Source: Trueperaceae bacterium
Lineage (GTDB): Bacteria > Deinococcota > Deinococci > Deinococcales > Trueperaceae
Direction of reading: 5' to 3'
Assembly (NCBI GenBank): GCA_965213925.1
Contig: OZ243927.1
Coordinates: 2,688,001-2,752,000 of the forward strand
DNA length: 64,000 nucleotides
Shown: one piece after another, positions 1 through 64,000 of the stretch
Layout: each line of letters starts with the position of its first letter
Position numbering within the stretch: position 1 is the stretch's first letter
Position numbers and translations under genes: made by a program
The notes under the pieces: generated by a model
What the model saw: only the letters and a program-made list of their open reading frames with translations
Database searches by the model: none
Told to the model about the DNA's origin: nothing

Positions 1-1
1 T

Positions 2-1996
2 ATCTACTATGAGGTTCACGGCGCAGGCGAACCGACGCTCCTGCTCATTCCCACCTACCAGATCGTGCATAGTCACATCTATAAGATGCAAGTCCCCTTT
101 CTGGCGGACCATTACCGCGTCATCACCTACGACAGCCGGGGCAGCGGCCTGTCCGATAGACCCCAAACGGATTACGGTATGGACGCGCTGGTGGACGACG
201 CACTTGCGGTTCTTGCGGAGGTAGGGGTAGACACCTTTGGAACAGTCTCCCTCTCCGCATCATCGCAGACGGCCCTTTTTTTGACTGCCCGCTGCGAGGC
301 GCGCGTTCTCGGTATGGTCATCATCGGCGGCTGGGCGGGCCGCGACAGCACGCCCGACGCGCGAGCAGCCTGGGAGGCGCGCAAGGCGCTGATGCTCTCC
401 GATTACGACACCTTTGTCGAGGGGTTCTTTGAGGGTGTCTTTTCCGAGCCGCACTCGAGCAAAGCCCGCGACGACGGTTGGGACTGGGCGCACGGGACCG
501 ACCCCAAAACGCTCGTCGCGACCAGCGAATACGGCTGGCTGCACTGCGACGGGCGCGAGGTCATCGACAAGGTGACCTGTCCGGTGCTCGTCATTCACGG
601 TAAAGACGATGGACGCATCCCCTTCAAAATGGGCGAGGACCTTCACGCACGCTTGCCAAACTCCCGGCTGGTCGCCTTCGAGGGCGGCGGTCACGGCCCC
701 CAAGCCCGCGACCCGGTCAAGGTCAATCACCTTATCAGAGATTTCTTCGGCGTCAAGAAACCTCGGGCGAGCGTGTTTCACCGGGCCCTGACGCGACCTA
801 AACGGGCGCTTTTTGTCTCAAGCCCCATCGGTCTCGGACACGTCCAGCGTGACTTGGCTATCGTTCGGGAACTCAGAAGCCTCGTCCCCGACCTGGAGGT
901 TCACTGGTGGGCGCAGCACCCGGTAACGCGCGTACTGGAGGAAGCAGGCGAATTCGTCCACCCCGCGAGCGCTGCCATGGCTTCGGAGTCGCAGCATTGG
1001 GAGGAAGAGGCGTCGGGTCACGAACTCCACGCCTTTTACGCCTTTAGGCGCATGGACGAGATTCTCCTTGCCAACTTTATGCGCTTTCACGAACTGGTCC
1101 GCAACGAACCCTATGACCTGTGGATAGGTGATGAGTCGTGGGAGGTCGACTACTATCTGCACGAAAACCCCGAACTCAAAACCGCCCCTTACATCTTTTT
1201 GACCGATGTGATAGGTTTTTTGCCGGTCGATGAGGGCGACGCCAGAGAGTGTGAGCTCACCGCCGACTACAACGCCGAAATGCTCGAACAGCGTGCGCGG
1301 TTTCCTTACCTGCGCGACCTCTCGCTCTACATTGGTGATTACGAGGATCTGCCTGACAGGGCGTTCGGTTCCGGTCTGCCGAAGATTCAGGATTGGGCCA
1401 GGGCGTGGTTCGAGCCGGTCGGCTACATCGCACCGTTCGACCCGGACTTATACCGAGATACCTCCGCGCTCAAGAAGCGGTTGGGGTACGAGAGCGAAGG
1501 GCCGCTGCTCTTCGCCGCCGTTGGTGGCACAGCTATCGGGCGCTCGCTTCTCCGAAAGACTACGGAAGCGTTCGCCCTCGTGCGGCAGCGTCGCTCCGAC
1601 GCCCATATGGTGATAGTCACTGGGCCGCGCATTGACCCGGCTTCCTTACCCGATGTAGAGGGTTTGGACAAACGCCCTTATGTTCATAATCTTTTCGAAC
1701 ATCTCGCCTGCGCCGACGCCGCCGTAGTGCAGGGGGGCTTGAGTACCACGATGGAACTTGTCGCTACCAAACGGCCCTTTATCTACTTCCCGCTCCGCAA
1801 CCATTGGGAACAGATGCACCACGTGACCTACCGTTTAGACCGCTACGGCGCGGGTATCCGCCTGGACTACGCCGCGACCTCCCCCGAAAGGTTGGCCGGG
1901 GCGCTCGATGAGGCGCTTGAGCACCCCGTGAACTACCGCAACATCGTTCCAGGTGCTGCTCGCCGCGCCGCCGAGCGCATCGCCAGCCTGCTTTGA
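2..1996 (+). CDS. Alpha/beta-hydrolase fused to a GT-B glycosyltransferase (GT28 C-terminal-like); 5' truncated at window edge
   Basis: Frame is open from base 2 (IYYEVHGAGEPTLLLIPT...). Hydrolase motifs YDSRGSGLSDRP, LVIHGKDD and GGGHGP are followed by GT-B motifs SSPIGLGHVQRD and AVVQGGLSTTME. Confidence 0.85.
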   Translation: MYYEVHGAGEPTLLLIPTYQIVHSHIYKMQVPFLADHYRVITYDSRGSGLSDRPQTDYGMDALVDDALAVLAEVGVDTFGTVSLSASSQTALFLTARCEARVLGMVIIGGWAGRDSTPDARAAWEARKALMLSDYDTFVEGFFEGVFSEPHSSKARDDGWDWAHGTDPKTLVATSEYGWLHCDGREVIDKVTCPVLVIHGKDDGRIPFKMGEDLHARLPNSRLVAFEGGGHGPQARDPVKVNHLIRDFFGVKKPRASVFHRALTRPKRALFVSSPIGLGHVQRDLAIVRELRSLVPDLEVHWWAQHPVTRVLEEAGEFVHPASAAMASESQHWEEEASGHELHAFYAFRRMDEILLANFMRFHELVRNEPYDLWIGDESWEVDYYLHENPELKTAPYIFLTDVIGFLPVDEGDARECELTADYNAEMLEQRARFPYLRDLSLYIGDYEDLPDRAFGSGLPKIQDWARAWFEPVGYIAPFDPDLYRDTSALKKRLGYESEGPLLFAAVGGTAIGRSLLRKTTEAFALVRQRRSDAHMVIVTGPRIDPASLPDVEGLDKRPYVHNLFEHLACADAAVVQGGLSTTMELVATKRPFIYFPLRNHWEQMHHVTYRLDRYGAGIRLDYAATSPERLAGALDEALEHPVNYRNIVPGAARRAAERIASLL

Positions 1997-2247
1997 GAGA
2001 TAGAACCTCCGCTGTTTCGGACCAACCTGCAGGCTCGAGAAAGGAACTTTCACGGCTCATCAACTAAAGGACTATCTGTAATACGAAAAGCGCAGCTAGC
2101 TAAATTTCGCAGCTATCCCGTAGCGTGACCACTTTTGAGGTCGCTAGCGCCGCTAGGTCAAGCGGAGCATTCGTACAACAAAGTCACCAATCGGATCAAA
2201 CTCAGCAAAATTTTAGGTTGCTTTTTTGGGCAAAGCTCGCATAAGTC

Positions 2248-2279
2248 TTCTGCAACTGACGCGCGCGACTGCCGCACAA
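2248..2279. repeat. dif-like site 1: TTCTGCAACTGA-CGCGCGCG-ACTGCCGCACAA
   Basis: Member of a 30-32 bp arm/core/arm family seen at most module boundaries between 2 and 24 kb. Confidence 0.75.
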
Positions 2280-2338
2280 CGGCCCAGGCGGAGCAGGGTC
2301 ATGCGACACACTTCGCGGCTTAAATTCAAGGCTCAGGT

Positions 2339-4048
2339 TTAGGTGTCGAAGCGCACGGTGATCTCGGCTGGTTCAGGTCTCTTTGCAACTTCAAACCGGA
2401 GAGACGGCTGCTCGTTTAAGCCCATCTTCAGCGTCAGCTCCGACACCTTGGCGAGTTGTTCGACGGTGGGCGAAGGCTCCTTGACGGGTGCTTGGTCAAT
2501 CCACAAGGCGTACTCGCCCTGCGACACCTCGGACACCCAGGGGAAGATGTGCGGCACCTTTTTTGCCTCTCTTGTCAGCGCGCTCATGACGCGGTGCCAC
2601 TTGGCTTCGCCGGGCGAACTCACCTCAGCCCACACGAGTTCGCCTGGCGTCGCGCTCTGCGCGCCGAGCTTGAAGGGAACGCGGAAGCGGTAATAATCCT
2701 CCTTGCTAGCGGCTTCATCTCCCTTCGCGGGATAGCGTACGCTCAACTGGCCCTTAGGCGTTTTGAGGGTCGTTTTCAAGCTGGTGATCGCGTTGCCCCT
2801 GATCTTGCGCGCCCGCTCGCTCAGGACCGACATGAGACCGGTGTAGAGGGAGAGGTCAAGTTGGGGCGTCTCTAAACCGTAGGGTGTGTAGCGGTGGACG
2901 GTGGCGTAGTGGCGACGCCAACTCGCTTTTACTTTGAGCTTATTCAGGTACGCCGCATCCTCCGGGGCAAGCGCGTCTAGGGGACTCAGCGAGAGACCTT
3001 CTGCACCGCCGGTAGCCAAGAGTGACTTAGGAACATGAGGCTCAGGGGAACTCGCCGCTTCCAACATGTCCATTATCGTCTCGGGGTTATTTGTCGTCTT
3101 ACAGACCTCGAGCCAGTTCCGAAAAACCGCTAAGCCGTACTCCTCCTCAGCCTGACCCATCACGTTGGCGTAGCGCCAAGGTCCGTCATCTAACCTGAAG
3201 GCGATGAACTTGTAGCCATCGATGACCTCCCAAGGTCGTGCCTGGAAAAAGCTTGCAGCAGCTTTGAAAAACGCCTTGACCTCGGGCTCGAGGTAGTGGA
3301 CGAAGTAGCTCGGCGTCGGCTCGGGGGTGAGGGCTTGTTCAAGCGCCTCTAATGCCTCGTTCGCGGCGTTGACGTCGCCTACTGCAACGCTTATACCTAA
3401 CGTCTCGAGGTCTGTCAGCGCATTCCTCATCGAGGGATCAGCTACGCGCAAGGTGTGAGGACGGGCGCTCGGTAGCCCTTGAGGAGGTTGGGCACAGGCG
3501 CTCGTAACGAGTTCGGTGAGTTCGGCACGACCCAGAGGCTCTGAATGGATGAGAAAGCTCCGGATTAATCCCTGAGAGGTCGCGACCAGCCCGAGGTGTC
3601 CGAGCGCAGGCTTTTCCTTGTCATCAAGAAAGTAGGTCGCAGCAGCTTGTGTCACGAGCCACGTCTCTTCGACTTGCGGCAGTCCCCTAATTTCCTCGAG
3701 GCTCAGTTCTTGTGGCTCATACTGCGCCATCGCGTCGCGGTGAAGCGCCCAAGGGATCGCGCCGAGACCTTCGCCCATCCACAGGGCGGTATCGACAGGT
3801 ACGCTGTCGACGCTAAAGCGTTTGACCTCGAGGAGATTGAGCGCGACCTCCTCGAGCGCCTCCTCGGTAGTGACAAGGTCAGCCAGCCACAGGTTGTCGG
3901 TGGCACAGTATCCCATCGTCAGCTCTAAAGCGAGCACTTGGTCTTCAAGATGGAGTCCGAGTGTAGCCTGGCGGAACTCAAAAGAACGCCCGCATTCCGG
4001 GCACACTGGCAGAGGGAAACGTGCCCAGAGCAAGCGGTCGGTCGGCAT
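2339..4048 (-). CDS. Conserved hypothetical protein (N-terminal CPEC zinc-ribbon-like motif; DUF6930/DUF7309-like core)
   Basis: Long ORF with the segment FFKAAASFFQARPW...VMGQAEEEYGLAVF. Start re-placed to ATG 4048, which has TACAAT 6 nt upstream (leaderless). Confidence 0.65.
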   Translation of the reverse strand: MPTDRLLWARFPLPVCPECGRSFEFRQATLGLHLEDQVLALELTMGYCATDNLWLADLVTTEEALEEVALNLLEVKRFSVDSVPVDTALWMGEGLGAIPWALHRDAMAQYEPQELSLEEIRGLPQVEETWLVTQAAATYFLDDKEKPALGHLGLVATSQGLIRSFLIHSEPLGRAELTELVTSACAQPPQGLPSARPHTLRVADPSMRNALTDLETLGISVAVGDVNAANEALEALEQALTPEPTPSYFVHYLEPEVKAFFKAAASFFQARPWEVIDGYKFIAFRLDDGPWRYANVMGQAEEEYGLAVFRNWLEVCKTTNNPETIMDMLEAASSPEPHVPKSLLATGGAEGLSLSPLDALAPEDAAYLNKLKVKASWRRHYATVHRYTPYGLETPQLDLSLYTGLMSVLSERARKIRGNAITSLKTTLKTPKGQLSVRYPAKGDEAASKEDYYRFRVPFKLGAQSATPGELVWAEVSSPGEAKWHRVMSALTREAKKVPHIFPWVSEVSQGEYALWIDQAPVKEPSPTVEQLAKVSELTLKMGLNEQPSLRFEVAKRPEPAEITVRFDT

Positions 4049-4107
4049 AGCTGCATTGTACGCCATGAGACCGTGCGCAGCGATTAGACGAGGTGCCGAG
4101 CAGGGGC

Positions 4108-4137
4108 TTCTGCTCCTAAAGCGCGCAACTCGCACCG
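4108..4137. repeat. Degenerate dif-like site 2: TTCTGCTCCTAA-AGCGCG-CAACTCGCACCG
   Basis: Partial match to the arm/core/arm family, located between two genes. Confidence 0.45.
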
Positions 4138-4158
4138 AAGCCTTACAAAGTCTTCGGC

Positions 4159-4680
4159 TCAAGCCTCTTCCGGCTCGGTGACGTTCGCCAACCATGCCTT
4201 GGCGCTGCCCTCTGCGCCTCCCACCACCGACAAGCTGCCGTCCGTCTCGAGCACCACCGCCCCGACCTGCTCGAGCGATTTTTGCCCACTTGCTCGGACT
4301 GCTGCTCGAATTTCTTCTTTGGTGACACGTGTACGCTTTAGGCTCGACTCTAGGAAACGCTGCTTGTGATAAAGCAGCGTCGGCTCTCCCTTAACGAGCC
4401 CCTGGAAGCGTTTTGAACGTACCGACAGGTAGGTAATGATGAACTGGCCAAAGATGAGCACAGCTAACGCCGCGACGCTCTCGGCGAGTGCCACATCCTT
4501 ACTCAAGAGCGTACTCGCCAGCACCGATCCTAGAGCGACCGTGACGATGAAGTCGAAGGCGTTGAGCTTCGAGAGCGTCCTTTTGCCCGACACTCGCAGC
4601 ATCAGTAGGAGAGTGAGGTAGGCGAGCGGGCCGACCAGCAGCACGCGCCCTATGTCCGCCCAGGAGCTAAAGAAAATCAT
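4159..4680 (-). CDS. DUF421/YetF family membrane protein
   Basis: Motifs LRVSGKRTLSKLNAFDFIVTVALGS and VVLETDGSLSVV; TACACT 6 nt upstream of ATG. Confidence 0.9.
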   Translation of the reverse strand: MIFFSSWADIGRVLLVGPLAYLTLLLMLRVSGKRTLSKLNAFDFIVTVALGSVLASTLLSKDVALAESVAALAVLIFGQFIITYLSVRSKRFQGLVKGEPTLLYHKQRFLESSLKRTRVTKEEIRAAVRASGQKSLEQVGAVVLETDGSLSVVGGAEGSAKAWLANVTEPEEA

Positions 4681-4782
4681 TTGACCAGTGTAACAGCCTT
4701 GTACCGGCAGAGCTTTTGCTTTATTTGGTGCTACACGGCTTAATATATAGCAAGGAAATCAAGTTGCAAGTTGAGGAGCGGT

Positions 4783-4814
4783 ATCTGCAATTAACGCATG
4801 CGTCAGCTGCCAAA
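4783..4814. repeat. dif-like site 3: ATCTGCAATTAA-CGCATGCG-TCAGCTGCCAAA
   Basis: Arm/core/arm family; both arms are X type. Confidence 0.7.
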
Positions 4815-4912
4815 AGGCTCCCAGCCCCTCTCCTCACAGCTCAGGTCACGCTGTGCGCTATAGTGCGGCGAATAGGCGTACAACGACTCGTACATGATTC
4901 CGGAGGGAAGCC

Positions 4913-5887
4913 ATGAAAGCGGTGGTGTACACAGACTACGGACCCCCCGAAGTGCTCCGGCTCGAGGAGGTAGAAAAACCCGCCCCTAAAGACGACGAAG
5001 TTCTGGTCAAGGTTCACGCGGCGGCTGCGAATCCGCTCGACTGGCACTTCATGAGGGGTACGCCGCTCCCGTTCCGCCTTGTTTTTGGATTCCGCAGACC
5101 GAAGAACACGTTTCTCGGGGCGGACATCGCGGGGCACGTCGAAGCGGTTGGCAGCGGGGCGACACAGTTTCAGCCCGGTGATGAGGTGTTCGGTGACGTG
5201 AGCGGCAGCGGGTTGGGCGGCTTTGCCGAGTACGTCTGTGCCCGCGAAGAGACCTTAGCCCTGAAGCCGAGTACCTTATCCTTTGAAGAGGCGGCGGCGG
5301 TCCCAGTGGCAGCTATCACCGCGCTACAGGGGCTTCGCGACAAGGGACAGATTCGGTCCGGGCAGCAGGTGCTGGTCAACGGCGCCTCGGGCGGGGTGGG
5401 CACCTTTGTGGTGCAGCTCGCCAAACATTTCGGGGCCGAGGTCACCGGCGTGTGCAGCACGCGGAATCTGGAGCTGGTGCGCTCCATCGGGGCGGACAGA
5501 GTAGTCGACTACACGAGAGAGGACTTCACCAAAAGCGGGCAGCCGTACGACCTGATCCTCGACGCGGTGGGGAACTGTTCGGTCTCGGACTACGAGCGTG
5601 CCTTAGGTCCCCAAGGAAGATGTGTCATCGTCGGCTTTACCACCCTAACTCATCTGCTCCAGGTTGCCTTGTTGGGGGCGTGGGTATCTAGGAGGGGGCG
5701 GAAGAAGATCGGTGTTATGGGAGCGGCGAAACCGAACCAGACGGACCTGGTTTTCATCAAAGAACTTCTCGAGGTCGGCAAAGTCGCCCCCGTCATAGAC
5801 AGGACCTACCCGTTAAGTGAGACGGCTGAAGCTATCAGATATCTCGAAAAAGGGCACGCTCGGGGAAAAGTTGTCATCGACATCTGA
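4913..5887 (+). CDS. NAD(P)-dependent MDR oxidoreductase (zeta-crystallin/quinone oxidoreductase-like)
   Basis: Motifs AAANPLD, LVNGASGGVG and GHARGKVV; RBS GGAGGG. Confidence 0.92.
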   Translation: MKAVVYTDYGPPEVLRLEEVEKPAPKDDEVLVKVHAAAANPLDWHFMRGTPLPFRLVFGFRRPKNTFLGADIAGHVEAVGSGATQFQPGDEVFGDVSGSGLGGFAEYVCAREETLALKPSTLSFEEAAAVPVAAITALQGLRDKGQIRSGQQVLVNGASGGVGTFVVQLAKHFGAEVTGVCSTRNLELVRSIGADRVVDYTREDFTKSGQPYDLILDAVGNCSVSDYERALGPQGRCVIVGFTTLTHLLQVALLGAWVSRRGRKKIGVMGAAKPNQTDLVFIKELLEVGKVAPVIDRTYPLSETAEAIRYLEKGHARGKVVIDI

Positions 5888-5915
5888 CCCTCTCAGCGCT
5901 CCTGAACTCGGACCG

Positions 5916-5947
5916 TTGTGCGTGAGACGCGCGCGTTAGTTGCGCAA
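5916..5947. repeat. dif-like site 4: TTGTGCGTGAGA-CGCGCGCG-TTAGTTGCGCAA
   Basis: Arm/core/arm family; left boundary of the glycan locus. Confidence 0.8.
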
Positions 5948-5980
5948 AAGCCGAGCTTTACTGGACTACAACCAAACAGC

Positions 5981-6931
5981 TTAGGCATGGCGCAACCTCA
6001 GAACGATGTCCTGAGGGTAATTTCCGAAAGCGCGTCCAAAGAGGTTAAGGCCGCCGATAAAACGTGCGTCCGCCTCCACGCCGATACGAACTGAAATATA
6101 GTCGTGTGCGCCTATATTGAGATCGTCGAGGGTGACGCTCGAGACTTTGAGCCCGTCAACTAGGCTGTAATCACGGTTGACCTGCCAGACCTTAAGGAGT
6201 CCATACTGTGAGTTTCGGCTCTCCCACCATGAAGGGGTAAGCTTCCCCCGCTGCCCCCCGAAGTCCGCCGGGCTCGTCCAGGTTCCCACTTTAACGCCGC
6301 CTATCCACACGGAGATATCCGAGGGCCAATCATCGTGGTGCATAGGGGCTTCTGAGCAGACCTCAAAGCTCAGACTCAGGCTCTCTAACGTCGCTTTCGG
6401 CGGTAAGCGGTTGGGGAAGCGGTACTCGACATAACCTTGGTGAAACCATAGAAGCTGCGCTTGGGCGCGGCCCGTTTCATAGAACGAGGCGGGATCATCG
6501 AGCAGCCCGATGAGACCTGTTTGGCTCGCCAAGCCGCAGGTCGGGGTGACTTGACAGTCAACGAAAGCGCCAACCGGAGTCGAGAGTTCGGTAAAGTCGT
6601 CCTCTTGCCCCTTAACTTTGGGAAATTGGAGTAGCAGCGTGTCATAAGCTCTCGTACAGACCTTCTGCGAGCCGCGTGTCGCAGGTCTATGTTCGGTGAG
6701 GAGCAGCCCCGCCTCCTCCAAAACAGTGATATGCATGTTGGCTGTCGAGATGGGCAGCTCCAACGCCTGCGCGATCTCGCTGACGTTGAGCAGTTGATCA
6801 CCTAACAGGTGGAGGATGCGCAAGCGCGTCTCTGACGCTACCGCTTTGAGCGTACGGTAGGTCTCGCTATCTTCCGGGTCGCCCTGCAAGGAGAGGCCGC
6901 GTGGGTAGAGTTCGGGTTCGGCTAGGACCAT
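5981..6931 (-). CDS. ArsR-type HTH transcriptional regulator with C-terminal sensor domain (COG4189-like)
   Basis: HTH LKAVASETRLRILHLL...LEEAGLL; C-terminal motifs WPSDI, WTSPADFGG and SQYGLLK; divergent from the glycan operon. Confidence 0.88.
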   Translation of the reverse strand: MVLAEPELYPRGLSLQGDPEDSETYRTLKAVASETRLRILHLLGDQLLNVSEIAQALELPISTANMHITVLEEAGLLLTEHRPATRGSQKVCTRAYDTLLLQFPKVKGQEDDFTELSTPVGAFVDCQVTPTCGLASQTGLIGLLDDPASFYETGRAQAQLLWFHQGYVEYRFPNRLPPKATLESLSLSFEVCSEAPMHHDDWPSDISVWIGGVKVGTWTSPADFGGQRGKLTPSWWESRNSQYGLLKVWQVNRDYSLVDGLKVSSVTLDDLNIGAHDYISVRIGVEADARFIGGLNLFGRAFGNYPQDIVLRLRHA

Positions 6932-7256
6932 GCTGTTTACCTCGTTATCTTTTAGAAAAAGCTCGATAACCCCACCCTTTTCTTACAGCTCAATATAACA
7001 TAAAAGAGGTGTTGATTCGTCTCCCGTTTGCCACCTCAGCTTGTGACCGTTGATCGAACTTAGACTAAACAGTTGAGTTGGAGACTAGCAAGGCATATCT
7101 ATAACGGTTTTATCGCTACCGAAAATAGAAGAAGATGTTACGCCGTTGTACCCTCCACGAGAAAAGACAGGTTGAAGTCGAAGTGACGCTGTTATATGGT
7201 CAACCTTGTAATAAAACACATTTACAAGAAACATAGCTGCTGAGAGGAGTGATACC

Positions 7257-9053
7257 TTGGCTACTTTAGACCGAGTTCTCGAGCAAAACGAAGAGGAGCA
7301 GGTGAGCGCGTTTAGCTACCCCAGGCCCCGATTCGTTCGCAACCTGTGGAGACCGCTAGACGGTGAATGGTCATTTTCAACGAGCCAGGTTCAAACGAGC
7401 GCTGAGGTGAGTTGGCAGGGGTCAATCAGGGTGCCTTATCCACCCGAGGCGGCGCTTTCAGGCGTGAACGACCAGACGTTTCACCCGGTGGTCTGGTACC
7501 GGCGCAGCTTTACGGTTCCCAATGACTGGCGCGATAAGCGGATCATCCTCCACTTCGGCGCGGTGGACTACAGCGCGCAGGTGTGGGTCAACGGTCAGCT
7601 CGTTATGAGCCACGAAGGGGGGCACACGCCCTTCTCCACCGACGTCACCGATGTGTTGAGGGAAGGTGAGCAAGAGGTCGTTGCGAGGGCTGAGGACGAC
7701 CCTTCGGAGATGAGCAAGCCGCGCGGCAAGCAGGACTGGCAGAGGGACCCTCACCGGATATGGTATACACGCACCACCGGCATCTGGCAGAGCGTGTGGC
7801 TCGAGCCCGTTACACCTGCCTACCTCTTAAGCGCCCGCTTCACCCCGGACCTGGCGAGCTACGCCGTACTGAGCGAGATCAGTGTAGTCGGGGACGCCTC
7901 AGATTTAAGCCTCGAGCTGGCCTTCAAGTTAGGCGATGAGCGACTCGCCGCCGACCGCTGGCAGCTCACCAGCAGCCATATCGCCCGTACAGTTCACTTA
8001 GGGGTCAGCGGCTTTGACGACCTGGAACGCTTTATCTGGAGCCCGGAACACCCTAACCTCATTGACATCACCCTCAAGCTCTACCAGGGGGAGACCCTGC
8101 TCGACGAGGTGAGGAGCTACACCGGTTTGCGCTCGGTTGAGGCGAGGGACGGCAAGTTCTTCCTTAACCACCGCCCCTACTTTTTGCGCCTGGCCCTCGA
8201 CCAGGGCTACTGGGATGAGGGTTTGCTGGCCGCGCCCAGCGGCGAAGCGCTCAAACGTGATGTCGAACTCGCCAAGGCGATGGGCTTTAACGGCGTGCGT
8301 AAGCACCAGAAGGTTGAGGACCCGCGCTACCTGTACTGGGCCGACAAACTGGGACTGCTCGTCTGGGAGGAGTTGCCGAGCGCCTACGCCTTCTCCCCTC
8401 GAGCGGTGCAGCGCCTGACGAGGGAGTGGCTCGAGGTGCTTGAGCGCGACGACAGCCACCCTTCGGTCGTCGCCTGGGTCTGCTTCAACGAGTCGTGGGG
8501 CGTGCCCGACTTGCCTCACTCGGCGGCGCAGCGTCACGCAGTGCAAGCGCTTTACCACCTAAGCAAAGCGCTCGACCCTCAGCGCCTGGTAGTAGGCAAC
8601 GACGGTTGGGAACACGTAGTCAGCGACCTCTTAACCGTGCACGACTACAGCCCGAAACCCGCTACCTTAGAGGAGCGTTACGGCGGCGCTGAGCGCAGCC
8701 GCCACACCAGCCGTCAAATCCTGGAGCACGGGCGAGCCGTGGTCTTGCCGGAGATGACTCAGAGCGACCAGCCCATCATCTTGTCTGAGTTTGGCGGTAT
8801 CCGCTACAACCCGGCTGCTGAAGGCTGGGGCTACCAGCAAGTGGAGAGTGACGAGGCGCTCCTCGAGCTCTACGCCGAGATGATCAGGTCCGTGTCAGGG
8901 ACAGGGCTAGCAGGTTTTTGCTACACCCAGTTCGCCGATACCTTTCAGGAGCAAAACGGCCTGCTTTATTCGGATCGCCGCCCTAAAGTAGCGCTGGAGC
9001 GCCTTTCTCAAGCCACCCGAAATCAGGCTGAAAGCCGAGAAGGGGGTGAATGA
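7257..9053 (+). CDS. Glycoside hydrolase family 2
   Basis: Motifs LHFGAVDY, HEGGHTPF, GIWQSVWLE, acid/base FNESWG and nucleophile LSEFGG; RBS GAGAGGAG before TTG. Confidence 0.92.
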   Translation: MATLDRVLEQNEEEQVSAFSYPRPRFVRNLWRPLDGEWSFSTSQVQTSAEVSWQGSIRVPYPPEAALSGVNDQTFHPVVWYRRSFTVPNDWRDKRIILHFGAVDYSAQVWVNGQLVMSHEGGHTPFSTDVTDVLREGEQEVVARAEDDPSEMSKPRGKQDWQRDPHRIWYTRTTGIWQSVWLEPVTPAYLLSARFTPDLASYAVLSEISVVGDASDLSLELAFKLGDERLAADRWQLTSSHIARTVHLGVSGFDDLERFIWSPEHPNLIDITLKLYQGETLLDEVRSYTGLRSVEARDGKFFLNHRPYFLRLALDQGYWDEGLLAAPSGEALKRDVELAKAMGFNGVRKHQKVEDPRYLYWADKLGLLVWEELPSAYAFSPRAVQRLTREWLEVLERDDSHPSVVAWVCFNESWGVPDLPHSAAQRHAVQALYHLSKALDPQRLVVGNDGWEHVVSDLLTVHDYSPKPATLEERYGGAERSRHTSRQILEHGRAVVLPEMTQSDQPIILSEFGGIRYNPAAEGWGYQQVESDEALLELYAEMIRSVSGTGLAGFCYTQFADTFQEQNGLLYSDRRPKVALERLSQATRNQAESREGGE

Positions 9054-9119
9054 GCTTCGCTTAGATGGGGTATTAAGATTTCGTTTATAGGAAAGCGGGG
9101 AATGGGGAATATCGTGGGG

Positions 9120-10958
9120 ATGTTAAACAAAAGTTTATTAGGCAAGAGTTTATTGGTAGGAATAGCGGCGCTTACGATGCTCGGTGGTTGCCAGCAGATT
9201 GCGGAGCCTACCGAAGTCACGACTCAGTGGGGCAAGGAAAGTCCAGGGAAGTTTGTCAATCCGCTCACGCTTAGTATAAGGAACGGCCAGTTAGCTGAGT
9301 CCTGCGCTGATCCAGTCATCCTGAAAGGACAAACCACAGGCGACCGCTACTGGTATTTATACTGCACGACCGACCCACTGAACGCCGACGACCGAGCGGA
9401 GAACGGTGACCTCAACTTCAACCTCATCCCTACCTTCCGCTCACTCGACCTGGTCAATTGGGAGTACCAGGGAAACGCTTTTGCAGAGCGGCCTGAATGG
9501 GTCGAGGGCAGCGCGGGCATCTGGGCTCCTGAGGTCGTCTATTTCAACAATCAGTATTACCTCTACTACATGGCCCCAGAGACGAAGGCTGGGGGGAGCG
9601 CCATCGGAGTGGCGACAAGCGACAGCCCGACCGGGCCGTGGACAGATTCGGGCGGCCCGGTTGTTGCGCCGCGAAAAGATCCCAATAGTGACGGGTTTTT
9701 CTGGACGTATGACGCTGAGGTGATCGAAGCTCAGGGCAAGCACTACCTCTACTACGGTTCATACTACGGCGGGGTGTTTGTCCGTGAACTTTCGGAAAAT
9801 GGGCTTACGAGCCGCCCGGAGACCGAGACCCAAATTACGATCGCCAATCGCTACGAAGGCGCGCAGATCATTGAGCGTGACGGCTACTATTACCTGCTCG
9901 CGTCGGCAACGAACTGCTGCAACGGTCCGCTGACCGGTTACAGCGTGTTCGCTGGGCGTTCGCGCAGCCCGCTTGGTCCTTTTATCGACAAGGAAGGCGT
10001 ATCGCTTTTAGCCGGACGTGTCGGCGGAACGCCGGTCATCAGCATGAACGGCAACCGCTGGATGGGCACTGGGCACAATGACACCCTCACCGACTTTAGT
10101 GGACAGGACTGGCTCGTCTACCACGCCATCGACCGCTTTGACCCATACTTTGAGGGTGAGGTCGGCTTTACGAAGCGTCCGGTACTTATGGACCCACTCG
10201 AGTGGGTGGACGGCTGGCCGAGCGTGCGGGCGGGGCGCTGGGCCTCGGACAAGAAACAGCCCGCCCCCGCTGCGCAACCGGGGCAGAAGTCAAAGGTCAA
10301 GGTGCGCCCGCTCCGAGATGAGCGCGTCGGCAAGCGCCTGTTGCGAGACAGCTTTAACGGCGATGCCTTGAACAACGCTTGGACGTGGGTACGCGAACCT
10401 GCAGCCGAGGGCTACAAGGTTGCAAACGGCGCTTTTATCTTCGAGACGCAAGCTGCTGACCTCTTTAGAGATAGCAACAACGCGTCGGTGCTGACCCGCG
10501 CCTTGCCCCGTGGCGACCTTGTGATCCAAACCCGTGTCAAGCTCGATGTACCACCCGAAGGGTGCTGTCAAAATTTTGTCCAGGCCGGGCTGGTCGTCTA
10601 CGACGACGACGACAACTTCATCAAACTCGCGCACGCTTCTATTTTTGAAACGCGTCAGACCGAGTTTGCCAAGGAGCTTTCGCCGGTTCCAGACGGGTTC
10701 CCAAGTTACGGCAATACGGTTGTCGGTCCGCCGGGCGAATGGACGGATTTGCGTATCGTTCGGCGCGTGGAGCGTAGTGGAGAGGTTTACACACCCTATA
10801 CCCGCCGTGACGGGGGCGAGTGGATTCGGGGCGGCACTTATACGCATACGCTCGGCCAGGATACGCGTTTGGGACTCGTCTCGATGGGGGGCGAGGGCTT
10901 TACCGCCACCTTTGATGATGTGCGCGTCTCGAGGCTCAAGAAAGGAAAAAAGCATTGA
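9120..10958 (+). CDS. Lipoprotein GH43 glycoside hydrolase with C-terminal beta-sandwich domain
   Basis: Lipobox LGGC; GH43 motifs CADP, WAPE, YEG and GTGH. Start could also be 9102. Confidence 0.88.
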   Translation: MLNKSLLGKSLLVGIAALTMLGGCQQIAEPTEVTTQWGKESPGKFVNPLTLSIRNGQLAESCADPVILKGQTTGDRYWYLYCTTDPLNADDRAENGDLNFNLIPTFRSLDLVNWEYQGNAFAERPEWVEGSAGIWAPEVVYFNNQYYLYYMAPETKAGGSAIGVATSDSPTGPWTDSGGPVVAPRKDPNSDGFFWTYDAEVIEAQGKHYLYYGSYYGGVFVRELSENGLTSRPETETQITIANRYEGAQIIERDGYYYLLASATNCCNGPLTGYSVFAGRSRSPLGPFIDKEGVSLLAGRVGGTPVISMNGNRWMGTGHNDTLTDFSGQDWLVYHAIDRFDPYFEGEVGFTKRPVLMDPLEWVDGWPSVRAGRWASDKKQPAPAAQPGQKSKVKVRPLRDERVGKRLLRDSFNGDALNNAWTWVREPAAEGYKVANGAFIFETQAADLFRDSNNASVLTRALPRGDLVIQTRVKLDVPPEGCCQNFVQAGLVVYDDDDNFIKLAHASIFETRQTEFAKELSPVPDGFPSYGNTVVGPPGEWTDLRIVRRVERSGEVYTPYTRRDGGEWIRGGTYTHTLGQDTRLGLVSMGGEGFTATFDDVRVSRLKKGKKH

Positions 10959-11035
10959 CGACAGGCACCAAACTCACCAGCCAAACAAGTTACGAGTAAC
11001 GACCTTTAGTTCAATCCATGTTTTAAGGAGGAACG

Positions 11036-12325
11036 ATGCACCTCATATTCAAACGATTACAATTTGTTTTTGCCACCCTTTTTTTAGGTAGCTTCGCCCT
11101 AGCACAAGTGACCTGCTCAGAGGAGGCGCAGGGAGCGCAGATCGCCTTTTGGAACGGTTTTAGCGGCCCCGATGGTCAGTTTATGCAACAGCTCGTAGAC
11201 CGTTTCAACAGTGAAAACGAACAGGGTGTTACGGTCACTATGACCGTGCAACCCTTTACCGAGTATTACAACACGCTCAACGCGGCAGCTACCTCGAATA
11301 CGCTGCCTGATGTGGTGCAAATTCACCTCGATCAGCTTGCGACCAACGCGGTGCGCGGCGTAATCCGACCTATCTCGGAAGACATATTGGCGACTATGAG
11401 TATCGACGGCTCGGACTTTCCCGCGACGGTCTGGGAGGGTACCTCTTATAATGGCGAGCGCTACTCCATCCCGCTCGACGTTCACCCCTTGGTGATGTGG
11501 TACAACCGCGAGCAGTGGAGCGCGGCGGGCGTAGCGGACCCAGCGGGACAGGTTTTAGAGGGAGAGGCCTACGAAGCGGCGCTCCAAGCCCTCAAGGAGA
11601 GTAATGGTGAGGCCATCGCTTGGTCGATTACCACCGGCTTTCCTATCGAGTGGATGTTTCAAACGCTCCTTTATCAGTTTGGCGGAAGCGCCTTTAACGA
11701 GGACGCGAGCGAAGCAACCTGGAATAGCGAAGCGGGCGTCCAGGCGCTGACCTACCTCAAGGAACATCAAGCGCAGTTCTCGAGGCCCAATTTGCCCGTC
11801 GACGCGGGCATCACCGCCTTCAAGCAGGGTAACGACTCAACCGAGTGGAACGGCACCTGGCAGGTCAGCAACTTAACGGGTGAAGGCTACCAACCCGGTT
11901 GGGGCGCGCCTATTCCAAATATCGGCGGCGACTACGCAGTATTCGGCAACGCGCACACGCTGGCGCTGGCCGACCATGACGGAAATGAAGATGCGGCAAA
12001 AACCGCCGCCGCCGCTTGCTTGATCGACTTTATCTCCGCGAATTCGCTCGTCTGGGTGGAGGGCGCAGGACACATCCCAGCCCGCAACTCGGTCCGCGAA
12101 AGTAATGACTTTGCCGCCGTTGAACCCCAAGCCTCCTACGCGGTCATGGCTGAAGATGTAGTTTTCCCACCGCTCGTCCCCGGTATCACCGACGCCTTAG
12201 CTGAACTCACCGAAGCGGTGGCCGATGTCTTAGCGGGCAATGGTGACATCGAAGGCGCGCTCAACGAGTCCGCGGCTCGCGCCAATCAGGTGTTAGAGCA
12301 AAACCGCCGCCGTTACGCCCAGTAG
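11036..12325 (+). CDS. Carbohydrate ABC transporter substrate-binding protein (CUT1)
   Basis: Signal peptide ending ALA; motifs FWNGFSGPDG and YSIPLDVHPLVMWYN. Confidence 0.9.
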   Translation: MHLIFKRLQFVFATLFLGSFALAQVTCSEEAQGAQIAFWNGFSGPDGQFMQQLVDRFNSENEQGVTVTMTVQPFTEYYNTLNAAATSNTLPDVVQIHLDQLATNAVRGVIRPISEDILATMSIDGSDFPATVWEGTSYNGERYSIPLDVHPLVMWYNREQWSAAGVADPAGQVLEGEAYEAALQALKESNGEAIAWSITTGFPIEWMFQTLLYQFGGSAFNEDASEATWNSEAGVQALTYLKEHQAQFSRPNLPVDAGITAFKQGNDSTEWNGTWQVSNLTGEGYQPGWGAPIPNIGGDYAVFGNAHTLALADHDGNEDAAKTAAAACLIDFISANSLVWVEGAGHIPARNSVRESNDFAAVEPQASYAVMAEDVVFPPLVPGITDALAELTEAVADVLAGNGDIEGALNESAARANQVLEQNRRRYAQ

Positions 12326-12362
12326 TTAAGCTCAGTCGTTTCGTCCGGTCGTCACGCCTATC

Positions 12363-12395
12363 TGCGCGGGGTCGGGTTTTCATCTTCCCCGCGCA
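12363..12395 (+). other. Intra-operon hairpin after the SBP gene (mRNA stabiliser or partial terminator)
   Basis: Inverted repeat TGCGCGGGG...CCCCGCGCA. Confidence 0.5.
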
Positions 12396-12433
12396 ACCTT
12401 ATAAGCCTTGTGAAGGAAAGTTAGGTAGAATCT

Positions 12434-13375
12434 ATGGCTACACAGCAGTCCGTTCAAAGCCGCGCTGCGGCGAGCCGCTCGCCCAGTAAGCGCAAGCGCT
12501 TCAAGGTCACGCCTTACCTCTTCATTTTGCCGCACCTCGTTTTTTTTGCTGTATTTTTGGCGTGGCCTCTTTTCTACGGTATTTACATCAGCCTCTTCGA
12601 GTACGACTTTTCTTTTCCTGACTATCGGCCTTTCGTCGGCCTACAAAACTACCGAAATCTGTTCGAAAGCTCGAGCATTCAATATGACGACTTTTGGAAC
12701 GCTCTCACCAATACTGGGGTCTTCGTCCTTTGGAGTTTGCCCCCCCTAGTCATCGTGGCGCTCTTTTTAGCGGTTCTCTTAAACGGTAAGTACCGGGGGC
12801 GCAACTTTTTCCGCGGCATCTACTTTGCCCCGTGGTCGCTCTCCGCCGTGGTCGCTTCGCTCCTCGGCTGGTGGATTTTCCAAGACCAGAGCGGACTGAT
12901 GAACGCCTTTTTAGCGCAGCTTGGGCTGCCTGAAGTCGCTTGGCTCGGCTCGTTGCCGTGGGCGTGGATTGCCATTACCGTCGTCACCGTCTGGTGGACG
13001 GTGGGCTTTAACGCCATCATCTTTTTAGCGGCCCTGCAAGACATCCCCGACACCTACTACGACGCCGCTGCAATTGACGGCGCAAATAAGCTGCAGCGGT
13101 TCTGGCATGTCACCTTGCCGCAGCTTAGACCTGTGCTTATCTTTGTCATTACCATTACCCTTATAGCCTCGGCTAACTTGTTCGCCCAGCCCTTTATTAT
13201 GACGCGCGGAGGTCCGGCGCAGGGCACCGAACCGATCATCATGCTGATCTATAACGAAGGTTTTGGCGCTTTTCGGATGGGCAGCGCCGCCGCGATGTCC
13301 GTGGTTCTTGCAGCAATTCTGCTCGTTTTGACGGTGCTTAACTTCAGGGTTTTTGGCAGCGGAGAGGGACGTTAA
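12434..13375 (+). CDS. Carbohydrate ABC transporter permease
   Basis: Multiple TM segments; EAA-loop variant YYDAAAIDGA. Confidence 0.92.
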   Translation: MATQQSVQSRAAASRSPSKRKRFKVTPYLFILPHLVFFAVFLAWPLFYGIYISLFEYDFSFPDYRPFVGLQNYRNLFESSSIQYDDFWNALTNTGVFVLWSLPPLVIVALFLAVLLNGKYRGRNFFRGIYFAPWSLSAVVASLLGWWIFQDQSGLMNAFLAQLGLPEVAWLGSLPWAWIAITVVTVWWTVGFNAIIFLAALQDIPDTYYDAAAIDGANKLQRFWHVTLPQLRPVLIFVITITLIASANLFAQPFIMTRGGPAQGTEPIIMLIYNEGFGAFRMGSAAAMSVVLAAILLVLTVLNFRVFGSGEGR

Positions 13376-13377
13376 AG

Positions 13378-14241
13378 ATGGCGCAAACAAGCGGACGTGT
13401 TGAGAGTCAGCGAGCAGGTCGAGGGTTACTTGGCAAGGTGCTGCTCTACACCGTACTCATCTTTTTCGCCTTTTTTTTCCTCTTGCCGCTTCTATGGATG
13501 GGGGTGACTGCGCTTAAACCCGCCGGCGAATGGCTGCTCCCCAATTGGATTCCGCAGCGACCCACCTTGGAGAACTTCACCGCTATCTTTAGTAACCCTT
13601 CGCTGCCGGTATTGCGCTGGTTTATCAATAGCGCTGCGGTAGCAACCGTCTTCACCGCTTTGGTCTTATTGCTCGATTCGCTCGCAGCTTACGCTTATGC
13701 CCGGATGGACTTTCCGGGTCGCAACATCCTCTTTGGCCTGCTCATTAGCACACTGGTTATGCCTGCCATCATCTTCTTAATTCCCAACTACCTTACGGTC
13801 GCTACCTTGGGTGGACTCAACAGCTACTGGGGTATTTTCGCGCCAGGGCTGGCCGGGGTTTTCGGCGTGTTTTTCCTGAGACAGTTCTTCTTGAGCTTGC
13901 CTAAGGAGTTAGAGGAGGCCGCACTCATTGACGGGGCCGGTATCTGGACCATCTTTTTTAGGATCGTATTACCGCTCTCAGTTCCGGCCCTCTCAACGCT
14001 AGGCATCATCACCTACCTCGCCTCTTGGAACGACTTTCTCTGGCCCCTGCTTATCGTCGGCAACGACCCGCTCAAGCAGACGCTGCCGGTCGGACTGGCG
14101 AAGCTCCAAGGTGCCTATGTATTTCAATACGGGCAACTCATGGCAGGCGCGGTCATTGCGGCGCTGCCGGTGCTCATTCTCTACTTGACCCTGCAACGCT
14201 ATATCGTGCAGAGCGTAGCGTCAACTGGGCTCAAGGGTTGA
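13378..14241 (+). CDS. Carbohydrate ABC transporter permease
   Basis: Motifs LEEAALIDGA and WNDFLWPL. Confidence 0.92.
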   Translation: MAQTSGRVESQRAGRGLLGKVLLYTVLIFFAFFFLLPLLWMGVTALKPAGEWLLPNWIPQRPTLENFTAIFSNPSLPVLRWFINSAAVATVFTALVLLLDSLAAYAYARMDFPGRNILFGLLISTLVMPAIIFLIPNYLTVATLGGLNSYWGIFAPGLAGVFGVFFLRQFFLSLPKELEEAALIDGAGIWTIFFRIVLPLSVPALSTLGIITYLASWNDFLWPLLIVGNDPLKQTLPVGLAKLQGAYVFQYGQLMAGAVIAALPVLILYLTLQRYIVQSVASTGLKG

Positions 14242-14386
14242 GGGAGAGGTGCACAAAGCGGACGTTACATGAATGTCGCTGCTGCCCAGTTCTTCTCACA
14301 TGAACTTATCCGAGTTGCCTATGTCCATCTTTACGACTCTGTGAAACTAAGGCACCGCTACATGCTGCGACCCTGAAAGGAAACCT

Positions 14387-15382
14387 GTGCGCACGTTTTG
14401 CCTCGTCCTTATTAGCTTACTCATAACCCAGGCTACAGCCCAATACGTCAACCCCGTTGTTACGCCCGTTGCCGCTGACCCCAGTATCATCCGCACTCCA
14501 GATGGCACCTTTTACCTTTACGCTACTCAGGACGACTGGGGCGAGGGGAGTCACTACATCCCCATCTTTCGTTCAGACGACCTTGTAGAGTGGACGTTTG
14601 TCAAGGACGCTTTTACTTGGCCGCCTAGCTGGAAAGAGGGGGGCGGCTTTCTCTGGGCTCCCGATATTTCACGGCGCGGCGATACCTACTACCTTTACTA
14701 CGCCGCCTCCCTCTGGGGCGACCCGAACCCCTGCATCGGTCTCGCCACGGCGAGCCACCCCGAAGGTCCGTGGGAAGACCTAGGTCGTGCTGTATTTTGC
14801 TCCGAGGATATCGGCGTTGGCAACTCTATCGACCCCTTCGTGATGTACGAGAACAGCGAAAGGTGGATAGTTTGGGGGAGCTTTCAGGGTATTTACGCCG
14901 TAGAGCTGAGCCAAAACGGGACAGAAGCTGTGGGCGACCCCGTTCTTCTCGCGGACACCCGCTTTGAGGCTCCCTACATCATTCAGCGTGACGGTTACTA
15001 CTACCTCTTTCTCTCGGCAGGTTCGTGTTGTGAAGGGGAGTGGAGTACCTACCAGACGCTCGTGGGACGCTCGGCTAACCTGCTTGGACCTTACTTGGAC
15101 GCTGACGGGCGTGACTTGCGCTCGGGCGGCGGGACGCTCATTTTAGACCGCAATGACACGTGGATTGGACCTGGTCACAACGCCGTCATTCAAGACGACG
15201 CGGGGGACGATTGGATCATCTATCACGCGATTCCAAAAGCAGACTCGAGGCTTGCGAATGGGGTCAACCGCCGCCCCACGCTCCTCGACCGCATCATATG
15301 GGTGAACGGCTGGCCGGTCGTCAATAATGGTGACGGCGCGAGCGCTGCGGCAAAAGCCGCGCCGAAAGTGACGACCCCATGA
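14387..15382 (+). CDS. Secreted GH43 glycoside hydrolase
   Basis: Signal peptide; motifs AADPS, WAPD, SIDP, FEAP and GPGHN. Confidence 0.9.
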   Translation: MRTFCLVLISLLITQATAQYVNPVVTPVAADPSIIRTPDGTFYLYATQDDWGEGSHYIPIFRSDDLVEWTFVKDAFTWPPSWKEGGGFLWAPDISRRGDTYYLYYAASLWGDPNPCIGLATASHPEGPWEDLGRAVFCSEDIGVGNSIDPFVMYENSERWIVWGSFQGIYAVELSQNGTEAVGDPVLLADTRFEAPYIIQRDGYYYLFLSAGSCCEGEWSTYQTLVGRSANLLGPYLDADGRDLRSGGGTLILDRNDTWIGPGHNAVIQDDAGDDWIIYHAIPKADSRLANGVNRRPTLLDRIIWVNGWPVVNNGDGASAAAKAAPKVTTP

Positions 15383-16323
15383 GCCGAGCAACACGCTCCG
15401 CCCAGGTGCAGCAGCTTAGCGACATGAACCCAGTCTACGCCGGCTACCTCGCTGACCCCTTTGTACTTGCTTACCAAGGTCAGTATTATGCGTACGGTAC
15501 GGACTCCGTTTTGGACGGTCGGGTGTTCCAGGTGCTTCAGTCTCCCGACCTTATCCGCTGGACCTCTTTAGGCACAGCTTTGAAGACACTGGAGGGCGAG
15601 CCATGCGATTACTGGGCTCCTGAAGTCGCATTGAATGGTGACACCTTTTATATGTACTATTCGGTTGGCAAGGGCGATAAAGGTCATATGCTCCGCGTCG
15701 CCACCGCGAAAGCGCCGCAGGGTCCCTTCACTGACTTAGGCTTGTGCCTCACGGCAGATGAGCCTTTCGCCATCGACCCTCACCCTTTCCAGGACGACGA
15801 CGGGGCGTGGTATCTATTTTATGCGAAAGACTTTTTGGAGGGCGAGCGGGTTGGGACCGGTTTAGTGGTAGACCGTTTGGAGGGGATGACCCGCCTTGTG
15901 GGAGAGACGCGCACCGTACTGCGGGCTACCGCTGACTGGCAACTCTATAAGCGGCAGCGAAAGATGTACGGACGCACGCTGGACTGGTACACGCTTGAGG
16001 GTCCTTTTGTAGTCAAGCGTTTCGGGCGCTACTACTGCTTCTTTTCGGGCGGCAACTGGCAGAACGAAAGCTACGGCGTCTCGTACGCTGTAGCGCCGCA
16101 CCCTCTTGGTCCTTGGCGTGAGCCACATCCTGAAAGCCCTGCGCTTTTGAAGTCTGTAGAGGACGCGCTCATTGGTCCCGGACACAACTCGCTTATTGTG
16201 GGACCAGGAGATGAAGACCGCCTTGTATTTCACGCCTGGAATAGAATGCGAACTGCTCGGCAGATGTGGATCGGGCGGCTTCACTGGATGGGTGAAGAGC
16301 CAAAGCTTATTCATAGTTTATAG
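15379..16323 (+). CDS. Cytoplasmic GH43 glycoside hydrolase
   Basis: Motifs LADPF, WAPE, AIDPH, TLEGP and GPGHN; ATGA overlap with the upstream gene. Confidence 0.9.
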   Translation: MSRATRSAQVQQLSDMNPVYAGYLADPFVLAYQGQYYAYGTDSVLDGRVFQVLQSPDLIRWTSLGTALKTLEGEPCDYWAPEVALNGDTFYMYYSVGKGDKGHMLRVATAKAPQGPFTDLGLCLTADEPFAIDPHPFQDDDGAWYLFYAKDFLEGERVGTGLVVDRLEGMTRLVGETRTVLRATADWQLYKRQRKMYGRTLDWYTLEGPFVVKRFGRYYCFFSGGNWQNESYGVSYAVAPHPLGPWREPHPESPALLKSVEDALIGPGHNSLIVGPGDEDRLVFHAWNRMRTARQMWIGRLHWMGEEPKLIHSL

Positions 16324-16336
16324 GCCTTTGTAGATT

Positions 16337-16368
16337 TTGTGCAATTAACGCGCGCAACTGGCGCACAA
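16337..16368. repeat. dif-like site 5: TTGTGCAATTAA-CGCGCGCA-ACTGGCGCACAA
   Basis: Arm/core/arm family; 13 bp after the last glycan-locus stop codon. Confidence 0.8.
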
Positions 16369-16440
16369 TCATGTCCTCAATCTCTCAGCTTCACCCTTAT
16401 CCTCACAACCATGCTTTAACTAAAAAGTGTCGCCCTCTCT

Positions 16441-16487
16441 CCTACTGCGAAAGCACCTGCCGAGATAGCAGGTGCTTTCGCAGTAGG
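16441..16487. terminator. Perfect 20-bp-stem hairpin between convergent genes
   Basis: CCTACTGCGAAAGCACCTGC-N7-GCAGGTGCTTTCGCAGTAGG. Confidence 0.65.
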
Positions 16488-16495
16488 TTTGGCAT

Positions 16496-17467
16496 TTAGG
16501 GCGTGTTCAACTGCCCATACTTGAGCGCACTCTCGACATGTGCCGAGATGTCCTCATCTATGACGCGGTCGTACACGTCCCCCGACGCAGGGACGAAGCC
16601 CGCCTTCGCTAGGCTGTACTGCGCCTCATCGCCATACACGCCCCCGAGCGCGTTTTTCATGGTGAGGTCGCTGGCGCGTGCGGGGATGGCGACGCGCAGC
16701 GTTGAGACGAGAGGTTCAATGCCCTCGCCGTGCAACTGGATGAGTTCGCCTGCGTGCTCGAGCTGCGTGAGGTCGCGGTAGTCAATGATGACAAGGCCCA
16801 CGTTCTGGATATGCTTGTCGAGGCTGCTGACGTCGAATCGTTCGACGTCCAACCGGTCTAAGGCGCTAATGTACCAGCAGATCTTAGGCACCGGTTGCTG
16901 CCTGCACCAGTCGTCCGATGGGCTGCCAGGAATGGTTCTGCTCACCCCGGTTTTGCTCACCCCGGCCACGTTAAAGCCTGTCTCCGTAATGAGTTTAACC
17001 AGCGTGCCCGCGTCCATAGCGCTCACGGTTTTGGCGCTGTAGCCAAGTTTAGCGGCCCGCTCGAGGAGCACGGGTGTCGCGTAGACCGCCGCAAAGTCGA
17101 TAGCCGCCGTTATCCCGTCAAGGCGTGGGTCCGGGACTGGGTTGCCATCCTTGTCACAAAGGACGAGCTGGCAGTACCGAGAGACGAGCGGCACCTTCAC
17201 CGGCTTCCAGTCGTAAATCCGTCCAGGGTCGGGCGTATAGGACACCACGCCTGCGTTGTAAAAGGCCGCTGCTTTGGCGAGTTTGGCAGACTCGACGTAG
17301 CGAACGTCTGCCACGTGGCTGAGCGGTTCCACGAGCGAGGGGATGTCGGTCACGAGGGTGAACGCGCCGCGATACCTCTGGCTTGACAGCTCCGCCTCGG
17401 AGCTTTGGCTGCACGCAGCCAGCACGCTACTTAGGACTATAAGACCAAACAGAACAAACTTTTTCAT
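16496..17467 (-). CDS. Hypothetical lipoprotein
   Basis: Signal MKKF...VLAAC lipobox; no family recognised. Confidence 0.75.
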   Translation of the reverse strand: MKKFVLFGLIVLSSVLAACSQSSEAELSSQRYRGAFTLVTDIPSLVEPLSHVADVRYVESAKLAKAAAFYNAGVVSYTPDPGRIYDWKPVKVPLVSRYCQLVLCDKDGNPVPDPRLDGITAAIDFAAVYATPVLLERAAKLGYSAKTVSAMDAGTLVKLITETGFNVAGVSKTGVSRTIPGSPSDDWCRQQPVPKICWYISALDRLDVERFDVSSLDKHIQNVGLVIIDYRDLTQLEHAGELIQLHGEGIEPLVSTLRVAIPARASDLTMKNALGGVYGDEAQYSLAKAGFVPASGDVYDRVIDEDISAHVESALKYGQLNTP

Positions 17468-17648
17468 CTCTCTACCTTTCCGCCATTTGCGCAGGCATTC
17501 AACAGTAGGACCGAGCCTAGATATAGAACGAACGTGTAGTGCTTCATGTTTCTCCTTAAACGTGGGCTTATATGCCCTCTTCGAGGTGCGCCGCGTTTGA
17601 ACCTCGCGGTCTTAGACGCGACGCTGAACGAATGGTCGATCGGTTCTT

Positions 17649-18040
17649 CTAGCGGCAGCTGCTCGAAGCGTTGACACGTACCGGGACAGCGTCCGCGCCC
17701 ATCGAAGCGTTGTTCGAGGTGTTGCCATCACTGTTCGTGATGATCACTCCGATGTAGTAGTTGCCGCTAGGCGTGCAGACGGGGATACGAGGAAGCCCGG
17801 CGTTGACGCGCACCGAGGATTTGGGCGAGAAAGACCAGTCGAAGTAACCCGAGAGGATAGGCGTGTCGTAGGTGCTGAGGTAATCGTTCCTCGAGAGGTA
17901 TAACGTCGCATTGAAGCGGCTGCTGCGTGACGCTTTCGAGTAGTTATGAACTAGGTAGTCGAGTTTGGTGAGCCGGTCACCCGCCGTGAGGGTGCTGGGC
18001 GCAGCATTCGCGTCCAAGGCGTGAACGTCGAAACTGGCAG
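17649..18040 (-). pseudogene. C-terminal remnant of a secreted protein (CARDB/Ig-like domain)
   Basis: Motifs LYLSRND..S..D, P...PSGNYYIGVI and D.NTSNN; no credible start; abuts a fragment on the opposite strand. Confidence 0.5.
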
Positions 18041-18042
18041 GC

Positions 18043-18291
18043 GTGTTCAAAGAAGCTTTACTTTTATGGAGTGAAGCACTCGGGCTCGCAAAGTTGCGAG
18101 ACAATCGATTATGGCAAGCTTATGTTCATCACAACATCGGCGAGATGTATCTTGAAAATAGTCGAGCCGAGCCGGGCAAAGAGTATCTACAAAAGGCTAT
18201 CGAACTCTACACGCTGAGCCACGCCGAGGTGGAGGTAAGGGAGGTAAAAGCCCTACTCGTTAGTGCGAGTTTACGCCGAATTAACGCTTGA
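18043..18291 (+). pseudogene. TPR-repeat C-terminal fragment
   Basis: WQAYVHHNIGEMYLE...GKEYLQKAIELY is TPR-like; lower GC; no N-terminus. Confidence 0.5.
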
Positions 18292-18748
18292 TCCGTAAGC
18301 TTCTTTTCGGGAGGAAATATACATGAGAGTATTGATGACTTTCCTAGTAATCGTAGTGCTTTTCTCTATTATTTTGTAACGCGTATGCGTCCACGTAAAT
18401 CTACGGTTACAGGCAAAGACTCAACTGAAGACACCGCATATGGCCGTCAAGAGCGTGCACAAGACGAATCAAAGTCTTTCGAGGATTTCCCAGATAGTGT
18501 TCCGCGTGCAAGAGGTGGGGATGATAAAACATCAAAACGGAAAGAAGAGTGAGCTTTTTGATTGTCGCCGAGCGCTCTATACGGGTAAACCTGAGTACTT
18601 TAGAGTAGAAAACACCATGACGCTCGAATAATGACAACCTTCTGACTGGTCCTCGGGAACTAGCGACGCATCACAGCTTAGTTAGTTGGCAGCGAGTACG
18701 GTAGCTCTAGAGTTCGTATCTCGAACGAGGAGGATTAGGAGAACGCCC

Positions 18749-19819
18749 GTGATCGTGAACCAGCTGAGCCAGTTGCTGACCGGTAAAAGCCGCGAGGGGC
18801 AGTTCTCCGGCTCCTTTCTAGTGATCCGAAAAGAGGAAAAGCTTGTTGAAGCGGCTTACGGCTACGCGCACAAAACTTGGAGGGTGAAGAACCAAGTGAA
18901 CACCCGCTTCCGCGTCGCGTCGGTCTCCAAGTTGTTCACAGCGGTCGCTGTATTGCAGCTCATCGAAGCGGGCAAGCTGGACTTTAATACGCGCGCCGCA
19001 GCGTTTCTTGACTTAGAAGATATGGCGATACCAGCAGACGTTACGGCTTATCACCTCCTCACCATGACCTCGGGCATTGCCGACTGGTTCGATGAGTCGG
19101 GCGACCCGGAGGAGAACTGGGCCGCTCTGGTTCGCGAGCATCCGCTCTACCTCTTCCGGCGCAATGAAGACTATCTGCCCCTCTTCGTGAACAAGCCCCC
19201 GGTCGGACTCACCGGAGCGAAACACCGTTACAACAACGCGAGCTATATCTTGCTCGGCTTGATGATCGAAAAAGTTTCAGGTCTCTCTTATTTTGATTAC
19301 GTGCGGCAGCATGTCTTCGCACAAGCGCGGATGACGCGCTCAGACTTCGTAGCGCTCGATGGTGTCGAAAGGGAGGTCGCCGAAGGATATATTCCCCTTT
19401 TTGACGAGCAAGGAAAAAGGACAGGCTGGAAGAAGAACGTCTACTCAGCGACGCCAGAAGCCGCTGCGGACGGCGGCGCGACCTCGACGGCTCACGACCT
19501 ATGCCGTTTCTCGAAAGCGCTCAGGGAGGGTCGGCTCTTATCTTCCGAGATGACTCAGGTGATGTTGAGACCTAAAGTACTCGAGGACGACGCGCCCTAC
19601 CGAGGCTACACCTGGAAGTACGGCTACGGCAACCTGTTCTTATTAGACGACGCGGACCGAATTGTGCGCTGGGGTCATACGGGCGAGGAGGGCGGGATAA
19701 GCTGCCGCTTGTATCACTACCCGCAGAAAGATGTAGACATAGCGATTCTCGGCAACCGGGGCGGGTGTGCGGGCGACTTGGCGTGGGAGCTGCATGACCT
19801 CGTCACGGCGGTTCTCTAG
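18749..19819 (+). CDS. Serine hydrolase, beta-lactamase class C/AmpC-like family
   Basis: SxxK (SVSK), YxN (YNN) and GHTG motifs; AGGAG before GTG 18749. Confidence 0.88.
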   Translation: MIVNQLSQLLTGKSREGQFSGSFLVIRKEEKLVEAAYGYAHKTWRVKNQVNTRFRVASVSKLFTAVAVLQLIEAGKLDFNTRAAAFLDLEDMAIPADVTAYHLLTMTSGIADWFDESGDPEENWAALVREHPLYLFRRNEDYLPLFVNKPPVGLTGAKHRYNNASYILLGLMIEKVSGLSYFDYVRQHVFAQARMTRSDFVALDGVEREVAEGYIPLFDEQGKRTGWKKNVYSATPEAAADGGATSTAHDLCRFSKALREGRLLSSEMTQVMLRPKVLEDDAPYRGYTWKYGYGNLFLLDDADRIVRWGHTGEEGGISCRLYHYPQKDVDIAILGNRGGCAGDLAWELHDLVTAVL

Positions 19820-19909
19820 TCCGGACTTGCTTGTATCTGATTGACGCCCGGTAAGCACCTGACTTCTAGTATTCAGGACGTGACGAAAGACATTGAGAGA
19901 GGACTGTAC

Positions 19910-20866
19910 GTGACAACTCAAACCACCTCGACGCCGGGACTTCATCTTCTCGACCGCTATTGGAGACTTCTAACGCGCGTCGTCGATCTCTGCATGCTGC
20001 TCCTCGTCATGGCCGCCTTAGCCGTTGTTCTTAAGACCCTGTGGCCGACAACACTACCCTATGTGCCGACGCGCGCGACGACGCTGTTCGTCGTTGGTGT
20101 CAGCTATTTTGGCCTGTTCAACAGTCGTCTTGCCGAGGGACAAACTCTGGGCAAACGGCTGCTCGGGTGTCGGCTGGTGGACGTCCAGGGTCGGTGCATC
20201 TCGCTGAGCCGCTCGATCCTGCGCAGCGCGGTCGTTGGTCTGCCTCTACTGTTCGTCGACCTCGCATGGTCACTCAGCGCGGGAACGGTTTACGTCGGGA
20301 GCACTCCTCCCCTCATCGGCCTCTATCTACGTTGGGTCGCCTTCGCTTTGTTCGTGTTCATACTCTGGTTTGATAAGGAGGGGCGCGACGTCCACCGCTC
20401 GATCTACGACCTGTTTGTTGGGACATACGTGACTAAAAAGGACGCTACCGCGCCTTTTTCTGCCGTCTCGATCTCCTGGCGGCGTGTCGGTTTAGCCGCG
20501 CTTAGCGCTGCTATCTTCACCGGCGTCCTGCAAGAGCGGCTCTGGACTCCCCAGGCGTCGTTTACCGCAGTCCGACAGGCGGCGGCCCTCGAGCAGAGGT
20601 TGCGAAACGACGCGGACATGGAACTCCGTGAGGTTTACGTCACGACTGACGTTTACGACGAGGAAACGGCGTACGTCGAGGTCGCGCTGACGCCTACACT
20701 GCACCGGGCGTCAGCGCAAACCACTAAGAGGGTCGCCGGAGCCGTTCTCGCGGTCTATCCAGCGCTAGGGCCACGGCGCGACCTCGAGGTGCGCGTCGGC
20801 TATAGAGAGCCGCTGACCCAGGCACTAGCTCGGGTACACAGAAAGAAGCAGCCTGTCGAGGTCTAG
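19910..20866 (+). CDS. RDD family membrane protein
   Basis: Motifs WRLLTRVVD, GQTLGKRLLG and RSIYDLFVGTYV; start uncertain. Confidence 0.75.
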   Translation: MTTQTTSTPGLHLLDRYWRLLTRVVDLCMLLLVMAALAVVLKTLWPTTLPYVPTRATTLFVVGVSYFGLFNSRLAEGQTLGKRLLGCRLVDVQGRCISLSRSILRSAVVGLPLLFVDLAWSLSAGTVYVGSTPPLIGLYLRWVAFALFVFILWFDKEGRDVHRSIYDLFVGTYVTKKDATAPFSAVSISWRRVGLAALSAAIFTGVLQERLWTPQASFTAVRQAAALEQRLRNDADMELREVYVTTDVYDEETAYVEVALTPTLHRASAQTTKRVAGAVLAVYPALGPRRDLEVRVGYREPLTQALARVHRKKQPVEV

Positions 20867-20877
20867 CGGGAGCAGCC

Positions 20878-21291
20878 TCAGTCATCACGGCGAAGCGCCT
20901 CACTGAGCTCGAGTCTATTCACTTTCAGCTCGTCGTCACTCGCCCTCGAAACGGTCCCCTCCAGCATCTTCTTTGAGGTGAGGTCGTGGTAGTCGTGCAT
21001 CGGGATCAGGTGTAGGTGGGCGTGGGGGATGTCCATGCCCGCGACGAGCATGCCGACTTTGAGGGGTTTGAAGACGCGCCGCTGTGCTTTAGCGATTCGC
21101 TTCGCCAGCCGCGTTATGTCGAGGTGGACGTCGTCGCCTAGGTCGAAGAAGTCCGGCTCATGCTCCTTAGGGATGACGAGAACGTGACCCGGGCGGATCG
21201 GGCTGACGTCCGAGAAGGCGACCGAGTACGCGCCGACGGCTAAAAGTTCTTCGGGCTCGTTAACTAACTGGCAAAAGGGACAAGGTTTCAT
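20878..21291 (-). CDS. HIT family nucleotide-binding hydrolase
   Basis: Motifs CPFC, GHVLVIPK and the histidine triad HAHLH. Confidence 0.9.
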   Translation of the reverse strand: MKPCPFCQLVNEPEELLAVGAYSVAFSDVSPIRPGHVLVIPKEHEPDFFDLGDDVHLDITRLAKRIAKAQRRVFKPLKVGMLVAGMDIPHAHLHLIPMHDYHDLTSKKMLEGTVSRASDDELKVNRLELSEALRRDD

Positions 21292-21607
21292 GGACTTCGC
21301 CTGACCACCGTCATACCGCAACCTATGGGGTAGCTTCCTGAGAGTATTTGTAGTTGCCGCACCTTGTAAAAGTAGCGTGAGTAGATGAGCATCCCTATTG
21401 ATTACTCAAGAAATGATGCTCTTTTGCTTAATATGCTTGGAGCGATCTCGCTGTGCAAGTCTTTAGACTCTACTACTTTATGTCGCTGCGTCGCTACGGT
21501 ATTACTTTGTCTAAAGAGAGGCAGCCTAGTTGTTTGAGTCATGCACGCAGCGCCCCTGTAACAAAATGTTGGGTAGTGCGGCGAACCGAGCCTATCGTGG
21601 CATAACT

Positions 21608-21637
21608 TTTGTGGAGTGACGCGTGTCTCTCGCAGAA
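21608..21637. repeat. dif-like site 6: TTTGTGGAGTGA-CGCGTG-TCTCTCGCAGAA
   Basis: Arm/core/arm family with a 6-bp core; upstream of the amidase. Confidence 0.6.
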
Positions 21638-21720
21638 GACTAAGAAAAGCGGCGAGCCTTCGGAGCTGTAGGCATGTCGAGCGCGTTGCCGCCTTGCCAG
21701 AAGGGTGTAATACTCGGCGT

Positions 21721-23028
21721 ATGCTCACGGATGAGATCACTTTCGCCCCCGCCGCCACCCTCGCTAGGGCGATAAGGCTTAAAGACCTCTCCTCCGTAGA
21801 GGTGGTCGAGGTCTACCTCAAGCGAACCGAGGTGGTGAACCCTAGCCTCAACGCCGTCGTGCAGCTCGCCGCGGAAGCCGCCCTGAGCGACGCGCGGCTG
21901 GCCGACGAAGCCCTCGCGCGAGGAGATACGACCGGCCCTTTGCACGGCGTCCCTTTCACCGTTAAAGACTGGCTCGAGACGAAGGGAGTGGTATGCACCG
22001 CGGGCGAAGAGAGGCACCGAAGGTACGTTCCGAAGCATGACGCCACCGCCGTGGCGCGGCTGCGCGAGGCCGGCGGCATCTTCCTCGGCAAGACCAACAT
22101 TACCGTCAACAACCCCGTCTACGGGCGCACCAATAACCCCTACAACCTGGCGTACACGCCAGCGGGTAGCAGCAGCGGCGAGGCGGCTATCATCGCGGCG
22201 GGCGGCTCACCTTTGGGGTTGGGCAGCGACTCGGGCGGGAGCATCCGCCAGCCCGCTCACAACTGCGGCATCGCCGGGTTCAAGCCGAGCACGGGCAGGG
22301 TCCCCCTCACAGGGCACCTGCCGCGCATCAACCCCATGAGCGACCCCCGCACGACGATTGGACCGATGGCGCGCTACGTAGAAGACCTGGCGCTCGCGCT
22401 GCCCGTCATCAGCGGCGTGGACTGGCAGGACGCCAGCGTCGTTCCCGTGCCGCTCGGCCACTGGCAGGACGTCGGGGTAGAGCGCCTGCGCGTGGCCTTC
22501 TACACGAGACACGAGCACGCCGAGCCGACCCCGGAGACGGACGAGGTGGTGAGAAGGGCGGCGCGAGCCCTCGCCCGGCTCGAGGTCGAGGAGGCGCGGC
22601 CCGAGCGGGTCGAGGAAGCGTACGCGATCACCCGCGCCTATTGGCAGCGGCCCGAGTCGGAATCGTGGGACGCGTGGGCGCCCGACGGTGAGGCGAAGCT
22701 GAGCGGCGAGGAGGTCGAGCGACACCTGTTCGAGTGGGACCGGTTCCGGCGCAGCCTTATCCGCTTCATGGCGCACTACGACGTCATCTTGACGCCTGTC
22801 GCCGAAAAACCTGCCGTGCCCCATGGCGAGTCGGAAGGCGGCATCCCCTACACACTGCCCTACAGCCTCACGGGCTACCCCTGCGCGGTGGTGCGCGGCG
22901 GCAGCTCGCCCGAGGGGCTGCCGATCGGGGTGCAGGTCGTGGCGAGGCCGTGGCGCGATGACGTGGCGCTCGCGGTCGCGCACTATCTCGAGCAGGCTCT
23001 GGGGGGATACCGAAAGCCTGCGATCTAG
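21721..23028 (+). CDS. Amidase signature family protein
   Basis: Lys-cisSer-Ser triad motifs PFTVKD, GSSSGEAA and GSDSGGSIR. Confidence 0.9.
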   Translation: MLTDEITFAPAATLARAIRLKDLSSVEVVEVYLKRTEVVNPSLNAVVQLAAEAALSDARLADEALARGDTTGPLHGVPFTVKDWLETKGVVCTAGEERHRRYVPKHDATAVARLREAGGIFLGKTNITVNNPVYGRTNNPYNLAYTPAGSSSGEAAIIAAGGSPLGLGSDSGGSIRQPAHNCGIAGFKPSTGRVPLTGHLPRINPMSDPRTTIGPMARYVEDLALALPVISGVDWQDASVVPVPLGHWQDVGVERLRVAFYTRHEHAEPTPETDEVVRRAARALARLEVEEARPERVEEAYAITRAYWQRPESESWDAWAPDGEAKLSGEEVERHLFEWDRFRRSLIRFMAHYDVILTPVAEKPAVPHGESEGGIPYTLPYSLTGYPCAVVRGGSSPEGLPIGVQVVARPWRDDVALAVAHYLEQALGGYRKPAI

Positions 23029-23135
23029 AGGCGCGCTTGTTACGCCCACGCCCTGGGCTATCGGTCTTGTCATCACTTTACTTACCTACGTACCAGGACG
23101 ATTGCGCGCCTGACCGGGTCGTCGCTGCTTAAGCG

Positions 23136-23167
23136 GTGTGCGAGAGACGCGCGCGTCTCTCGCATTG
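23136..23167. repeat. dif-like site 7: GTGTGCGAGAGA-CGCGCGCG-TCTCTCGCATTG (perfect 26-bp palindrome 23139-23164)
   Basis: Arm/core/arm family; both arms are Y type; between the amidase and the TA pair. Confidence 0.75.
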
Positions 23168-23215
23168 CGCTTTAACACCCCTTGAGCTATCTTCCGGTTG
23201 GCATAGCAATAAGTG

Positions 23216-23248
23216 GGCAATTATGCTATCAACTATGGTATAATTGCC
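23216..23248 (+). promoter_or_regulatory. TA promoter (extended -10 TGnTATAAT) overlapped by an inverted-repeat operator
   Basis: GGCAATTATGCTAT-N5-ATGGTATAATTGCC, 12/14 inverted match, covering TATAAT at 23239-23244. Confidence 0.6.
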
Positions 23249-23260
23249 AAGAGGTGCAAG

Positions 23261-23653
23261 ATGACCGTTCAACAGTTGGTTCAAAGCAACAGCACGGAGC
23301 GCATTGCAGCAGTTCGCGAAGGGCTCTCCTTCGAGAGCTTCGTCACGTTGCGTGAAGCCTTAGGCGTGAGTACGGATGAGCTCGCTCAGCTTTTGGGCAT
23401 CCCCCGTCGCACGCTGACCAAGCGGCAGAGCGAGGGTGTCTTTAAGCTCGCTGAGAGCAACGCCATCAGCCGGGTTGCTCGTGTGTACAAAGAAGCGCTC
23501 GACTTTTTCGATGACGAGGTGGATACCCTAAGGTGGCTTAAGACACCCTTGCCTGCGCTCGGCGGAACGCCTCTGGACCTGCTCGATACCGACCCCGGCG
23601 CAGATGCGGTGAGCACGCTACTGGCTCAACTCGCCTGGGGCATCTATCCTTGA
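23261..23653 (+). CDS. Antitoxin Xre/MbcA/ParS family
   Basis: HTH (LGIPRRTL) plus C-terminal WLKTPLPALGGTPLDLLDT. Confidence 0.88.
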   Translation: MTVQQLVQSNSTERIAAVREGLSFESFVTLREALGVSTDELAQLLGIPRRTLTKRQSEGVFKLAESNAISRVARVYKEALDFFDDEVDTLRWLKTPLPALGGTPLDLLDTDPGADAVSTLLAQLAWGIYP

Positions 23654-24105
23654 TCGTCGCTTGGCGGCTCACGCATGAGCGCTTCAAAGATCAGGCAACG
23701 AGTGGTAACGGCGGGCTGTTCGCACCAGGGCGCTGGCACAGCCAAGGAAGATATATTGTGTATAGCTCGAGCAGCTTGGCGCTTGCCACACTCGAGCTGT
23801 TCGTGAATTTGCAGAACAGGCGGCAGCTCGCTCACTATGTCAAGAGCCAAATAGAGATTCCTGAAGCGCTTACCGAAATCCTAGAAGAGGCTGCTCTAAG
23901 GACGTTTTTAAGGGCTCCTGACCAGTTTGATAGCCGCAGCTACGGCGACTCGTGGTTCGCTGGGGAGCGAAGCTGCGTACTCCGGGTTCCGAGTCGGGTG
24001 GTACCGCAGGAATGGAATTACCTCATTAACCCATTGCACGCAGACTTCGAGAAGATCACCGCCTCGACCAACCTATACGAGGTGGATGAGCGCCTCTTGC
24101 CATAA
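23650..24105 (+). CDS. RES-domain toxin (NAD+-consuming, ParT/MbcT-like)
   Basis: Motifs WRL, GRWH, YSSSSLALATLE, VPSRVVP and NYLINPLH; 4-bp overlap with the antitoxin. Confidence 0.9.
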   Translation: MIVAWRLTHERFKDQATSGNGGLFAPGRWHSQGRYIVYSSSSLALATLELFVNLQNRRQLAHYVKSQIEIPEALTEILEEAALRTFLRAPDQFDSRSYGDSWFAGERSCVLRVPSRVVPQEWNYLINPLHADFEKITASTNLYEVDERLLP

Positions 24106-24119
24106 AGCAGTAATCAGAG

Positions 24120-24149
24120 TTGTGCACCGAACGCGCGTTAGCTGCATAA
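24120..24149. repeat. dif-like site 8: TTGTGCACCGAA-CGCGCG-TTAGCTGCATAA
   Basis: Arm/core/arm family; 14 bp after the toxin stop codon. Confidence 0.7.
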
Positions 24150-24186
24150 AATTTTCGACCATCGGTAAAGGATTCACACGCTCACC

Positions 24187-24673
24187 CTACTTCCCGTACA
24201 CCACCATGTTCCGCCACGCCGCCTTACCCTCGTAGAGCGCCCTGTCCGCCCGGGCAAATAGTGCGGAGTCGTCAGCGTCTCGTAACGTCGCGACGCCTAG
24301 GGTGGCGGTGAGGGATAGAGCCCCATGCACCGTCACGACAGGATTGTCACTGAGCGCCCGCCTCACCCGCTCAGCCAAGACCAGTGCACCCGCTACGTCC
24401 GTTTCCGGCAAAACGAGTGCGAACTCCTCCCCGCCCAAACGTCCGAACAGGTCGGCGGTGCAGATGAGCCTTTTGATTCGCTCGGCTACAGCTCGCAGCA
24501 CCTCGTCACCTACTGCATGACTGTAGCGGTCGTTGTTCCCCTTGAAGGGGTCGAGGTCGATCAGGATGACAGCGAGCGGGTGGCGGTAGCGCTTGGCTTG
24601 GGAAAGGGCGCGTTCGCCCCCCGAGCAAGAAGTGGCGGCTCATCACCCCGGTCAGAGAATTATAGAAAGCGAG
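24187..24673 (-). pseudogene. Degraded diguanylate cyclase (GGDEF) remnant
   Basis: LAFYNSLTGVMSR in one frame, then a frameshift near the G-run at about 24620 to LIDLDPFKGNNDRYSHAVGD...RLGGEEF; no N-terminal sensor or start. Confidence 0.75.
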
Positions 24674-25104
24674 ATTCGCGAACGGTTGGAGCAGCAAGAC
24701 TTGGGGGGACGCCACCTTTAATCCCATCAGTAAAGAGCGCCAGCGAGCGTCTGGGCTAGCTTGAGGTAAGTTTGGCGACAAACTATGACCAACCTCAAAA
24801 ATGCCTTGCTGGATAAGGGAACTCGCCTCGCTGCTCGAACTATCTTGTTCAACATCCTATTTCTCTAAATGGCGACACTCGCGGTGACCGATCACCCTCT
24901 AGGAGTGAGGTCATACATTGAGCTATACACAAGAATATAGCGCAATCTATCCTTAAACAGTTTGAAGGATATGATCCAATTTCTTTCATATTCAGACTTT
25001 TACTACTCTGAAAAGTTTGGTCTTTGCGCTAAATATGACACGCAACGTACACCCCACTGTAGCGTTGCAGTTGGGTTAAAGTGAGCGGACATCAGGAGGC
25101 AATC

Positions 25105-26439
25105 ATGAGTGACTTTCCAGAGGGTTTCGTATGGGGCGTGTCGACCTCGAGCTACCAAATCGAGGGCGCGTGGGACGAGGACGGCAAGGGGCGCAGCATC
25201 TGGGACACCTTTTCGCATACACCGGGGAAGGTGGCGAAAGGACACACCGGCGACGAGGCGTGCGACCACTACAGGCGCTACGGCGAAGACATCGCGCTCA
25301 TGAAGGAGCTAGGTGTGAGCGCGTACCGCTTTTCGACGGCGTGGGCGCGGATTTTCCCGAACGGCAGCGGTAAACCCAACCGACAAGGGCGCGACTTTTA
25401 CGACAAGCTCGTCGACGACCTCTTGGACGCAGGCATCACGCCGTGGCTCTGCTTTTACCACTGGGACTTACCCCAGGCGTTGCAGGATAAGGGCGGCTGG
25501 ACGAGCCGCGACATCACCTATTGGTTTACGGACTACGCCGCGTACACCGCCGAACAGTACGGCGACAGGGTGGAGCACTTCGCGATGCTCAACGAGCCTA
25601 ACGTCGTCGCGCTCATAGGGCACCTTCTAGGGATTCACGCGCCGGGGCTGCAAGATATCGGTGCGTACGCGGCGAGCACGCATCACCTCAACTTAGCGCA
25701 GGGGGAAGCGCTCTCGAGGCTTCGCGAGATGAATTCCTCGTGGCAGCTCGGCACGGTCTTGAACATGCAGCCGGTCCATCCCAAAAACGAGTCCGAGCAG
25801 GACGCGCAAGCCGCCGCGCTCTTTGACGCCGTGTGGAACCGCAACTTCGCGGACCCGCTTTTCAAGGGACGTTACCCCGAACAGACGTTAACGATGATCG
25901 AGCCGTTTATTCAGGACGGTGACCTGAACAAAACGCAGCAACCTCTGGACTTTTTCGGGCTCAACCTCTATAGCCGCACGCTCATCCAAGCGGACAACAG
26001 CCTGCTCGGGATGGGACAAGCGCCGCCGCCTGAGGACGCCCAACTGACCGACATGGGCTGGGAGGTCCTCCCGGACGCGCTCTTTGAGCAGCTTATGGAG
26101 CTTAAAAACGACTACGGCAACCCCGACATCTACGTGACCGAGAACGGCGCGGCCTTTCCCGACACCTTGACGGACGACGGCGTAGACGACCCCAAGCGCG
26201 TCGCCTTTTACCGCGACTACTTGTGGGCAGCGCAGAGCGCTTTAGGTGAAGGCGCGAACCTCAAAGGCTACTTCGCCTGGACGCTCCTGGACAACTTCGA
26301 GTGGGCGGAGGGCTATACGAAGAGGTTCGGACTCGTCCACGTGGACTTCGCGACGCAAAAGCGCACGCCTAAGCGCTCTTTCGAGTATTTCTCTGAGGTG
26401 GTGAGCGAGAACGCGCTACCGGATGTGGATGAGGAATGA
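25105..26439 (+). CDS. GH1 beta-glucosidase
   Basis: Motifs SSYQIEGAW, NEP, VTENG and DNFEWAEGY; RBS AGGAGG. Confidence 0.95.
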   Translation: MSDFPEGFVWGVSTSSYQIEGAWDEDGKGRSIWDTFSHTPGKVAKGHTGDEACDHYRRYGEDIALMKELGVSAYRFSTAWARIFPNGSGKPNRQGRDFYDKLVDDLLDAGITPWLCFYHWDLPQALQDKGGWTSRDITYWFTDYAAYTAEQYGDRVEHFAMLNEPNVVALIGHLLGIHAPGLQDIGAYAASTHHLNLAQGEALSRLREMNSSWQLGTVLNMQPVHPKNESEQDAQAAALFDAVWNRNFADPLFKGRYPEQTLTMIEPFIQDGDLNKTQQPLDFFGLNLYSRTLIQADNSLLGMGQAPPPEDAQLTDMGWEVLPDALFEQLMELKNDYGNPDIYVTENGAAFPDTLTDDGVDDPKRVAFYRDYLWAAQSALGEGANLKGYFAWTLLDNFEWAEGYTKRFGLVHVDFATQKRTPKRSFEYFSEVVSENALPDVDEE

Positions 26440-26516
26440 GGCTCAGACGAAGCGCTCATTCCCCGAGTTCTTTAGCCTTCACGGTTGAAGAACAACCACC
26501 TTCAGCGCTACTCCCC

Positions 26517-27389
26517 TCACCCCTTCGTGCCCGTCAGCACCACCCCTTCGATGATCTGCTTTTGAAACACGAAAAAGACCAAGAGCACGGGCAAAATCGC
26601 CAGCGCGTTCGCCGCCATAATGAGGTTCCAGGCGGTGCCCGACTCACCGGAGAAGAGCGAGATGCCGACCGGCACGGTGCGCATGTCGGGGCTTTTGGCG
26701 ACGATGAGGGGCCACAAGTAGGCGTTCCAGTTGCCGATGAAGGCGAAGATGCCCAAGGCGGCTAAGGCGGGGCGCACGAGCGGCAGCCCGATATACCAGA
26801 ACAGCCCGAACTCGCTGACCCCGTCCACGCGCCCCGCGTCGAAGAGGTCGCGGGGCAGGCTCTGGAAAAACTGCCGCATCAAAAAGACGCCGAAGGCGGG
26901 CATGAGACCGGGGAAGGCGATGCCCCAAAAGGTGTTCACCCAGCCTAGGTCGCTCGAGGTCACGAACCAAGGGATGACCAGCATCTCGGTGGGAATCATC
27001 AGCGTGGACAAGATGACGATGAAGATGAGGTTTTGTCCCGGAAAGCGCATTCGGGTTAGCGTATAGCCGATGAGCGAGCAGAAGAAGAGCGCCGAAACTG
27101 TGGTAAAAGCGGCAACGACGAAGCTGTTAAAAAACCAGCGCGGAAAGCTCGTGTCGAAAACGACCTGGCGGTAATTCTCCAAGGTCCACTCGTTCGGCAA
27201 GATGTTGAGCGCCAAAATCTCGCGGATGTCTTTGAACGAGCTGAGCATCATCCACAGAAAGGGAAAGAACATCGCCACGCTGCCGAGGGCGAGCAGCGTG
27301 TAGGCGAGGACGGTGGAGACTGATAGGGTGCGTTTCCTGCGGGCGTGTTCGGCCCTTGGCTGCGTGACGGACTCCGTTTGAACCGCCAT
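26517..27389 (-). CDS. Carbohydrate ABC transporter permease
   Basis: Motifs LFDAGRVDGV and WNAYLWPL; start MAVQTES overlaps the upstream stop (TGATG). Confidence 0.9.
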   Translation of the reverse strand: MAVQTESVTQPRAEHARRKRTLSVSTVLAYTLLALGSVAMFFPFLWMMLSSFKDIREILALNILPNEWTLENYRQVVFDTSFPRWFFNSFVVAAFTTVSALFFCSLIGYTLTRMRFPGQNLIFIVILSTLMIPTEMLVIPWFVTSSDLGWVNTFWGIAFPGLMPAFGVFLMRQFFQSLPRDLFDAGRVDGVSEFGLFWYIGLPLVRPALAALGIFAFIGNWNAYLWPLIVAKSPDMRTVPVGISLFSGESGTAWNLIMAANALAILPVLLVFFVFQKQIIEGVVLTGTKG

Positions 27390-28345
27390 CAGTACTCCAC
27401 CTTGCGGCTCGCGAAGCGGAGTTGCAACAGTGTCACGCCTAAGATGATAACGAAGAGCAACACCGTCACGGCGGCGGCGTAGCCGAGCCGGAAGCGGGCG
27501 AACGCCTCTTGGTACATGTAGAGCGCGATGGTCAAGGTGCTGTTTAAGGGACCCCCTTGGTCGGTGAAGTTGATGTTCACCACCTGGTCGAAGAGTTGCA
27601 GCGAGGCGATGGTCGAGATGATGAGCGAGAAGACGATAACCGGATTCAGGAGCGGCACGGTGATGTGCCAGAAGAGCGCCCAGCGCCCCGCCCCATCGAT
27701 GCGCGCCGCTTCGTAAAAGGACTGTGAGATACCCTTGAGCCCCGCCAAAAAGATAACCACTTGAAAGCCCAAGTTCTGCCAGATGACCACAACGGCGACA
27801 GCGGGCAGCGCCTGAGTCGGTGAGGACAAAAAGGGCTGCGGGTCGATGGTGAGCCAGCCAACGCCGCGCTCCTCCCAAAAGATGCTCCACTCGATGAGCA
27901 CATTATTGATAACGCCGAAGTTGACCGAATACATCCAGCCCCACACCCAGGCGACGGCGGCGGCGGGCGTCACGTAGGGCGCGAAATAAATGGCGCGAAA
28001 AAGGGGTTGGAAGCGCCTCACCGAGTTTAGGAGGCTCGCGATAAAGAGCCCTAACGCGAGTTGCGCGGGCACGATGATGAGCGTGTAGAGCGCTGTGTTG
28101 AGCAATGCGCGGTGCAGTTTGGGGTCGCTCAGCATCTGCTGGTACTGTGCCAGCCCTAAGAACTCGCGCTCCTCGGCGCTGACGTGCCAGCTAAATAAGG
28201 AGAGGTAAAACGCTTGGAAGGCGGGCCAGATGCGCAGCGTGAGATAGAAGAGCAGGGGGATGAATAAGAATGCGTACGCCCAGAGCGCTTCGCGCGTGGC
28301 AAGAGAAACGCTCGAGCGTTTTTGAAAATCCGAACTGGCGCGCAC
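27389..28345 (-). CDS. Carbohydrate ABC transporter permease
   Basis: Motif FYEAARIDGA; multiple TM segments. Confidence 0.9.
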   Translation of the reverse strand: MRASSDFQKRSSVSLATREALWAYAFLFIPLLFYLTLRIWPAFQAFYLSLFSWHVSAEEREFLGLAQYQQMLSDPKLHRALLNTALYTLIIVPAQLALGLFIASLLNSVRRFQPLFRAIYFAPYVTPAAAVAWVWGWMYSVNFGVINNVLIEWSIFWEERGVGWLTIDPQPFLSSPTQALPAVAVVVIWQNLGFQVVIFLAGLKGISQSFYEAARIDGAGRWALFWHITVPLLNPVIVFSLIISTIASLQLFDQVVNINFTDQGGPLNSTLTIALYMYQEAFARFRLGYAAAVTVLLFVIILGVTLLQLRFASRKVEY

Positions 28346-28453
28346 CTTAACACCTCTCTTCTCTAATGCAGCCTAACTGAGCGCTCGTACAGGTTTGAGT
28401 TAAACAGGGTCAATGAATTTCAGCGCTGCTCCCGAACCCTAGAGAACGTTTTG

Positions 28454-28491
28454 GCGTGGTAGGGGAGGGTTTCAAACCTGCCCTACCACGC
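28454..28491. repeat. GTAG-type REP-like palindrome
   Basis: GCGTG-GTAGGGGAGGGTTTCAAACCTGCCCTAC-CACGC. Confidence 0.6.
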
Positions 28492-28677
28492 GGCGCGACC
28501 TGAGTCAAGCTTTGGAGTCATTACTAATTCTGTAGAGGTACTCAGATGATTTAGATTTGACTCCGCTTTGAATGGTCATTGCCTCTGTACGCTCGAGAGG
28601 TAACACCCTCAAGCGTCACCTCACTGAGATACCTCTTATCTCTGCGAGCTAAAACGCCACGCGAACCCCACTCAACG

Positions 28678-29946
28678 CTACTGTGCGAACTCGTCAAGGA
28701 GCGCTTGGTCTTCCTGCGCCGCCCTCTCCCACGACGCGGCGGGGTCCATCCCCTCTAAGGCGACGCGGTTGATGGCGTCTACGACGACGGCGCGTTGGGC
28801 GCTCTCGTCCACGAAGGTGGTGGCGGTGGCGTAGGCGAGGCTCGAGATGAAAGGACCGTACACGGGGTCACTGGCAAGCTCGGGGTCTTCAATTAGGGCT
28901 TGCCTGGCGGGAAGTTCGCCGACGGTCTCGAGCCACAAGGTCATCGCCTCGGGGCGCGTGACGAACTCCAAAAACTTCGCGCTCGCCTCTAACTTAGCTT
29001 CGTCCTCAAACGCATTCGGCGTAAGCCCGTTCATCCAGAACGAGCCGAAGTTGGCCTTTACACCCCCCTCTTCTAACAGAGGAATCTCCGCGACGCCCCA
29101 CTCAAACTCGGCGGCGTCTTGCGTGTCGCCAATCGCAAAGGAGCCGTCGATGATCATGGCGATGTTCTCCTGAATGCGGAAGCCGTCGCGGTAGCCGTTG
29201 TTGCCCGGCACGAAGTCGATGACGCCGATTTCGTCCTCGGTGAGCCAGCTCGTGTAGAGTTCGAACGCCTCTAAGCCTTCGGGCGAGTCGTAAAGTACCT
29301 CGGTGCCGTCGTCGCCGTAGGGCTGCGTGCCGAACTGCTTGGTCAGGATTTCGCGAATCAAGTGATGGTCTTGACCGTTGGGCGCGACGCCGTAACCCGT
29401 CTGTGTGAAGCGGGGACCGCGCTTTTCGGTCAGCGCCGCGGCAATCTCTACAAACTCGTCCCAGGTGGCGGGCGGCGCATCGTAGCCCGCCTCGCTCAGC
29501 TTGTCCTGGTTGTAAAAAAGCGCGAGGCTGCGCACGGCGGTGGGCAGACCGTACCAGGTGTCGTCAATCTTCGCAGCTTGCGCCATCGGCACAAATTCCT
29601 CGTCGAGCGCCGTGAAGTTGAAATATTCCGCGGGCAACGCCTCGACGTAGCCGCTGCGCTCCCACGTCGGGAGCCAGCCGTAGAAGAGCTGGATCACATC
29701 GGGACCTTCGCCCGCCGGGAGCGACGCGGCGACTTGCTGCTGATAAGCGTCGTAAGGAAAGGTCTCCTGAACGACCGTGACGCCCGGATTCTCCGCCTCG
29801 AACTGCTCGATGAGTTGGCTCATAGCGCTCACGCGCGCCTCGAACTCGTACTGCCAGTAGGTGATCTCCTGCGCCGAGGCGAGGCTCAGCGTGACGAACA
29901 ATCCCGTGAGAAGTCCTCCTAGAACGAAACGGCGTGCGTGACTCAT
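28678..29946 (-). CDS. Carbohydrate ABC transporter substrate-binding protein
   Basis: Signal peptide ending ASA; motifs GEGPDVIQLFYGW and YGLPTAVRSLALFYN. Confidence 0.9.
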   Translation of the reverse strand: MSHARRFVLGGLLTGLFVTLSLASAQEITYWQYEFEARVSAMSQLIEQFEAENPGVTVVQETFPYDAYQQQVAASLPAGEGPDVIQLFYGWLPTWERSGYVEALPAEYFNFTALDEEFVPMAQAAKIDDTWYGLPTAVRSLALFYNQDKLSEAGYDAPPATWDEFVEIAAALTEKRGPRFTQTGYGVAPNGQDHHLIREILTKQFGTQPYGDDGTEVLYDSPEGLEAFELYTSWLTEDEIGVIDFVPGNNGYRDGFRIQENIAMIIDGSFAIGDTQDAAEFEWGVAEIPLLEEGGVKANFGSFWMNGLTPNAFEDEAKLEASAKFLEFVTRPEAMTLWLETVGELPARQALIEDPELASDPVYGPFISSLAYATATTFVDESAQRAVVVDAINRVALEGMDPAASWERAAQEDQALLDEFAQ

Positions 29947-29963
29947 GTTCTCTCCTTTCCTAT

Positions 29964-31421
29964 TTACTGCTGGGTTTCGCTCACCTTACCACGCAACGAA
30001 CGCCGCACCTCACGCAGCGCTGTGCGCAGGTGCGCCAACGCTTCTAAGTTGCCGTGTAGATGCGTTTCTGCCCCGGTCAGATGCGCGCTCACCACCTCGG
30101 GCGCAGGACCGCCGAAGCCGCGCCGCCGCCGTACGAACGCGCCGGGGTCCAAAGCCTCGCGGAGCACCGCTTCATCCAGACGAGGTCCGCCGAGCGCTGT
30201 GAGGTCGTCCGCCGTCGCCTCTTGCAAACACCTCTTCTCAGCGCTGAGTTTGGCGACGAGCGACGCGGCGAGGCTGTGGGCCTTTTGAAAACTCACGTCG
30301 CAGCGCCGCGTCAACTCATCCGCGAGTTCGGTGGCGGTGGTGTCGGTGCGCCTAGCTCCCTCGTTCAGCTTCACCTTATCGAACGCGCCGTCCTCCAAGC
30401 ACGCGCTGAGGAGCGCCAAGCCGCCCTCAAACTGGATGAAGAGGCTCACCAGCGCACCTTGGATGTCGGGGCCGAAGTCGTTGAGGTCGGCGTAGGGGAT
30501 GTTATGCGACGAATAGAGCACCATCTGGGCGCTGCCTAAGGTGCGCGAGAAGCGGGTGCGGGCGTGCTCGAGCGCCACCGGGTTGCGCTTTTGCGGCATG
30601 ATCGACGAGCCCTGCACGAGCCCATCGCCGAGCACATAAAGACCCGCCGACGCCCAGCCGATAAGGTCGTTCACAAAGCGCGAGAGCGTGAGCGAAATGC
30701 TCTGGATGACGCCGACGAACTCGACCTGCCAGTCCGAGGAGGCAACGGCGTCGTACGTGTTCGAGACGGGCGCGCCAAAGCCCAAAAGCTGCGCCGTATA
30801 GTGACGGTCGAGCGGATGCGACGACCCCGCCAACGCCGCTGCCCCGAGTGGACAGGTGTTGAGGCGCTTATGCGCGTCGAAGAGCCGGTCCATGTCACGT
30901 GAAAGCGCGTTGTCGATGGCGGCGAGGTAGTGCCCGACGGTGGTGGGCTGTCCGGGCTGGTGATGCGTCTGCGCGATGAGGATGGATTCGGTATGCTCCC
31001 GCGCTTGCTTCAAGAGGTGCGTCTGAAGTGCACCCAAACGCTCGATGACGTTCATCAAAAGCTCGCGCGTGCGGAGCTTATAGACCGTCATGTCGAGGTC
31101 GTTGCGGCTCAGCCCTAGCCGCAAAAAGCTCACGGCGTCTTCGCCCACGCGCGCCTCTAAGCGCTTATTGAACGCGAAGTAGAGGTCGGGCACCTCGGCG
31201 TCGTACTCGGGCAGCGCTTCGTCCCGCAAGCCGTGCAGGGCGTCTATAAGCGCGTCGATCTTCGCTTGACTCGCCCGAACGTTGGGGTCGTCCAGCTTTT
31301 TCACCGTCATGACGTGGGCGCTCATCGCGTCGAGGAAGTGGGGGGCTAGGTGCCAAGTCGCGAAGCGGAAGTCGGGCATGAGGACGTTCGCGACGTAGGT
31401 AGGGTGAAAGTGCTTGCCCAT
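29964..31421 (-). CDS. Argininosuccinate lyase-like C-N lyase (fumarase/aspartase superfamily), probably a paralogue
   Basis: Conserved regions C1 SRND, C2 THHQPGQP and C3 GSSIMPQKRNP; first gene of the ABC operon. Confidence 0.8.
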   Translation of the reverse strand: MGKHFHPTYVANVLMPDFRFATWHLAPHFLDAMSAHVMTVKKLDDPNVRASQAKIDALIDALHGLRDEALPEYDAEVPDLYFAFNKRLEARVGEDAVSFLRLGLSRNDLDMTVYKLRTRELLMNVIERLGALQTHLLKQAREHTESILIAQTHHQPGQPTTVGHYLAAIDNALSRDMDRLFDAHKRLNTCPLGAAALAGSSHPLDRHYTAQLLGFGAPVSNTYDAVASSDWQVEFVGVIQSISLTLSRFVNDLIGWASAGLYVLGDGLVQGSSIMPQKRNPVALEHARTRFSRTLGSAQMVLYSSHNIPYADLNDFGPDIQGALVSLFIQFEGGLALLSACLEDGAFDKVKLNEGARRTDTTATELADELTRRCDVSFQKAHSLAASLVAKLSAEKRCLQEATADDLTALGGPRLDEAVLREALDPGAFVRRRRGFGGPAPEVVSAHLTGAETHLHGNLEALAHLRTALREVRRSLRGKVSETQQ

Positions 31422-31634
31422 CAATCCTCCAGCATGTTCTCTAGCGTTCTGTATCCTCAGTTCGTCATCCTAGATTCGTTCGTTGCGACGCTTCTGATGC
31501 CTGGTTGTTTGGCTCGAGTCCTGAAACACTCGAGTTGCCCCCCTAGTCTACTTCACTCGGGTGTTGTGAGGACGCTCGAGCTTCAGCCGTACGATTCGGT
31601 TGGAGGCGCAGCTAGCGAATGTTAGAGTGAAACA

Positions 31635-32393
31635 GTGAACTTTACAGGAAAAAAGGTACTCATTACTGGAGGGACAAGAGGGATCGGTTTAGCGTGCGCC
31701 CAAGCCTTCGCCGAGCGCGGCGCGACGCTCGCTCTAGCGTATAGAGCTGACCACGACGCGGCTCAGAGGGCACTGGCGTCGCTCAGCGGCGAAGAGCATA
31801 TTAGCGTTGCGGGCGACCTTGCGGACGAGCGCTTCGCCGAAAACCTCATCAACCGCGTTGTAGATAATTTGGGTGGGCTGGATATCCTAGTCAACAATGC
31901 TGGCATCTTTCAAGCGCAACCCATCGACGCCGTGAGTTTTGACGAGTGGCGCTCGAGCTGGCAGCGCACGCTCAGCGTGAACCTGCTCGCGCCCGCGCAC
32001 CTCAGCTACTTCGCCGCGCAGCACATGAGAGAACGTGGTGGTGGGCGCATCGTGAACGTGTCCTCTCGGGGTGCCTTCCGAGGGGAGCCGGAGGGTCCGG
32101 CGTACGGCGCAAGCAAAGCCGCCCTTAACGCCCTCAGCCAGTCGCTCGCGCAGAAGCTCGCGCCGCACGGTATCTTCGTGGGCGTTGTCGCGCCTGGCTT
32201 CGTCGAGACGGACATGACGAACGCGCACCTCAAAGGTGAGCGGGGTCAAGAGATTCGCGCCCAGAGCCCGCTCAACCGCGTGGCGAAGCCCGAAGAGGTC
32301 GCCTACGCGGTTCTCTTTCTCGCCTCGGAAGGTGCCGAATTCAGCACGGGCGCGATCCTCGACGTGAACGGCGCGTCTTATTTACGCTCCTGA
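31635..32393 (+). CDS. SDR family oxidoreductase
   Basis: Motifs TGGTRGIG, NNAG and YGASK; TAGAGT 6 nt upstream of GTG. Confidence 0.92.
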   Translation: MNFTGKKVLITGGTRGIGLACAQAFAERGATLALAYRADHDAAQRALASLSGEEHISVAGDLADERFAENLINRVVDNLGGLDILVNNAGIFQAQPIDAVSFDEWRSSWQRTLSVNLLAPAHLSYFAAQHMRERGGGRIVNVSSRGAFRGEPEGPAYGASKAALNALSQSLAQKLAPHGIFVGVVAPGFVETDMTNAHLKGERGQEIRAQSPLNRVAKPEEVAYAVLFLASEGAEFSTGAILDVNGASYLRS

Positions 32394-32557
32394 AGCCGTC
32401 TTAGAAACTCCTGTGCGAGAGGTGCGCGAAAGGTACTAGAGGAAAGTAGAGTAGGAACCTCTTTCAGTCTGCTTGCCATCTTCTCCCTTCGTTCACCTGT
32501 TTAACTGACCCCCTCAAACGTTCTACTGCGCATACCACCTCACCTTTGGAGAGCCCT

Positions 32558-33787
32558 ATGCCCGACTTAGACCTCACCTTTGTCCGCCAACAGTTTCCCG
32601 CTTTTAGCGAGCCGAGCTTAGCGGAGCAAGCCTTCTTCGAGAACGCAGGCGGCTCGTACGCCTGTGCTCAAGTCATCGAGCGGCTCACCGACTTCTACAA
32701 AACGATGAAGGTGCAGCCCCATCACCTCTATCCGACTGCGCAAAAAGCGGGAGAGGCGATGGACTCGAGCTACCCCGCTTTCGCCCGGTACTTAGGCGTC
32801 CAGCCCGAAGAGGTCTACTTCGGTCCTTCGACCACGCAGAATACCTACGTCCTCGCCCAAGCCTTCCGCGACCTCTTGAGGGAGGGCGACGAGGTCGTCG
32901 TCACGAACCAAGACCACGAGGCGAACAGTGGCGCGTGGCGGCGGCTCGCTGAATTTGGCGTAGAGGTGAAAGAGTGGCAGGTGGACGTGGAAACAGGGCG
33001 ACTGCATTTAGGGACCTTAAAACCACTCCTCAGTGAAAAGACCAAAATCGTCGCCTTCCCGCACTGCTCGAACATCGTCGGCGAGATCAATCCGGTCGAG
33101 GAGATTGTCGACCTCATCCACAGTGTCGGCGCTACGGCGGTGGTCGACGGCGTCTCCTACGCAGGACACGGCTTCCCGGATGTGTCCGCGCTCGGCGCGG
33201 ACATCTACCTCTTTTCGACCTACAAGACCTATGGACCCCATCAGGGCGTGATGGTCGTGAGGTCGGGAACCGCGCAGAAGTTGGCGAATCAGGGTCACTA
33301 CTTTAACGCAGGTAAGCCTCAGAAGAGGCTCGTCCCCGCCGGACCTGACCACGCGCAAATCGCCGCTACAAAGGGCGTCACGGACTATTTCGACGCGGTT
33401 CATGACCACCATTACGATGATAGTACGGATACCGCCACGAAAGCAAAGAGGGTCCACGACCTCTTTAGGGAGGCGGAGTTGAAGAGGTTGGAGCCGCTGC
33501 TCGAGGCTCTAACCAGTCACCCCAAAGTTCGCGTTATCGGTCCTGCAACCTTGGAGAACCGCGCTCCGACCGTTGCTATCACGGTGCAAGGACAAGGCGC
33601 GCCCTCACTCGTCAAAAAACTAGCCGAGCACGGCGTCATGTGCGCGCACGGTCACTTCTACGCCGCGCGGCTTTTGGAGGCGATGGGTATCGATTTGGAG
33701 ACGGGCGTGCTCAGGCTGTCGTTCGTTCACTACACGAGTGATGAGGATATCGAGAGGCTCGTTGAGGGGCTCGAGCGGAGCCTCTAA
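32558..33787 (+). CDS. Aminotransferase class V, cysteine desulfurase-like PLP enzyme
   Basis: Motifs FENAGGS, DHEAN, VDGV and STYKTYGPH (PLP Lys). Confidence 0.88.
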   Translation: MPDLDLTFVRQQFPAFSEPSLAEQAFFENAGGSYACAQVIERLTDFYKTMKVQPHHLYPTAQKAGEAMDSSYPAFARYLGVQPEEVYFGPSTTQNTYVLAQAFRDLLREGDEVVVTNQDHEANSGAWRRLAEFGVEVKEWQVDVETGRLHLGTLKPLLSEKTKIVAFPHCSNIVGEINPVEEIVDLIHSVGATAVVDGVSYAGHGFPDVSALGADIYLFSTYKTYGPHQGVMVVRSGTAQKLANQGHYFNAGKPQKRLVPAGPDHAQIAATKGVTDYFDAVHDHHYDDSTDTATKAKRVHDLFREAELKRLEPLLEALTSHPKVRVIGPATLENRAPTVAITVQGQGAPSLVKKLAEHGVMCAHGHFYAARLLEAMGIDLETGVLRLSFVHYTSDEDIERLVEGLERSL

Positions 33788-33844
33788 GTCACGACTCGAA
33801 AGAGGTCGTTCAGCGTCTCCGTTTACCTACACGGGCTCGTGAGA

Positions 33845-35191
33845 TCAGCGCTCATCCTCCAATAGATTCGGCTCGTCCGAGCGCAACTCCTCCTCGATCT
33901 GCGCGTCGAGTTGCGTGTCGACCGACACGTCCGCCTGCGCGCCCCTCTTCACCGCGCTTAGCGAGCGGGGCTCGGGCTTGGGCGTCGTTCGTTTCTCCGC
34001 GTCAGACGCCGCGACCTCCTCTAGCTTCATGGTGTCCGGTACGCGCTGCAAGCGTACATTGGTGATCGGCTCGGGCATCAAGACGTCTGCTTCGTCCAGG
34101 GCGGCTTTCACGAGGCGCACCGCCTCGCTCCGCACCTTAAAATAGTCCGCGCCTCTCTGGTCGACCCAGCCGAAAAAGCGCACGATGACGTTGAAGTCGC
34201 CCAGCTCTTCGACCCTAGCGAAGGGCGTAGGGTCGTTCATGACGCCCGTCATCGCCCGCAGCGCTTCGACGCCCAACGTCTGCACGTACACGAGGTCCTC
34301 CTCGACGTCCACCCCGACGGTAAAGTTGAACTGGCGGCGCGGGTTGCGCGTGTAGTTGACGATGACGCCGTTGAAAATCGTGGCGTTGGGGATGCGCACG
34401 TGGTTGCCGTCTAGGGTCATCAGCACCATCTCCCTAGAGGTCAGCCGGACGACCTTTCCCTCGTAGTCCTCCAACCGGATGAGGTCGTTGAGCGCAAAAG
34501 GTCGGCGCAAACTCATCAGGATGCCCGCCAAATAGTTTTCCACGATGTCGCGAAAGGCGAAACCGATGGCTAAGCCCGCCACGCCCGCCGTGCCGAGCAC
34601 CGCCGTCACCACCGCGGTCGCGCCTAAGATGTCGAGCGCGAGCAGGATGCCGACGAGGACGATCGCGGTGCGCACGAGGTTGCGCAAGAGGTTCTGGAGA
34701 AGCGGGTTGATACCTAAGCGGTTAAAGGGCGCGTCCCAGGTGCTGATGAGTCGCGCTAGCAGCGTGAACAGCAGCACCATGAGGAGCGCCACCACGAGCA
34801 GGGGAGAGTACGCCAGCAGGTCGGTCAGGTAGCTGCGGATGCGCGTCAGAGCGGGCGCGAGCGTTTTGCGCAGGTTGGTCTCTTGCTCCAGGTTGTCCAC
34901 GACGTAGAAGACACCCCCCAGCCTGCCTGCTAAGTCCGCCGCGCTCTCCCGGTCGGCCGCGTTGCGCGTCGTGCCCGAAAGCGACACGACGCCGCCCTCC
35001 ACACTGACCTGGACCTCTTCTAAACCGGGAACGGTCTCGTAAACCTCTCGCAAACGCTCCGCGATAGCCTCGTCAGAGGGACCGTCCACCGACACGGTCG
35101 GCGCTTCGGGTTCTGCGGGCGTCTCCTGCGCGGCAGCGGATGTAATGGCAAAAAGAAGGATTAAGCAAAATAGATAGCGGGTCAGCTTCAC
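33845..35191 (-). CDS. Small-conductance mechanosensitive channel with N-terminal BON domain
   Basis: Signal peptide, BON-like segment, and MscS motifs GLAIGFAFRDIVEN and DGNHVRIPN. Confidence 0.88.
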   Translation of the reverse strand: MKLTRYLFCLILLFAITSAAAQETPAEPEAPTVSVDGPSDEAIAERLREVYETVPGLEEVQVSVEGGVVSLSGTTRNAADRESAADLAGRLGGVFYVVDNLEQETNLRKTLAPALTRIRSYLTDLLAYSPLLVVALLMVLLFTLLARLISTWDAPFNRLGINPLLQNLLRNLVRTAIVLVGILLALDILGATAVVTAVLGTAGVAGLAIGFAFRDIVENYLAGILMSLRRPFALNDLIRLEDYEGKVVRLTSREMVLMTLDGNHVRIPNATIFNGVIVNYTRNPRRQFNFTVGVDVEEDLVYVQTLGVEALRAMTGVMNDPTPFARVEELGDFNVIVRFFGWVDQRGADYFKVRSEAVRLVKAALDEADVLMPEPITNVRLQRVPDTMKLEEVAASDAEKRTTPKPEPRSLSAVKRGAQADVSVDTQLDAQIEEELRSDEPNLLEDER

Positions 35192-35444
35192 AGCACTCCT
35201 CGTAACTCAGCAAGTTGATCTCAAGATACCTCGAGCCACCTGCACTTCTTACTTCTACCTTCTCTGCTCCTACCCTTCTCCTCACAGCGCACGCCGCAAC
35301 CGCTCCAAGCGCGTTACGATTAGGGGGTCAACAAAACGTCGTCACACTTCTCCGCAGGCATCATCTCATCAAGTGCGTACTAGTCGAATGTTCTCTCAAG
35401 TGGTTGCGTCTCTGACCAGATAATACCTGCTATCATAGTGAGCG

Positions 35445-36077
35445 GTGAACATCCTAGCTATCGCCGACGCCACCTCGCCCTTTATCCACTCGGAGAGCTT
35501 CCCCAAGAACCTACCGCCCTTCGATTTGGTGCTTTCGGCGGGCGACATGCCGGGTCACGTTTTAGAGTTCGTCGCGACGAAAACGACGGTGCAGCCCGTC
35601 TATGTTTTGGGCAACCACGCCAACGGCTACCTGAAAAACCCCGACTTCTACGGCTCCTACCTGCCCGGCGGTTGCCTCAACGTCCACCGCGATATCATCG
35701 AGATTAACGGCGTGCTGATCGCAGGCTTCGAGGGCAGCGCCCGCTACCGTCCCGGACCGCACCAGTACACCGAGTGGCAGATGGCGTACTTCGTCAACCG
35801 GATGACACCTCAGCTTCTGTGGAACCGCTACCGCTACGGGCGAGCGGTGGATATTTTGCTCACGCACGCGCCGCCTAAGGGACCCCACGAGGGCAAAGAC
35901 TATCCACACCGGGGAATTCCTGCCTTTAACCGCTTCGTGGAGCGCTGGCAGCCGAAGCTGCACGTACATGGTCACGTCCACCTGAACGGCATCAACGACC
36001 CAAGGGAATACGTCACGGAGTCGGGCGTTCGGGTCATCAACGCTTATGAATTCACGATGATCGAAATCGACCTGTAG
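35445..36077 (+). CDS. Calcineurin-like metallophosphoesterase
   Basis: Motifs AIAD, AGD, GNH, THAPP and HGHVH. Confidence 0.88.
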   Translation: MNILAIADATSPFIHSESFPKNLPPFDLVLSAGDMPGHVLEFVATKTTVQPVYVLGNHANGYLKNPDFYGSYLPGGCLNVHRDIIEINGVLIAGFEGSARYRPGPHQYTEWQMAYFVNRMTPQLLWNRYRYGRAVDILLTHAPPKGPHEGKDYPHRGIPAFNRFVERWQPKLHVHGHVHLNGINDPREYVTESGVRVINAYEFTMIEIDL

Positions 36078-36256
36078 CGCAGCTGTCAAGCGCGAAGTGT
36101 ACACGCGTTTGTTCCCCTAAGTACGCTTATACTTATTCGCTTGTAGGTTTCCCTACGTTTACCCTGCCAAATCCTTCACAAACGCTTTCCCTGACGCTTG
36201 CCTTACACACCGCTCAGCATTTCGTCTTATCCTGAATGAAGAAAGGGGGTGTCCTC

Positions 36257-37165
36257 ATGAGTCACCTCGCAAGGCAGCGTGCTCAGCGTGAGGCGGAGCG
36301 GGTTCGCTCGAGGGCCTTCTGGCACAAGGTCTTAGACGGCTTACGCGGCGTCGACAACGACCTCTTACCCTTTAGCGCCGTGCAGCAGCTTCACCCCAAC
36401 GCCGAGAGCTACGGCGGCACCAAAGCTATCCCGATCGAGCAGATCGTCGGCTCCGTCGACCGCTACCGCGACTTCGACCACTACTTCTTGCCCAAGGTCG
36501 ACCACACCATAGGCCGCTGGGCGGGCATTCGTCAGGCAGGTTTAGAGGGCAAGGAACTCCCGCCGATTCAGGTCTATAAAGTCGGCGAGGTCTACTTCGT
36601 CAAGGACGGACACCACCGCGTCTCGGTCGCGAGAAACGCCGGGCAGAGGTACATCGACGCGGAGATCATCGAGTTGAGCGTTCCCGTGCCGCCCGATTCG
36701 AACGACAGCATCAAAGACCTCATCATCAAGGGCGAGTACGCGGGCTTTTTAGAGCAGACCAAGCTCAATAAGCTCAAGCCCGACTTTGAGCGCATCCTCT
36801 TCACGGTGCCAGGACGTTACGACATCTTGATCGGGCACATCAACACGCGCAAGTATTATCTAGGGCGCAACCTCCAGCGCGACGTGTCGTGGGAAGAGGC
36901 GGTGTGCTCCTGGCACGACCGGCTCTACGCGAGAGTAGTCGAGCAAATCCGCAAGTACGACGTTTTAGAGCGCTTTCCAGGGCGCACCGAGGCGGACCTC
37001 TACCTCTGGATCATGGATCACCGCTACAACCTCACGCAGAAGTTCGGCTCCGACGTCGGCTCGGAAGAGGCGACGAAGAACTTTGCGGACAACTTCGCGC
37101 CCGACATCGCCAAGCGCACCTGGCAGCGCCTCGTGCAGAAGTGGCGGGGGCGGGTGTCTGAATAA
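36257..37165 (+). CDS. ParB/Srx-like domain plus DUF4032-like protein
   Basis: Motifs IVGSVDRYRDFD, LPPIQVYKVGEVYFVKDGHHRVSVA and FPGRTEADLYLWI. Confidence 0.78.
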   Translation: MSHLARQRAQREAERVRSRAFWHKVLDGLRGVDNDLLPFSAVQQLHPNAESYGGTKAIPIEQIVGSVDRYRDFDHYFLPKVDHTIGRWAGIRQAGLEGKELPPIQVYKVGEVYFVKDGHHRVSVARNAGQRYIDAEIIELSVPVPPDSNDSIKDLIIKGEYAGFLEQTKLNKLKPDFERILFTVPGRYDILIGHINTRKYYLGRNLQRDVSWEEAVCSWHDRLYARVVEQIRKYDVLERFPGRTEADLYLWIMDHRYNLTQKFGSDVGSEEATKNFADNFAPDIAKRTWQRLVQKWRGRVSE

Positions 37166-37210
37166 AAAGCAGCAATGAGTTAAACACATTGTCAACTAAA
37201 AAACGAGTGA

Positions 37211-37404
37211 TGTCATTCTGTTCACGAAGTAGGGCGTAGCCGCTGCAACGAAGTGAAGTGAAAGAATCTCTGACCTTGCTGACTCCTCTTGCTGAGATTG
37301 AAAGGCGAGACCCTTACGCATTCGCAAGGCTTACGCGTCGCGTGGTTCACGAAGTACTTCCGAAGGAAACCGCTCCCGCTAGCGACTTCGTGAACAGGGT
37401 GACA
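37211..37404 (+). mobile_element. MITE/REP-like palindromic element, copy 1
   Basis: 20-bp terminal IR TGTCATTCTGTTCACGAAGT / ACTTCGTGAACAGGGTGACA; a related copy lies inverted at 59594-59732. Confidence 0.65.
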
Positions 37405-37622
37405 TTAGTAAAAAGGTGTCAATACTTAGTTGACGGTGTATTAAAAGCAATGAGCAATGAGTTTAGGGTTTCACTCATTGCTCGTTTCTCATTGCTCACC
37501 GTTCGTTCCTTTCACATTCGTGAAAACTACGTAATCAGAAGCTAAAGCCACCAGCTTGACTGGATTGCTTCCTTAGTTCTACAGCTACCACCTCTTCTGT
37601 CTTCCGCGTGATAAGACGGAGT

Positions 37623-38639
37623 ATGATTCAGACGGATTATTTAACCGAGTATGGGGCGCGGCTTGTCGAGGGAAGGGTCTCGAGCTTCTCGAACCTCAGT
37701 GATGAAGTTCGAGCGCTTACAAAAGGCGCGGGGCTCGTCCCCCTCCTTACCACCACGCCCCTACGCCTCACCGGAGCCGACCGCTTAGACTTCTTACATG
37801 GACAAATCAGCAATGACATCAAGGGCCTAACGGCGGGCGAGACCAACACCTCTTTGATGCTCAACGTCAAAGGACACGCGCTCGCCTCTATGCGCGTCTA
37901 CCGCCGCGAGGACGACCTCTTCGCAGCGGTCGAGGACGGCGCGGGCGACTTCGTGCAGCGCGAGCTGAAAGCGCACATCATCTTCGACCAGGTCGAACTC
38001 GAGACCTTGTCCGACGCCATCACCTCGCTGACTTTGCAGGGTGCGGAGGCAGAGGAGGTACTATCAGTCGTTTTCGAAACCGAGCTGCCGAGCGAAGGAA
38101 CTTTCATTCAACCCTCGTTCTCGAGCGCTAAGGTCCTCGTGAGTCCTGCGAGACGGAGTGCGGCGGGCGGCTTCGATGTGCACGTTCTCATTCGAGACGC
38201 GCAAGCACTCTTCGAAAGGCTCGAGCAAGCGGGCGCGGTTCCCGCCGGGGAAGACGCCTTGGGTGCGGCGCGCGTCGCAGCGGGCATTGCCTCCGCGCGT
38301 GGCGAAGGCGGCGAAGGGGCGCTGCCGCAAGAGGTCGGCTTAGAGCACGCCGTCTCGTACCGCAAGGGCTGCTACTTAGGACAAGAGATTATGGCGCGCA
38401 TCGAGGCGCGGGGCAAGGTGCGTAAAGGGCTCAGGGGGTTGAGGCTCGAATCTCTTCCTAGAAGCGATACCAAAGACCTTATGTTAGAGGGCAAAAAAGT
38501 CGGGCGGCTTGGTTCAGTTGTGGAGCATCCCGAGTTGGGCGTCATCGGCTTGGCGAGCGTGCGCACGGAGTTAGAAAGCGGGCAAGAGGTCGAGGTTGGG
38601 AAGGTCAGAGGGGCGCTCGCAGATTTACCCTTCGTTTAG
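37623..38639 (+). CDS. ygfZ: Folate-binding Fe-S cluster repair protein YgfZ
   Basis: Signature KGCYLGQE; GcvT-like N-terminus. Confidence 0.9.
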   Translation: MIQTDYLTEYGARLVEGRVSSFSNLSDEVRALTKGAGLVPLLTTTPLRLTGADRLDFLHGQISNDIKGLTAGETNTSLMLNVKGHALASMRVYRREDDLFAAVEDGAGDFVQRELKAHIIFDQVELETLSDAITSLTLQGAEAEEVLSVVFETELPSEGTFIQPSFSSAKVLVSPARRSAAGGFDVHVLIRDAQALFERLEQAGAVPAGEDALGAARVAAGIASARGEGGEGALPQEVGLEHAVSYRKGCYLGQEIMARIEARGKVRKGLRGLRLESLPRSDTKDLMLEGKKVGRLGSVVEHPELGVIGLASVRTELESGQEVEVGKVRGALADLPFV

Positions 38640-38765
38640 AAGTTGAGACTGAAAGAGAAGAAACGCGAGCGTGCTGTGGCTACTTATTCGCTGGGGGTCT
38701 AGTGCGCGCTTCTTTGTGAACGTTATCCTTGAGGTGACACGTCTTCAACGTTTACGCTGCACCTT

Positions 38766-39182
38766 ATGAGGCATTTTCTAGTTCTATTGAGTCTTTGGTT
38801 ACTTAGTAGCTGCGCTACATCTGTAGTAGACGACGGACGGTCCGATAATATCTGTGCTCTGGGACCGATCGACCTCTTTGATGAAGAACTGATGCCCTAC
38901 GTTTACGAAGATCATCCCGCTCCCGAAGAGGAGTGGCTAGGATTCGTCGAGATTTTAGAGGAAGTTGAGCCAGAAGAGAGACTCCACCGCTACCTTATAC
39001 GAGCAGAGGAAGAAGTACCCTTTTTCACCGATGTGACGCCTAGCCTTTTCAAAAAGTATGAAGGAAGACGTGTGAAACTGGTAGGGAAGTATGGAAACAG
39101 CACGGAGACTGGCATCTACTTGCCTAATCCTCCTAAGTACGATCTGATTATTGCGAAAAGCATAGAGTGTGTAAAAGCGTAG
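38766..39182 (+). CDS. Hypothetical lipoprotein
   Basis: Lipobox LLSSC; TACGCT 7 nt upstream; lower GC. Confidence 0.65.
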   Translation: MRHFLVLLSLWLLSSCATSVVDDGRSDNICALGPIDLFDEELMPYVYEDHPAPEEEWLGFVEILEEVEPEERLHRYLIRAEEEVPFFTDVTPSLFKKYEGRRVKLVGKYGNSTETGIYLPNPPKYDLIIAKSIECVKA

Positions 39183-39207
39183 AGAAGTGGAAAGTTTGGC
39201 GAGGACC

Positions 39208-40038
39208 TTAGGGTTTAGTCCGCTCCAGCGTCGCTTCGATACTCAGCGGTGTCATTCCAGTGAGCTGTTGCCACAAAGAGGTATCCAAGGAGGTATCGCG
39301 GGGCAAGCTGCTGTTTTTCGGCATCTTCTCGCGCTGCAAAGCGTCCACGTTCACGCCGAGCGCGGTCAGCGCTCGGTAGTAAAAGTCGAAATTGCTCAGC
39401 CGTTCGCCTGCCACGTGGACAACACCTGTAAAATCTGAAAGCCCGAGCGCGACCACCGCCTCGGCTACTTGCGCGACCCCTAAGGGGCTTTTGAACATGT
39501 CGCCAAAACGCGCTACCTCTCGGCCCGACGCAAGGGCGGCTCGAGCCCCTGCGAGCCGCGTGTCGAGCCCGTCCGAAACGCCGTAGATGTAGCTGGGGCG
39601 GATGATGCAGTAGTCCGGGTGAATCTCCTTGATGCGCGTTTCGAAGTGCAAGAGGTTGCGCCCGTAACGGGTGACGGGGTTTGGCGTGTCGCGCTCGGTA
39701 TAGAGTCCTTTTTCGCCGCTGAAGACGGCGTCGCTCGAGAGGTACACCAGGCGTCTGTCCTGAACGCCCCGCAAGAAGCGTCCGACCGAGGCCTCGAAGT
39801 CCCCGCTCACCTCTTTCTCTATAGCGGCGGCGAAGATGACGGTATCAATACCGAACGCATCGCAGATAGCGCGCACGTCGTCCTCGAAGAAATTGTAGCG
39901 AACGGCGCTAGGAATAGTCGTGCGGTTGTAGGTCGCAACGACAGTGTACGCCCACAACCTCTTGACGACAGCTCGCCCTAAGAAGCCGCTCCCGCCGACG
40001 ACCAAAACGGTCCTATCTGAGTTATCTCTTAGTGTCAC
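39208..40038 (-). CDS. RmlD-like NAD(P)-dependent sugar-nucleotide reductase (extended SDR)
   Basis: Motifs VGGSGFLG, SSDAVFSG, PNPVTRYG and PRDTSLD. Confidence 0.8.
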   Translation of the reverse strand: MTLRDNSDRTVLVVGGSGFLGRAVVKRLWAYTVVATYNRTTIPSAVRYNFFEDDVRAICDAFGIDTVIFAAAIEKEVSGDFEASVGRFLRGVQDRRLVYLSSDAVFSGEKGLYTERDTPNPVTRYGRNLLHFETRIKEIHPDYCIIRPSYIYGVSDGLDTRLAGARAALASGREVARFGDMFKSPLGVAQVAEAVVALGLSDFTGVVHVAGERLSNFDFYYRALTALGVNVDALQREKMPKNSSLPRDTSLDTSLWQQLTGMTPLSIEATLERTKP

Positions 40039-40050
40039 CGTCGTAACCTC

Positions 40051-42024
40051 TTAGGCGTGCTCTTCGAACCAATCCAAAATCGCCTCCAACCGCGCCACCC
40101 GCCGGTCCGGTCTGCCCGAGCGCGACAGCTCATGACCCTCGTCCGGGAAGCGGATGAACTTGGTCTCTTTACCGAGTGTTTTCAGCGCCACGTAAAACTG
40201 CTCGGCTTGCTCGACCGGGCAGCGGTGGTCCTCGTCGGCGTGGAGGATGAGCAGGGGCGTACGTACCTCAGCGACGTATCTGAGGGGGCTCTGGTCCCAC
40301 AGTTTGTCGAGGTGTTCCCAGGGGTTGCCCCCGACTTGCAGGTCGCTGAACTTGTAGCCGATGTCCGACGCGCCGTAAAAGGACAGCCAGTTGCAGATGC
40401 TCCTTTGGGTCGCGGCGGACCGGAATTCGCCCGTACGTCCGACGAGCCAGTTCGTCATGAAGCCGCCGTACGAGCCGCCCGTTAGGTGCATAGGCGCGTC
40501 CGGGGCGTCGTGCGTTTTCGCGTGATCTTTTTTCGCGGCGCGGGCGACGGCTAACACGTCGTCAGCGTCTACTGTGCCGTAGCGGCCGAGCAGGGCACCC
40601 TGAAAGTCCGCGCCGTAGCTCGACGAACCCCGCGGGTTGCCGTAGACGACGGTGTAGCCCGCCGAAGCTAGGAGGTGGAACTCGAAGTAGAAGCCGTAGC
40701 CGTAGTTCGTGTGCGGTCCGCCGTGAACTTGCAAGACCAGCGCGTCGTCCTTGCGCGGCTTCTCGCTCCGCATGACCCAGTAGTCCACGCGCGGTCCGCC
40801 CTTCGCTTTCGCCTTGCGCACCTTGCTCGCTTCGGCGGTGCGGTACTTGTCCAAAAAGTCCGCGTTAACGCCGCTCAATTTCCTCTCTTTGCCGCGCCCA
40901 TCGCGGTAGAAGAGTTCGCCGGGTTCACTTGGGGTTTCCGCCGTGAAGACGAAGCGCCCGCCCGCGCCGTGAAACCCGCGCATGACCCGGTCGTTTTTAT
41001 GAAACTGCCGCACCTTGCGCGTGCCGACATCGACCTTCGCTAAGCCGCTGCGCCCTTCGCGGTTCGCGTTGAAGAAGACGCTCTTGCTGTCGTCCGACCA
41101 GAGAGGCGCGTTGGGGTGCGCCCCGTAGTAGCTGTCGCCACCCGTGGAGGGCAGCGCCTCCAACTCGCCCGTAAGGAGCGTCGCCTCACCGCCCCCGTCA
41201 AAATTTTGAGCAGAGACGAGCCACAGCCCCGTCGGGCTCGCGAAGACCTCTTGATCGATGGGCGAGAAAAAGGCGACGTGCGCCCCGTCCGGGCTGGGGC
41301 TCGGCAAAAACGCCATGTTCATGCCTGCGGTGAGCCGTTTCGCCTTGCCGCCGCTAACGGGCAGCGCCCAGAGGTTGCTCTTCCAAGCGTCCACCTCGTT
41401 CGGATTTTTCGCGCCGCTGAAGAGGAGGGTCTCTCCGTCTGGGCTGAACGCGAGGTCGCTCGGGCTGCTCTTGAGCTTACTGAGCTTTTTGCTCTTACGT
41501 TTGCCAAAGGTGTAGAGGTAAATCTGGGCGGGCTCGGCGCTCAGGAAGCCGACGCCGTCGCGCTTGTAGGTCAGTTGCTCGACGACCAAAGGTTGCCCTT
41601 TCTCCTTCCGTTCGTCGCGCCAGTTGCCCCTCGAGACCAGTCCCACGCTCGCCCCGCTCGGATGCCAGATAAATTCGGACACGCCCGCCCCAAAGTCGGT
41701 GAGCCGCGCCGCCTCGCCGCCCGAGAGCGGCATGACGTAGAGCTGCGCCGCCTCGTCGTCGCCCCGTTTGGAAAGAAACGCGAGCTTTGAGCCGTCCGGG
41801 GAGAAGCGCGGCTGCGTATTCGCGTCGCCCGTTCGGGTCAGCTGCATGGCGTCGCCCGCGCCAACGTCGTAAAGAAAGATGTGGCTGACGTAACGCGGCG
41901 GCTTGTCCTCCTCGCCTCGCTCGATCACCGTCTGTACCGCAGCGACGCGCGAACCGTCCGGGCTCAGGTGCGCGTCAGAGAGGAAGGTAAGCTCGAAGAG
42001 GCTGTCGGCTTTGAGTTTGGCCAT
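40051..42024 (-). CDS. S9 family peptidase (acylaminoacyl peptidase-like, S9C)
   Basis: Beta-propeller repeats and motifs VHGGPH, GGSYGG, DHRC and EGHEL. Confidence 0.92.
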   Translation of the reverse strand: MAKLKADSLFELTFLSDAHLSPDGSRVAAVQTVIERGEEDKPPRYVSHIFLYDVGAGDAMQLTRTGDANTQPRFSPDGSKLAFLSKRGDDEAAQLYVMPLSGGEAARLTDFGAGVSEFIWHPSGASVGLVSRGNWRDERKEKGQPLVVEQLTYKRDGVGFLSAEPAQIYLYTFGKRKSKKLSKLKSSPSDLAFSPDGETLLFSGAKNPNEVDAWKSNLWALPVSGGKAKRLTAGMNMAFLPSPSPDGAHVAFFSPIDQEVFASPTGLWLVSAQNFDGGGEATLLTGELEALPSTGGDSYYGAHPNAPLWSDDSKSVFFNANREGRSGLAKVDVGTRKVRQFHKNDRVMRGFHGAGGRFVFTAETPSEPGELFYRDGRGKERKLSGVNADFLDKYRTAEASKVRKAKAKGGPRVDYWVMRSEKPRKDDALVLQVHGGPHTNYGYGFYFEFHLLASAGYTVVYGNPRGSSSYGADFQGALLGRYGTVDADDVLAVARAAKKDHAKTHDAPDAPMHLTGGSYGGFMTNWLVGRTGEFRSAATQRSICNWLSFYGASDIGYKFSDLQVGGNPWEHLDKLWDQSPLRYVAEVRTPLLILHADEDHRCPVEQAEQFYVALKTLGKETKFIRFPDEGHELSRSGRPDRRVARLEAILDWFEEHA

Positions 42025-42106
42025 ACCGAGTTATACCGTAGCGGCGCGCCCAAAAGCCAGGTCGAAAACCGCAACGGTGCAAGGGGACGCGGCCCCGCAC
42101 TGACCC

Positions 42107-42877
42107 TTACACCTCGCCCAAGTACGCCCGCTTCATCGCCTCGTTGTTCAAAAGCTCTTTTGCCGGTCCCGAGAGCACGACCTCACCCGTCTGCAACACG
42201 TACCCCCTATCGGCAATCGAAAGCGCGATGTTCGCGTTTTGCTCCACCACAAAGACGCTGATGCCGCGTTCGTTGACCTGCTTGATGATCTGGAAAATCT
42301 TCTCGACAAAGAGTGGCGCGAGCCCCATCGAGGGCTCGTCCATCAGGATGAGTTTAGGGCGGCTCATCAGGGCGCGGCCCATAGCCAGCATCTGCTGCTC
42401 GCCCCCGGACATGGTGCCGCCCATCTGACCTAAGCGCTCGGAGAGCCGCGGGAAGAGGTCGAAGACGTAGTCCATGTCGTCTTTGATGTCACGCTTGTTG
42501 TCGCGGAGGTACGAGCCCATCTCGAGGTTCTCCTTGACCGTCATTTTAGGAAAGATGCGGCGGTTTTCGGGTACGACTGCCATACCGCGCTGGATGCGCT
42601 CGGCCGTCGAGAGGGTGTCCGCGCGTTCGCCGCCTAGGTACATCTCGCCTTCGGACACGCCAACGACGCCCAAAATTGTCTTGAGCGTGGTGGACTTGCC
42701 CGAGGCGTTGCCGCCCAGTAGACAGACCATCTCGCCGGGATAGATGACCATGTCCACGTTGTGTAGCACGCGAATCGGACCATAGTGGGTGGTGACTTTG
42801 CGAAGCTCGAGGAGCTTTTCCCTGTCGCCCCTTTGATCGTCGGTTTTCTCGTCTGGGTAAACGGCAACGTCACTCAT
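42107..42877 (-). CDS. livF: Branched-chain amino acid ABC ATPase LivF-like
   Basis: Walker A GGNASGKS; MSGGEQQM; MDEPSMGL. Confidence 0.88.
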   Translation of the reverse strand: MSDVAVYPDEKTDDQRGDREKLLELRKVTTHYGPIRVLHNVDMVIYPGEMVCLLGGNASGKSTTLKTILGVVGVSEGEMYLGGERADTLSTAERIQRGMAVVPENRRIFPKMTVKENLEMGSYLRDNKRDIKDDMDYVFDLFPRLSERLGQMGGTMSGGEQQMLAMGRALMSRPKLILMDEPSMGLAPLFVEKIFQIIKQVNERGISVFVVEQNANIALSIADRGYVLQTGEVVLSGPAKELLNNEAMKRAYLGEV

Positions 42878-42983
42878 AAGGGTTCCTCGGTTTGTCCGCA
42901 CAACGCCCGGTCAGCGCTGCCTCGAGCCATGAAGTCCGCCCCACCGCTTGACCTTACAACGTCGCGCTGTCTAACGCCTAGTT

Positions 42984-43820
42984 TCATAGCGTGTCCCTTT
43001 CGCCCGCGCTTTCCTCGATTTTGCGCTCACCCGTCGTTTTCTCCTCCGCTGCCTTTTTACCGAGATACGCCTCAATGACTTTAGGATCATTGACGACCTC
43101 TCTGTAGTCGCCCTCGGCGATCTTTTGTCCGTAATCCAACACGACGACGCGGTCGCTGATCTCGCCGACCAAGTTCATCTTGTGCTCGACCAAAAGGATG
43201 GTGTAGCCCCCCTCGTCGCGCATCCGCTTGATGATCTGGGTGATTTCACCCGTCTCTTTCGGGTTCATCCCCGCCGAGGGCTCATCCAAAAGGAGGAGCT
43301 TTGCGCCCGTCGCCATCGCCCGCGCCATCTCGGTCCGGCGGCGGTTCGCGTAGGAGAGGACGTAGACGGGTTGATGCAAGCGGAAGCTCATCAGGCGCGG
43401 ACCGAAGAAGGAGAGCTTCTCCAACGCCAACTCGTGCATCTCGCGCTCTTTTTTGCGGTAGCCCGGTGTTCTGAACACCGCCGAGACCCAGTTCGACTTG
43501 AGTTTGTGGTGCTGCGGGATGAGCACGTTATCTAAAACGGAGAGGTTGGTGAAGAGCCGCAAGTTTTGAAAGGTGCGGGCGACACCCCTATCCACGATCT
43601 TGTTGGGCGAGAGACCTGTAATGGGTTCATCTTCGAAGCGGACGTCGCCGGAGTCGGGCTTGTACACGCCCGTGATGAGGTTGAAAAAGGTCGTCTTGCC
43701 CGCGCCGTTGGGTCCGATGACGGAGACGATCTCGCCCTCGCCCACGTCTAAGTTGAGGTTGGAAATAGCTTGCAAGCCGCCGAAGGACTTGTTGAGGTCT
43801 TGTATTTCTAGGAGCGCCAC
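42984..43820 (-). CDS. livG: Branched-chain amino acid ABC ATPase LivG-like
   Basis: Motifs GPNGAGKT, LLLDEPSAG and VIEAYLG. Confidence 0.88.
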   Translation of the reverse strand: MALLEIQDLNKSFGGLQAISNLNLDVGEGEIVSVIGPNGAGKTTFFNLITGVYKPDSGDVRFEDEPITGLSPNKIVDRGVARTFQNLRLFTNLSVLDNVLIPQHHKLKSNWVSAVFRTPGYRKKEREMHELALEKLSFFGPRLMSFRLHQPVYVLSYANRRRTEMARAMATGAKLLLLDEPSAGMNPKETGEITQIIKRMRDEGGYTILLVEHKMNLVGEISDRVVVLDYGQKIAEGDYREVVNDPKVIEAYLGKKAAEEKTTGERKIEESAGERDTL

Positions 43821-43821
43821 C

Positions 43822-45285
43822 TCAATCCTCCCTTTGTGGTTTAGGTGTCTTGGTCTCCGGCGTTTTGGTCCTGACGCTGTCCGCTTCGGTGTTCGCCTTG
43901 GGCTCTCTGGCAGGCGTCAGCTCCGCCGTTTTGTCCTCGTTCAGCTCCGGATTCGAGAGCCAAGCGTCCTGCGCCCGCTCCTCTTCGGTGGGCTCGTCGC
44001 GCCGTTCGCGCAGCGCCCACGCCCAGTTGAATTCGTTGCGTCCCATGATGCCCTCGGGTCTAAAGATCATGATGACGACTAAGAGCACCGCCAGCGCGAT
44101 GCGCCTCAGCCCGAACGCTTGAAAGGTCCCCTCCCAGTAGCCGAACGCGGGCGCGAGCAGGCTCGCTAGGAGCACGACGCCCCCGAGCCCCGCCAGGATA
44201 AAGATGCCCAAGTTCCAGCGCGGTCTGAGCCGCAGCAGGGTGCGGTAGAGGTAGGTCCCCGCCGCCGCCACGAGGAGTAGCACCCCGGCGGCGAGCGCCC
44301 AGGTGGTGAGTTCGTAGGGCTGCTCCAAGGGGTCGCCGTACTGCAGTACGAACACCACGAGCGCCATGCCGAACAACACGCCCGTGATCGAGCCCGTCCC
44401 GCCAACGCTGATGGCGACCAAGAAGAAAAAGGTCAGGAAGAAGAGGAACGAGTCGAGCCGCGCCGAAGCGAGCCACGAGACGTAGAGCCCGCCCGAGACG
44501 CCCGCGAAAAAAGCGGAGAGCGTAAAGGCTAAGACCTTGTGGTAGGCGAGGTTCACGCCCATCGCCTCCGCCGCGATTTCGTCCTCGCGAATCCCCTGGA
44601 GCGCCCGCCCGTAGGACGAAAACTTGAGCTTCGCCATCACGAAGGTCGTGAACGCCAGGATGCCAAAGGTCCACCAGAGGCTCGTGCCGATGGCGCGGGG
44701 AACTCCCGTGAAGCCGAGCGCGCCATTGGTAAAAGGCGCAAAGAGGTCCGTGGACGCCAGGAGGCGGATGATCTCGCCGAAGCCGAAGGTGACGATGGCC
44801 AAGTAGTCGCCGCGCAAGCGCAAGCTCGGGAAGCCGACGATAAAGCCGAAGACCGACGCCACGAGCCCGCCGATAAAGAGCGCGATGAGAAAGCGTAGCC
44901 AGAGCGTTTCAGGCGTGGTGAGCGCGTCCAAGCCCAGATTATCCAGCCAGTTCTGCACGCTCAAGCTGGCCGTAAAGTCGTTGAGGCGACTTCTGCCGCT
45001 CTCCACGAGGCGCTGCCGGTTCACTTCCGGCAAGATGAGGAGCGCGGTCGTGTAGCCGCCGATGAGCATAAAGCCGTGATGACCGAGCGAGAGAATCCCC
45101 GTGACGCCGTTGATGAGGTTGAGGCTCACCGCGGCGATGCTCCAGATGGCAAAGAGCGCGGAGACTTGGCGCAGTTTAACGCTGTCGCCATTATTGATAA
45201 AGTACAGTACCAGCGCCAAGACGCCTAACCCGGCGAGCGTCAGGAGCGCGTTGCGCCCGCTTTTGTTGAACCCGCGTTCGCTCAT
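43822..45285 (-). CDS. livM: Branched-chain amino acid ABC permease LivM-like
   Basis: Motifs LRLRGDYLAIVTFGFGEI and REDEIAAEAMG. Confidence 0.88.
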   Translation of the reverse strand: MSERGFNKSGRNALLTLAGLGVLALVLYFINNGDSVKLRQVSALFAIWSIAAVSLNLINGVTGILSLGHHGFMLIGGYTTALLILPEVNRQRLVESGRSRLNDFTASLSVQNWLDNLGLDALTTPETLWLRFLIALFIGGLVASVFGFIVGFPSLRLRGDYLAIVTFGFGEIIRLLASTDLFAPFTNGALGFTGVPRAIGTSLWWTFGILAFTTFVMAKLKFSSYGRALQGIREDEIAAEAMGVNLAYHKVLAFTLSAFFAGVSGGLYVSWLASARLDSFLFFLTFFFLVAISVGGTGSITGVLFGMALVVFVLQYGDPLEQPYELTTWALAAGVLLLVAAAGTYLYRTLLRLRPRWNLGIFILAGLGGVVLLASLLAPAFGYWEGTFQAFGLRRIALAVLLVVIMIFRPEGIMGRNEFNWAWALRERRDEPTEEERAQDAWLSNPELNEDKTAELTPAREPKANTEADSVRTKTPETKTPKPQRED

Positions 45286-46481
45286 ACCTTCTCCGACAGG
45301 TCTTCGCCGACGATGCCGCTCGGTCTAACGAGCAAGACGAGGATAAGGAGCGCGAAGGCGAGCGAGTCGCGGTACTGCGAAATACCGGGGAAGATCGTCG
45401 GGACGAAGTTCTCGACGAACCCCAACACGAGCCCGCCCAAGACCGCGCCCGGCAAGCTACCGATGCCGCCGATGACCGCCGCCGCGAACGCCTTGATGCC
45501 GGGTAGAATGCCGAAAATCGCAGGTTGGCTCAAGACCTGATAGCTCATGCCCCAGAGCACGCCCGCCGCCGCCGCCAACATCGAGCCGAGCAAGAAGGTT
45601 GTGGCGATGACGCGGTTGACGTTCACGCCCATCATCTGCGCGACCTCGGGGTCTTGCGAGGTCGCCCGCATCGCCTTGCCGAGCCGCGTGCGCGAGACGA
45701 AGAGCGTCAGCGTCACGACCAGCACGAGCGTCATGATGACAACGAGGAAAATCGCCCTCGAGGTAAAAACCGTCCCGCCGAACACCTCGAAGCTGACGTT
45801 ATTCGTCCAGATGGTGTCGGGGCGGTACTGCGTCACGTTGCGCGTGAACGCCAACACGCCGAAGTTCTGCAAAAAGAACGACATCGCGATCGCGGTGATC
45901 AGGAGCGAGATGCGCGGCGCACCCCGCAGCGGGCGGTACGCGATGCGGTCGAGCGCGATGCCCAGCACGCCCGTGATGAACATGCTCGCCACGAGCGCGA
46001 ATATCCAGTTGAGGTCGGCGCTGCTATAGATAACCGTAAAGCCTACGAGCCCGACGATGCCGCCGCCGTAAACGACCGGGTCTTTTAAGCTGCCGCGCCA
46101 CAAGCTCAGCGTGTACATAAACCCCGCCGAGGTGAGCGCCCCGGCTACAACCGCCCACGGCAAACTGTAGGGCGTATTCGCGAAGACGAAGTACGACACG
46201 AACGCCCCCACCATAAAGACCTCGCCGTGCGCGAAGTTGATCAGGCGGATGATGCCGTAGACCATCGTGTAGCCCAGCGCGATGAGCGCGTAGAGGCTGC
46301 CGAGCTGCAAAGACTGCATGAGCGCGCCCACGAACAGAGAGGGCTGATAGTTCTGCGCGGAGATGAGATAGATCAAGCGCCAGGCGATAAGTGCCACCAC
46401 TGCCGCGATAAAAAGATAGGGGAGATACGCGCCCAGTGAGGGCGTACGGTTTGATTGAGCCTGCTTAGCCAAGGGTGTCAC
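45282..46481 (-). CDS. livH: Branched-chain amino acid ABC permease LivH-like
   Basis: Motif YALIALGYTMVYGIIRLINFAHGE. Confidence 0.9.
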   Translation of the reverse strand: MTPLAKQAQSNRTPSLGAYLPYLFIAAVVALIAWRLIYLISAQNYQPSLFVGALMQSLQLGSLYALIALGYTMVYGIIRLINFAHGEVFMVGAFVSYFVFANTPYSLPWAVVAGALTSAGFMYTLSLWRGSLKDPVVYGGGIVGLVGFTVIYSSADLNWIFALVASMFITGVLGIALDRIAYRPLRGAPRISLLITAIAMSFFLQNFGVLAFTRNVTQYRPDTIWTNNVSFEVFGGTVFTSRAIFLVVIMTLVLVVTLTLFVSRTRLGKAMRATSQDPEVAQMMGVNVNRVIATTFLLGSMLAAAAGVLWGMSYQVLSQPAIFGILPGIKAFAAAVIGGIGSLPGAVLGGLVLGFVENFVPTIFPGISQYRDSLAFALLILVLLVRPSGIVGEDLSEKV

Positions 46482-46605
46482 CTCGAGACGAAATGCGCAA
46501 TGTGGACGTGAATTCGGCGTAACGCTAGGCGGCCTCAGCGTAGCGTTACGTAGACTGTAGTTTACCCGATAATCCTCCGTTCGAAGGCGGATTCATCAGG
46601 CATAG

Positions 46606-46629
46606 AAAAGGGGCGGCAAAACCGCCCCT
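46606..46629 (-). terminator. Intrinsic terminator-like hairpin after livK
   Basis: AGGGGCGG/CCGCCCCT stem followed by a T-run on the minus strand. Confidence 0.55.
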
Positions 46630-46648
46630 CTCTCTCATATGTTGAGAT

Positions 46649-47833
46649 TTAGTTGCCGCCAGTTTCGCCGCCGGTCATGCCGCCGGTCGCGTCACCCTGC
46701 CCGGTGCTCACGTTGAAGAGCGGCTCGCCGGGATAGGTCGCGTCTTCGTAGGTAAAGAAGCCCATGACGCGGTCCGCGGGCGTGCCGTCGGTACCATCAT
46801 AGGTGATGCTGCCCGTGACGCCGGGAAAGTCCGAGAGGCTCTGTAGCGCGTCACGCACCGCTTCGGCGTCCACCTCACCCGCTTGGCTCATCGCTTCGGC
46901 TAAGACGTTGTAGGAGTCCGCGCCCGCTAAGGTAAAGCCGTTAAAGGTGCCGTCGGGTTGTGACTCGCCGAAGAAGGTTTGGAACTCCTCGGCGCGCTGC
47001 GCCGCTTCGCCCGTGAGCTGCTCGGGAATGGCGAACGCGGTAAAGGTCCAACCGTTGATGGCCTCGCCCGCGCCGTCTACGCACTGCGGGTCATCGGAAG
47101 CGTCCGCGCCAATGAGGGGCGTGTCGGTAAAGCCCTGCTGACGAAGTTGCACGACGAAGGGTGCGGCTTCGGAGCAGAAGATGGGCGCGTAGATGGCGTC
47201 GGGGTTGAATTGACGAATCTCGTTGATCTGCGAGGCGAAGTCCACTTGGTTGGCGACCACGTCCACGACGAGCGTCTCGCCGCCCATCCCCTCGAAGTTC
47301 TCCTGGAAAAAGCCCGCTAAGCCGAAGCTGTAGTCGTCGTCTTGTTGGCGCACGATGGCGACGCGCTCAGCGCCGACCTCTTCGGCGGCGTACCCTGCGG
47401 CGACCTCGCCCTGGAACTCGTCGTTATACGCCATGCGGAAGATGTAGTCGCCGATCTGCGTGGTGGCGTTATTCGTCGAACTCGGCGTGATCTGGACGAT
47501 GCCCGCCTCTTGCAGCACCTCGGCGGCGGGGATCGCTTGGCTCGAGCCGCCCGTCCCGATAACTGCCACGACCCCTTCGTCCACAAAGCGGTTCGCGCAC
47601 GCGATCGAGCCTTCTGGCGTGGACTGGTTGTCGCAGACCGAGAGTTCGACCGGGCGACCCAACACTTCGGACTGCTGCTCCAGTGCAGCGCGTACACCCT
47701 CTAGCTCGGGCGTGCCGAGCGCCACCAAGCGCCCCGAAAGCTCTAAGTTGACGCCGATAGTGATCGGACCGTCGTCCTGGGCGAAAGCCGCACCAAACGT
47801 AAGCACAACGATTAGACCTAAAAGTTTCTTCAT
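46649..47833 (-). CDS. livK: Branched-chain amino acid ABC substrate-binding protein
   Basis: Signal peptide AFA; motifs IGVNLELSG, IFRMAYND and FPGVTGSI. Confidence 0.85.
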   Translation of the reverse strand: MKKLLGLIVVLTFGAAFAQDDGPITIGVNLELSGRLVALGTPELEGVRAALEQQSEVLGRPVELSVCDNQSTPEGSIACANRFVDEGVVAVIGTGGSSQAIPAAEVLQEAGIVQITPSSTNNATTQIGDYIFRMAYNDEFQGEVAAGYAAEEVGAERVAIVRQQDDDYSFGLAGFFQENFEGMGGETLVVDVVANQVDFASQINEIRQFNPDAIYAPIFCSEAAPFVVQLRQQGFTDTPLIGADASDDPQCVDGAGEAINGWTFTAFAIPEQLTGEAAQRAEEFQTFFGESQPDGTFNGFTLAGADSYNVLAEAMSQAGEVDAEAVRDALQSLSDFPGVTGSITYDGTDGTPADRVMGFFTYEDATYPGEPLFNVSTGQGDATGGMTGGETGGN

Positions 47834-48041
47834 CGTTTCCTCCTGAGTCTATTTGGATTGTGAAAAAATCCATTTGTAGCTGCCTATCTATCTTAACTGT
47901 GACGCTGGGACACTGTCAACGAGAGGGGCGTTCATTAAGGGTGGGAGCAGACGCCTCGAGAATTCGGAATGCGTGGCAATAGGAGAGGCTAGAGAAACCG
48001 CTCTCTTCTTGCCGACGGCTCAACCTGATGACTGCCACACC

Positions 48042-48071
48042 AAAAAAGTGCCCCGCGTTAAGGCGAGGCAC
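48042..48071 (-). terminator. Intrinsic terminator of glnA
   Basis: GC-rich stem followed by T6 on the minus strand, just after the stop codon. Confidence 0.65.
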
Positions 48072-48091
48072 CTTTAGTCACGATTCGATTC

Positions 48092-49501
48092 TTAGAGGTC
48101 GAAGTACATCTCATACTCGATCGGCGACGGGCGCAAGCGGGCCGCGTCCACGTCCTCGCGCTTGAGTTCGATATAGCTCGCCAAGAGGTCGTCGGTAAAG
48201 ACGCCGCCTTCCAAGAGGAAGCTGCTGTCTTTCTCTAAAGCGTCGAGCGCCTCTTCCAAGCTCCTGGGAAGCTGCTTGATGCGCCGCGCTTCTCTAGCGG
48301 AGAGCGCGTAGAGATTTTTGTCCACGGGCTTAGGCGGCTCCAGCTCGCGCTTGATGCCGTCCAAACCAGCCATCAGCATGGCGCTAAAGGCGAGGTACGG
48401 GTTCGCCGTGGGGTCGGGCGCACGGTACTCGACGCGCTTGGCTTTGGGCGAGCTTGAATACATCGGCACGCGCACGATAGCGCTCCGGTTGCGCGCCGAA
48501 ATAATGAGGTTGACGGGCGCTTCGTAGCCGGGGACCAAGCGGCGGTACGAGTTCACGCTCGGGTTGGTCAGCGCGGCGAGTGCGGGACCGTGCGTCAGGA
48601 GACCCGCGACGTAGTGCATCGCCATCTTAGATAAGCCGGCGTAACCATCTTCGTCGTAAAAGAGCGGCTCGCCGTCCTTCCAGAGCGATTGGTGGACGTG
48701 CATCCCCGAGCCGTTATCGCCGGAGATCGGCTTAGGCATAAAGGTGGCGGTTTTACCGAACGCCGTCGCCGTGTTGCGCACCACATACTTATATTTGATG
48801 ATGTGGTCCGCCACGGCGAGGAGCGTGTCGAACTTCATGTCGATCTCGGCTTGCCCGGCCGTCGCCACCTCGTGGTGATGAACCTCGATAGGGATGCCGA
48901 TGCCCTCTAACTCCTTGACCATCGCGCTGCGCAGGTCCTGGTATTTGTCCGAAGGGGCGCACGGGAAGTAGCCGCCCTTAGGCTTGACCCAGTAGCCGTC
49001 GCCGACTTCGTCGGGGTCGGTGTGGGCGTCCACGGCGAAGATGCGGTAGCCGAAGTTGTAGGGGTCGGTGCTGTAGGTGACGCCGTCGAAGATGAAGAAC
49101 TCGGCTTCCGGTCCCATAAAGGACGTGTCGGCGATGCCCGAATCCTTGAGGTGCGCCTCGGCGCGCTTGGCGACGCCGCGCGGGTCTTTGCTGTAGAGTT
49201 CGCCGGAAATGGGGTCGGAGATGTCCGCGATCAAGACGAGCGTCTTGTGCGCGGTGAAGGGGTCGACGAATGCGCTGCTCGGATCGGGCGTTAAGAGCAT
49301 GTCCGAGGCTTCGATCTGCTGAAAGCCTTCGATGGACGAGCCGTCGAAACCTAAGCCCTCATCGAAGGCGTCGTCGTCGAAGCCGCTCACCGGCAAGCTG
49401 AAGTGCTGCCAGCGCCCCGCGACGTCAGTGAAACGGATGTCGATGAATTCGACATCCTCGTCTTGGACAAATTTAAGGGTTTCTTTGGCGTTTTGGAACA
49501 T
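48092..49501 (-). CDS. glnA: Glutamine synthetase type I-beta
   Basis: Motifs FDGSSI, HHEVATAGQ and TFMPKP..GDNGSGMH; beta-type insert; adenylylation motif DKNLY. Confidence 0.93.
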   Translation of the reverse strand: MFQNAKETLKFVQDEDVEFIDIRFTDVAGRWQHFSLPVSGFDDDAFDEGLGFDGSSIEGFQQIEASDMLLTPDPSSAFVDPFTAHKTLVLIADISDPISGELYSKDPRGVAKRAEAHLKDSGIADTSFMGPEAEFFIFDGVTYSTDPYNFGYRIFAVDAHTDPDEVGDGYWVKPKGGYFPCAPSDKYQDLRSAMVKELEGIGIPIEVHHHEVATAGQAEIDMKFDTLLAVADHIIKYKYVVRNTATAFGKTATFMPKPISGDNGSGMHVHQSLWKDGEPLFYDEDGYAGLSKMAMHYVAGLLTHGPALAALTNPSVNSYRRLVPGYEAPVNLIISARNRSAIVRVPMYSSSPKAKRVEYRAPDPTANPYLAFSAMLMAGLDGIKRELEPPKPVDKNLYALSAREARRIKQLPRSLEEALDALEKDSSFLLEGGVFTDDLLASYIELKREDVDAARLRPSPIEYEMYFDL

Positions 49502-49533
49502 GGAAGGGCCACCTCTCGTGTGAAATCCGTCTC

Positions 49534-49575
49534 AATATATCGAGTGACTTGCATAATGTCAATGTTATTTTGACC
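49534..49575 (-). promoter_or_regulatory. sigma70 promoter of glnA (TTGACA-17-TATATT) overlapped by the palindrome GTCAA-N7-TTGAC
   Basis: Minus strand reads GGTCAAAATAACATTGACA-TTATGCAAGTCACTCGA-TATATT. Confidence 0.6.
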
Positions 49576-50032
49576 ACGCGTCCTATTTCAGCTCGACAAA
49601 ATGTAAAATTTTCGGGATACTCGAGCTGCCAAACCGTAAATTAAGAAGAAGACGTATGTTTTTCGAACACAGCGTGTCAATTCTGAAGTATACCTATGTC
49701 GCGAGCCGCGACGAAATGTAGCACCAGATAAGCTTATCATTTCTGTACAAACGTGCAGAGAAATGAACACGCGTTTTCAGAAAAAGCTCGAGAATACCGG
49801 TAAGTGACTTGACATCGGGCACCCTTGCGCGTCATGCTCAGCACAGTTTGGTTTGTTTTGGTGTCAGAGTGCACCGAGACGAGGTGTCGCAGATTTTTTC
49901 TTCATAACGTACGTGTTGAGCGGCATTTTACAGCGCGAGAGCGGTCCTGACCACGTTTCACTCGGCGAACGCTTAGATGCGCACCGAGCGTCAGCGAGAC
50001 CGACAATACCTGCTATCTCTAGGAGGCTTCAT

Positions 50033-51373
50033 ATGGCAGCATCTCAATCCGAAATTCAGGCAACGCTTCAAAACGAAGGCGTGCAATTCTTGCGGCTCCA
50101 GTTCACCGACATCATGGGACATAATAAAAACGTCGAGGTGCCCGCCTCGCAGTTCGAAAAGGCGTTGGACGGCGAAATGATGTTCGACGGCTCGTCGGTC
50201 GAGGGCTTTACCCGCATCGAAGAGTCCGACATGCTCTTAAAGCCCGACTTCGAGACCTTTCTGGTTTTTCCCGACCTCATCGAAGATGCCGGGCGGGGGC
50301 GCGTCGCTCGCCTGATTTGCGACATCACCTACCCCGACGACACGCCCTTCGAGGGCGACCCGCGCCACATCTTAAAGCGCCAAGTCGAGCGCCTGCACAA
50401 GCTGGGCTTCGACGACATGTACGCAGGGCCGGAGCCGGAATTCTTCCTTTTCGAGCGCGATATGAATGGCGGTGTGACCACTGTAACCCACGACGCCGCC
50501 GGGTACTTCGACCTCGCGCCCGTAGACAGAGGGGAGGAGGCGCGGCGCGACATGGTCAATGCGCTCGTCGAGATGGGCTTCGAAATCGAGGCGGCGCACC
50601 ACGAGGTCGCGCCGGGTCAGCACGAGATCGACTTCAAGTACGACAAGGCGGTCGCCACTGCCGACTCGATCGCCACCTTCCGCTTGGTCGTCAAGCGCGT
50701 CGCCATGAACCACGGGCTCCACGCGACCTTTATGCCCAAACCCGTCGCGGGCATCAACGGCTCAGGGATGCACACGCACCTCTCGCTCTTCAAGGATGGC
50801 AAAAACGCCTTTTTTGATGAAGGTGCGGAGCATCAGCTTTCACAGACGGCGCTCCACTGGATCGCTGGACTTTTAGAACATGCCAGCGGCATGGTCGCTC
50901 TAACGAATCCTATCGTCAACTCGTATAAGCGCCTCACGCCAGGCTTCGAAGCGCCTACCAACATCGCCTGGTCCGCCTCGAATAGGAGCGCGATGATCCG
51001 CATTCCGGCGCGGCGCGGCGTCGGCACGCGCAGCGAACTCCGTATGCCCGACCCTACGTGTAATCCGTACTTAGCGCTCGCCGCGATGCTCGCCGCCGGC
51101 ATCGACGGTTTAGAAAACAACCTGACGCCGCCGCCCCCCATCCAGCGCAACATCTACGAAATGAGCGTGCGCGACCGCCGCAAGCACAAAATCAAAGAGC
51201 TGCCGGGGACGCTCCGCGAAGCGGTTCAAGCCTTACGTAAAGACAGAGTGATGAAAAAGGCCTTAGGCGAACATGCGTTCAATCACTTTTTAGACGCGAA
51301 GACGATGGAGTTCGACGCCTACAGAGTGACGGTGCACGACTGGGAACTGCGGGAGTATCTGGCAGAGTTCTAG
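50033..51373 (+). CDS. glnA: Glutamine synthetase type I-alpha
   Basis: Motifs LRLQFTD, FDGSSVEGFTRIEESDM, HHEVAPGQHE and NGSGMH; lacks the beta insert; RBS AGGAGG. Confidence 0.92.
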   Translation: MAASQSEIQATLQNEGVQFLRLQFTDIMGHNKNVEVPASQFEKALDGEMMFDGSSVEGFTRIEESDMLLKPDFETFLVFPDLIEDAGRGRVARLICDITYPDDTPFEGDPRHILKRQVERLHKLGFDDMYAGPEPEFFLFERDMNGGVTTVTHDAAGYFDLAPVDRGEEARRDMVNALVEMGFEIEAAHHEVAPGQHEIDFKYDKAVATADSIATFRLVVKRVAMNHGLHATFMPKPVAGINGSGMHTHLSLFKDGKNAFFDEGAEHQLSQTALHWIAGLLEHASGMVALTNPIVNSYKRLTPGFEAPTNIAWSASNRSAMIRIPARRGVGTRSELRMPDPTCNPYLALAAMLAAGIDGLENNLTPPPPIQRNIYEMSVRDRRKHKIKELPGTLREAVQALRKDRVMKKALGEHAFNHFLDAKTMEFDAYRVTVHDWELREYLAEF

Positions 51374-51447
51374 GCTTAGTCAGGGGTTGGGATTTAGTCG
51401 TCAGCAGCGTTAAGCTCGACCAGATGAACGCTGCTGACGGCTCGCCC

Positions 51448-52245
51448 TCACGCATTCTCCTCCAATGACTCGTCGCTCCGCCGCCTGTCCCAGACAACGT
51501 ACGCCACAAAGACCGCCAAGCTCACTACGGAGACCCATAAAAGACCAGTCTCGAGCCGCTCAATATCCGCGCCCAACCAAGCGATGAGCACCGTAAGGGG
51601 CAAGGTGCCCACCGCCGTCGCCACAATAAAGCGCAAGTAGCCCATCTCCGCGAGTCCCGCGACCAAACTCACCGCGTCGGTGGACAGAGCGGGGGAGACC
51701 CTAGCCGCAATCACGGCCCACACGCCGTACTCGTGCACAAACCCCTCCATCTTTTGCTCGGTGCTCTGACCGATAAGCTTGTCCACCGTCACCGGACCTA
51801 GCGCCCGCCCGATCGCGAAAGCTACCGTCGCTGAAACGAGCAGCCCCGCCCAGGTGAGCACGCCGCCCCAGAAGGGACCGAAGGCGAGCACCGTCACCAC
51901 CATGATGATGACCGAAGGGACAAACGCGATTATGGTCTGCATGATCATCAGCAGCAAAATCACGACAGGTCCCCACGCGCCGAAACCGTCTACCCACTCT
52001 TCCAGGCGCTGCCGGTCGCCACTTAGCGAGATGCTAACCGCGGTATCGACGAAATCCCGAAAACCGGGCCAGATAAAGTAGAGCAGCGCGAAAAAGACGA
52101 GTAGCCCCAGAGGGACGAGCCAGGTCAGCTTGCTCTGTTCGCGCTGCTCGCCCGACCGTGGTTTGCCCAAAGGCTGTTTGCTTGTGCTCGCCTGTTCACC
52201 GCTACGGTTTTGCTCGCTGACCTCTTCGCTCCTTCGTTCGCTCAC
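51448..52245 (-). CDS. TVP38/TMEM64 (DedA-like) membrane protein
   Basis: Motifs FGPFWGG, AFAIGRALG and ARVSPALSTDAVSLVAGL; start uncertain. Confidence 0.85.
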   Translation of the reverse strand: MSERRSEEVSEQNRSGEQASTSKQPLGKPRSGEQREQSKLTWLVPLGLLVFFALLYFIWPGFRDFVDTAVSISLSGDRQRLEEWVDGFGAWGPVVILLLMIMQTIIAFVPSVIIMVVTVLAFGPFWGGVLTWAGLLVSATVAFAIGRALGPVTVDKLIGQSTEQKMEGFVHEYGVWAVIAARVSPALSTDAVSLVAGLAEMGYLRFIVATAVGTLPLTVLIAWLGADIERLETGLLWVSVVSLAVFVAYVVWDRRRSDESLEENA

Positions 52246-52577
52246 GTTGCGCCCCCAACTTCCGATACAAGGCTCTATTGCACCCAAAATTACATTACGT
52301 CGTCAGCATAGCGTAGGGCGGCGCGTGGAGAGTGCAGGCTCGAGGACAAAATAGGGCGCAGTGAGCGAGAGCGAGCTATGACGCTGAATGTGTGAGCGGA
52401 GTATTAGGAGACGTCTGACGGTTACGTAATGTCATCCCCTCTCTCACTGACTTGACAGTATCTTACGTGTAAAGAATTGCCATTCGGAGGGCTCGAGCGC
52501 AGCTTCATGAACCTCTCTTGACGCCCACCTGCCGTCCGAACGAGCCCTCCGCGTGCTACGCTGACGCAGGGGTACCC

Positions 52578-53675
52578 GTGACCGATTCGTTAAGCCGCGC
52601 ACTACTTATTATCATCACCATCATCCTGGGCGTAGCGGCGCTTAGCCTGGCGCAGCCCATTCTCATGCCGCTCGCTTTCGCGGGCGTGCTCGTCATCCTC
52701 TTTCAACCCTTACAGCGCTGGCTCAATAAACACATGCCAACGTGGTTGAGTCCCTTTCTCGTGACCTTTGTGGTGTTGGCGCTGCTGGGGCTCTTCTGGG
52801 CGATTCTCTCCTACAGCGTGTCGGTTGTCGCCGTCGAGGTGCCCGACTACTCGGAGCGTTTTGAGGCGAGGATTCAGGCGTGGGAGGCGCAACTTTCCCG
52901 CCTCGGCGTCTCGCTGCCCGGAGCCGGAGACGAGGGCTCCTCGGCGCAGCTTGTGCAGGGGGTGCTCAGCGCGATAGGCAGTGTGGCGACGTCCTTTAGC
53001 AGTACCATCTTAGTGGTGACGGTGCTGCTCTTTTTGCTTTTAGAACTCGGTCCGCTGCGCTACAAGTTAGAACGGGTTATGGGCCAGGCGGACCGCCAAA
53101 AGTTCGCCCAAGCGCTCCGCCAGATGACCTGGAAGCTCTCACGCTACGCTTGGGTGACGGTGCTCATCAGCCTCGTCACGGGTCTTCTGACGACGCTCTG
53201 GTGTATGCTCTTGGGCATCGAATTCGCCTTTGTATGGGGTGTCATCAGCTTTTTATTAAACTTTGTGCCGACCATCGGCTCGATCATCGCAGTGGTGCCG
53301 CCCACGCTCTTTGCGTTCGCCTTTGGCGGCGTGGGTTTAGGTGTCGCGGCGCTTTTAGGGCTCGGCACGATGCAGTTCACGACGGGCAACTTCGTCGCGC
53401 CTAAGTTCATCGGCGAGGCGCTCCAGCTCTCCCCGCTGGTGGTGCTTTTAGCGGTCGTCTTTTGGGGCTGGCTCTGGGGCATCGGCGGGGCGATCATCGG
53501 GGTGCCCCTCACGATGGCGATCGTGCTGGTATGTCAGGAGTTCGAAGGGCTACGCAACATCGCGGTGCTGCTCAGCCAACCTAAGGTGGTGGACGATGTG
53601 GCGGTTCTCGAGCAGGCCCAGCTCAGCCCGTCGGGTCAAGCGGTCAAGAAGGTGGCAGAGAAGGGCGCGGAGTAG
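52578..53675 (+). CDS. AI-2E family transporter
   Basis: Motifs FLLNFVPTIGSI, LSPLVVLLAVVFWGWLWG and GVPLT. Confidence 0.88.
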   Translation: MTDSLSRALLIIITIILGVAALSLAQPILMPLAFAGVLVILFQPLQRWLNKHMPTWLSPFLVTFVVLALLGLFWAILSYSVSVVAVEVPDYSERFEARIQAWEAQLSRLGVSLPGAGDEGSSAQLVQGVLSAIGSVATSFSSTILVVTVLLFLLLELGPLRYKLERVMGQADRQKFAQALRQMTWKLSRYAWVTVLISLVTGLLTTLWCMLLGIEFAFVWGVISFLLNFVPTIGSIIAVVPPTLFAFAFGGVGLGVAALLGLGTMQFTTGNFVAPKFIGEALQLSPLVVLLAVVFWGWLWGIGGAIIGVPLTMAIVLVCQEFEGLRNIAVLLSQPKVVDDVAVLEQAQLSPSGQAVKKVAEKGAE

Positions 53676-53992
53676 CGGCTGAGCTAGCAGCGAAAGGGGT
53701 TGCAGTTCTGACGATGAGGAGGTGCAAGGGAGATGGGTAGAAAAAGCGCCGGCACCTTTCCTCATCCCCTACCTCCCCATCATCCAACGCTGCACCGCGT
53801 CCTTTATGTCATCTAGCCCTTGCCAGTAATTGAGCTTTTATGTCAACATTAAGTCCATTTCCGGTTAATGTTAATTAACCCGAGTGTAGCGAGTAGAAAT
53901 AAGTACGGGTTCCGGTTGGAACGGCGTAAATCCCGCTAGGGTTTATAGCGTGTATAACTGGAACCTGTAAAAGCCGATTTGGAGGACTGACG

Positions 53993-54847
53993 ATGGATTA
54001 CGCCAACCCCGATGTACTCGTTTCAACCGACTGGGTCCTGGAGCACCACCAGGACGATAACGTGCGCGTCTTGGAGGTGGACGAAGACGTACTCTTGTAC
54101 GACACTGGCCACATCCCCGGTAGCCAGAAGATCGACTGGCTCTTAGACCTCTGGGACGACACCATGCGCGAATTCGTTCAACCTGATGAGTTGGCGCAAC
54201 TTTTTGAGCGCTTGGGCGTCTCGAACGACACCACGATCATCCTCTATGGTGACAAGAACAACTGGTGGGCGGCGTACGCCTTCTGGTTCTTTAAGTATAG
54301 CGGGCATGAGGACGTACGGCTTATGAACGGCGGGCGGGTCAAGTGGACCTTGGAGGACAAGCCCATCTCAAATGACGTGCCAAGCTATGAAAAAGGTTCC
54401 TACACGCCCGGTCAGCGCAACCCCGACTTTAGAGCCTTCAAAGATGAGGTCTTGTCGCATATCGACAAGGTCAAAGCTGGTCAGGGCGCGATGGTGGACG
54501 TGCGCAGCCCCGGCGAATTCAGCGGCGAGGTCACGCACATGCCCAACTACCCGCAAGAGGGCGTCTTGCGCGGCGGTCACATCCCCGGCGCGAGCAACAT
54601 CCCTTGGGCGAGAGCCGCGAATGAGGACGGCACCTTCAAAAGCGCAGACGAACTCAAAGAGATTTATGACGCCGAGGGCGTCACAGGCGACAAGGACATC
54701 ATCGCGTACTGCCGCATCGCCGAGCGCAGCTCGCACTCATGGTTCGTCCTCAAGTACCTCTTAGGCTACGAGAACGTCAAGAACTACGACGGCTCCTGGA
54801 CCGAGTGGGGCAACAGCGTGGGTGTACCCATCGAGAAGGGGAGTTAG
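53993..54847 (+). CDS. Two-domain thiosulfate sulfurtransferase (rhodanese, SseA/CysA-like)
   Basis: Motifs LVSTDWV, GHIPG (twice), active site YCRIAERS and NYDGSWTEW. Confidence 0.93.
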
Positions 54848-54881
54848 GCGCTCCAGCGCGTCTAAGCGCAACTAGTTATAT

Positions 54882-54920
54882 AGGTGCCGACAAGCGTTAG
54901 AAACGTTTGTCGGCACCTTT
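54882..54920 (+). terminator. Hairpin terminator after the rhodanese gene
   Basis: AGGTGCCGACAA...TTGTCGGCACCT followed by TT. Confidence 0.6.
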
Positions 54921-54942
54921 GTGCGTCCGTTATACTCGGCGC

Positions 54943-55533
54943 ATGTCCTTGACCCTACGCGCGCTTACTGGCACTCAAATTCACGACTACCTGGACGCCC
55001 TCGCGGACCTGCGCATCAGAGTGTTTAGAGAATGGCCCTACCTCTATGAGGGCGACCGAGAGTACGAGGCGCGCTACCTCAAGGCGTTCGCCGAGGCGGA
55101 CGGCGCGCTGCTCGTCGCCGCTTTTTCAGGCGAACACCTCATCGGCGCGTCGACGGCGCTACCTTTAGCGCACGAACACGAGGCGCTCCGTCACCCCTTC
55201 GGGAGTGCGGAGGTTGCGCCCGTCACCGATTGGTACTACCTCGCCGAATCCGTCTTGCTCCCGGACTACCGCGGTCAGGGCGCAGGGCGTCGCTTCTTCG
55301 AGATGCGCGAGTCCCACGCTCAAGAGTTGGGCTTCGCGCGCACCTGCTTCGCCGCGCTGCAGCGCGGCGATGACGACCCGCGCCGCCCCGAGACCTACCG
55401 CGACCTCGCCCCCTTCTGGCGTCGGCTCGGCTACGCCCCCCGCCGTGACTTGACGGCGCACCTCGCGTGGCGCGAAGTCGGCGAACAGGAGGAGACGCCC
55501 AAGCCGCTCATGTTCTGGCTTAAAAACTTGTAG
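54943..55533 (+). CDS. GNAT family N-acetyltransferase
   Basis: Motifs LRIRVFREWPYLYEG and ESVLLPDYRGQGAG; TATACT 6 nt upstream of ATG. Confidence 0.88.
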   Translation: MSLTLRALTGTQIHDYLDALADLRIRVFREWPYLYEGDREYEARYLKAFAEADGALLVAAFSGEHLIGASTALPLAHEHEALRHPFGSAEVAPVTDWYYLAESVLLPDYRGQGAGRRFFEMRESHAQELGFARTCFAALQRGDDDPRRPETYRDLAPFWRRLGYAPRRDLTAHLAWREVGEQEETPKPLMFWLKNL

Positions 55534-55882
55534 CAGCCCGACGCCGCTCCACCACGCATATAAACACCATCTCGAGCGCCACGGACAGCTTTAACTGAAC
55601 GTTGTGACCCAGTCCCCACGATGACTCGACGCTCGAAAGACAGCACCCCGCGACACCTCCTAAATCAGAAAAAGACAATGTTTAGAAGATGGCTTCTAGC
55701 GTATAACGCGGCGCATTGTCCGACAGCATCACTGGAGCTGCCCTACTCGAAATAAAAATATCACAAGCTAGAGTATTGTGAATTTTATCTTTTACGGTAG
55801 TTTATCGGAAGTTCCAGCCATACTACTTTTAGCGTTTAGGTCGACGAGCCCTACGCTTCGTGCGCTTCATATGGTCGCGCGG

Positions 55883-56824
55883 TCAAGAGACGACGTTCTC
55901 GAGTTCCTCCCCCGCCAAATAGCGTTCGACGTTGCGCCTTATCAGGTCAGCCGCGCCGCGCGGCCTACCCCCGGCGGCGTGCGGCGAGATAAAGGCGTTA
56001 TCCAGGTCCCAGAGAGGCGAGTCGCTCGGCAGCGGCTCCGTCTCGAACACGTCTAACACTGCGCCCGCGAGGGTCCCTTCTCGCAGAGCGCGAGCGAGCG
56101 CCGCTTCGTCGACCGTGTCGCCGCGCCCGACGTTGACGAGCCAAGCGTGGGCGGGCAACTGCCCTAACGTTTCACCGCTGAGCGCGTGCTTGGTCGCCTC
56201 ATTCGAGGGCAGAATCATCACGAGCGCGTCCGTCTGCGGCAAGAGCGCCGCTAGGTCCTCCTCACGGCGCACCGGGAAACCGGCGCGTTCCCCTTCGCTG
56301 CGGGCGACGCCCGTGACCTTCGCGCCGAGCATCGCCAGAAAAGGCGCGAGCGTCTGCGCGATGCTGCCGAAGCCCCAGATGGTCACGTTGGCGTCCTCTA
56401 AGGTGCGAAAATCCCCTTCGGGTTTAACAGGTTGTACGCCGCCGAGTTCGCCCGGCCAACGCGTCTCACGCTGCGCGTCGCGCATCAGATGAAAGCGCCG
56501 CGCGGCGACGAGCAAAAGTCCTAGCGTGTGCTCCGCTACCGTCCGGTCGTGCAAGCCGCTCCCGGACGTGACGGTAATCTCGGAATCAAACCCCGCTCCC
56601 AGCACCTTATCCGGTCCCGCCGCCAGCGACTGAATCCATCTGAGTTTCGTCAAACGCTGCGCCGCGCCACTTAGCATCTCGGGCGTGTTGCCCCACACGA
56701 CGAGCACCTCGGCGTCCTCGTGCTCGGCGGGGAGCTTCTGGTCGACTTCGTAGGGGTGCGCCTCGACCTCTTGGGGTAACGCGGCGAGGTCGAGGTCGGT
56801 CGAGGTAGGATAGAGAAGTTTCAT
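55883..56824 (-). CDS. D-isomer-specific 2-hydroxyacid dehydrogenase
   Basis: Motifs WGFGSIA, VNVGRG, LDVFETEPLP and SPHAAG; TAAAGT 6 nt upstream. Confidence 0.9.
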   Translation of the reverse strand: MKLLYPTSTDLDLAALPQEVEAHPYEVDQKLPAEHEDAEVLVVWGNTPEMLSGAAQRLTKLRWIQSLAAGPDKVLGAGFDSEITVTSGSGLHDRTVAEHTLGLLLVAARRFHLMRDAQRETRWPGELGGVQPVKPEGDFRTLEDANVTIWGFGSIAQTLAPFLAMLGAKVTGVARSEGERAGFPVRREEDLAALLPQTDALVMILPSNEATKHALSGETLGQLPAHAWLVNVGRGDTVDEAALARALREGTLAGAVLDVFETEPLPSDSPLWDLDNAFISPHAAGGRPRGAADLIRRNVERYLAGEELENVVS

Positions 56825-57016
56825 AGCGTTACTTTAGCAGGTTCGCCTGCCAAACCTTTTGATGTGCTGAATTGCCCCGCTGCTTGCAAAGCGTCCTATT
56901 GACGACGTAACCTGCTCCAAAAGGGCACTCGAGCTGCAACTCACTTGAGCCCCTTGGCGCTATCATCGACGTAATATCGTATCGGTTTTACAAACCGCGT
57001 AGAGGTGAGGAGACGT

Positions 57017-57865
57017 ATGGTCAAGTTCGGTGCGCACGCATTTATTTGGACAGGCGACTGGAACCCGGAGGCGGGCGACGAGGTCATCGTTTTAGCCGCG
57101 GAGACCGGTTTTGACTTTCTCGAGATTCCCCTCCTGGAGCCTCACAGTTTTGACGCCAAGAGGCACCGCCAGACGCTCCAAAGCGCGGGGTTAGGGGCGA
57201 CCTGCTCACTCGTTTTGCCTGAGGACGCCCATATGCCCGAGCAGCCGGAAGCGGCAAAAACCTTTTTGCTGCGCGCCTTGGATCAAGTCGAGGCTTTGGG
57301 GAGTCGTTATCTAGGTGGCTGCATCGCCTACCACTTAGGATATCTGACGGGTGCGCCGCCCACGTCCGAAGAGCGAGAGACGGTGGTGCGGGTGCTCAAA
57401 GAGGTCGCGGCGGAGGCGCAAGCGAGGAACATCACCTTGGCGCTGGAAGCGTGCAACCGTTACGAAACGTATCTTTATAACACCCTCGCGGACACAAGAG
57501 CGACCATTGTAGAGGTCGGCGCGTCCAACCTCAAGCTCCACGCCGATACCTACCACATGAACATCGAAGAGGAGGGTTTTGAGACGCCTATCGTCGCCTC
57601 CGCCGACGTGCTCGACTACGTCCACATGAGCGAGAGTCACCGGGGCGCGGTGGGTACGGGCACGGTGAATTGGAACGAGGTGTGGTCGGGCTTGGCGAAG
57701 ATCGACTTCGGGGGCAGTCTCGTGCTGGAATCTTTCGCCGCCATCAACCCGACCTTAGCCGCGGCGACGTGCGTGTGGCGTCCGCCGAACGAACCCTCTG
57801 ACGTGATCGCGAGAGAGGGTTTAGCCTTTCTCAAGGCGGGCGCACAGAAGCACGGTCTTCTCTAA
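57017..57865 (+). CDS. Sugar phosphate isomerase/epimerase (D-psicose/D-tagatose 3-epimerase family)
   Basis: Motifs EACNRYE, DTYHMNIEE, HMSESHRG and VLESF. Confidence 0.88.
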   Translation: MVKFGAHAFIWTGDWNPEAGDEVIVLAAETGFDFLEIPLLEPHSFDAKRHRQTLQSAGLGATCSLVLPEDAHMPEQPEAAKTFLLRALDQVEALGSRYLGGCIAYHLGYLTGAPPTSEERETVVRVLKEVAAEAQARNITLALEACNRYETYLYNTLADTRATIVEVGASNLKLHADTYHMNIEEEGFETPIVASADVLDYVHMSESHRGAVGTGTVNWNEVWSGLAKIDFGGSLVLESFAAINPTLAAATCVWRPPNEPSDVIAREGLAFLKAGAQKHGLL

Positions 57866-57991
57866 GGTGTTTGATTAAGAGGCTTAGTCGTGTACAAAGC
57901 CCTCCTCGAGCCTTTCTCCAGGAAGAGCGGCGAGACATCACGAGTTAGGTTGAGAAGCAGCGCCGAAGCTGGTAATGCACCGCCGCTAAAG

Positions 57992-58289
57992 TAGACCTCT
58001 TGCAAACGTACCACCTCATCCAGTGATTGCGTTTGTACAGATGCCGGTTGATTACCCCATAAACTCCGTTATGAAATTTTGCCTTTCGCATTCGCGAAAA
58101 CTGCGTAACCGGCAAACGCTTCGCGCTTCGTTGGAGTTGATTCCGTGCTCATCGGAATCCGTAATCTTTTCAACTCGTTACACTCCGGGTAACTCCCGTA
58201 GGAATTACCCGGAAACGGTATTACTCGTATTCGTTCCACTCGGCAAAAGCGGAAGCCAGACAGACGCCTGCTTCTTCGCAAGAGGTCTA
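57992..58289. mobile_element. MITE-like element (298 bp) with 15-bp terminal inverted repeats
   Basis: TAGACCTCTTGCAAA ... TTCGCAAGAGGTCTA (14/15); internal nested hairpins; no transposase. Confidence 0.65.
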
Positions 58290-58347
58290 GTACATAGGAC
58301 TAGTACATAGGAACAGTTGGGTCGCGAGGCTGCGGAAGACTAAAACG

Positions 58348-59376
58348 CTAGCGCACCTCGAGCCCCAGCTCGAGCAGCCGCTCGATCAGTTCACCGTAGG
58401 GTACGCCCGTCTCTTCCCAAAGTTTAGGGTACATGCTCGTCGCCGTAAAGCCCGGCATGGTGTTGATCTCGTTGAGGTAGAGCGTCTCGCCCGCCAAAAA
58501 GAAGTCCACCCTCGCCAAGCCCGCCGCGTCAACCGCCAAAAATGCGTCGACGGCAAGCTGCCGACACCGCGCGGCTACCGGTTCAGGCAGATGGGCGGGG
58601 ATGTCTAACTGAGCGCAGCCCTCGGTATATTTGGTGCTGTAGTCGTAAAAGTCACCGCGAAAGCGAATCTCGCCGACCACGCTCGCGCTCGGCGCGTCGT
58701 TGCCGAGCACGCCGACCTCCAACTCCCTCGCGCCGCTAAGCCCCGCCTCTACGATGATGCGGCGGTCGTGCTGCGCCGCCAGCGACAGCGCCTCGCGCAA
58801 GCTCGCCTCATCCTCCGCCTTGCTGATCCCGACCGACGAGCCCAAGTTGGCAGGTTTCACAAACACGGGGTAGGGGAGACCTCGCAAGGCTTGCAGGACC
58901 TCGTCGGGGAGCGCGAGCCACGCGCTCCGGCTCACCGCCTTATAAGGAACCTGCGGCAAGCCGTGCGCGGCAAAAACCGCCTTCATCATCAGCTTGTCCA
59001 TCCCTACAGCGCTCCCTAAAACGTCTGAGCCGACGAAGGGAAGTTTCATCAGTTTGAGGAGCCCTTGTACGCTGCCGTCCTCCCCGAAAGGACCGTGCAG
59101 CAGCGGAAAGACGACGTCGAAAGCGGAAGGGTCGAGACGCTGAAGGGGTTCACTTGACGCCAGTTTATACGCGTGCGCACCGCCCTTTGCGCTGAGGATT
59201 CGCGCCGACGCTTCCGCCCGCAGAAGTTGCCCCGCTCTGTTGATGATCAAAGGCTTAATGTCGAAACGTTCGCCCGCAGCCGCTACCACCGAACGCGCCG
59301 AGGCGAGCGACACCTCGTGCTCTTCGGACTGACCACCGCAGAGGAGGAGCACTCGAGGTTTCCGAGATTCAGCCAT
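58348..59376 (-). CDS. ddl: D-alanine--D-alanine ligase
   Basis: Motifs GGQSEEHEVS, LHGPFGEDG, VKPANLGSSVG, FYDYSTKY and NEINTMPG. Confidence 0.95.
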   Translation of the reverse strand: MAESRKPRVLLLCGGQSEEHEVSLASARSVVAAAGERFDIKPLIINRAGQLLRAEASARILSAKGGAHAYKLASSEPLQRLDPSAFDVVFPLLHGPFGEDGSVQGLLKLMKLPFVGSDVLGSAVGMDKLMMKAVFAAHGLPQVPYKAVSRSAWLALPDEVLQALRGLPYPVFVKPANLGSSVGISKAEDEASLREALSLAAQHDRRIIVEAGLSGARELEVGVLGNDAPSASVVGEIRFRGDFYDYSTKYTEGCAQLDIPAHLPEPVAARCRQLAVDAFLAVDAAGLARVDFFLAGETLYLNEINTMPGFTATSMYPKLWEETGVPYGELIERLLELGLEVR

Positions 59377-59593
59377 AATAACGATCTAACGTGTGTAAGT
59401 TACACATACTAGAGGTAGTCTACGCCGCTCGAGCCCGAGAGTCAAGCTGCGATGACGAAGAGGTTGAGCCTTCACGGAAGAGTGAACAACCGTGTAGAAA
59501 AGGTCTAAAAGTTTTATGTATACGCCGTAAGTACGTTTACAGAGTTAGCTTCAACTTCCTCAATACACTGTCAGCTAAGTTTTGCTACACTGT

Positions 59594-59732
59594 TGTCACC
59601 CTATTCACGAAGTACGGCTTCACGAAGTACGGCGAAGTCTGGTTGTCGAAAGGTCTCGTTTTGCAATCTCTTACAAAGGAGGAGGTGAAGGCAGAGATTC
59701 TTTCACTCCACCTTACTACGTTCAGAACTACA
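59594..59732 (-). mobile_element. MITE/REP-like palindromic element, copy 2 (inverted relative to 37211-37404)
   Basis: TGTCACCCTATTCACGAAGT, AGGTCTCG, CAATCTC and AGAGATTCTTTCACT match the reverse complement of copy 1 in order. Confidence 0.6.
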
Positions 59733-59740
59733 AAACGCTA

Positions 59741-59777
59741 AAAATTTCACGAGCTAGCATATTGTGAAAAATTTCTT
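59741..59777. repeat. 37-bp repeat, left member of an inverted pair
   Basis: Its reverse complement matches 62885-62921 at 31/37 positions. Confidence 0.7.
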
Positions 59778-59963
59778 AAAATAGACTATCTCACATTACC
59801 CAAAAGGTTCGCAGTGTGCCTTCTTCTGCTAGTATCGGACGCGCCAGTAAGCGGGGTGGGGTCTCACCTCCGCGCAGTGCAGAGGAGAAATGACCTCTTA
59901 TTATTGACCAACAGGGGAGAGCGGACGCCCTGACGCAAACACACGGCGTTCTAACCACGCGCT

Positions 59964-61364
59964 TTACCACTCCTCAACGCCTTCGTGGATTTCCCTATCG
60001 TTCATCTTAGCGTAGCGCCGCGCCGTCTCGAGATTCGCCTGGCGCAGATGCTGTGCGACCCGCGCTAAGTCGTTGAACTGCTTGTGAAGCCGCGTGCCCG
60101 CGCCGTGTCTGAGCCCGTGAACCGCTCTGCCTTCGTAGGTAATGCCCGCTTGCAAACAGACGCGCTGAAATCGCTCCCTCGCCCGGTAGGCTCGGTAGGG
60201 AAGGACGAACCCGGTGTCCGCTCCGCTCGCCAGCTCCGCCAGCGCCGTTTTGAGCCGACGGCTCAGGGCGACCCGTCCCGTCTTTCCACCTTTACCTTTG
60301 CGGACCACCAACTCGCCCGCTTGCCAGTCGACGTCTCGCCAGCGCAAGGCGCTGATTTCAGCGATGCGCAGGCCCGCGTGAGCGCCCAACAAGATCATGA
60401 CCTCGTCCGGTCCTTCGGCCACCTCCAAAAGCCGTTCGACTTCGGCGACCGAATACGCGCCGCGCTTCTCCCAGGGAGCAACGGGGTCCTTGGCGACCTT
60501 GACGTTTTCGAACGGGGCGGCTTGCGTCGCGCCGCTCCAACGCAAGGCTTTGTAGAGGGTTCTCGCCGCCGCAAGCTTAACCTGCACTGTTGACGGGCTG
60601 AGCGTTCTCACCTCACCGTCCGCGCCCAGCTTTGGCTCCTGCGTCTGCGGGTGTAAGGCGGGTCGCTGCTCGAGCATTCTGACCCATGCTACGCCCGCGT
60701 CGCGCGAGGGACGGATCAGGTTTTCGTGACCCCAGTCCTCCACGAGGTCCAAGACGCCGCGCCGATAGTTCTCGCGCGTTCGCTCGCTCACCTTAGAGCC
60801 TTTGGTGCCGTGTAGGGTCAAGTAGGCGTCAGTGAGCGCCCAGAGCTGTTCGCTGTCGCGCTTTTGACAGGCGGCGACCACGTCACGTCGCAAATCTCTT
60901 TGAGAGGTCCGCGCCAAGGCGTCCGCGCGCCGGGTCGGGTCATCCTGATAGCGTTCCAAAGACAGCGCTGTGCCAGCGGCGCGCTCTTCACGAGGTTTGG
61001 AGGCGGGCGCGGAACTTGCTTCCAAAGCCGTTTTATAGAGTCGCTTTAATCCTTGCCTGACGATGGCGTGAACACGCTCTTTGCTGACCCCTAAGTCTTG
61101 CGCCACTGCCGCGAGCGTTTCGGGTCTGCCACCTAGCCCCAGCGTCCGGCTAAGAACGGCGCGCTGTTTTTCGGGCATATGTGTAGAGAAACGCTCGAGC
61201 AGTGCGCCCAGTGCCGCTGACCTTTCCGGCTCCGCGCGAAGCTCGCGCAGGTTGGGCAAGCGTTCATCCGGATAGACACAGTTCAGTGTGGAGATGGAGG
61301 TTTTTGCAGGGACTTCGCTGCCGGTTTGAGACGTGCCGGGGCTCGAGCTTTTACAGTTCGCCAT
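59964..61364 (-). CDS. Tyrosine recombinase/integrase with N-terminal sigma70 region-4-like HTH
   Basis: HTH LGLGGRPETLAAVAQDLGVSKERV; catalytic motifs GLRIAE, KGKGGK, HGLRH and RRY; ATG 61364 has TATATT 6 nt upstream. Confidence 0.88.
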   Translation of the reverse strand: MANCKSSSPGTSQTGSEVPAKTSISTLNCVYPDERLPNLRELRAEPERSAALGALLERFSTHMPEKQRAVLSRTLGLGGRPETLAAVAQDLGVSKERVHAIVRQGLKRLYKTALEASSAPASKPREERAAGTALSLERYQDDPTRRADALARTSQRDLRRDVVAACQKRDSEQLWALTDAYLTLHGTKGSKVSERTRENYRRGVLDLVEDWGHENLIRPSRDAGVAWVRMLEQRPALHPQTQEPKLGADGEVRTLSPSTVQVKLAAARTLYKALRWSGATQAAPFENVKVAKDPVAPWEKRGAYSVAEVERLLEVAEGPDEVMILLGAHAGLRIAEISALRWRDVDWQAGELVVRKGKGGKTGRVALSRRLKTALAELASGADTGFVLPYRAYRARERFQRVCLQAGITYEGRAVHGLRHGAGTRLHKQFNDLARVAQHLRQANLETARRYAKMNDREIHEGVEEW

Positions 61365-61547
61365 AAAGTTAATATACCCACCCAAGTATCCTTGGGTGGG
61401 TGAACAGATTACAATTCATTTTGGACAGGTGGAGTGTCTATACGTAGCAGGTGCCGTAGGTAAAGCGGTAGTTCACTATCACCTCCAGCCAGTGAGGGCT
61501 TATCAGGAAGACCTCACTGGCTTCGGGCAAATGTGTATAAGCACATC

Positions 61548-62675
61548 CTAAGCGGTCTCGAGCACCTCGTGACGCTTAGACTCTAACGTTTCCATCAGGC
61601 TGTCAAAGGGTTTGACAAATTTCTGAACCCCTTCGTCCACGAGCTGCTGCGTGATCTCGTCCAGGTCGATGCCCAAGTCGCCTAGCTTATCGAGCGTTCG
61701 CTTCGCTTCGTCAACGTTATCTTCTAAACGCGCCTCGGGCTGACCGTGGTCGCGGTACGCCTCGAGCGTCTCCATCGGCAGCGTGTTGACCGTCTCCGGG
61801 CCGATAAGCGCTTCGACGTACTTTACGTCTTCGTAAGCGTCGTCTTTAACGCTAGTGCTCGCCCAGAGTAGACGCTGCGGCTTGGCACCCTTCTCCGCGA
61901 GAGCCTGAAAGCGCTCGCCCTCGAAGACCTCTTTGTAGATTTGATAGGCTTGCTTCGCGCTGGCGATTGCGACCTCGCCGCGCAGGGCTTTAGCGGTGTC
62001 GGCGTCCTCGGGGCTCGCCTCGGCGATCTGGTCGAGCTTACCGTCGATGAGCGCGTCGATGCGGCTCAGGAAAAAGCTGGCGACAGATGCGATGCCCTCA
62101 ACCGACTCGCCACCCTCCAAGCGCTTCTCCAAGCCTTCAAGATAGGCGCTCGTCACCTCGCGGTAGCGCGATAAACTAAACAGGAGCGTCACGTTGACGC
62201 TGATGCCCTCACTGATAAGCTGTGTGATCGCCTCTAAGCCCTCATTCGTGCCCGGCACCTTGATAAAGACGTTCGGGCGGTCCAGCATCTTCCAAAGCTT
62301 GCGCCCCTCTTCGACAGTGCCTTGAGTGTCGTGCGCGAGATGCGGCGAGACCTCCAAGCTCACAAAGCCGCGCTCGCCGTCATGCTCGTCGTAGAGCGGG
62401 CGAAAGCGGTCTGCGGCGGCGCGAACGTCCTCGGTCGCCAGCGTGAGGTAGATCTCCTCGGTCTCTTTCCCGTCTTGCGCCAGCTCGCGGATCGTACCGT
62501 CATACTCGTCGCTGTCAGCGATCGCTTTTTCGAAGATGGACGGGTTCGAGGTGATGCCGCGCAGCCCGTCCTCGTCGATGAGCTTATCCAACTCGCCGCT
62601 CTCGATAAGGCTGCGCCGAATGTCGTCGAGCCAAGGGGCTTGTCCGAAGTCGCTGAGCTTTTTAAGTGAATTCAT
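61548..62675 (-). CDS. tal: Transaldolase (actinobacterial/plant-like type)
   Basis: Motifs WLDD, GITSNPSIF, IKVP, NVTLLFS, SFFLSRID and LLWAST; RBS GGAGGAG. Confidence 0.93.
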   Translation of the reverse strand: MNSLKKLSDFGQAPWLDDIRRSLIESGELDKLIDEDGLRGITSNPSIFEKAIADSDEYDGTIRELAQDGKETEEIYLTLATEDVRAAADRFRPLYDEHDGERGFVSLEVSPHLAHDTQGTVEEGRKLWKMLDRPNVFIKVPGTNEGLEAITQLISEGISVNVTLLFSLSRYREVTSAYLEGLEKRLEGGESVEGIASVASFFLSRIDALIDGKLDQIAEASPEDADTAKALRGEVAIASAKQAYQIYKEVFEGERFQALAEKGAKPQRLLWASTSVKDDAYEDVKYVEALIGPETVNTLPMETLEAYRDHGQPEARLEDNVDEAKRTLDKLGDLGIDLDEITQQLVDEGVQKFVKPFDSLMETLESKRHEVLETA

Positions 62676-62884
62676 CGTCTCCTCCTCCATGTTTTTCTGC
62701 AGTCGTTACGTCGTGCGGTTAGCTTCTAGATGTAATACTTTTTTCTCGAGTTAAATTTGCTGGAATAAGCACCCTCCCCTGTCATACTCTTTTTGCTGAC
62801 GCCGGAACGTCACAGGTCATACGTTTCTTGCGTTTTCTCCTCCACTATAGACCTACAGCGGTTTATGCACAAGGTTCGCTAATA

Positions 62885-62921
62885 AAGAAATTTTTCACGA
62901 CACTTTAGCTCGTGAATTTTT
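62885..62921. repeat. 37-bp repeat, right member of an inverted pair
   Basis: AAGAAATTTTTCACGACACTTTAGCTCGTGAATTTTT. Confidence 0.7.
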
Positions 62922-63101
62922 TGTTTCTTTGAGGTTCTCGTTTGTTTCACACCTCTCACTGACCTTCCCTTATAAGCGCCCTTGCGAGCGACGGGCGACT
63001 AAGCGTAACGGGCAAAACGAGTAAACTTGACGCTATGCGGTAAATATTCGTCACCGACTTGAGGAAAAACGCGGGGCAGCGAAGCGCATAAGGAGTGGGG
63101 A

Positions 63102-63782
63102 ATGAAAGACAAGCTTCGTGAGTATCGTTCTAAGGACATAAGCGTGACCTGGAGCAAAACGCGGTGTATCCATTTTGCTGCGTGCGTTCATCATCTGCCA
63201 GACGTTTTCGATACAGATCAGAAACCTTGGGTACAGCCAGATCGAGCGGACGCAGAAGAGGTCGCTCAAGTCGTCGTGCGGTGTCCGACTGGAGCCTTGC
63301 ATTTTGAGCGCAAGGATGGCGGCGCGGCGGAAGAGGTGCCGGAGCGCAACACCGTTCAAGTCGCGCCTCATGGTCCTTTGTACCTGCGGGGTGACATTAG
63401 AATTACACTCGATCAGCCTGACCAAGAAATTCTTTTGAGGGATACGCGCGTGGCGCTCTGCCGCTGCGGAGCCTCGGCGTATGGTCCTCTTTGCGACGGA
63501 TCGCACCGAGAGATAGGGTTTAGAGACCGGGGTGAGCTTGGTAACGTCCACCTTGACGGGGAGAGGAGAGCTGGCAGGCTCGAGGTCTCCCCTACCCCTA
63601 ACGGACCCCTTAGGCTGCGCGGACCTTTCGAGCTTATCGGCTCGGACGATGAGCGTGAAAAAGGTACACGCACCGCCCTCTGTCGCTGCGGCGCGTCGGG
63701 CAACAAACCCTTTTGCGACGGGACACACCGGGCGATTAACTTTACGTCTGCTGACGCGGTGATAGACGGCGCTCATGAATAG
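63102..63782 (+). CDS. Fe-S protein: divergent 4Fe-4S (Fer4_19-like) domain plus two CDGSH domains
   Basis: Motifs CIHFAAC...CPTGAL, LCRCGAS..GPLCDGSH and LCRCGAS.NKPFCDGTH. Confidence 0.9.
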   Translation: MKDKLREYRSKDISVTWSKTRCIHFAACVHHLPDVFDTDQKPWVQPDRADAEEVAQVVVRCPTGALHFERKDGGAAEEVPERNTVQVAPHGPLYLRGDIRITLDQPDQEILLRDTRVALCRCGASAYGPLCDGSHREIGFRDRGELGNVHLDGERRAGRLEVSPTPNGPLRLRGPFELIGSDDEREKGTRTALCRCGASGNKPFCDGTHRAINFTSADAVIDGAHE

Positions 63783-64000
63783 ACGGGTATGTGGCGTTCT
63801 TTTGGGGACGCTTACTCTGCTCATTTGTCCTGTTGCCTTCGCCGCGGGCGGAATGCCTGAGTTCTTCGCAGAGGTCTCTATCCTCATCGTTGCGAGCGCT
63901 GCGATTGGCTATCTCTGCTTCCGTCTGGGGCTCGTGCCCATTATTGGCTTTTTGCTCACCGGCGTGCTCTTAGGAATGACCGGGCTCGTCGACAACCCCG
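63775..64000 (+). CDS. CPA2-family cation:proton antiporter, 3' truncated at window edge
   Basis: Open frame MNRRVCG...AFAAGGMPEFFAEVSILIVASAAIGYLCFRLGLVPIIGFLLTGVLLG, resembling a KefB/RosB N-terminus; overlaps the CDGSH stop. Confidence 0.7.
   Translation, partial: MNRRVCGVLLGTLTLLICPVAFAAGGMPEFFAEVSILIVASAAIGYLCFRLGLVPIIGFLLTGVLLGMTGLVDNP

Follow-up and report, generated by a model that had tools for sequence, protein, structure and literature searches.

Within the window (the whole 64-kb stretch of Trueperaceae DNA analysed here), eight two-armed sites of 30-32 bp divide a 22-kb stretch into seven gene modules (Table 1). These sites are probably the core sites of an Xer-related recombinase, with the modules assembled by site-specific recombination. 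Since a site of the same kind adjoins an Xer-like recombinase gene in a related locus, designated L020, the window looks like a gene-shuffling island, a type known chiefly from Acinetobacter. All eight sites claimed in the first-pass annotation of this DNA were present in the sequence at the coordinates given there. The two arm types (X and Y) and the module contents (Pfam) were as it had described, and its statement that two sites closely follow stop codons was correct: gaps of 13 and 14 nt separate the stop codons at 16323 and 24105 from w5 and w8, respectively.

Table 1. Recombination-type sites (w1-w8) and intervening gene modules in the window, with site scores in the self-trained and L020-derived matrices
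Feature	Position	Orientation	Description	Self-trained matrix	L020 matrix
w1	2248..2279	+	32 bp; arm X left, arm Y right; core CGCGCGCG; convergent genes either side	30.1	32.6 (+ orientation)
Module 1	2280..4107	-	one gene, ORF 2339-4195, probable start near 4066; weak DUF7309 match		
w2	4108..4139	+	32 bp; degenerate	13.7	20.8
Module 2	4140..4782	-	YetF/DUF421 membrane protein gene, 4159-4680		
w3	4783..4814	+	32 bp; core CGCATGCG; in divergent promoter region	27.8	21.1
Module 3	4815..5915	+	zinc-type alcohol dehydrogenase/MDR gene, 4913-5887		
w4	5916..5947	-	32 bp; inverted relative to w1-w3		37.0 (- orientation)
Module 4	5948..16336	+	10.4-kb glycan-use locus, exactly bracketed by the inverted w4 and w5; ArsR-type HTH regulator, GH2, GH43, solute-binding protein, two permeases, two GH43		
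w5	16337..16368	+	32 bp		34.7
Module 5	16369..21607	.	putative lipoprotein, small ORFs, beta-lactamase-fold protein, RDD protein, HIT protein		
w6	21608..21637	+	30 bp; 6-bp core CGCGTG; divergent promoter region	17.2 (lowest of the strong sites); 27.2 in second scan	10.0
Module 6	21638..23135	+	amidase gene, ORF 21616-23028; real start probably downstream		
w7	23136..23167	.	32 bp; perfect palindrome of two Y arms; core CGCGCGCG		20.2
Module 7	23168..24119	+	Xre-family antitoxin 23213-23653, RES toxin 23650-24105		
w8	24120..24149	-	30 bp; 6-bp core	33.2	9.7

Six of the sites have a 12+8+12 layout (32 bp), while w6 and w8 are 12+6+12 (30 bp); the 32-bp sites become 13+6+13 if each arm is drawn one base longer. 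Arms X and Y are distinct in 9 of the 11 sites of the window and L020 combined, which gives the individual site an orientation; w6 is ambiguous in this regard, and w7 is the only perfect palindrome among the eight. Along the window, the orientations follow the order +,+,+,-,+,+,palindrome,-.

With a dyad matrix derived from the window sites themselves, seven of the eight scored 17.2-33.2, while the highest-scoring unrelated position reached 13.9; the score of w2 was at noise level. The first-pass annotation had suggested a matrix scan, and an independent matrix (32 columns, ungapped), built from the three L020 sites alone, ranked six of the eight sites at the top of the whole window (w4, w5, w1, w3, w2 and w7; 37.0-20.2), followed by a match of 15.6. 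On 50 Markov-1 random windows the same matrix reached a maximum of 19.5 (mean 14.3), which w2 exceeded. The low scores of w6 and w8 reflect the inability of 30-bp sites to fit an ungapped 32-column matrix. Neither matrix detected a site inside module 5 or in the remaining 40 kb (24150-64000).

A strict pattern, covering four of the eight window sites, was run on 185,579 species genomes (596 Gb). This produced 22 loci with one match each, compared with an estimated ~26 expected by chance. Further sites beside the strict match were present at L020 only among the 22 loci, and the source of L020 contained a single strict match in its 4.5-Mb chromosome. The strict pattern was not found as a multi-copy family in these genomes, and in 72,556 plasmids only chance fragments matched the window sites. 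Many dispersed copies, which the first-pass annotation regarded as contrary to its proposal, are therefore not the picture obtained: in the window and the strict genome scan, the sites are rare and clustered.

The same data bear on the notion that the sites descend, as copies or remnants, from a small selfish repeat (REP/BIME-like or mini-MITE) that spread by transposition, or represent palindromes of the intrinsic-terminator type retained for RNA 3' ends. They are indeed short, imperfect inverted repeats that occur between genes, often right after stop codons, and the palindrome of w7 (23136) has a 14-bp stem. Against this, 10 of the 11 sites folded as single strands no better than shuffles (z -1.29 to +1.30, w7 being the sole folding site with z -3.98), T-tracts are lacking, no Rfam family was matched by the sites, and neither the remaining 40 kb of the window, the 4.5-Mb relative, the species genomes nor the plasmids contained the copies that a repeat would leave. 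REP-like repeats, hairpins and terminators were thus rejected on account of rarity in the sequences scanned and of folding, and an origin of this type is considered very unlikely. The evidence supports the view that the sites behave like tyrosine recombinase core sites, not like dispersed repeats.

According to the ORF map, all eight sites are intergenic. Intergenic DNA accounts for ~14.5% of positions 2000-24300 (counted from ORFs), so that the chance of eight out of eight is ~2e-7. For w2 this holds only if the gene at 2339-4195 (-) starts at an internal Met near 4066, a likely start since the first 43 residues are Arg-rich. The sites demarcate entire functional units, among them a toxin-antitoxin pair. 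No transposase and no recombinase of the L020 clade were detected in the 64-kb window, whose sole tyrosine recombinase (59964-61385) is 25% identical to the L020 enzyme and has no site nearby.

The flanking genes are convergent at three of the sites, divergent at two and co-directional at three, and the site positions ignore transcription logic. This arrangement is relevant to the unlikely case in which the sites serve as operators, or have an architectural role, for a DNA-binding protein other than a recombinase (a regulator, a ParB-like protein with parS-type sites or a nucleoid protein) and are intergenic only incidentally. Their dyad-like character, intergenic position and clustering in ~22 kb would suit such a role, some parS clusters being similarly compact; the sites at 4783 and 21608 are in divergent promoter regions, and in both Xre-RES pairs (that of the window and that of L020) a site precedes the antitoxin gene by 45-95 nt. 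Against this, three sites are flanked by convergent genes, two follow stop codons at 13-14 nt, and consistently unlike arms are unusual for a homodimeric HTH site. Moreover, neither the window nor L020 includes a partition gene, the L020 sites flank a recombinase module, and arm X matches the arms of a site family that, in another phylum, accompanies a homologous recombinase, as described below.

The one related locus found, L020, comes from a Trueperaceae MAG and comprises three sites within 3.2 kb (scores 37.6, 31.6 and 21.3), oriented +,+,+. Its order is a Tn3 transposase fragment, site a, an Xre-RES pair, site b, a YhcG nuclease and the tyrosine recombinase, and site c, which is located 39 bp upstream of the recombinase start. 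Site c and w4 differ at 2 of 32 positions (90% identity over 40 nt), although their flanks are unrelated. Similarly, the Xre-RES pairs of the window and L020 are unrelated to each other, and each is flanked by sites. The L020 recombinase is an Xer-like protein of 304 aa that aligns with XerD (1a0p) over residues 33-297. It retains the motifs ATG.RVSE, GKGNKER, PHVLRH and LGH...Y, which contain the catalytic R, K, HxxR, H and Y of tyrosine recombinases, and its scores with the NCBIfam models for XerC, XerD and XerA (209, 203 and 194 bits) are all under the cut-offs. Approximately 40 close relatives (71-91% identity) were observed, three of them on contigs of 4.3-4.6 Mb, which suggests a vertically inherited housekeeping gene rather than cargo. 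Despite these relatives, the strict pattern met an L020-type site in one species genome only. In the Trueperaceae lineage, the link between site and recombinase is provided by a single locus, and it is absent within the 64-kb window.

The closest plasmid homologues of the L020 recombinase (41% identity) are from Bacillales, where they co-occur with a site family that forms cassette-like arrays. This family was detected at 202 places in 104 plasmid records, with up to 17 sites per plasmid, and the site records listed include at least 8 of the 17 best records for the recombinase. The recombinase gene of Sporosarcina pSP10-266k, one of the best homologues, is flanked by sites of the related family within a 9-site array of 8.6 kb. 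Of five plasmid loci with a homologous recombinase at their centre, four (L023, L026, L027 and L028) had no array within 6-10 kb, and in B. mycoides plasmids the recombinase gene and a single site are far apart. Arm X (TTCTGCAACTAAC) matches the Bacillales arm (TTATTCAACTAAC) at 11 of 13 positions, with a column correlation of 0.77 that was reached by none of 5000 column permutations; the resemblance of arm Y to the Bacillales arm is weak (0.28-0.31). The Bacillales sites are symmetric, with a conserved asymmetric spacer and a fixed orientation relative to genes. The window sites differ in these respects, and the two families are therefore related but not the same. On this basis we put forward, tentatively and with some doubt, an undescribed cross-phylum family, in which an Xer-related clade would act on sites of ~32-35 bp sharing an arm near TT.T.CAACTAAC, and which would be represented by module islands on Trueperaceae chromosomes and by integron-like, co-oriented cassette arrays on Bacillales plasmids. 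Individual site-bearing cassettes may have moved out onto small plasmids.

An adjoining Xer-like gene, as in L020, would also be explained by polar replication-fork barriers (Ter-like sites of a Tus/RTP-type protein) clustered near the terminus. Ter sites are asymmetric, clustered and oriented, as are the ~30-bp sites of the window. Their orientations, however, do not form two opposed groups, they tightly bracket individual genes, and no terminus signal (skew) is evident from the 64 kb; the arm likeness to plasmid cassette-array sites would also be left unaccounted for. We consider fork barriers extremely unlikely.

Under the preferred explanation, that of recombinase core sites, we infer protein binding, cleavage positions, recombination activity and module mobility ("shuffling") from the features described above. 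Each site would consist of two protein-binding arms of 12-13 bp around a CG-rich central region of 6-8 bp, in which strand cutting and exchange would take place. The enzyme acting on them would most probably be an orthologue of the L020 recombinase, encoded outside the window. Circular one-site modules would integrate into a resident site, directly repeated sites would allow excision and inverted sites inversion; all three reactions would require the same central region, and together they would build and reshuffle the island, which the toxin-antitoxin module may stabilise. Two sub-variants can be envisaged. The site may be the lineage's own dif-type dimer-resolution site, served by a single linked recombinase as in XerS/difSL, with extra copies deriving from elements that exploit it in the manner of IMEX or dif modules. 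Alternatively, the sites may belong to a dedicated module system. The multiple copies argue that most of the sites are not the dimer-resolution site itself.

To our knowledge, only integrons and the dif modules of Acinetobacter are well-documented cases of modules arrayed between recombinase sites. A chromosomal island in Deinococcota with another site and another recombinase would show that the strategy arose or spread more widely, and the Bacillales plasmid cassette arrays are apparently undescribed. The 32-bp site and the candidate enzyme offer a direct handle on the trade in accessory genes, sugar-use loci and toxin-antitoxin pairs in little-studied lineages. Should the site prove to be the dif of its lineage, it would represent a new single-recombinase system of chromosome-dimer resolution; should the cross-phylum family be real, it would add a third general means of gene capture to integrons and Acinetobacter dif modules.

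Among known systems, Tn3-family transposons with a tyrosine resolvase carry TnpI, an internal resolution site by tnpA and toxin-antitoxin passengers, and the L020 order of site, recombinase, toxin-antitoxin pair, site and Tn3 transposase fragment recalls such a resolution module. The L020 transposase, however, is a C-terminal fragment only, the window has none, and eight sites that delimit unrelated operons do not constitute a resolution site.

Integrons likewise string gene units together between recombinase sites, toxin-antitoxin cassettes included, and the related arrays on Bacillales plasmids show the uniform orientation of cassette arrays. Furthermore, the arm ends that face the centre read AAC on one side and GTT on the other, a feature of integron core sites. 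In contrast to attC sites, which are folded and measure 57-141 nt, the 30-32 bp sites are of a double-strand type without hairpin potential; gene orientation in the window is mixed, and there is no attI/Pc arrangement. With the integron-integrase model TIGR02249 (cut-off 265 bits), the L020 recombinase attained 117 bits, only in two pieces, and the window recombinase 53 bits. The integron was rejected on the basis of these sub-threshold scores and the 10 of 11 sites that lack a hairpin fold.

The single-recombinase Xer systems (XerS/difSL, XerH/difH and XerL/dif) resemble L020 in the recombinase gene beside the site (39 bp apart in L020), in the unequal arms and in a recombinase that seems conserved across related genomes; according to PMC5357621, xerS immediately adjoins difSL. 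Elements integrating at a dif-type site, such as the IMEX LME-1, leave extra copies of it, as stated in PMC9765430, a likeness to the present arrays. These systems differ in having one FtsK-controlled site per replicon, at the terminus, as opposed to eight in 22 kb and three in 3.2 kb, and the window has sites without the recombinase gene.

Close parallels are offered by the pdif modules of Acinetobacter, where XerC/XerD sites delimit modules on Rep_3/OrfX plasmids. As described in PMC13141974 and PMC12907356, each module there is likewise set off from the next by a short two-armed recombinase site, the modules are single genes, operons or toxin-antitoxin pairs (PMC13141974), and unlike arms orient the sites, which cluster into an island. 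A dif site, however, has two 11-bp arms around a 6-bp centre (28 bp; PMC5357621 and PMC13141974), and neighbouring pdif sites are inverted, such that C and D modules alternate (PMC13141974). The window sites have a 12/13+6/8+12/13 layout with a palindromic CG centre, and the relative's enzyme is one Xer-like recombinase beside a site, not a host XerC and XerD pair; the phylum is also another, and the window island is known from its sequence alone. Canonical XerCD dif/pdif was thus rejected for both the window and L020, owing to the 12+6/8+12 layout and orientations that do not alternate. The dif/pdif-like character proposed by the first-pass annotation stands insofar as the sites are tyrosine-recombinase-like, rare, clustered and two-armed and bound modules that include a toxin-antitoxin pair, but not in layout or alternation. 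Its suggestion of an undescribed chromosomal module system must be tempered, as chromosomal dif-module islands of Acinetobacter were reported in 2026 (PMC12907356); the Trueperaceae island differs from them in its site and probably in its recombinase.

All eight sites proposed in the first-pass annotation were found where it had placed them, at first bases 2248, 4108, 4783, 5916, 16337, 21608, 23136 and 24120. Six are 32 bp long, with a 12-bp arm on each side of an 8-bp CG-rich centre, and the other two (21608 and 24120) are 30 bp long with a 6-bp centre. Aligned in a single orientation, the sites show the two types of arm that had been described: X, with a 13-nt consensus of TTCTGCAACTAAC, and Y, whose consensus reading inward is TTGTGCGCGAGAC. 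The outer TT.TGC is common to both arms, and the inner six bases differ. The only true palindrome among the sites is 23136, which is built from two Y arms. The centre CGCGCGCG is common to 2248, 5916 and 23136.

As had been claimed, each of the eight sites is located between genes, in a stretch where, by our own estimate, intergenic DNA makes up only ∼14.5%. What the seven intervals encode, analyzed with Pfam, agrees with the earlier account as well. Convergent genes surround three of the sites, divergent genes two and co-directional genes the remaining three. These positions ignore the logic of transcription, which argues against operators and against terminators alike. A scan for terminators in positions 1900-6100 gave five candidates versus 4.4 expected, none of them at a site.

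The significance of the sites was assessed with two matrices. In a dyad matrix trained on the window sites themselves, seven of the sites scored 17.2-33.2, versus 13.9 for the best unrelated position in the window; site 4108 scored 13.7. The stronger, non-circular test employed an independent matrix, built solely from the three sites of L020, a related locus from a Trueperaceae MAG. This matrix ranked 5916, 16337, 2248, 4783, 4108 and 23136 as the top six positions of the 64-kb window (scores of 37.0-20.2), the seventh-best position scoring 15.6 and the maximum in 50 random windows being 19.5. Together, the two sets of scores rule out a chance origin. Neither scan revealed a site between 24150 and 64000.

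The motif is also rare. A pattern that matches four of the eight window sites was searched against 185,579 species genomes and gave 22 loci from scattered phyla, with one match apiece, where our own estimate of the chance expectation was ∼26. The source genome is evidently outside this set, because no locus with several matches was recovered. Applied to all 22 loci (349,552 nt), the dyad matrix picked out further sites in L020 only. The strict-pattern scan found one locus in the 4.50-Mb chromosome that carries L020, which therefore has a single strict match. A dispersed repeat is rejected by these two scans, and a REP-type repeat fails on both copy number and folding.

The L020 locus carries three sites within 3.2 kb, all in the same orientation. 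According to Pfam, a fragment of a Tn3-type transposase is followed by site a, an Xre antitoxin and RES toxin pair, site b, a gene for a YhcG-type nuclease, a convergent gene for a 304-aa tyrosine recombinase, site c and a giant DUF11 repeat protein. Site c differs from window site 5916 at 2 of 32 positions. Apart from the site, the window and L020 have nothing in common in synteny; the site is thus conserved in surroundings that are otherwise different. Each genome has a toxin-antitoxin pair bracketed by sites, and the two Xre-RES pairs have no homology to each other.

Coordinates of recombinases, sites and arrays in the window, in L020 and in plasmid loci
Feature	Locus or record	Coordinates	Strand	Remarks
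Tyrosine recombinase, 473 aa	window	59964-61385	-	N-terminal sigma-70 region-4-like helix-turn-helix; between ddl and transaldolase gene
Tn3-type transposase, C-terminal 212 residues	L020	5972-6610	-	truncated exactly where site a and toxin-antitoxin module begin
Site a	L020	6783-6814		dyad-matrix scan
Site b	L020	7853-7884		dyad-matrix scan; 17 nt after RES stop
Site c	L020	9997-10028		dyad-matrix scan; 39 bp upstream of recombinase start
2487-aa DUF11 repeat protein and second DUF11 protein	L020	10592-20028	+	Pfam
pSP10-266k array	L024/L025, NZ_CP146247.1	12.6-21.2 kb		nine sites in 8.6 kb; recombinase homologue inside
Bacillales array	L029, NZ_CP033045.1	99-139 kb		Mesobacillus
Bacillales array	L030, NZ_CP017081.1	45-88 kb

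The L020 recombinase aligns with E. coli XerD (1a0p) over residues 33-297 (E 6e-35), and in this alignment the motifs with the catalytic arginines, lysine, histidines and tyrosine are kept. Its scores on the models for XerC (209 bits), XerD (203 bits) and archaeal XerA (194 bits) all fall below the cut-offs, as does its score of 117 bits on the integron-integrase model (cut-off 265); it is therefore Xer-like, and neither a canonical XerC/XerD nor an IntI. A large protein collection has ∼40 clusters related to it at 71-91% identity; almost all are 296 aa long, and three are on contigs of 4.3-4.6 Mb. The next tier (52-59% identity) belongs to Alicyclobacillus, Sulfobacillus and other Bacilli. 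Such a distribution looks like vertical inheritance of the gene within a lineage. No gene of this type is present in the 64-kb window, and there is no recombinase pseudogene within the array. The sole tyrosine recombinase of the window is unsupported as the cognate enzyme, being 36 kb from the sites and 25% identical to the L020 enzyme, with no recognisable site nearby.

On balance, we lean towards the view that the window sites serve a Xer-related tyrosine recombinase as its core sites and that modules joined at them form an island of 22 kb. Recombination could occur between sites of identical centre, such as 2248, 5916 and 23136; as a palindromic centre has no direction of its own, the unlike arms must supply it. 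The segment between an inverted pair, such as the 10.4-kb glycan locus between 5916 and 16337, would be inverted, and direct pairs (2248/4108/4783 and 16337/21608) would yield excised circles that could reintegrate at any resident site. For an enzyme of the L020 type, X is plausibly the strong arm; Y may be a weaker arm for it or may serve a second recombinase. The site could be the lineage's own dimer-resolution site or part of a dedicated system, and we prefer neither. Under the former, the gene would be linked to its site, as PMC5357621 describes for xerS and difSL, and integrating elements would add site copies, as LME-1 does in Legionella according to PMC9765430.

Other origins of the sites were considered. 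In single-strand folding, 10 of the 11 sites (eight from the window and three from L020) were no better than shuffled sequence (z -1.29 to +1.30), the palindrome 23136 being the sole one to stand out; a hairpin, terminator or attC-like fold is thus ruled out. No Rfam family matched window positions 1-26000 at E values up to 1, and a tRNA integration target was rejected, the window having no tRNA. A plasmid origin of positions 1-25000 was likewise rejected, as PLSDB gave just four weak partial matches, including Deinococcus plasmids. Assignment of the window to the Deinococcota has indirect support on three counts: the Trueperaceae origin of L020, these weak Deinococcus matches and the Atlas cluster closest to the Ddl of the window. 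A search of the PLSDB plasmids with L020 site c gave matches of 17-23 nt in 13 records, all at E >=3, which is the level of chance.

Several additional features of the window were recorded. An identical 12-mer occurs at 4861-4872, 47 nt downstream of site 4783 and upstream of the gene starting at 4913, and at 21574-21585, 23 nt upstream of site 21608 and upstream of the amidase gene. Two matches were also reached in 5 of 100 shuffles when one mismatch was allowed, and the repeat may be due to chance or be a shared promoter element. Positions 21574-21605 gave a borderline dyad-matrix score of 16.7. Two full-length, divergent glutamine synthetase genes (48092-49501, minus strand, and 49853-51373, plus strand) adjoin a branched-chain amino-acid ABC transporter operon.

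A related family of sites was encountered on plasmids. The best plasmid matches of the L020 recombinase by tblastn (41% identity) were on Bacillales plasmids, and the homologue on Sporosarcina psychrophila pSP10-266k is flanked by sites ∼76 nt upstream and ∼36 nt downstream. In its array, the units between sites comprise NUDIX-merA-merR, an IS110 transposase, a peptidase, the recombinase, a GNAT gene and small ORFs. The Bacillales site is ∼33 bp long, with symmetric arms of consensus TTATTCAACTAAC and an asymmetric spacer of 6-7 nt, which is of two types (CTGCCCC-like and GCACCC-like). Across 104 plasmid records, mostly from Bacillus, Staphylococcus, Peribacillus and Cytobacillus, it was found at 202 places, a single plasmid having as many as 17. 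Of the 17 plasmid records that matched the recombinase best, at least 8 also appear among the site records listed. In Mesobacillus and Peribacillus plasmids, the sites punctuate 40-kb runs of small, mostly co-oriented genes, and array sites maintain one orientation throughout, opposite to the genes. De novo dyad and k-mer screens of the plasmid loci were too noisy, and the Sporosarcina array alone stood out. A parallel with the window is weakened by the plasmid loci that have a homologous recombinase at their centre, four of the five lacking an array within 6-10 kb.

At 11 of 13 consensus positions the X arm of the window is the same as the Bacillales arm, with a column correlation of 0.77 that none of 5000 column permutations reached; agreement of the Y arm is weak (0.28-0.31). 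The parallel is also weakened by differences between the two families in symmetry, spacer and fixed orientation. They are relatives, not the same thing.

From its layout, a Bacillales array looks like an integron-like cassette array. In several sites the arms seem to change together (e.g., TTCCAC...GTGGAA versus TTCAAC...GTTGAA), which hints at a folded form. Within the Mesobacillus locus L029, the recombinase at 298-1212 was rejected as lying outside the clade (22% identity). A C-terminal fragment of 60 residues inside the array (18574-18753) has 50% identity to the L020 enzyme and is probably what is left of the array's own recombinase gene. The same array contains a purine riboswitch (18243-18344, minus strand, 85 bits) upstream of a nucleoside hydrolase/permease pair, so that at least some of the cassettes bring regulation with them. 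IS110-family transposase genes occur directly between or beside plasmid sites (L024 2986-4188; L023 2088-3362 and 9618-10853), a placement that recalls insertion sequences targeting attC or pdif sites. Single Bacillales-type sites were observed just downstream of cat on pC194 (NC_002013.1, 1958-1983) and after an ASCH-domain gene (638-671) on pSP10-6k, a 6-kb MobV plasmid of the same Sporosarcina strain. On small staphylococcal plasmids such as pKKS966 (NC_015171.1), the site is at the dfrK 3' end, with two places per record. These lone sites appear as if single cassettes had been moved there.

No description of either site family was found in the open-access literature; one set of hits, judged from titles and term counts, appeared to be oligonucleotide sequences in papers on unrelated topics. 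PMC9764985 and PMC3025954 yielded no Deinococcus dif sequence, the latter mentioning neither Deinococcus nor Thermus. Membership of the integrons fails on the integrase model and on the folded attC. In Acinetobacter, according to PMC13141974, the pdif sites between dif modules have a XerC arm, a XerD arm and a 6-bp spacer; orientation must alternate, and the modules often carry toxin-antitoxin pairs. Islands of dif modules on the chromosome were described in 2026 (PMC12907356). The proposed likeness to dif/pdif sites is upheld in part: the Acinetobacter modules follow the same logic as the window island, but the window sites fall outside that class on site layout and on the alternation rule, and the enzyme is a different one.
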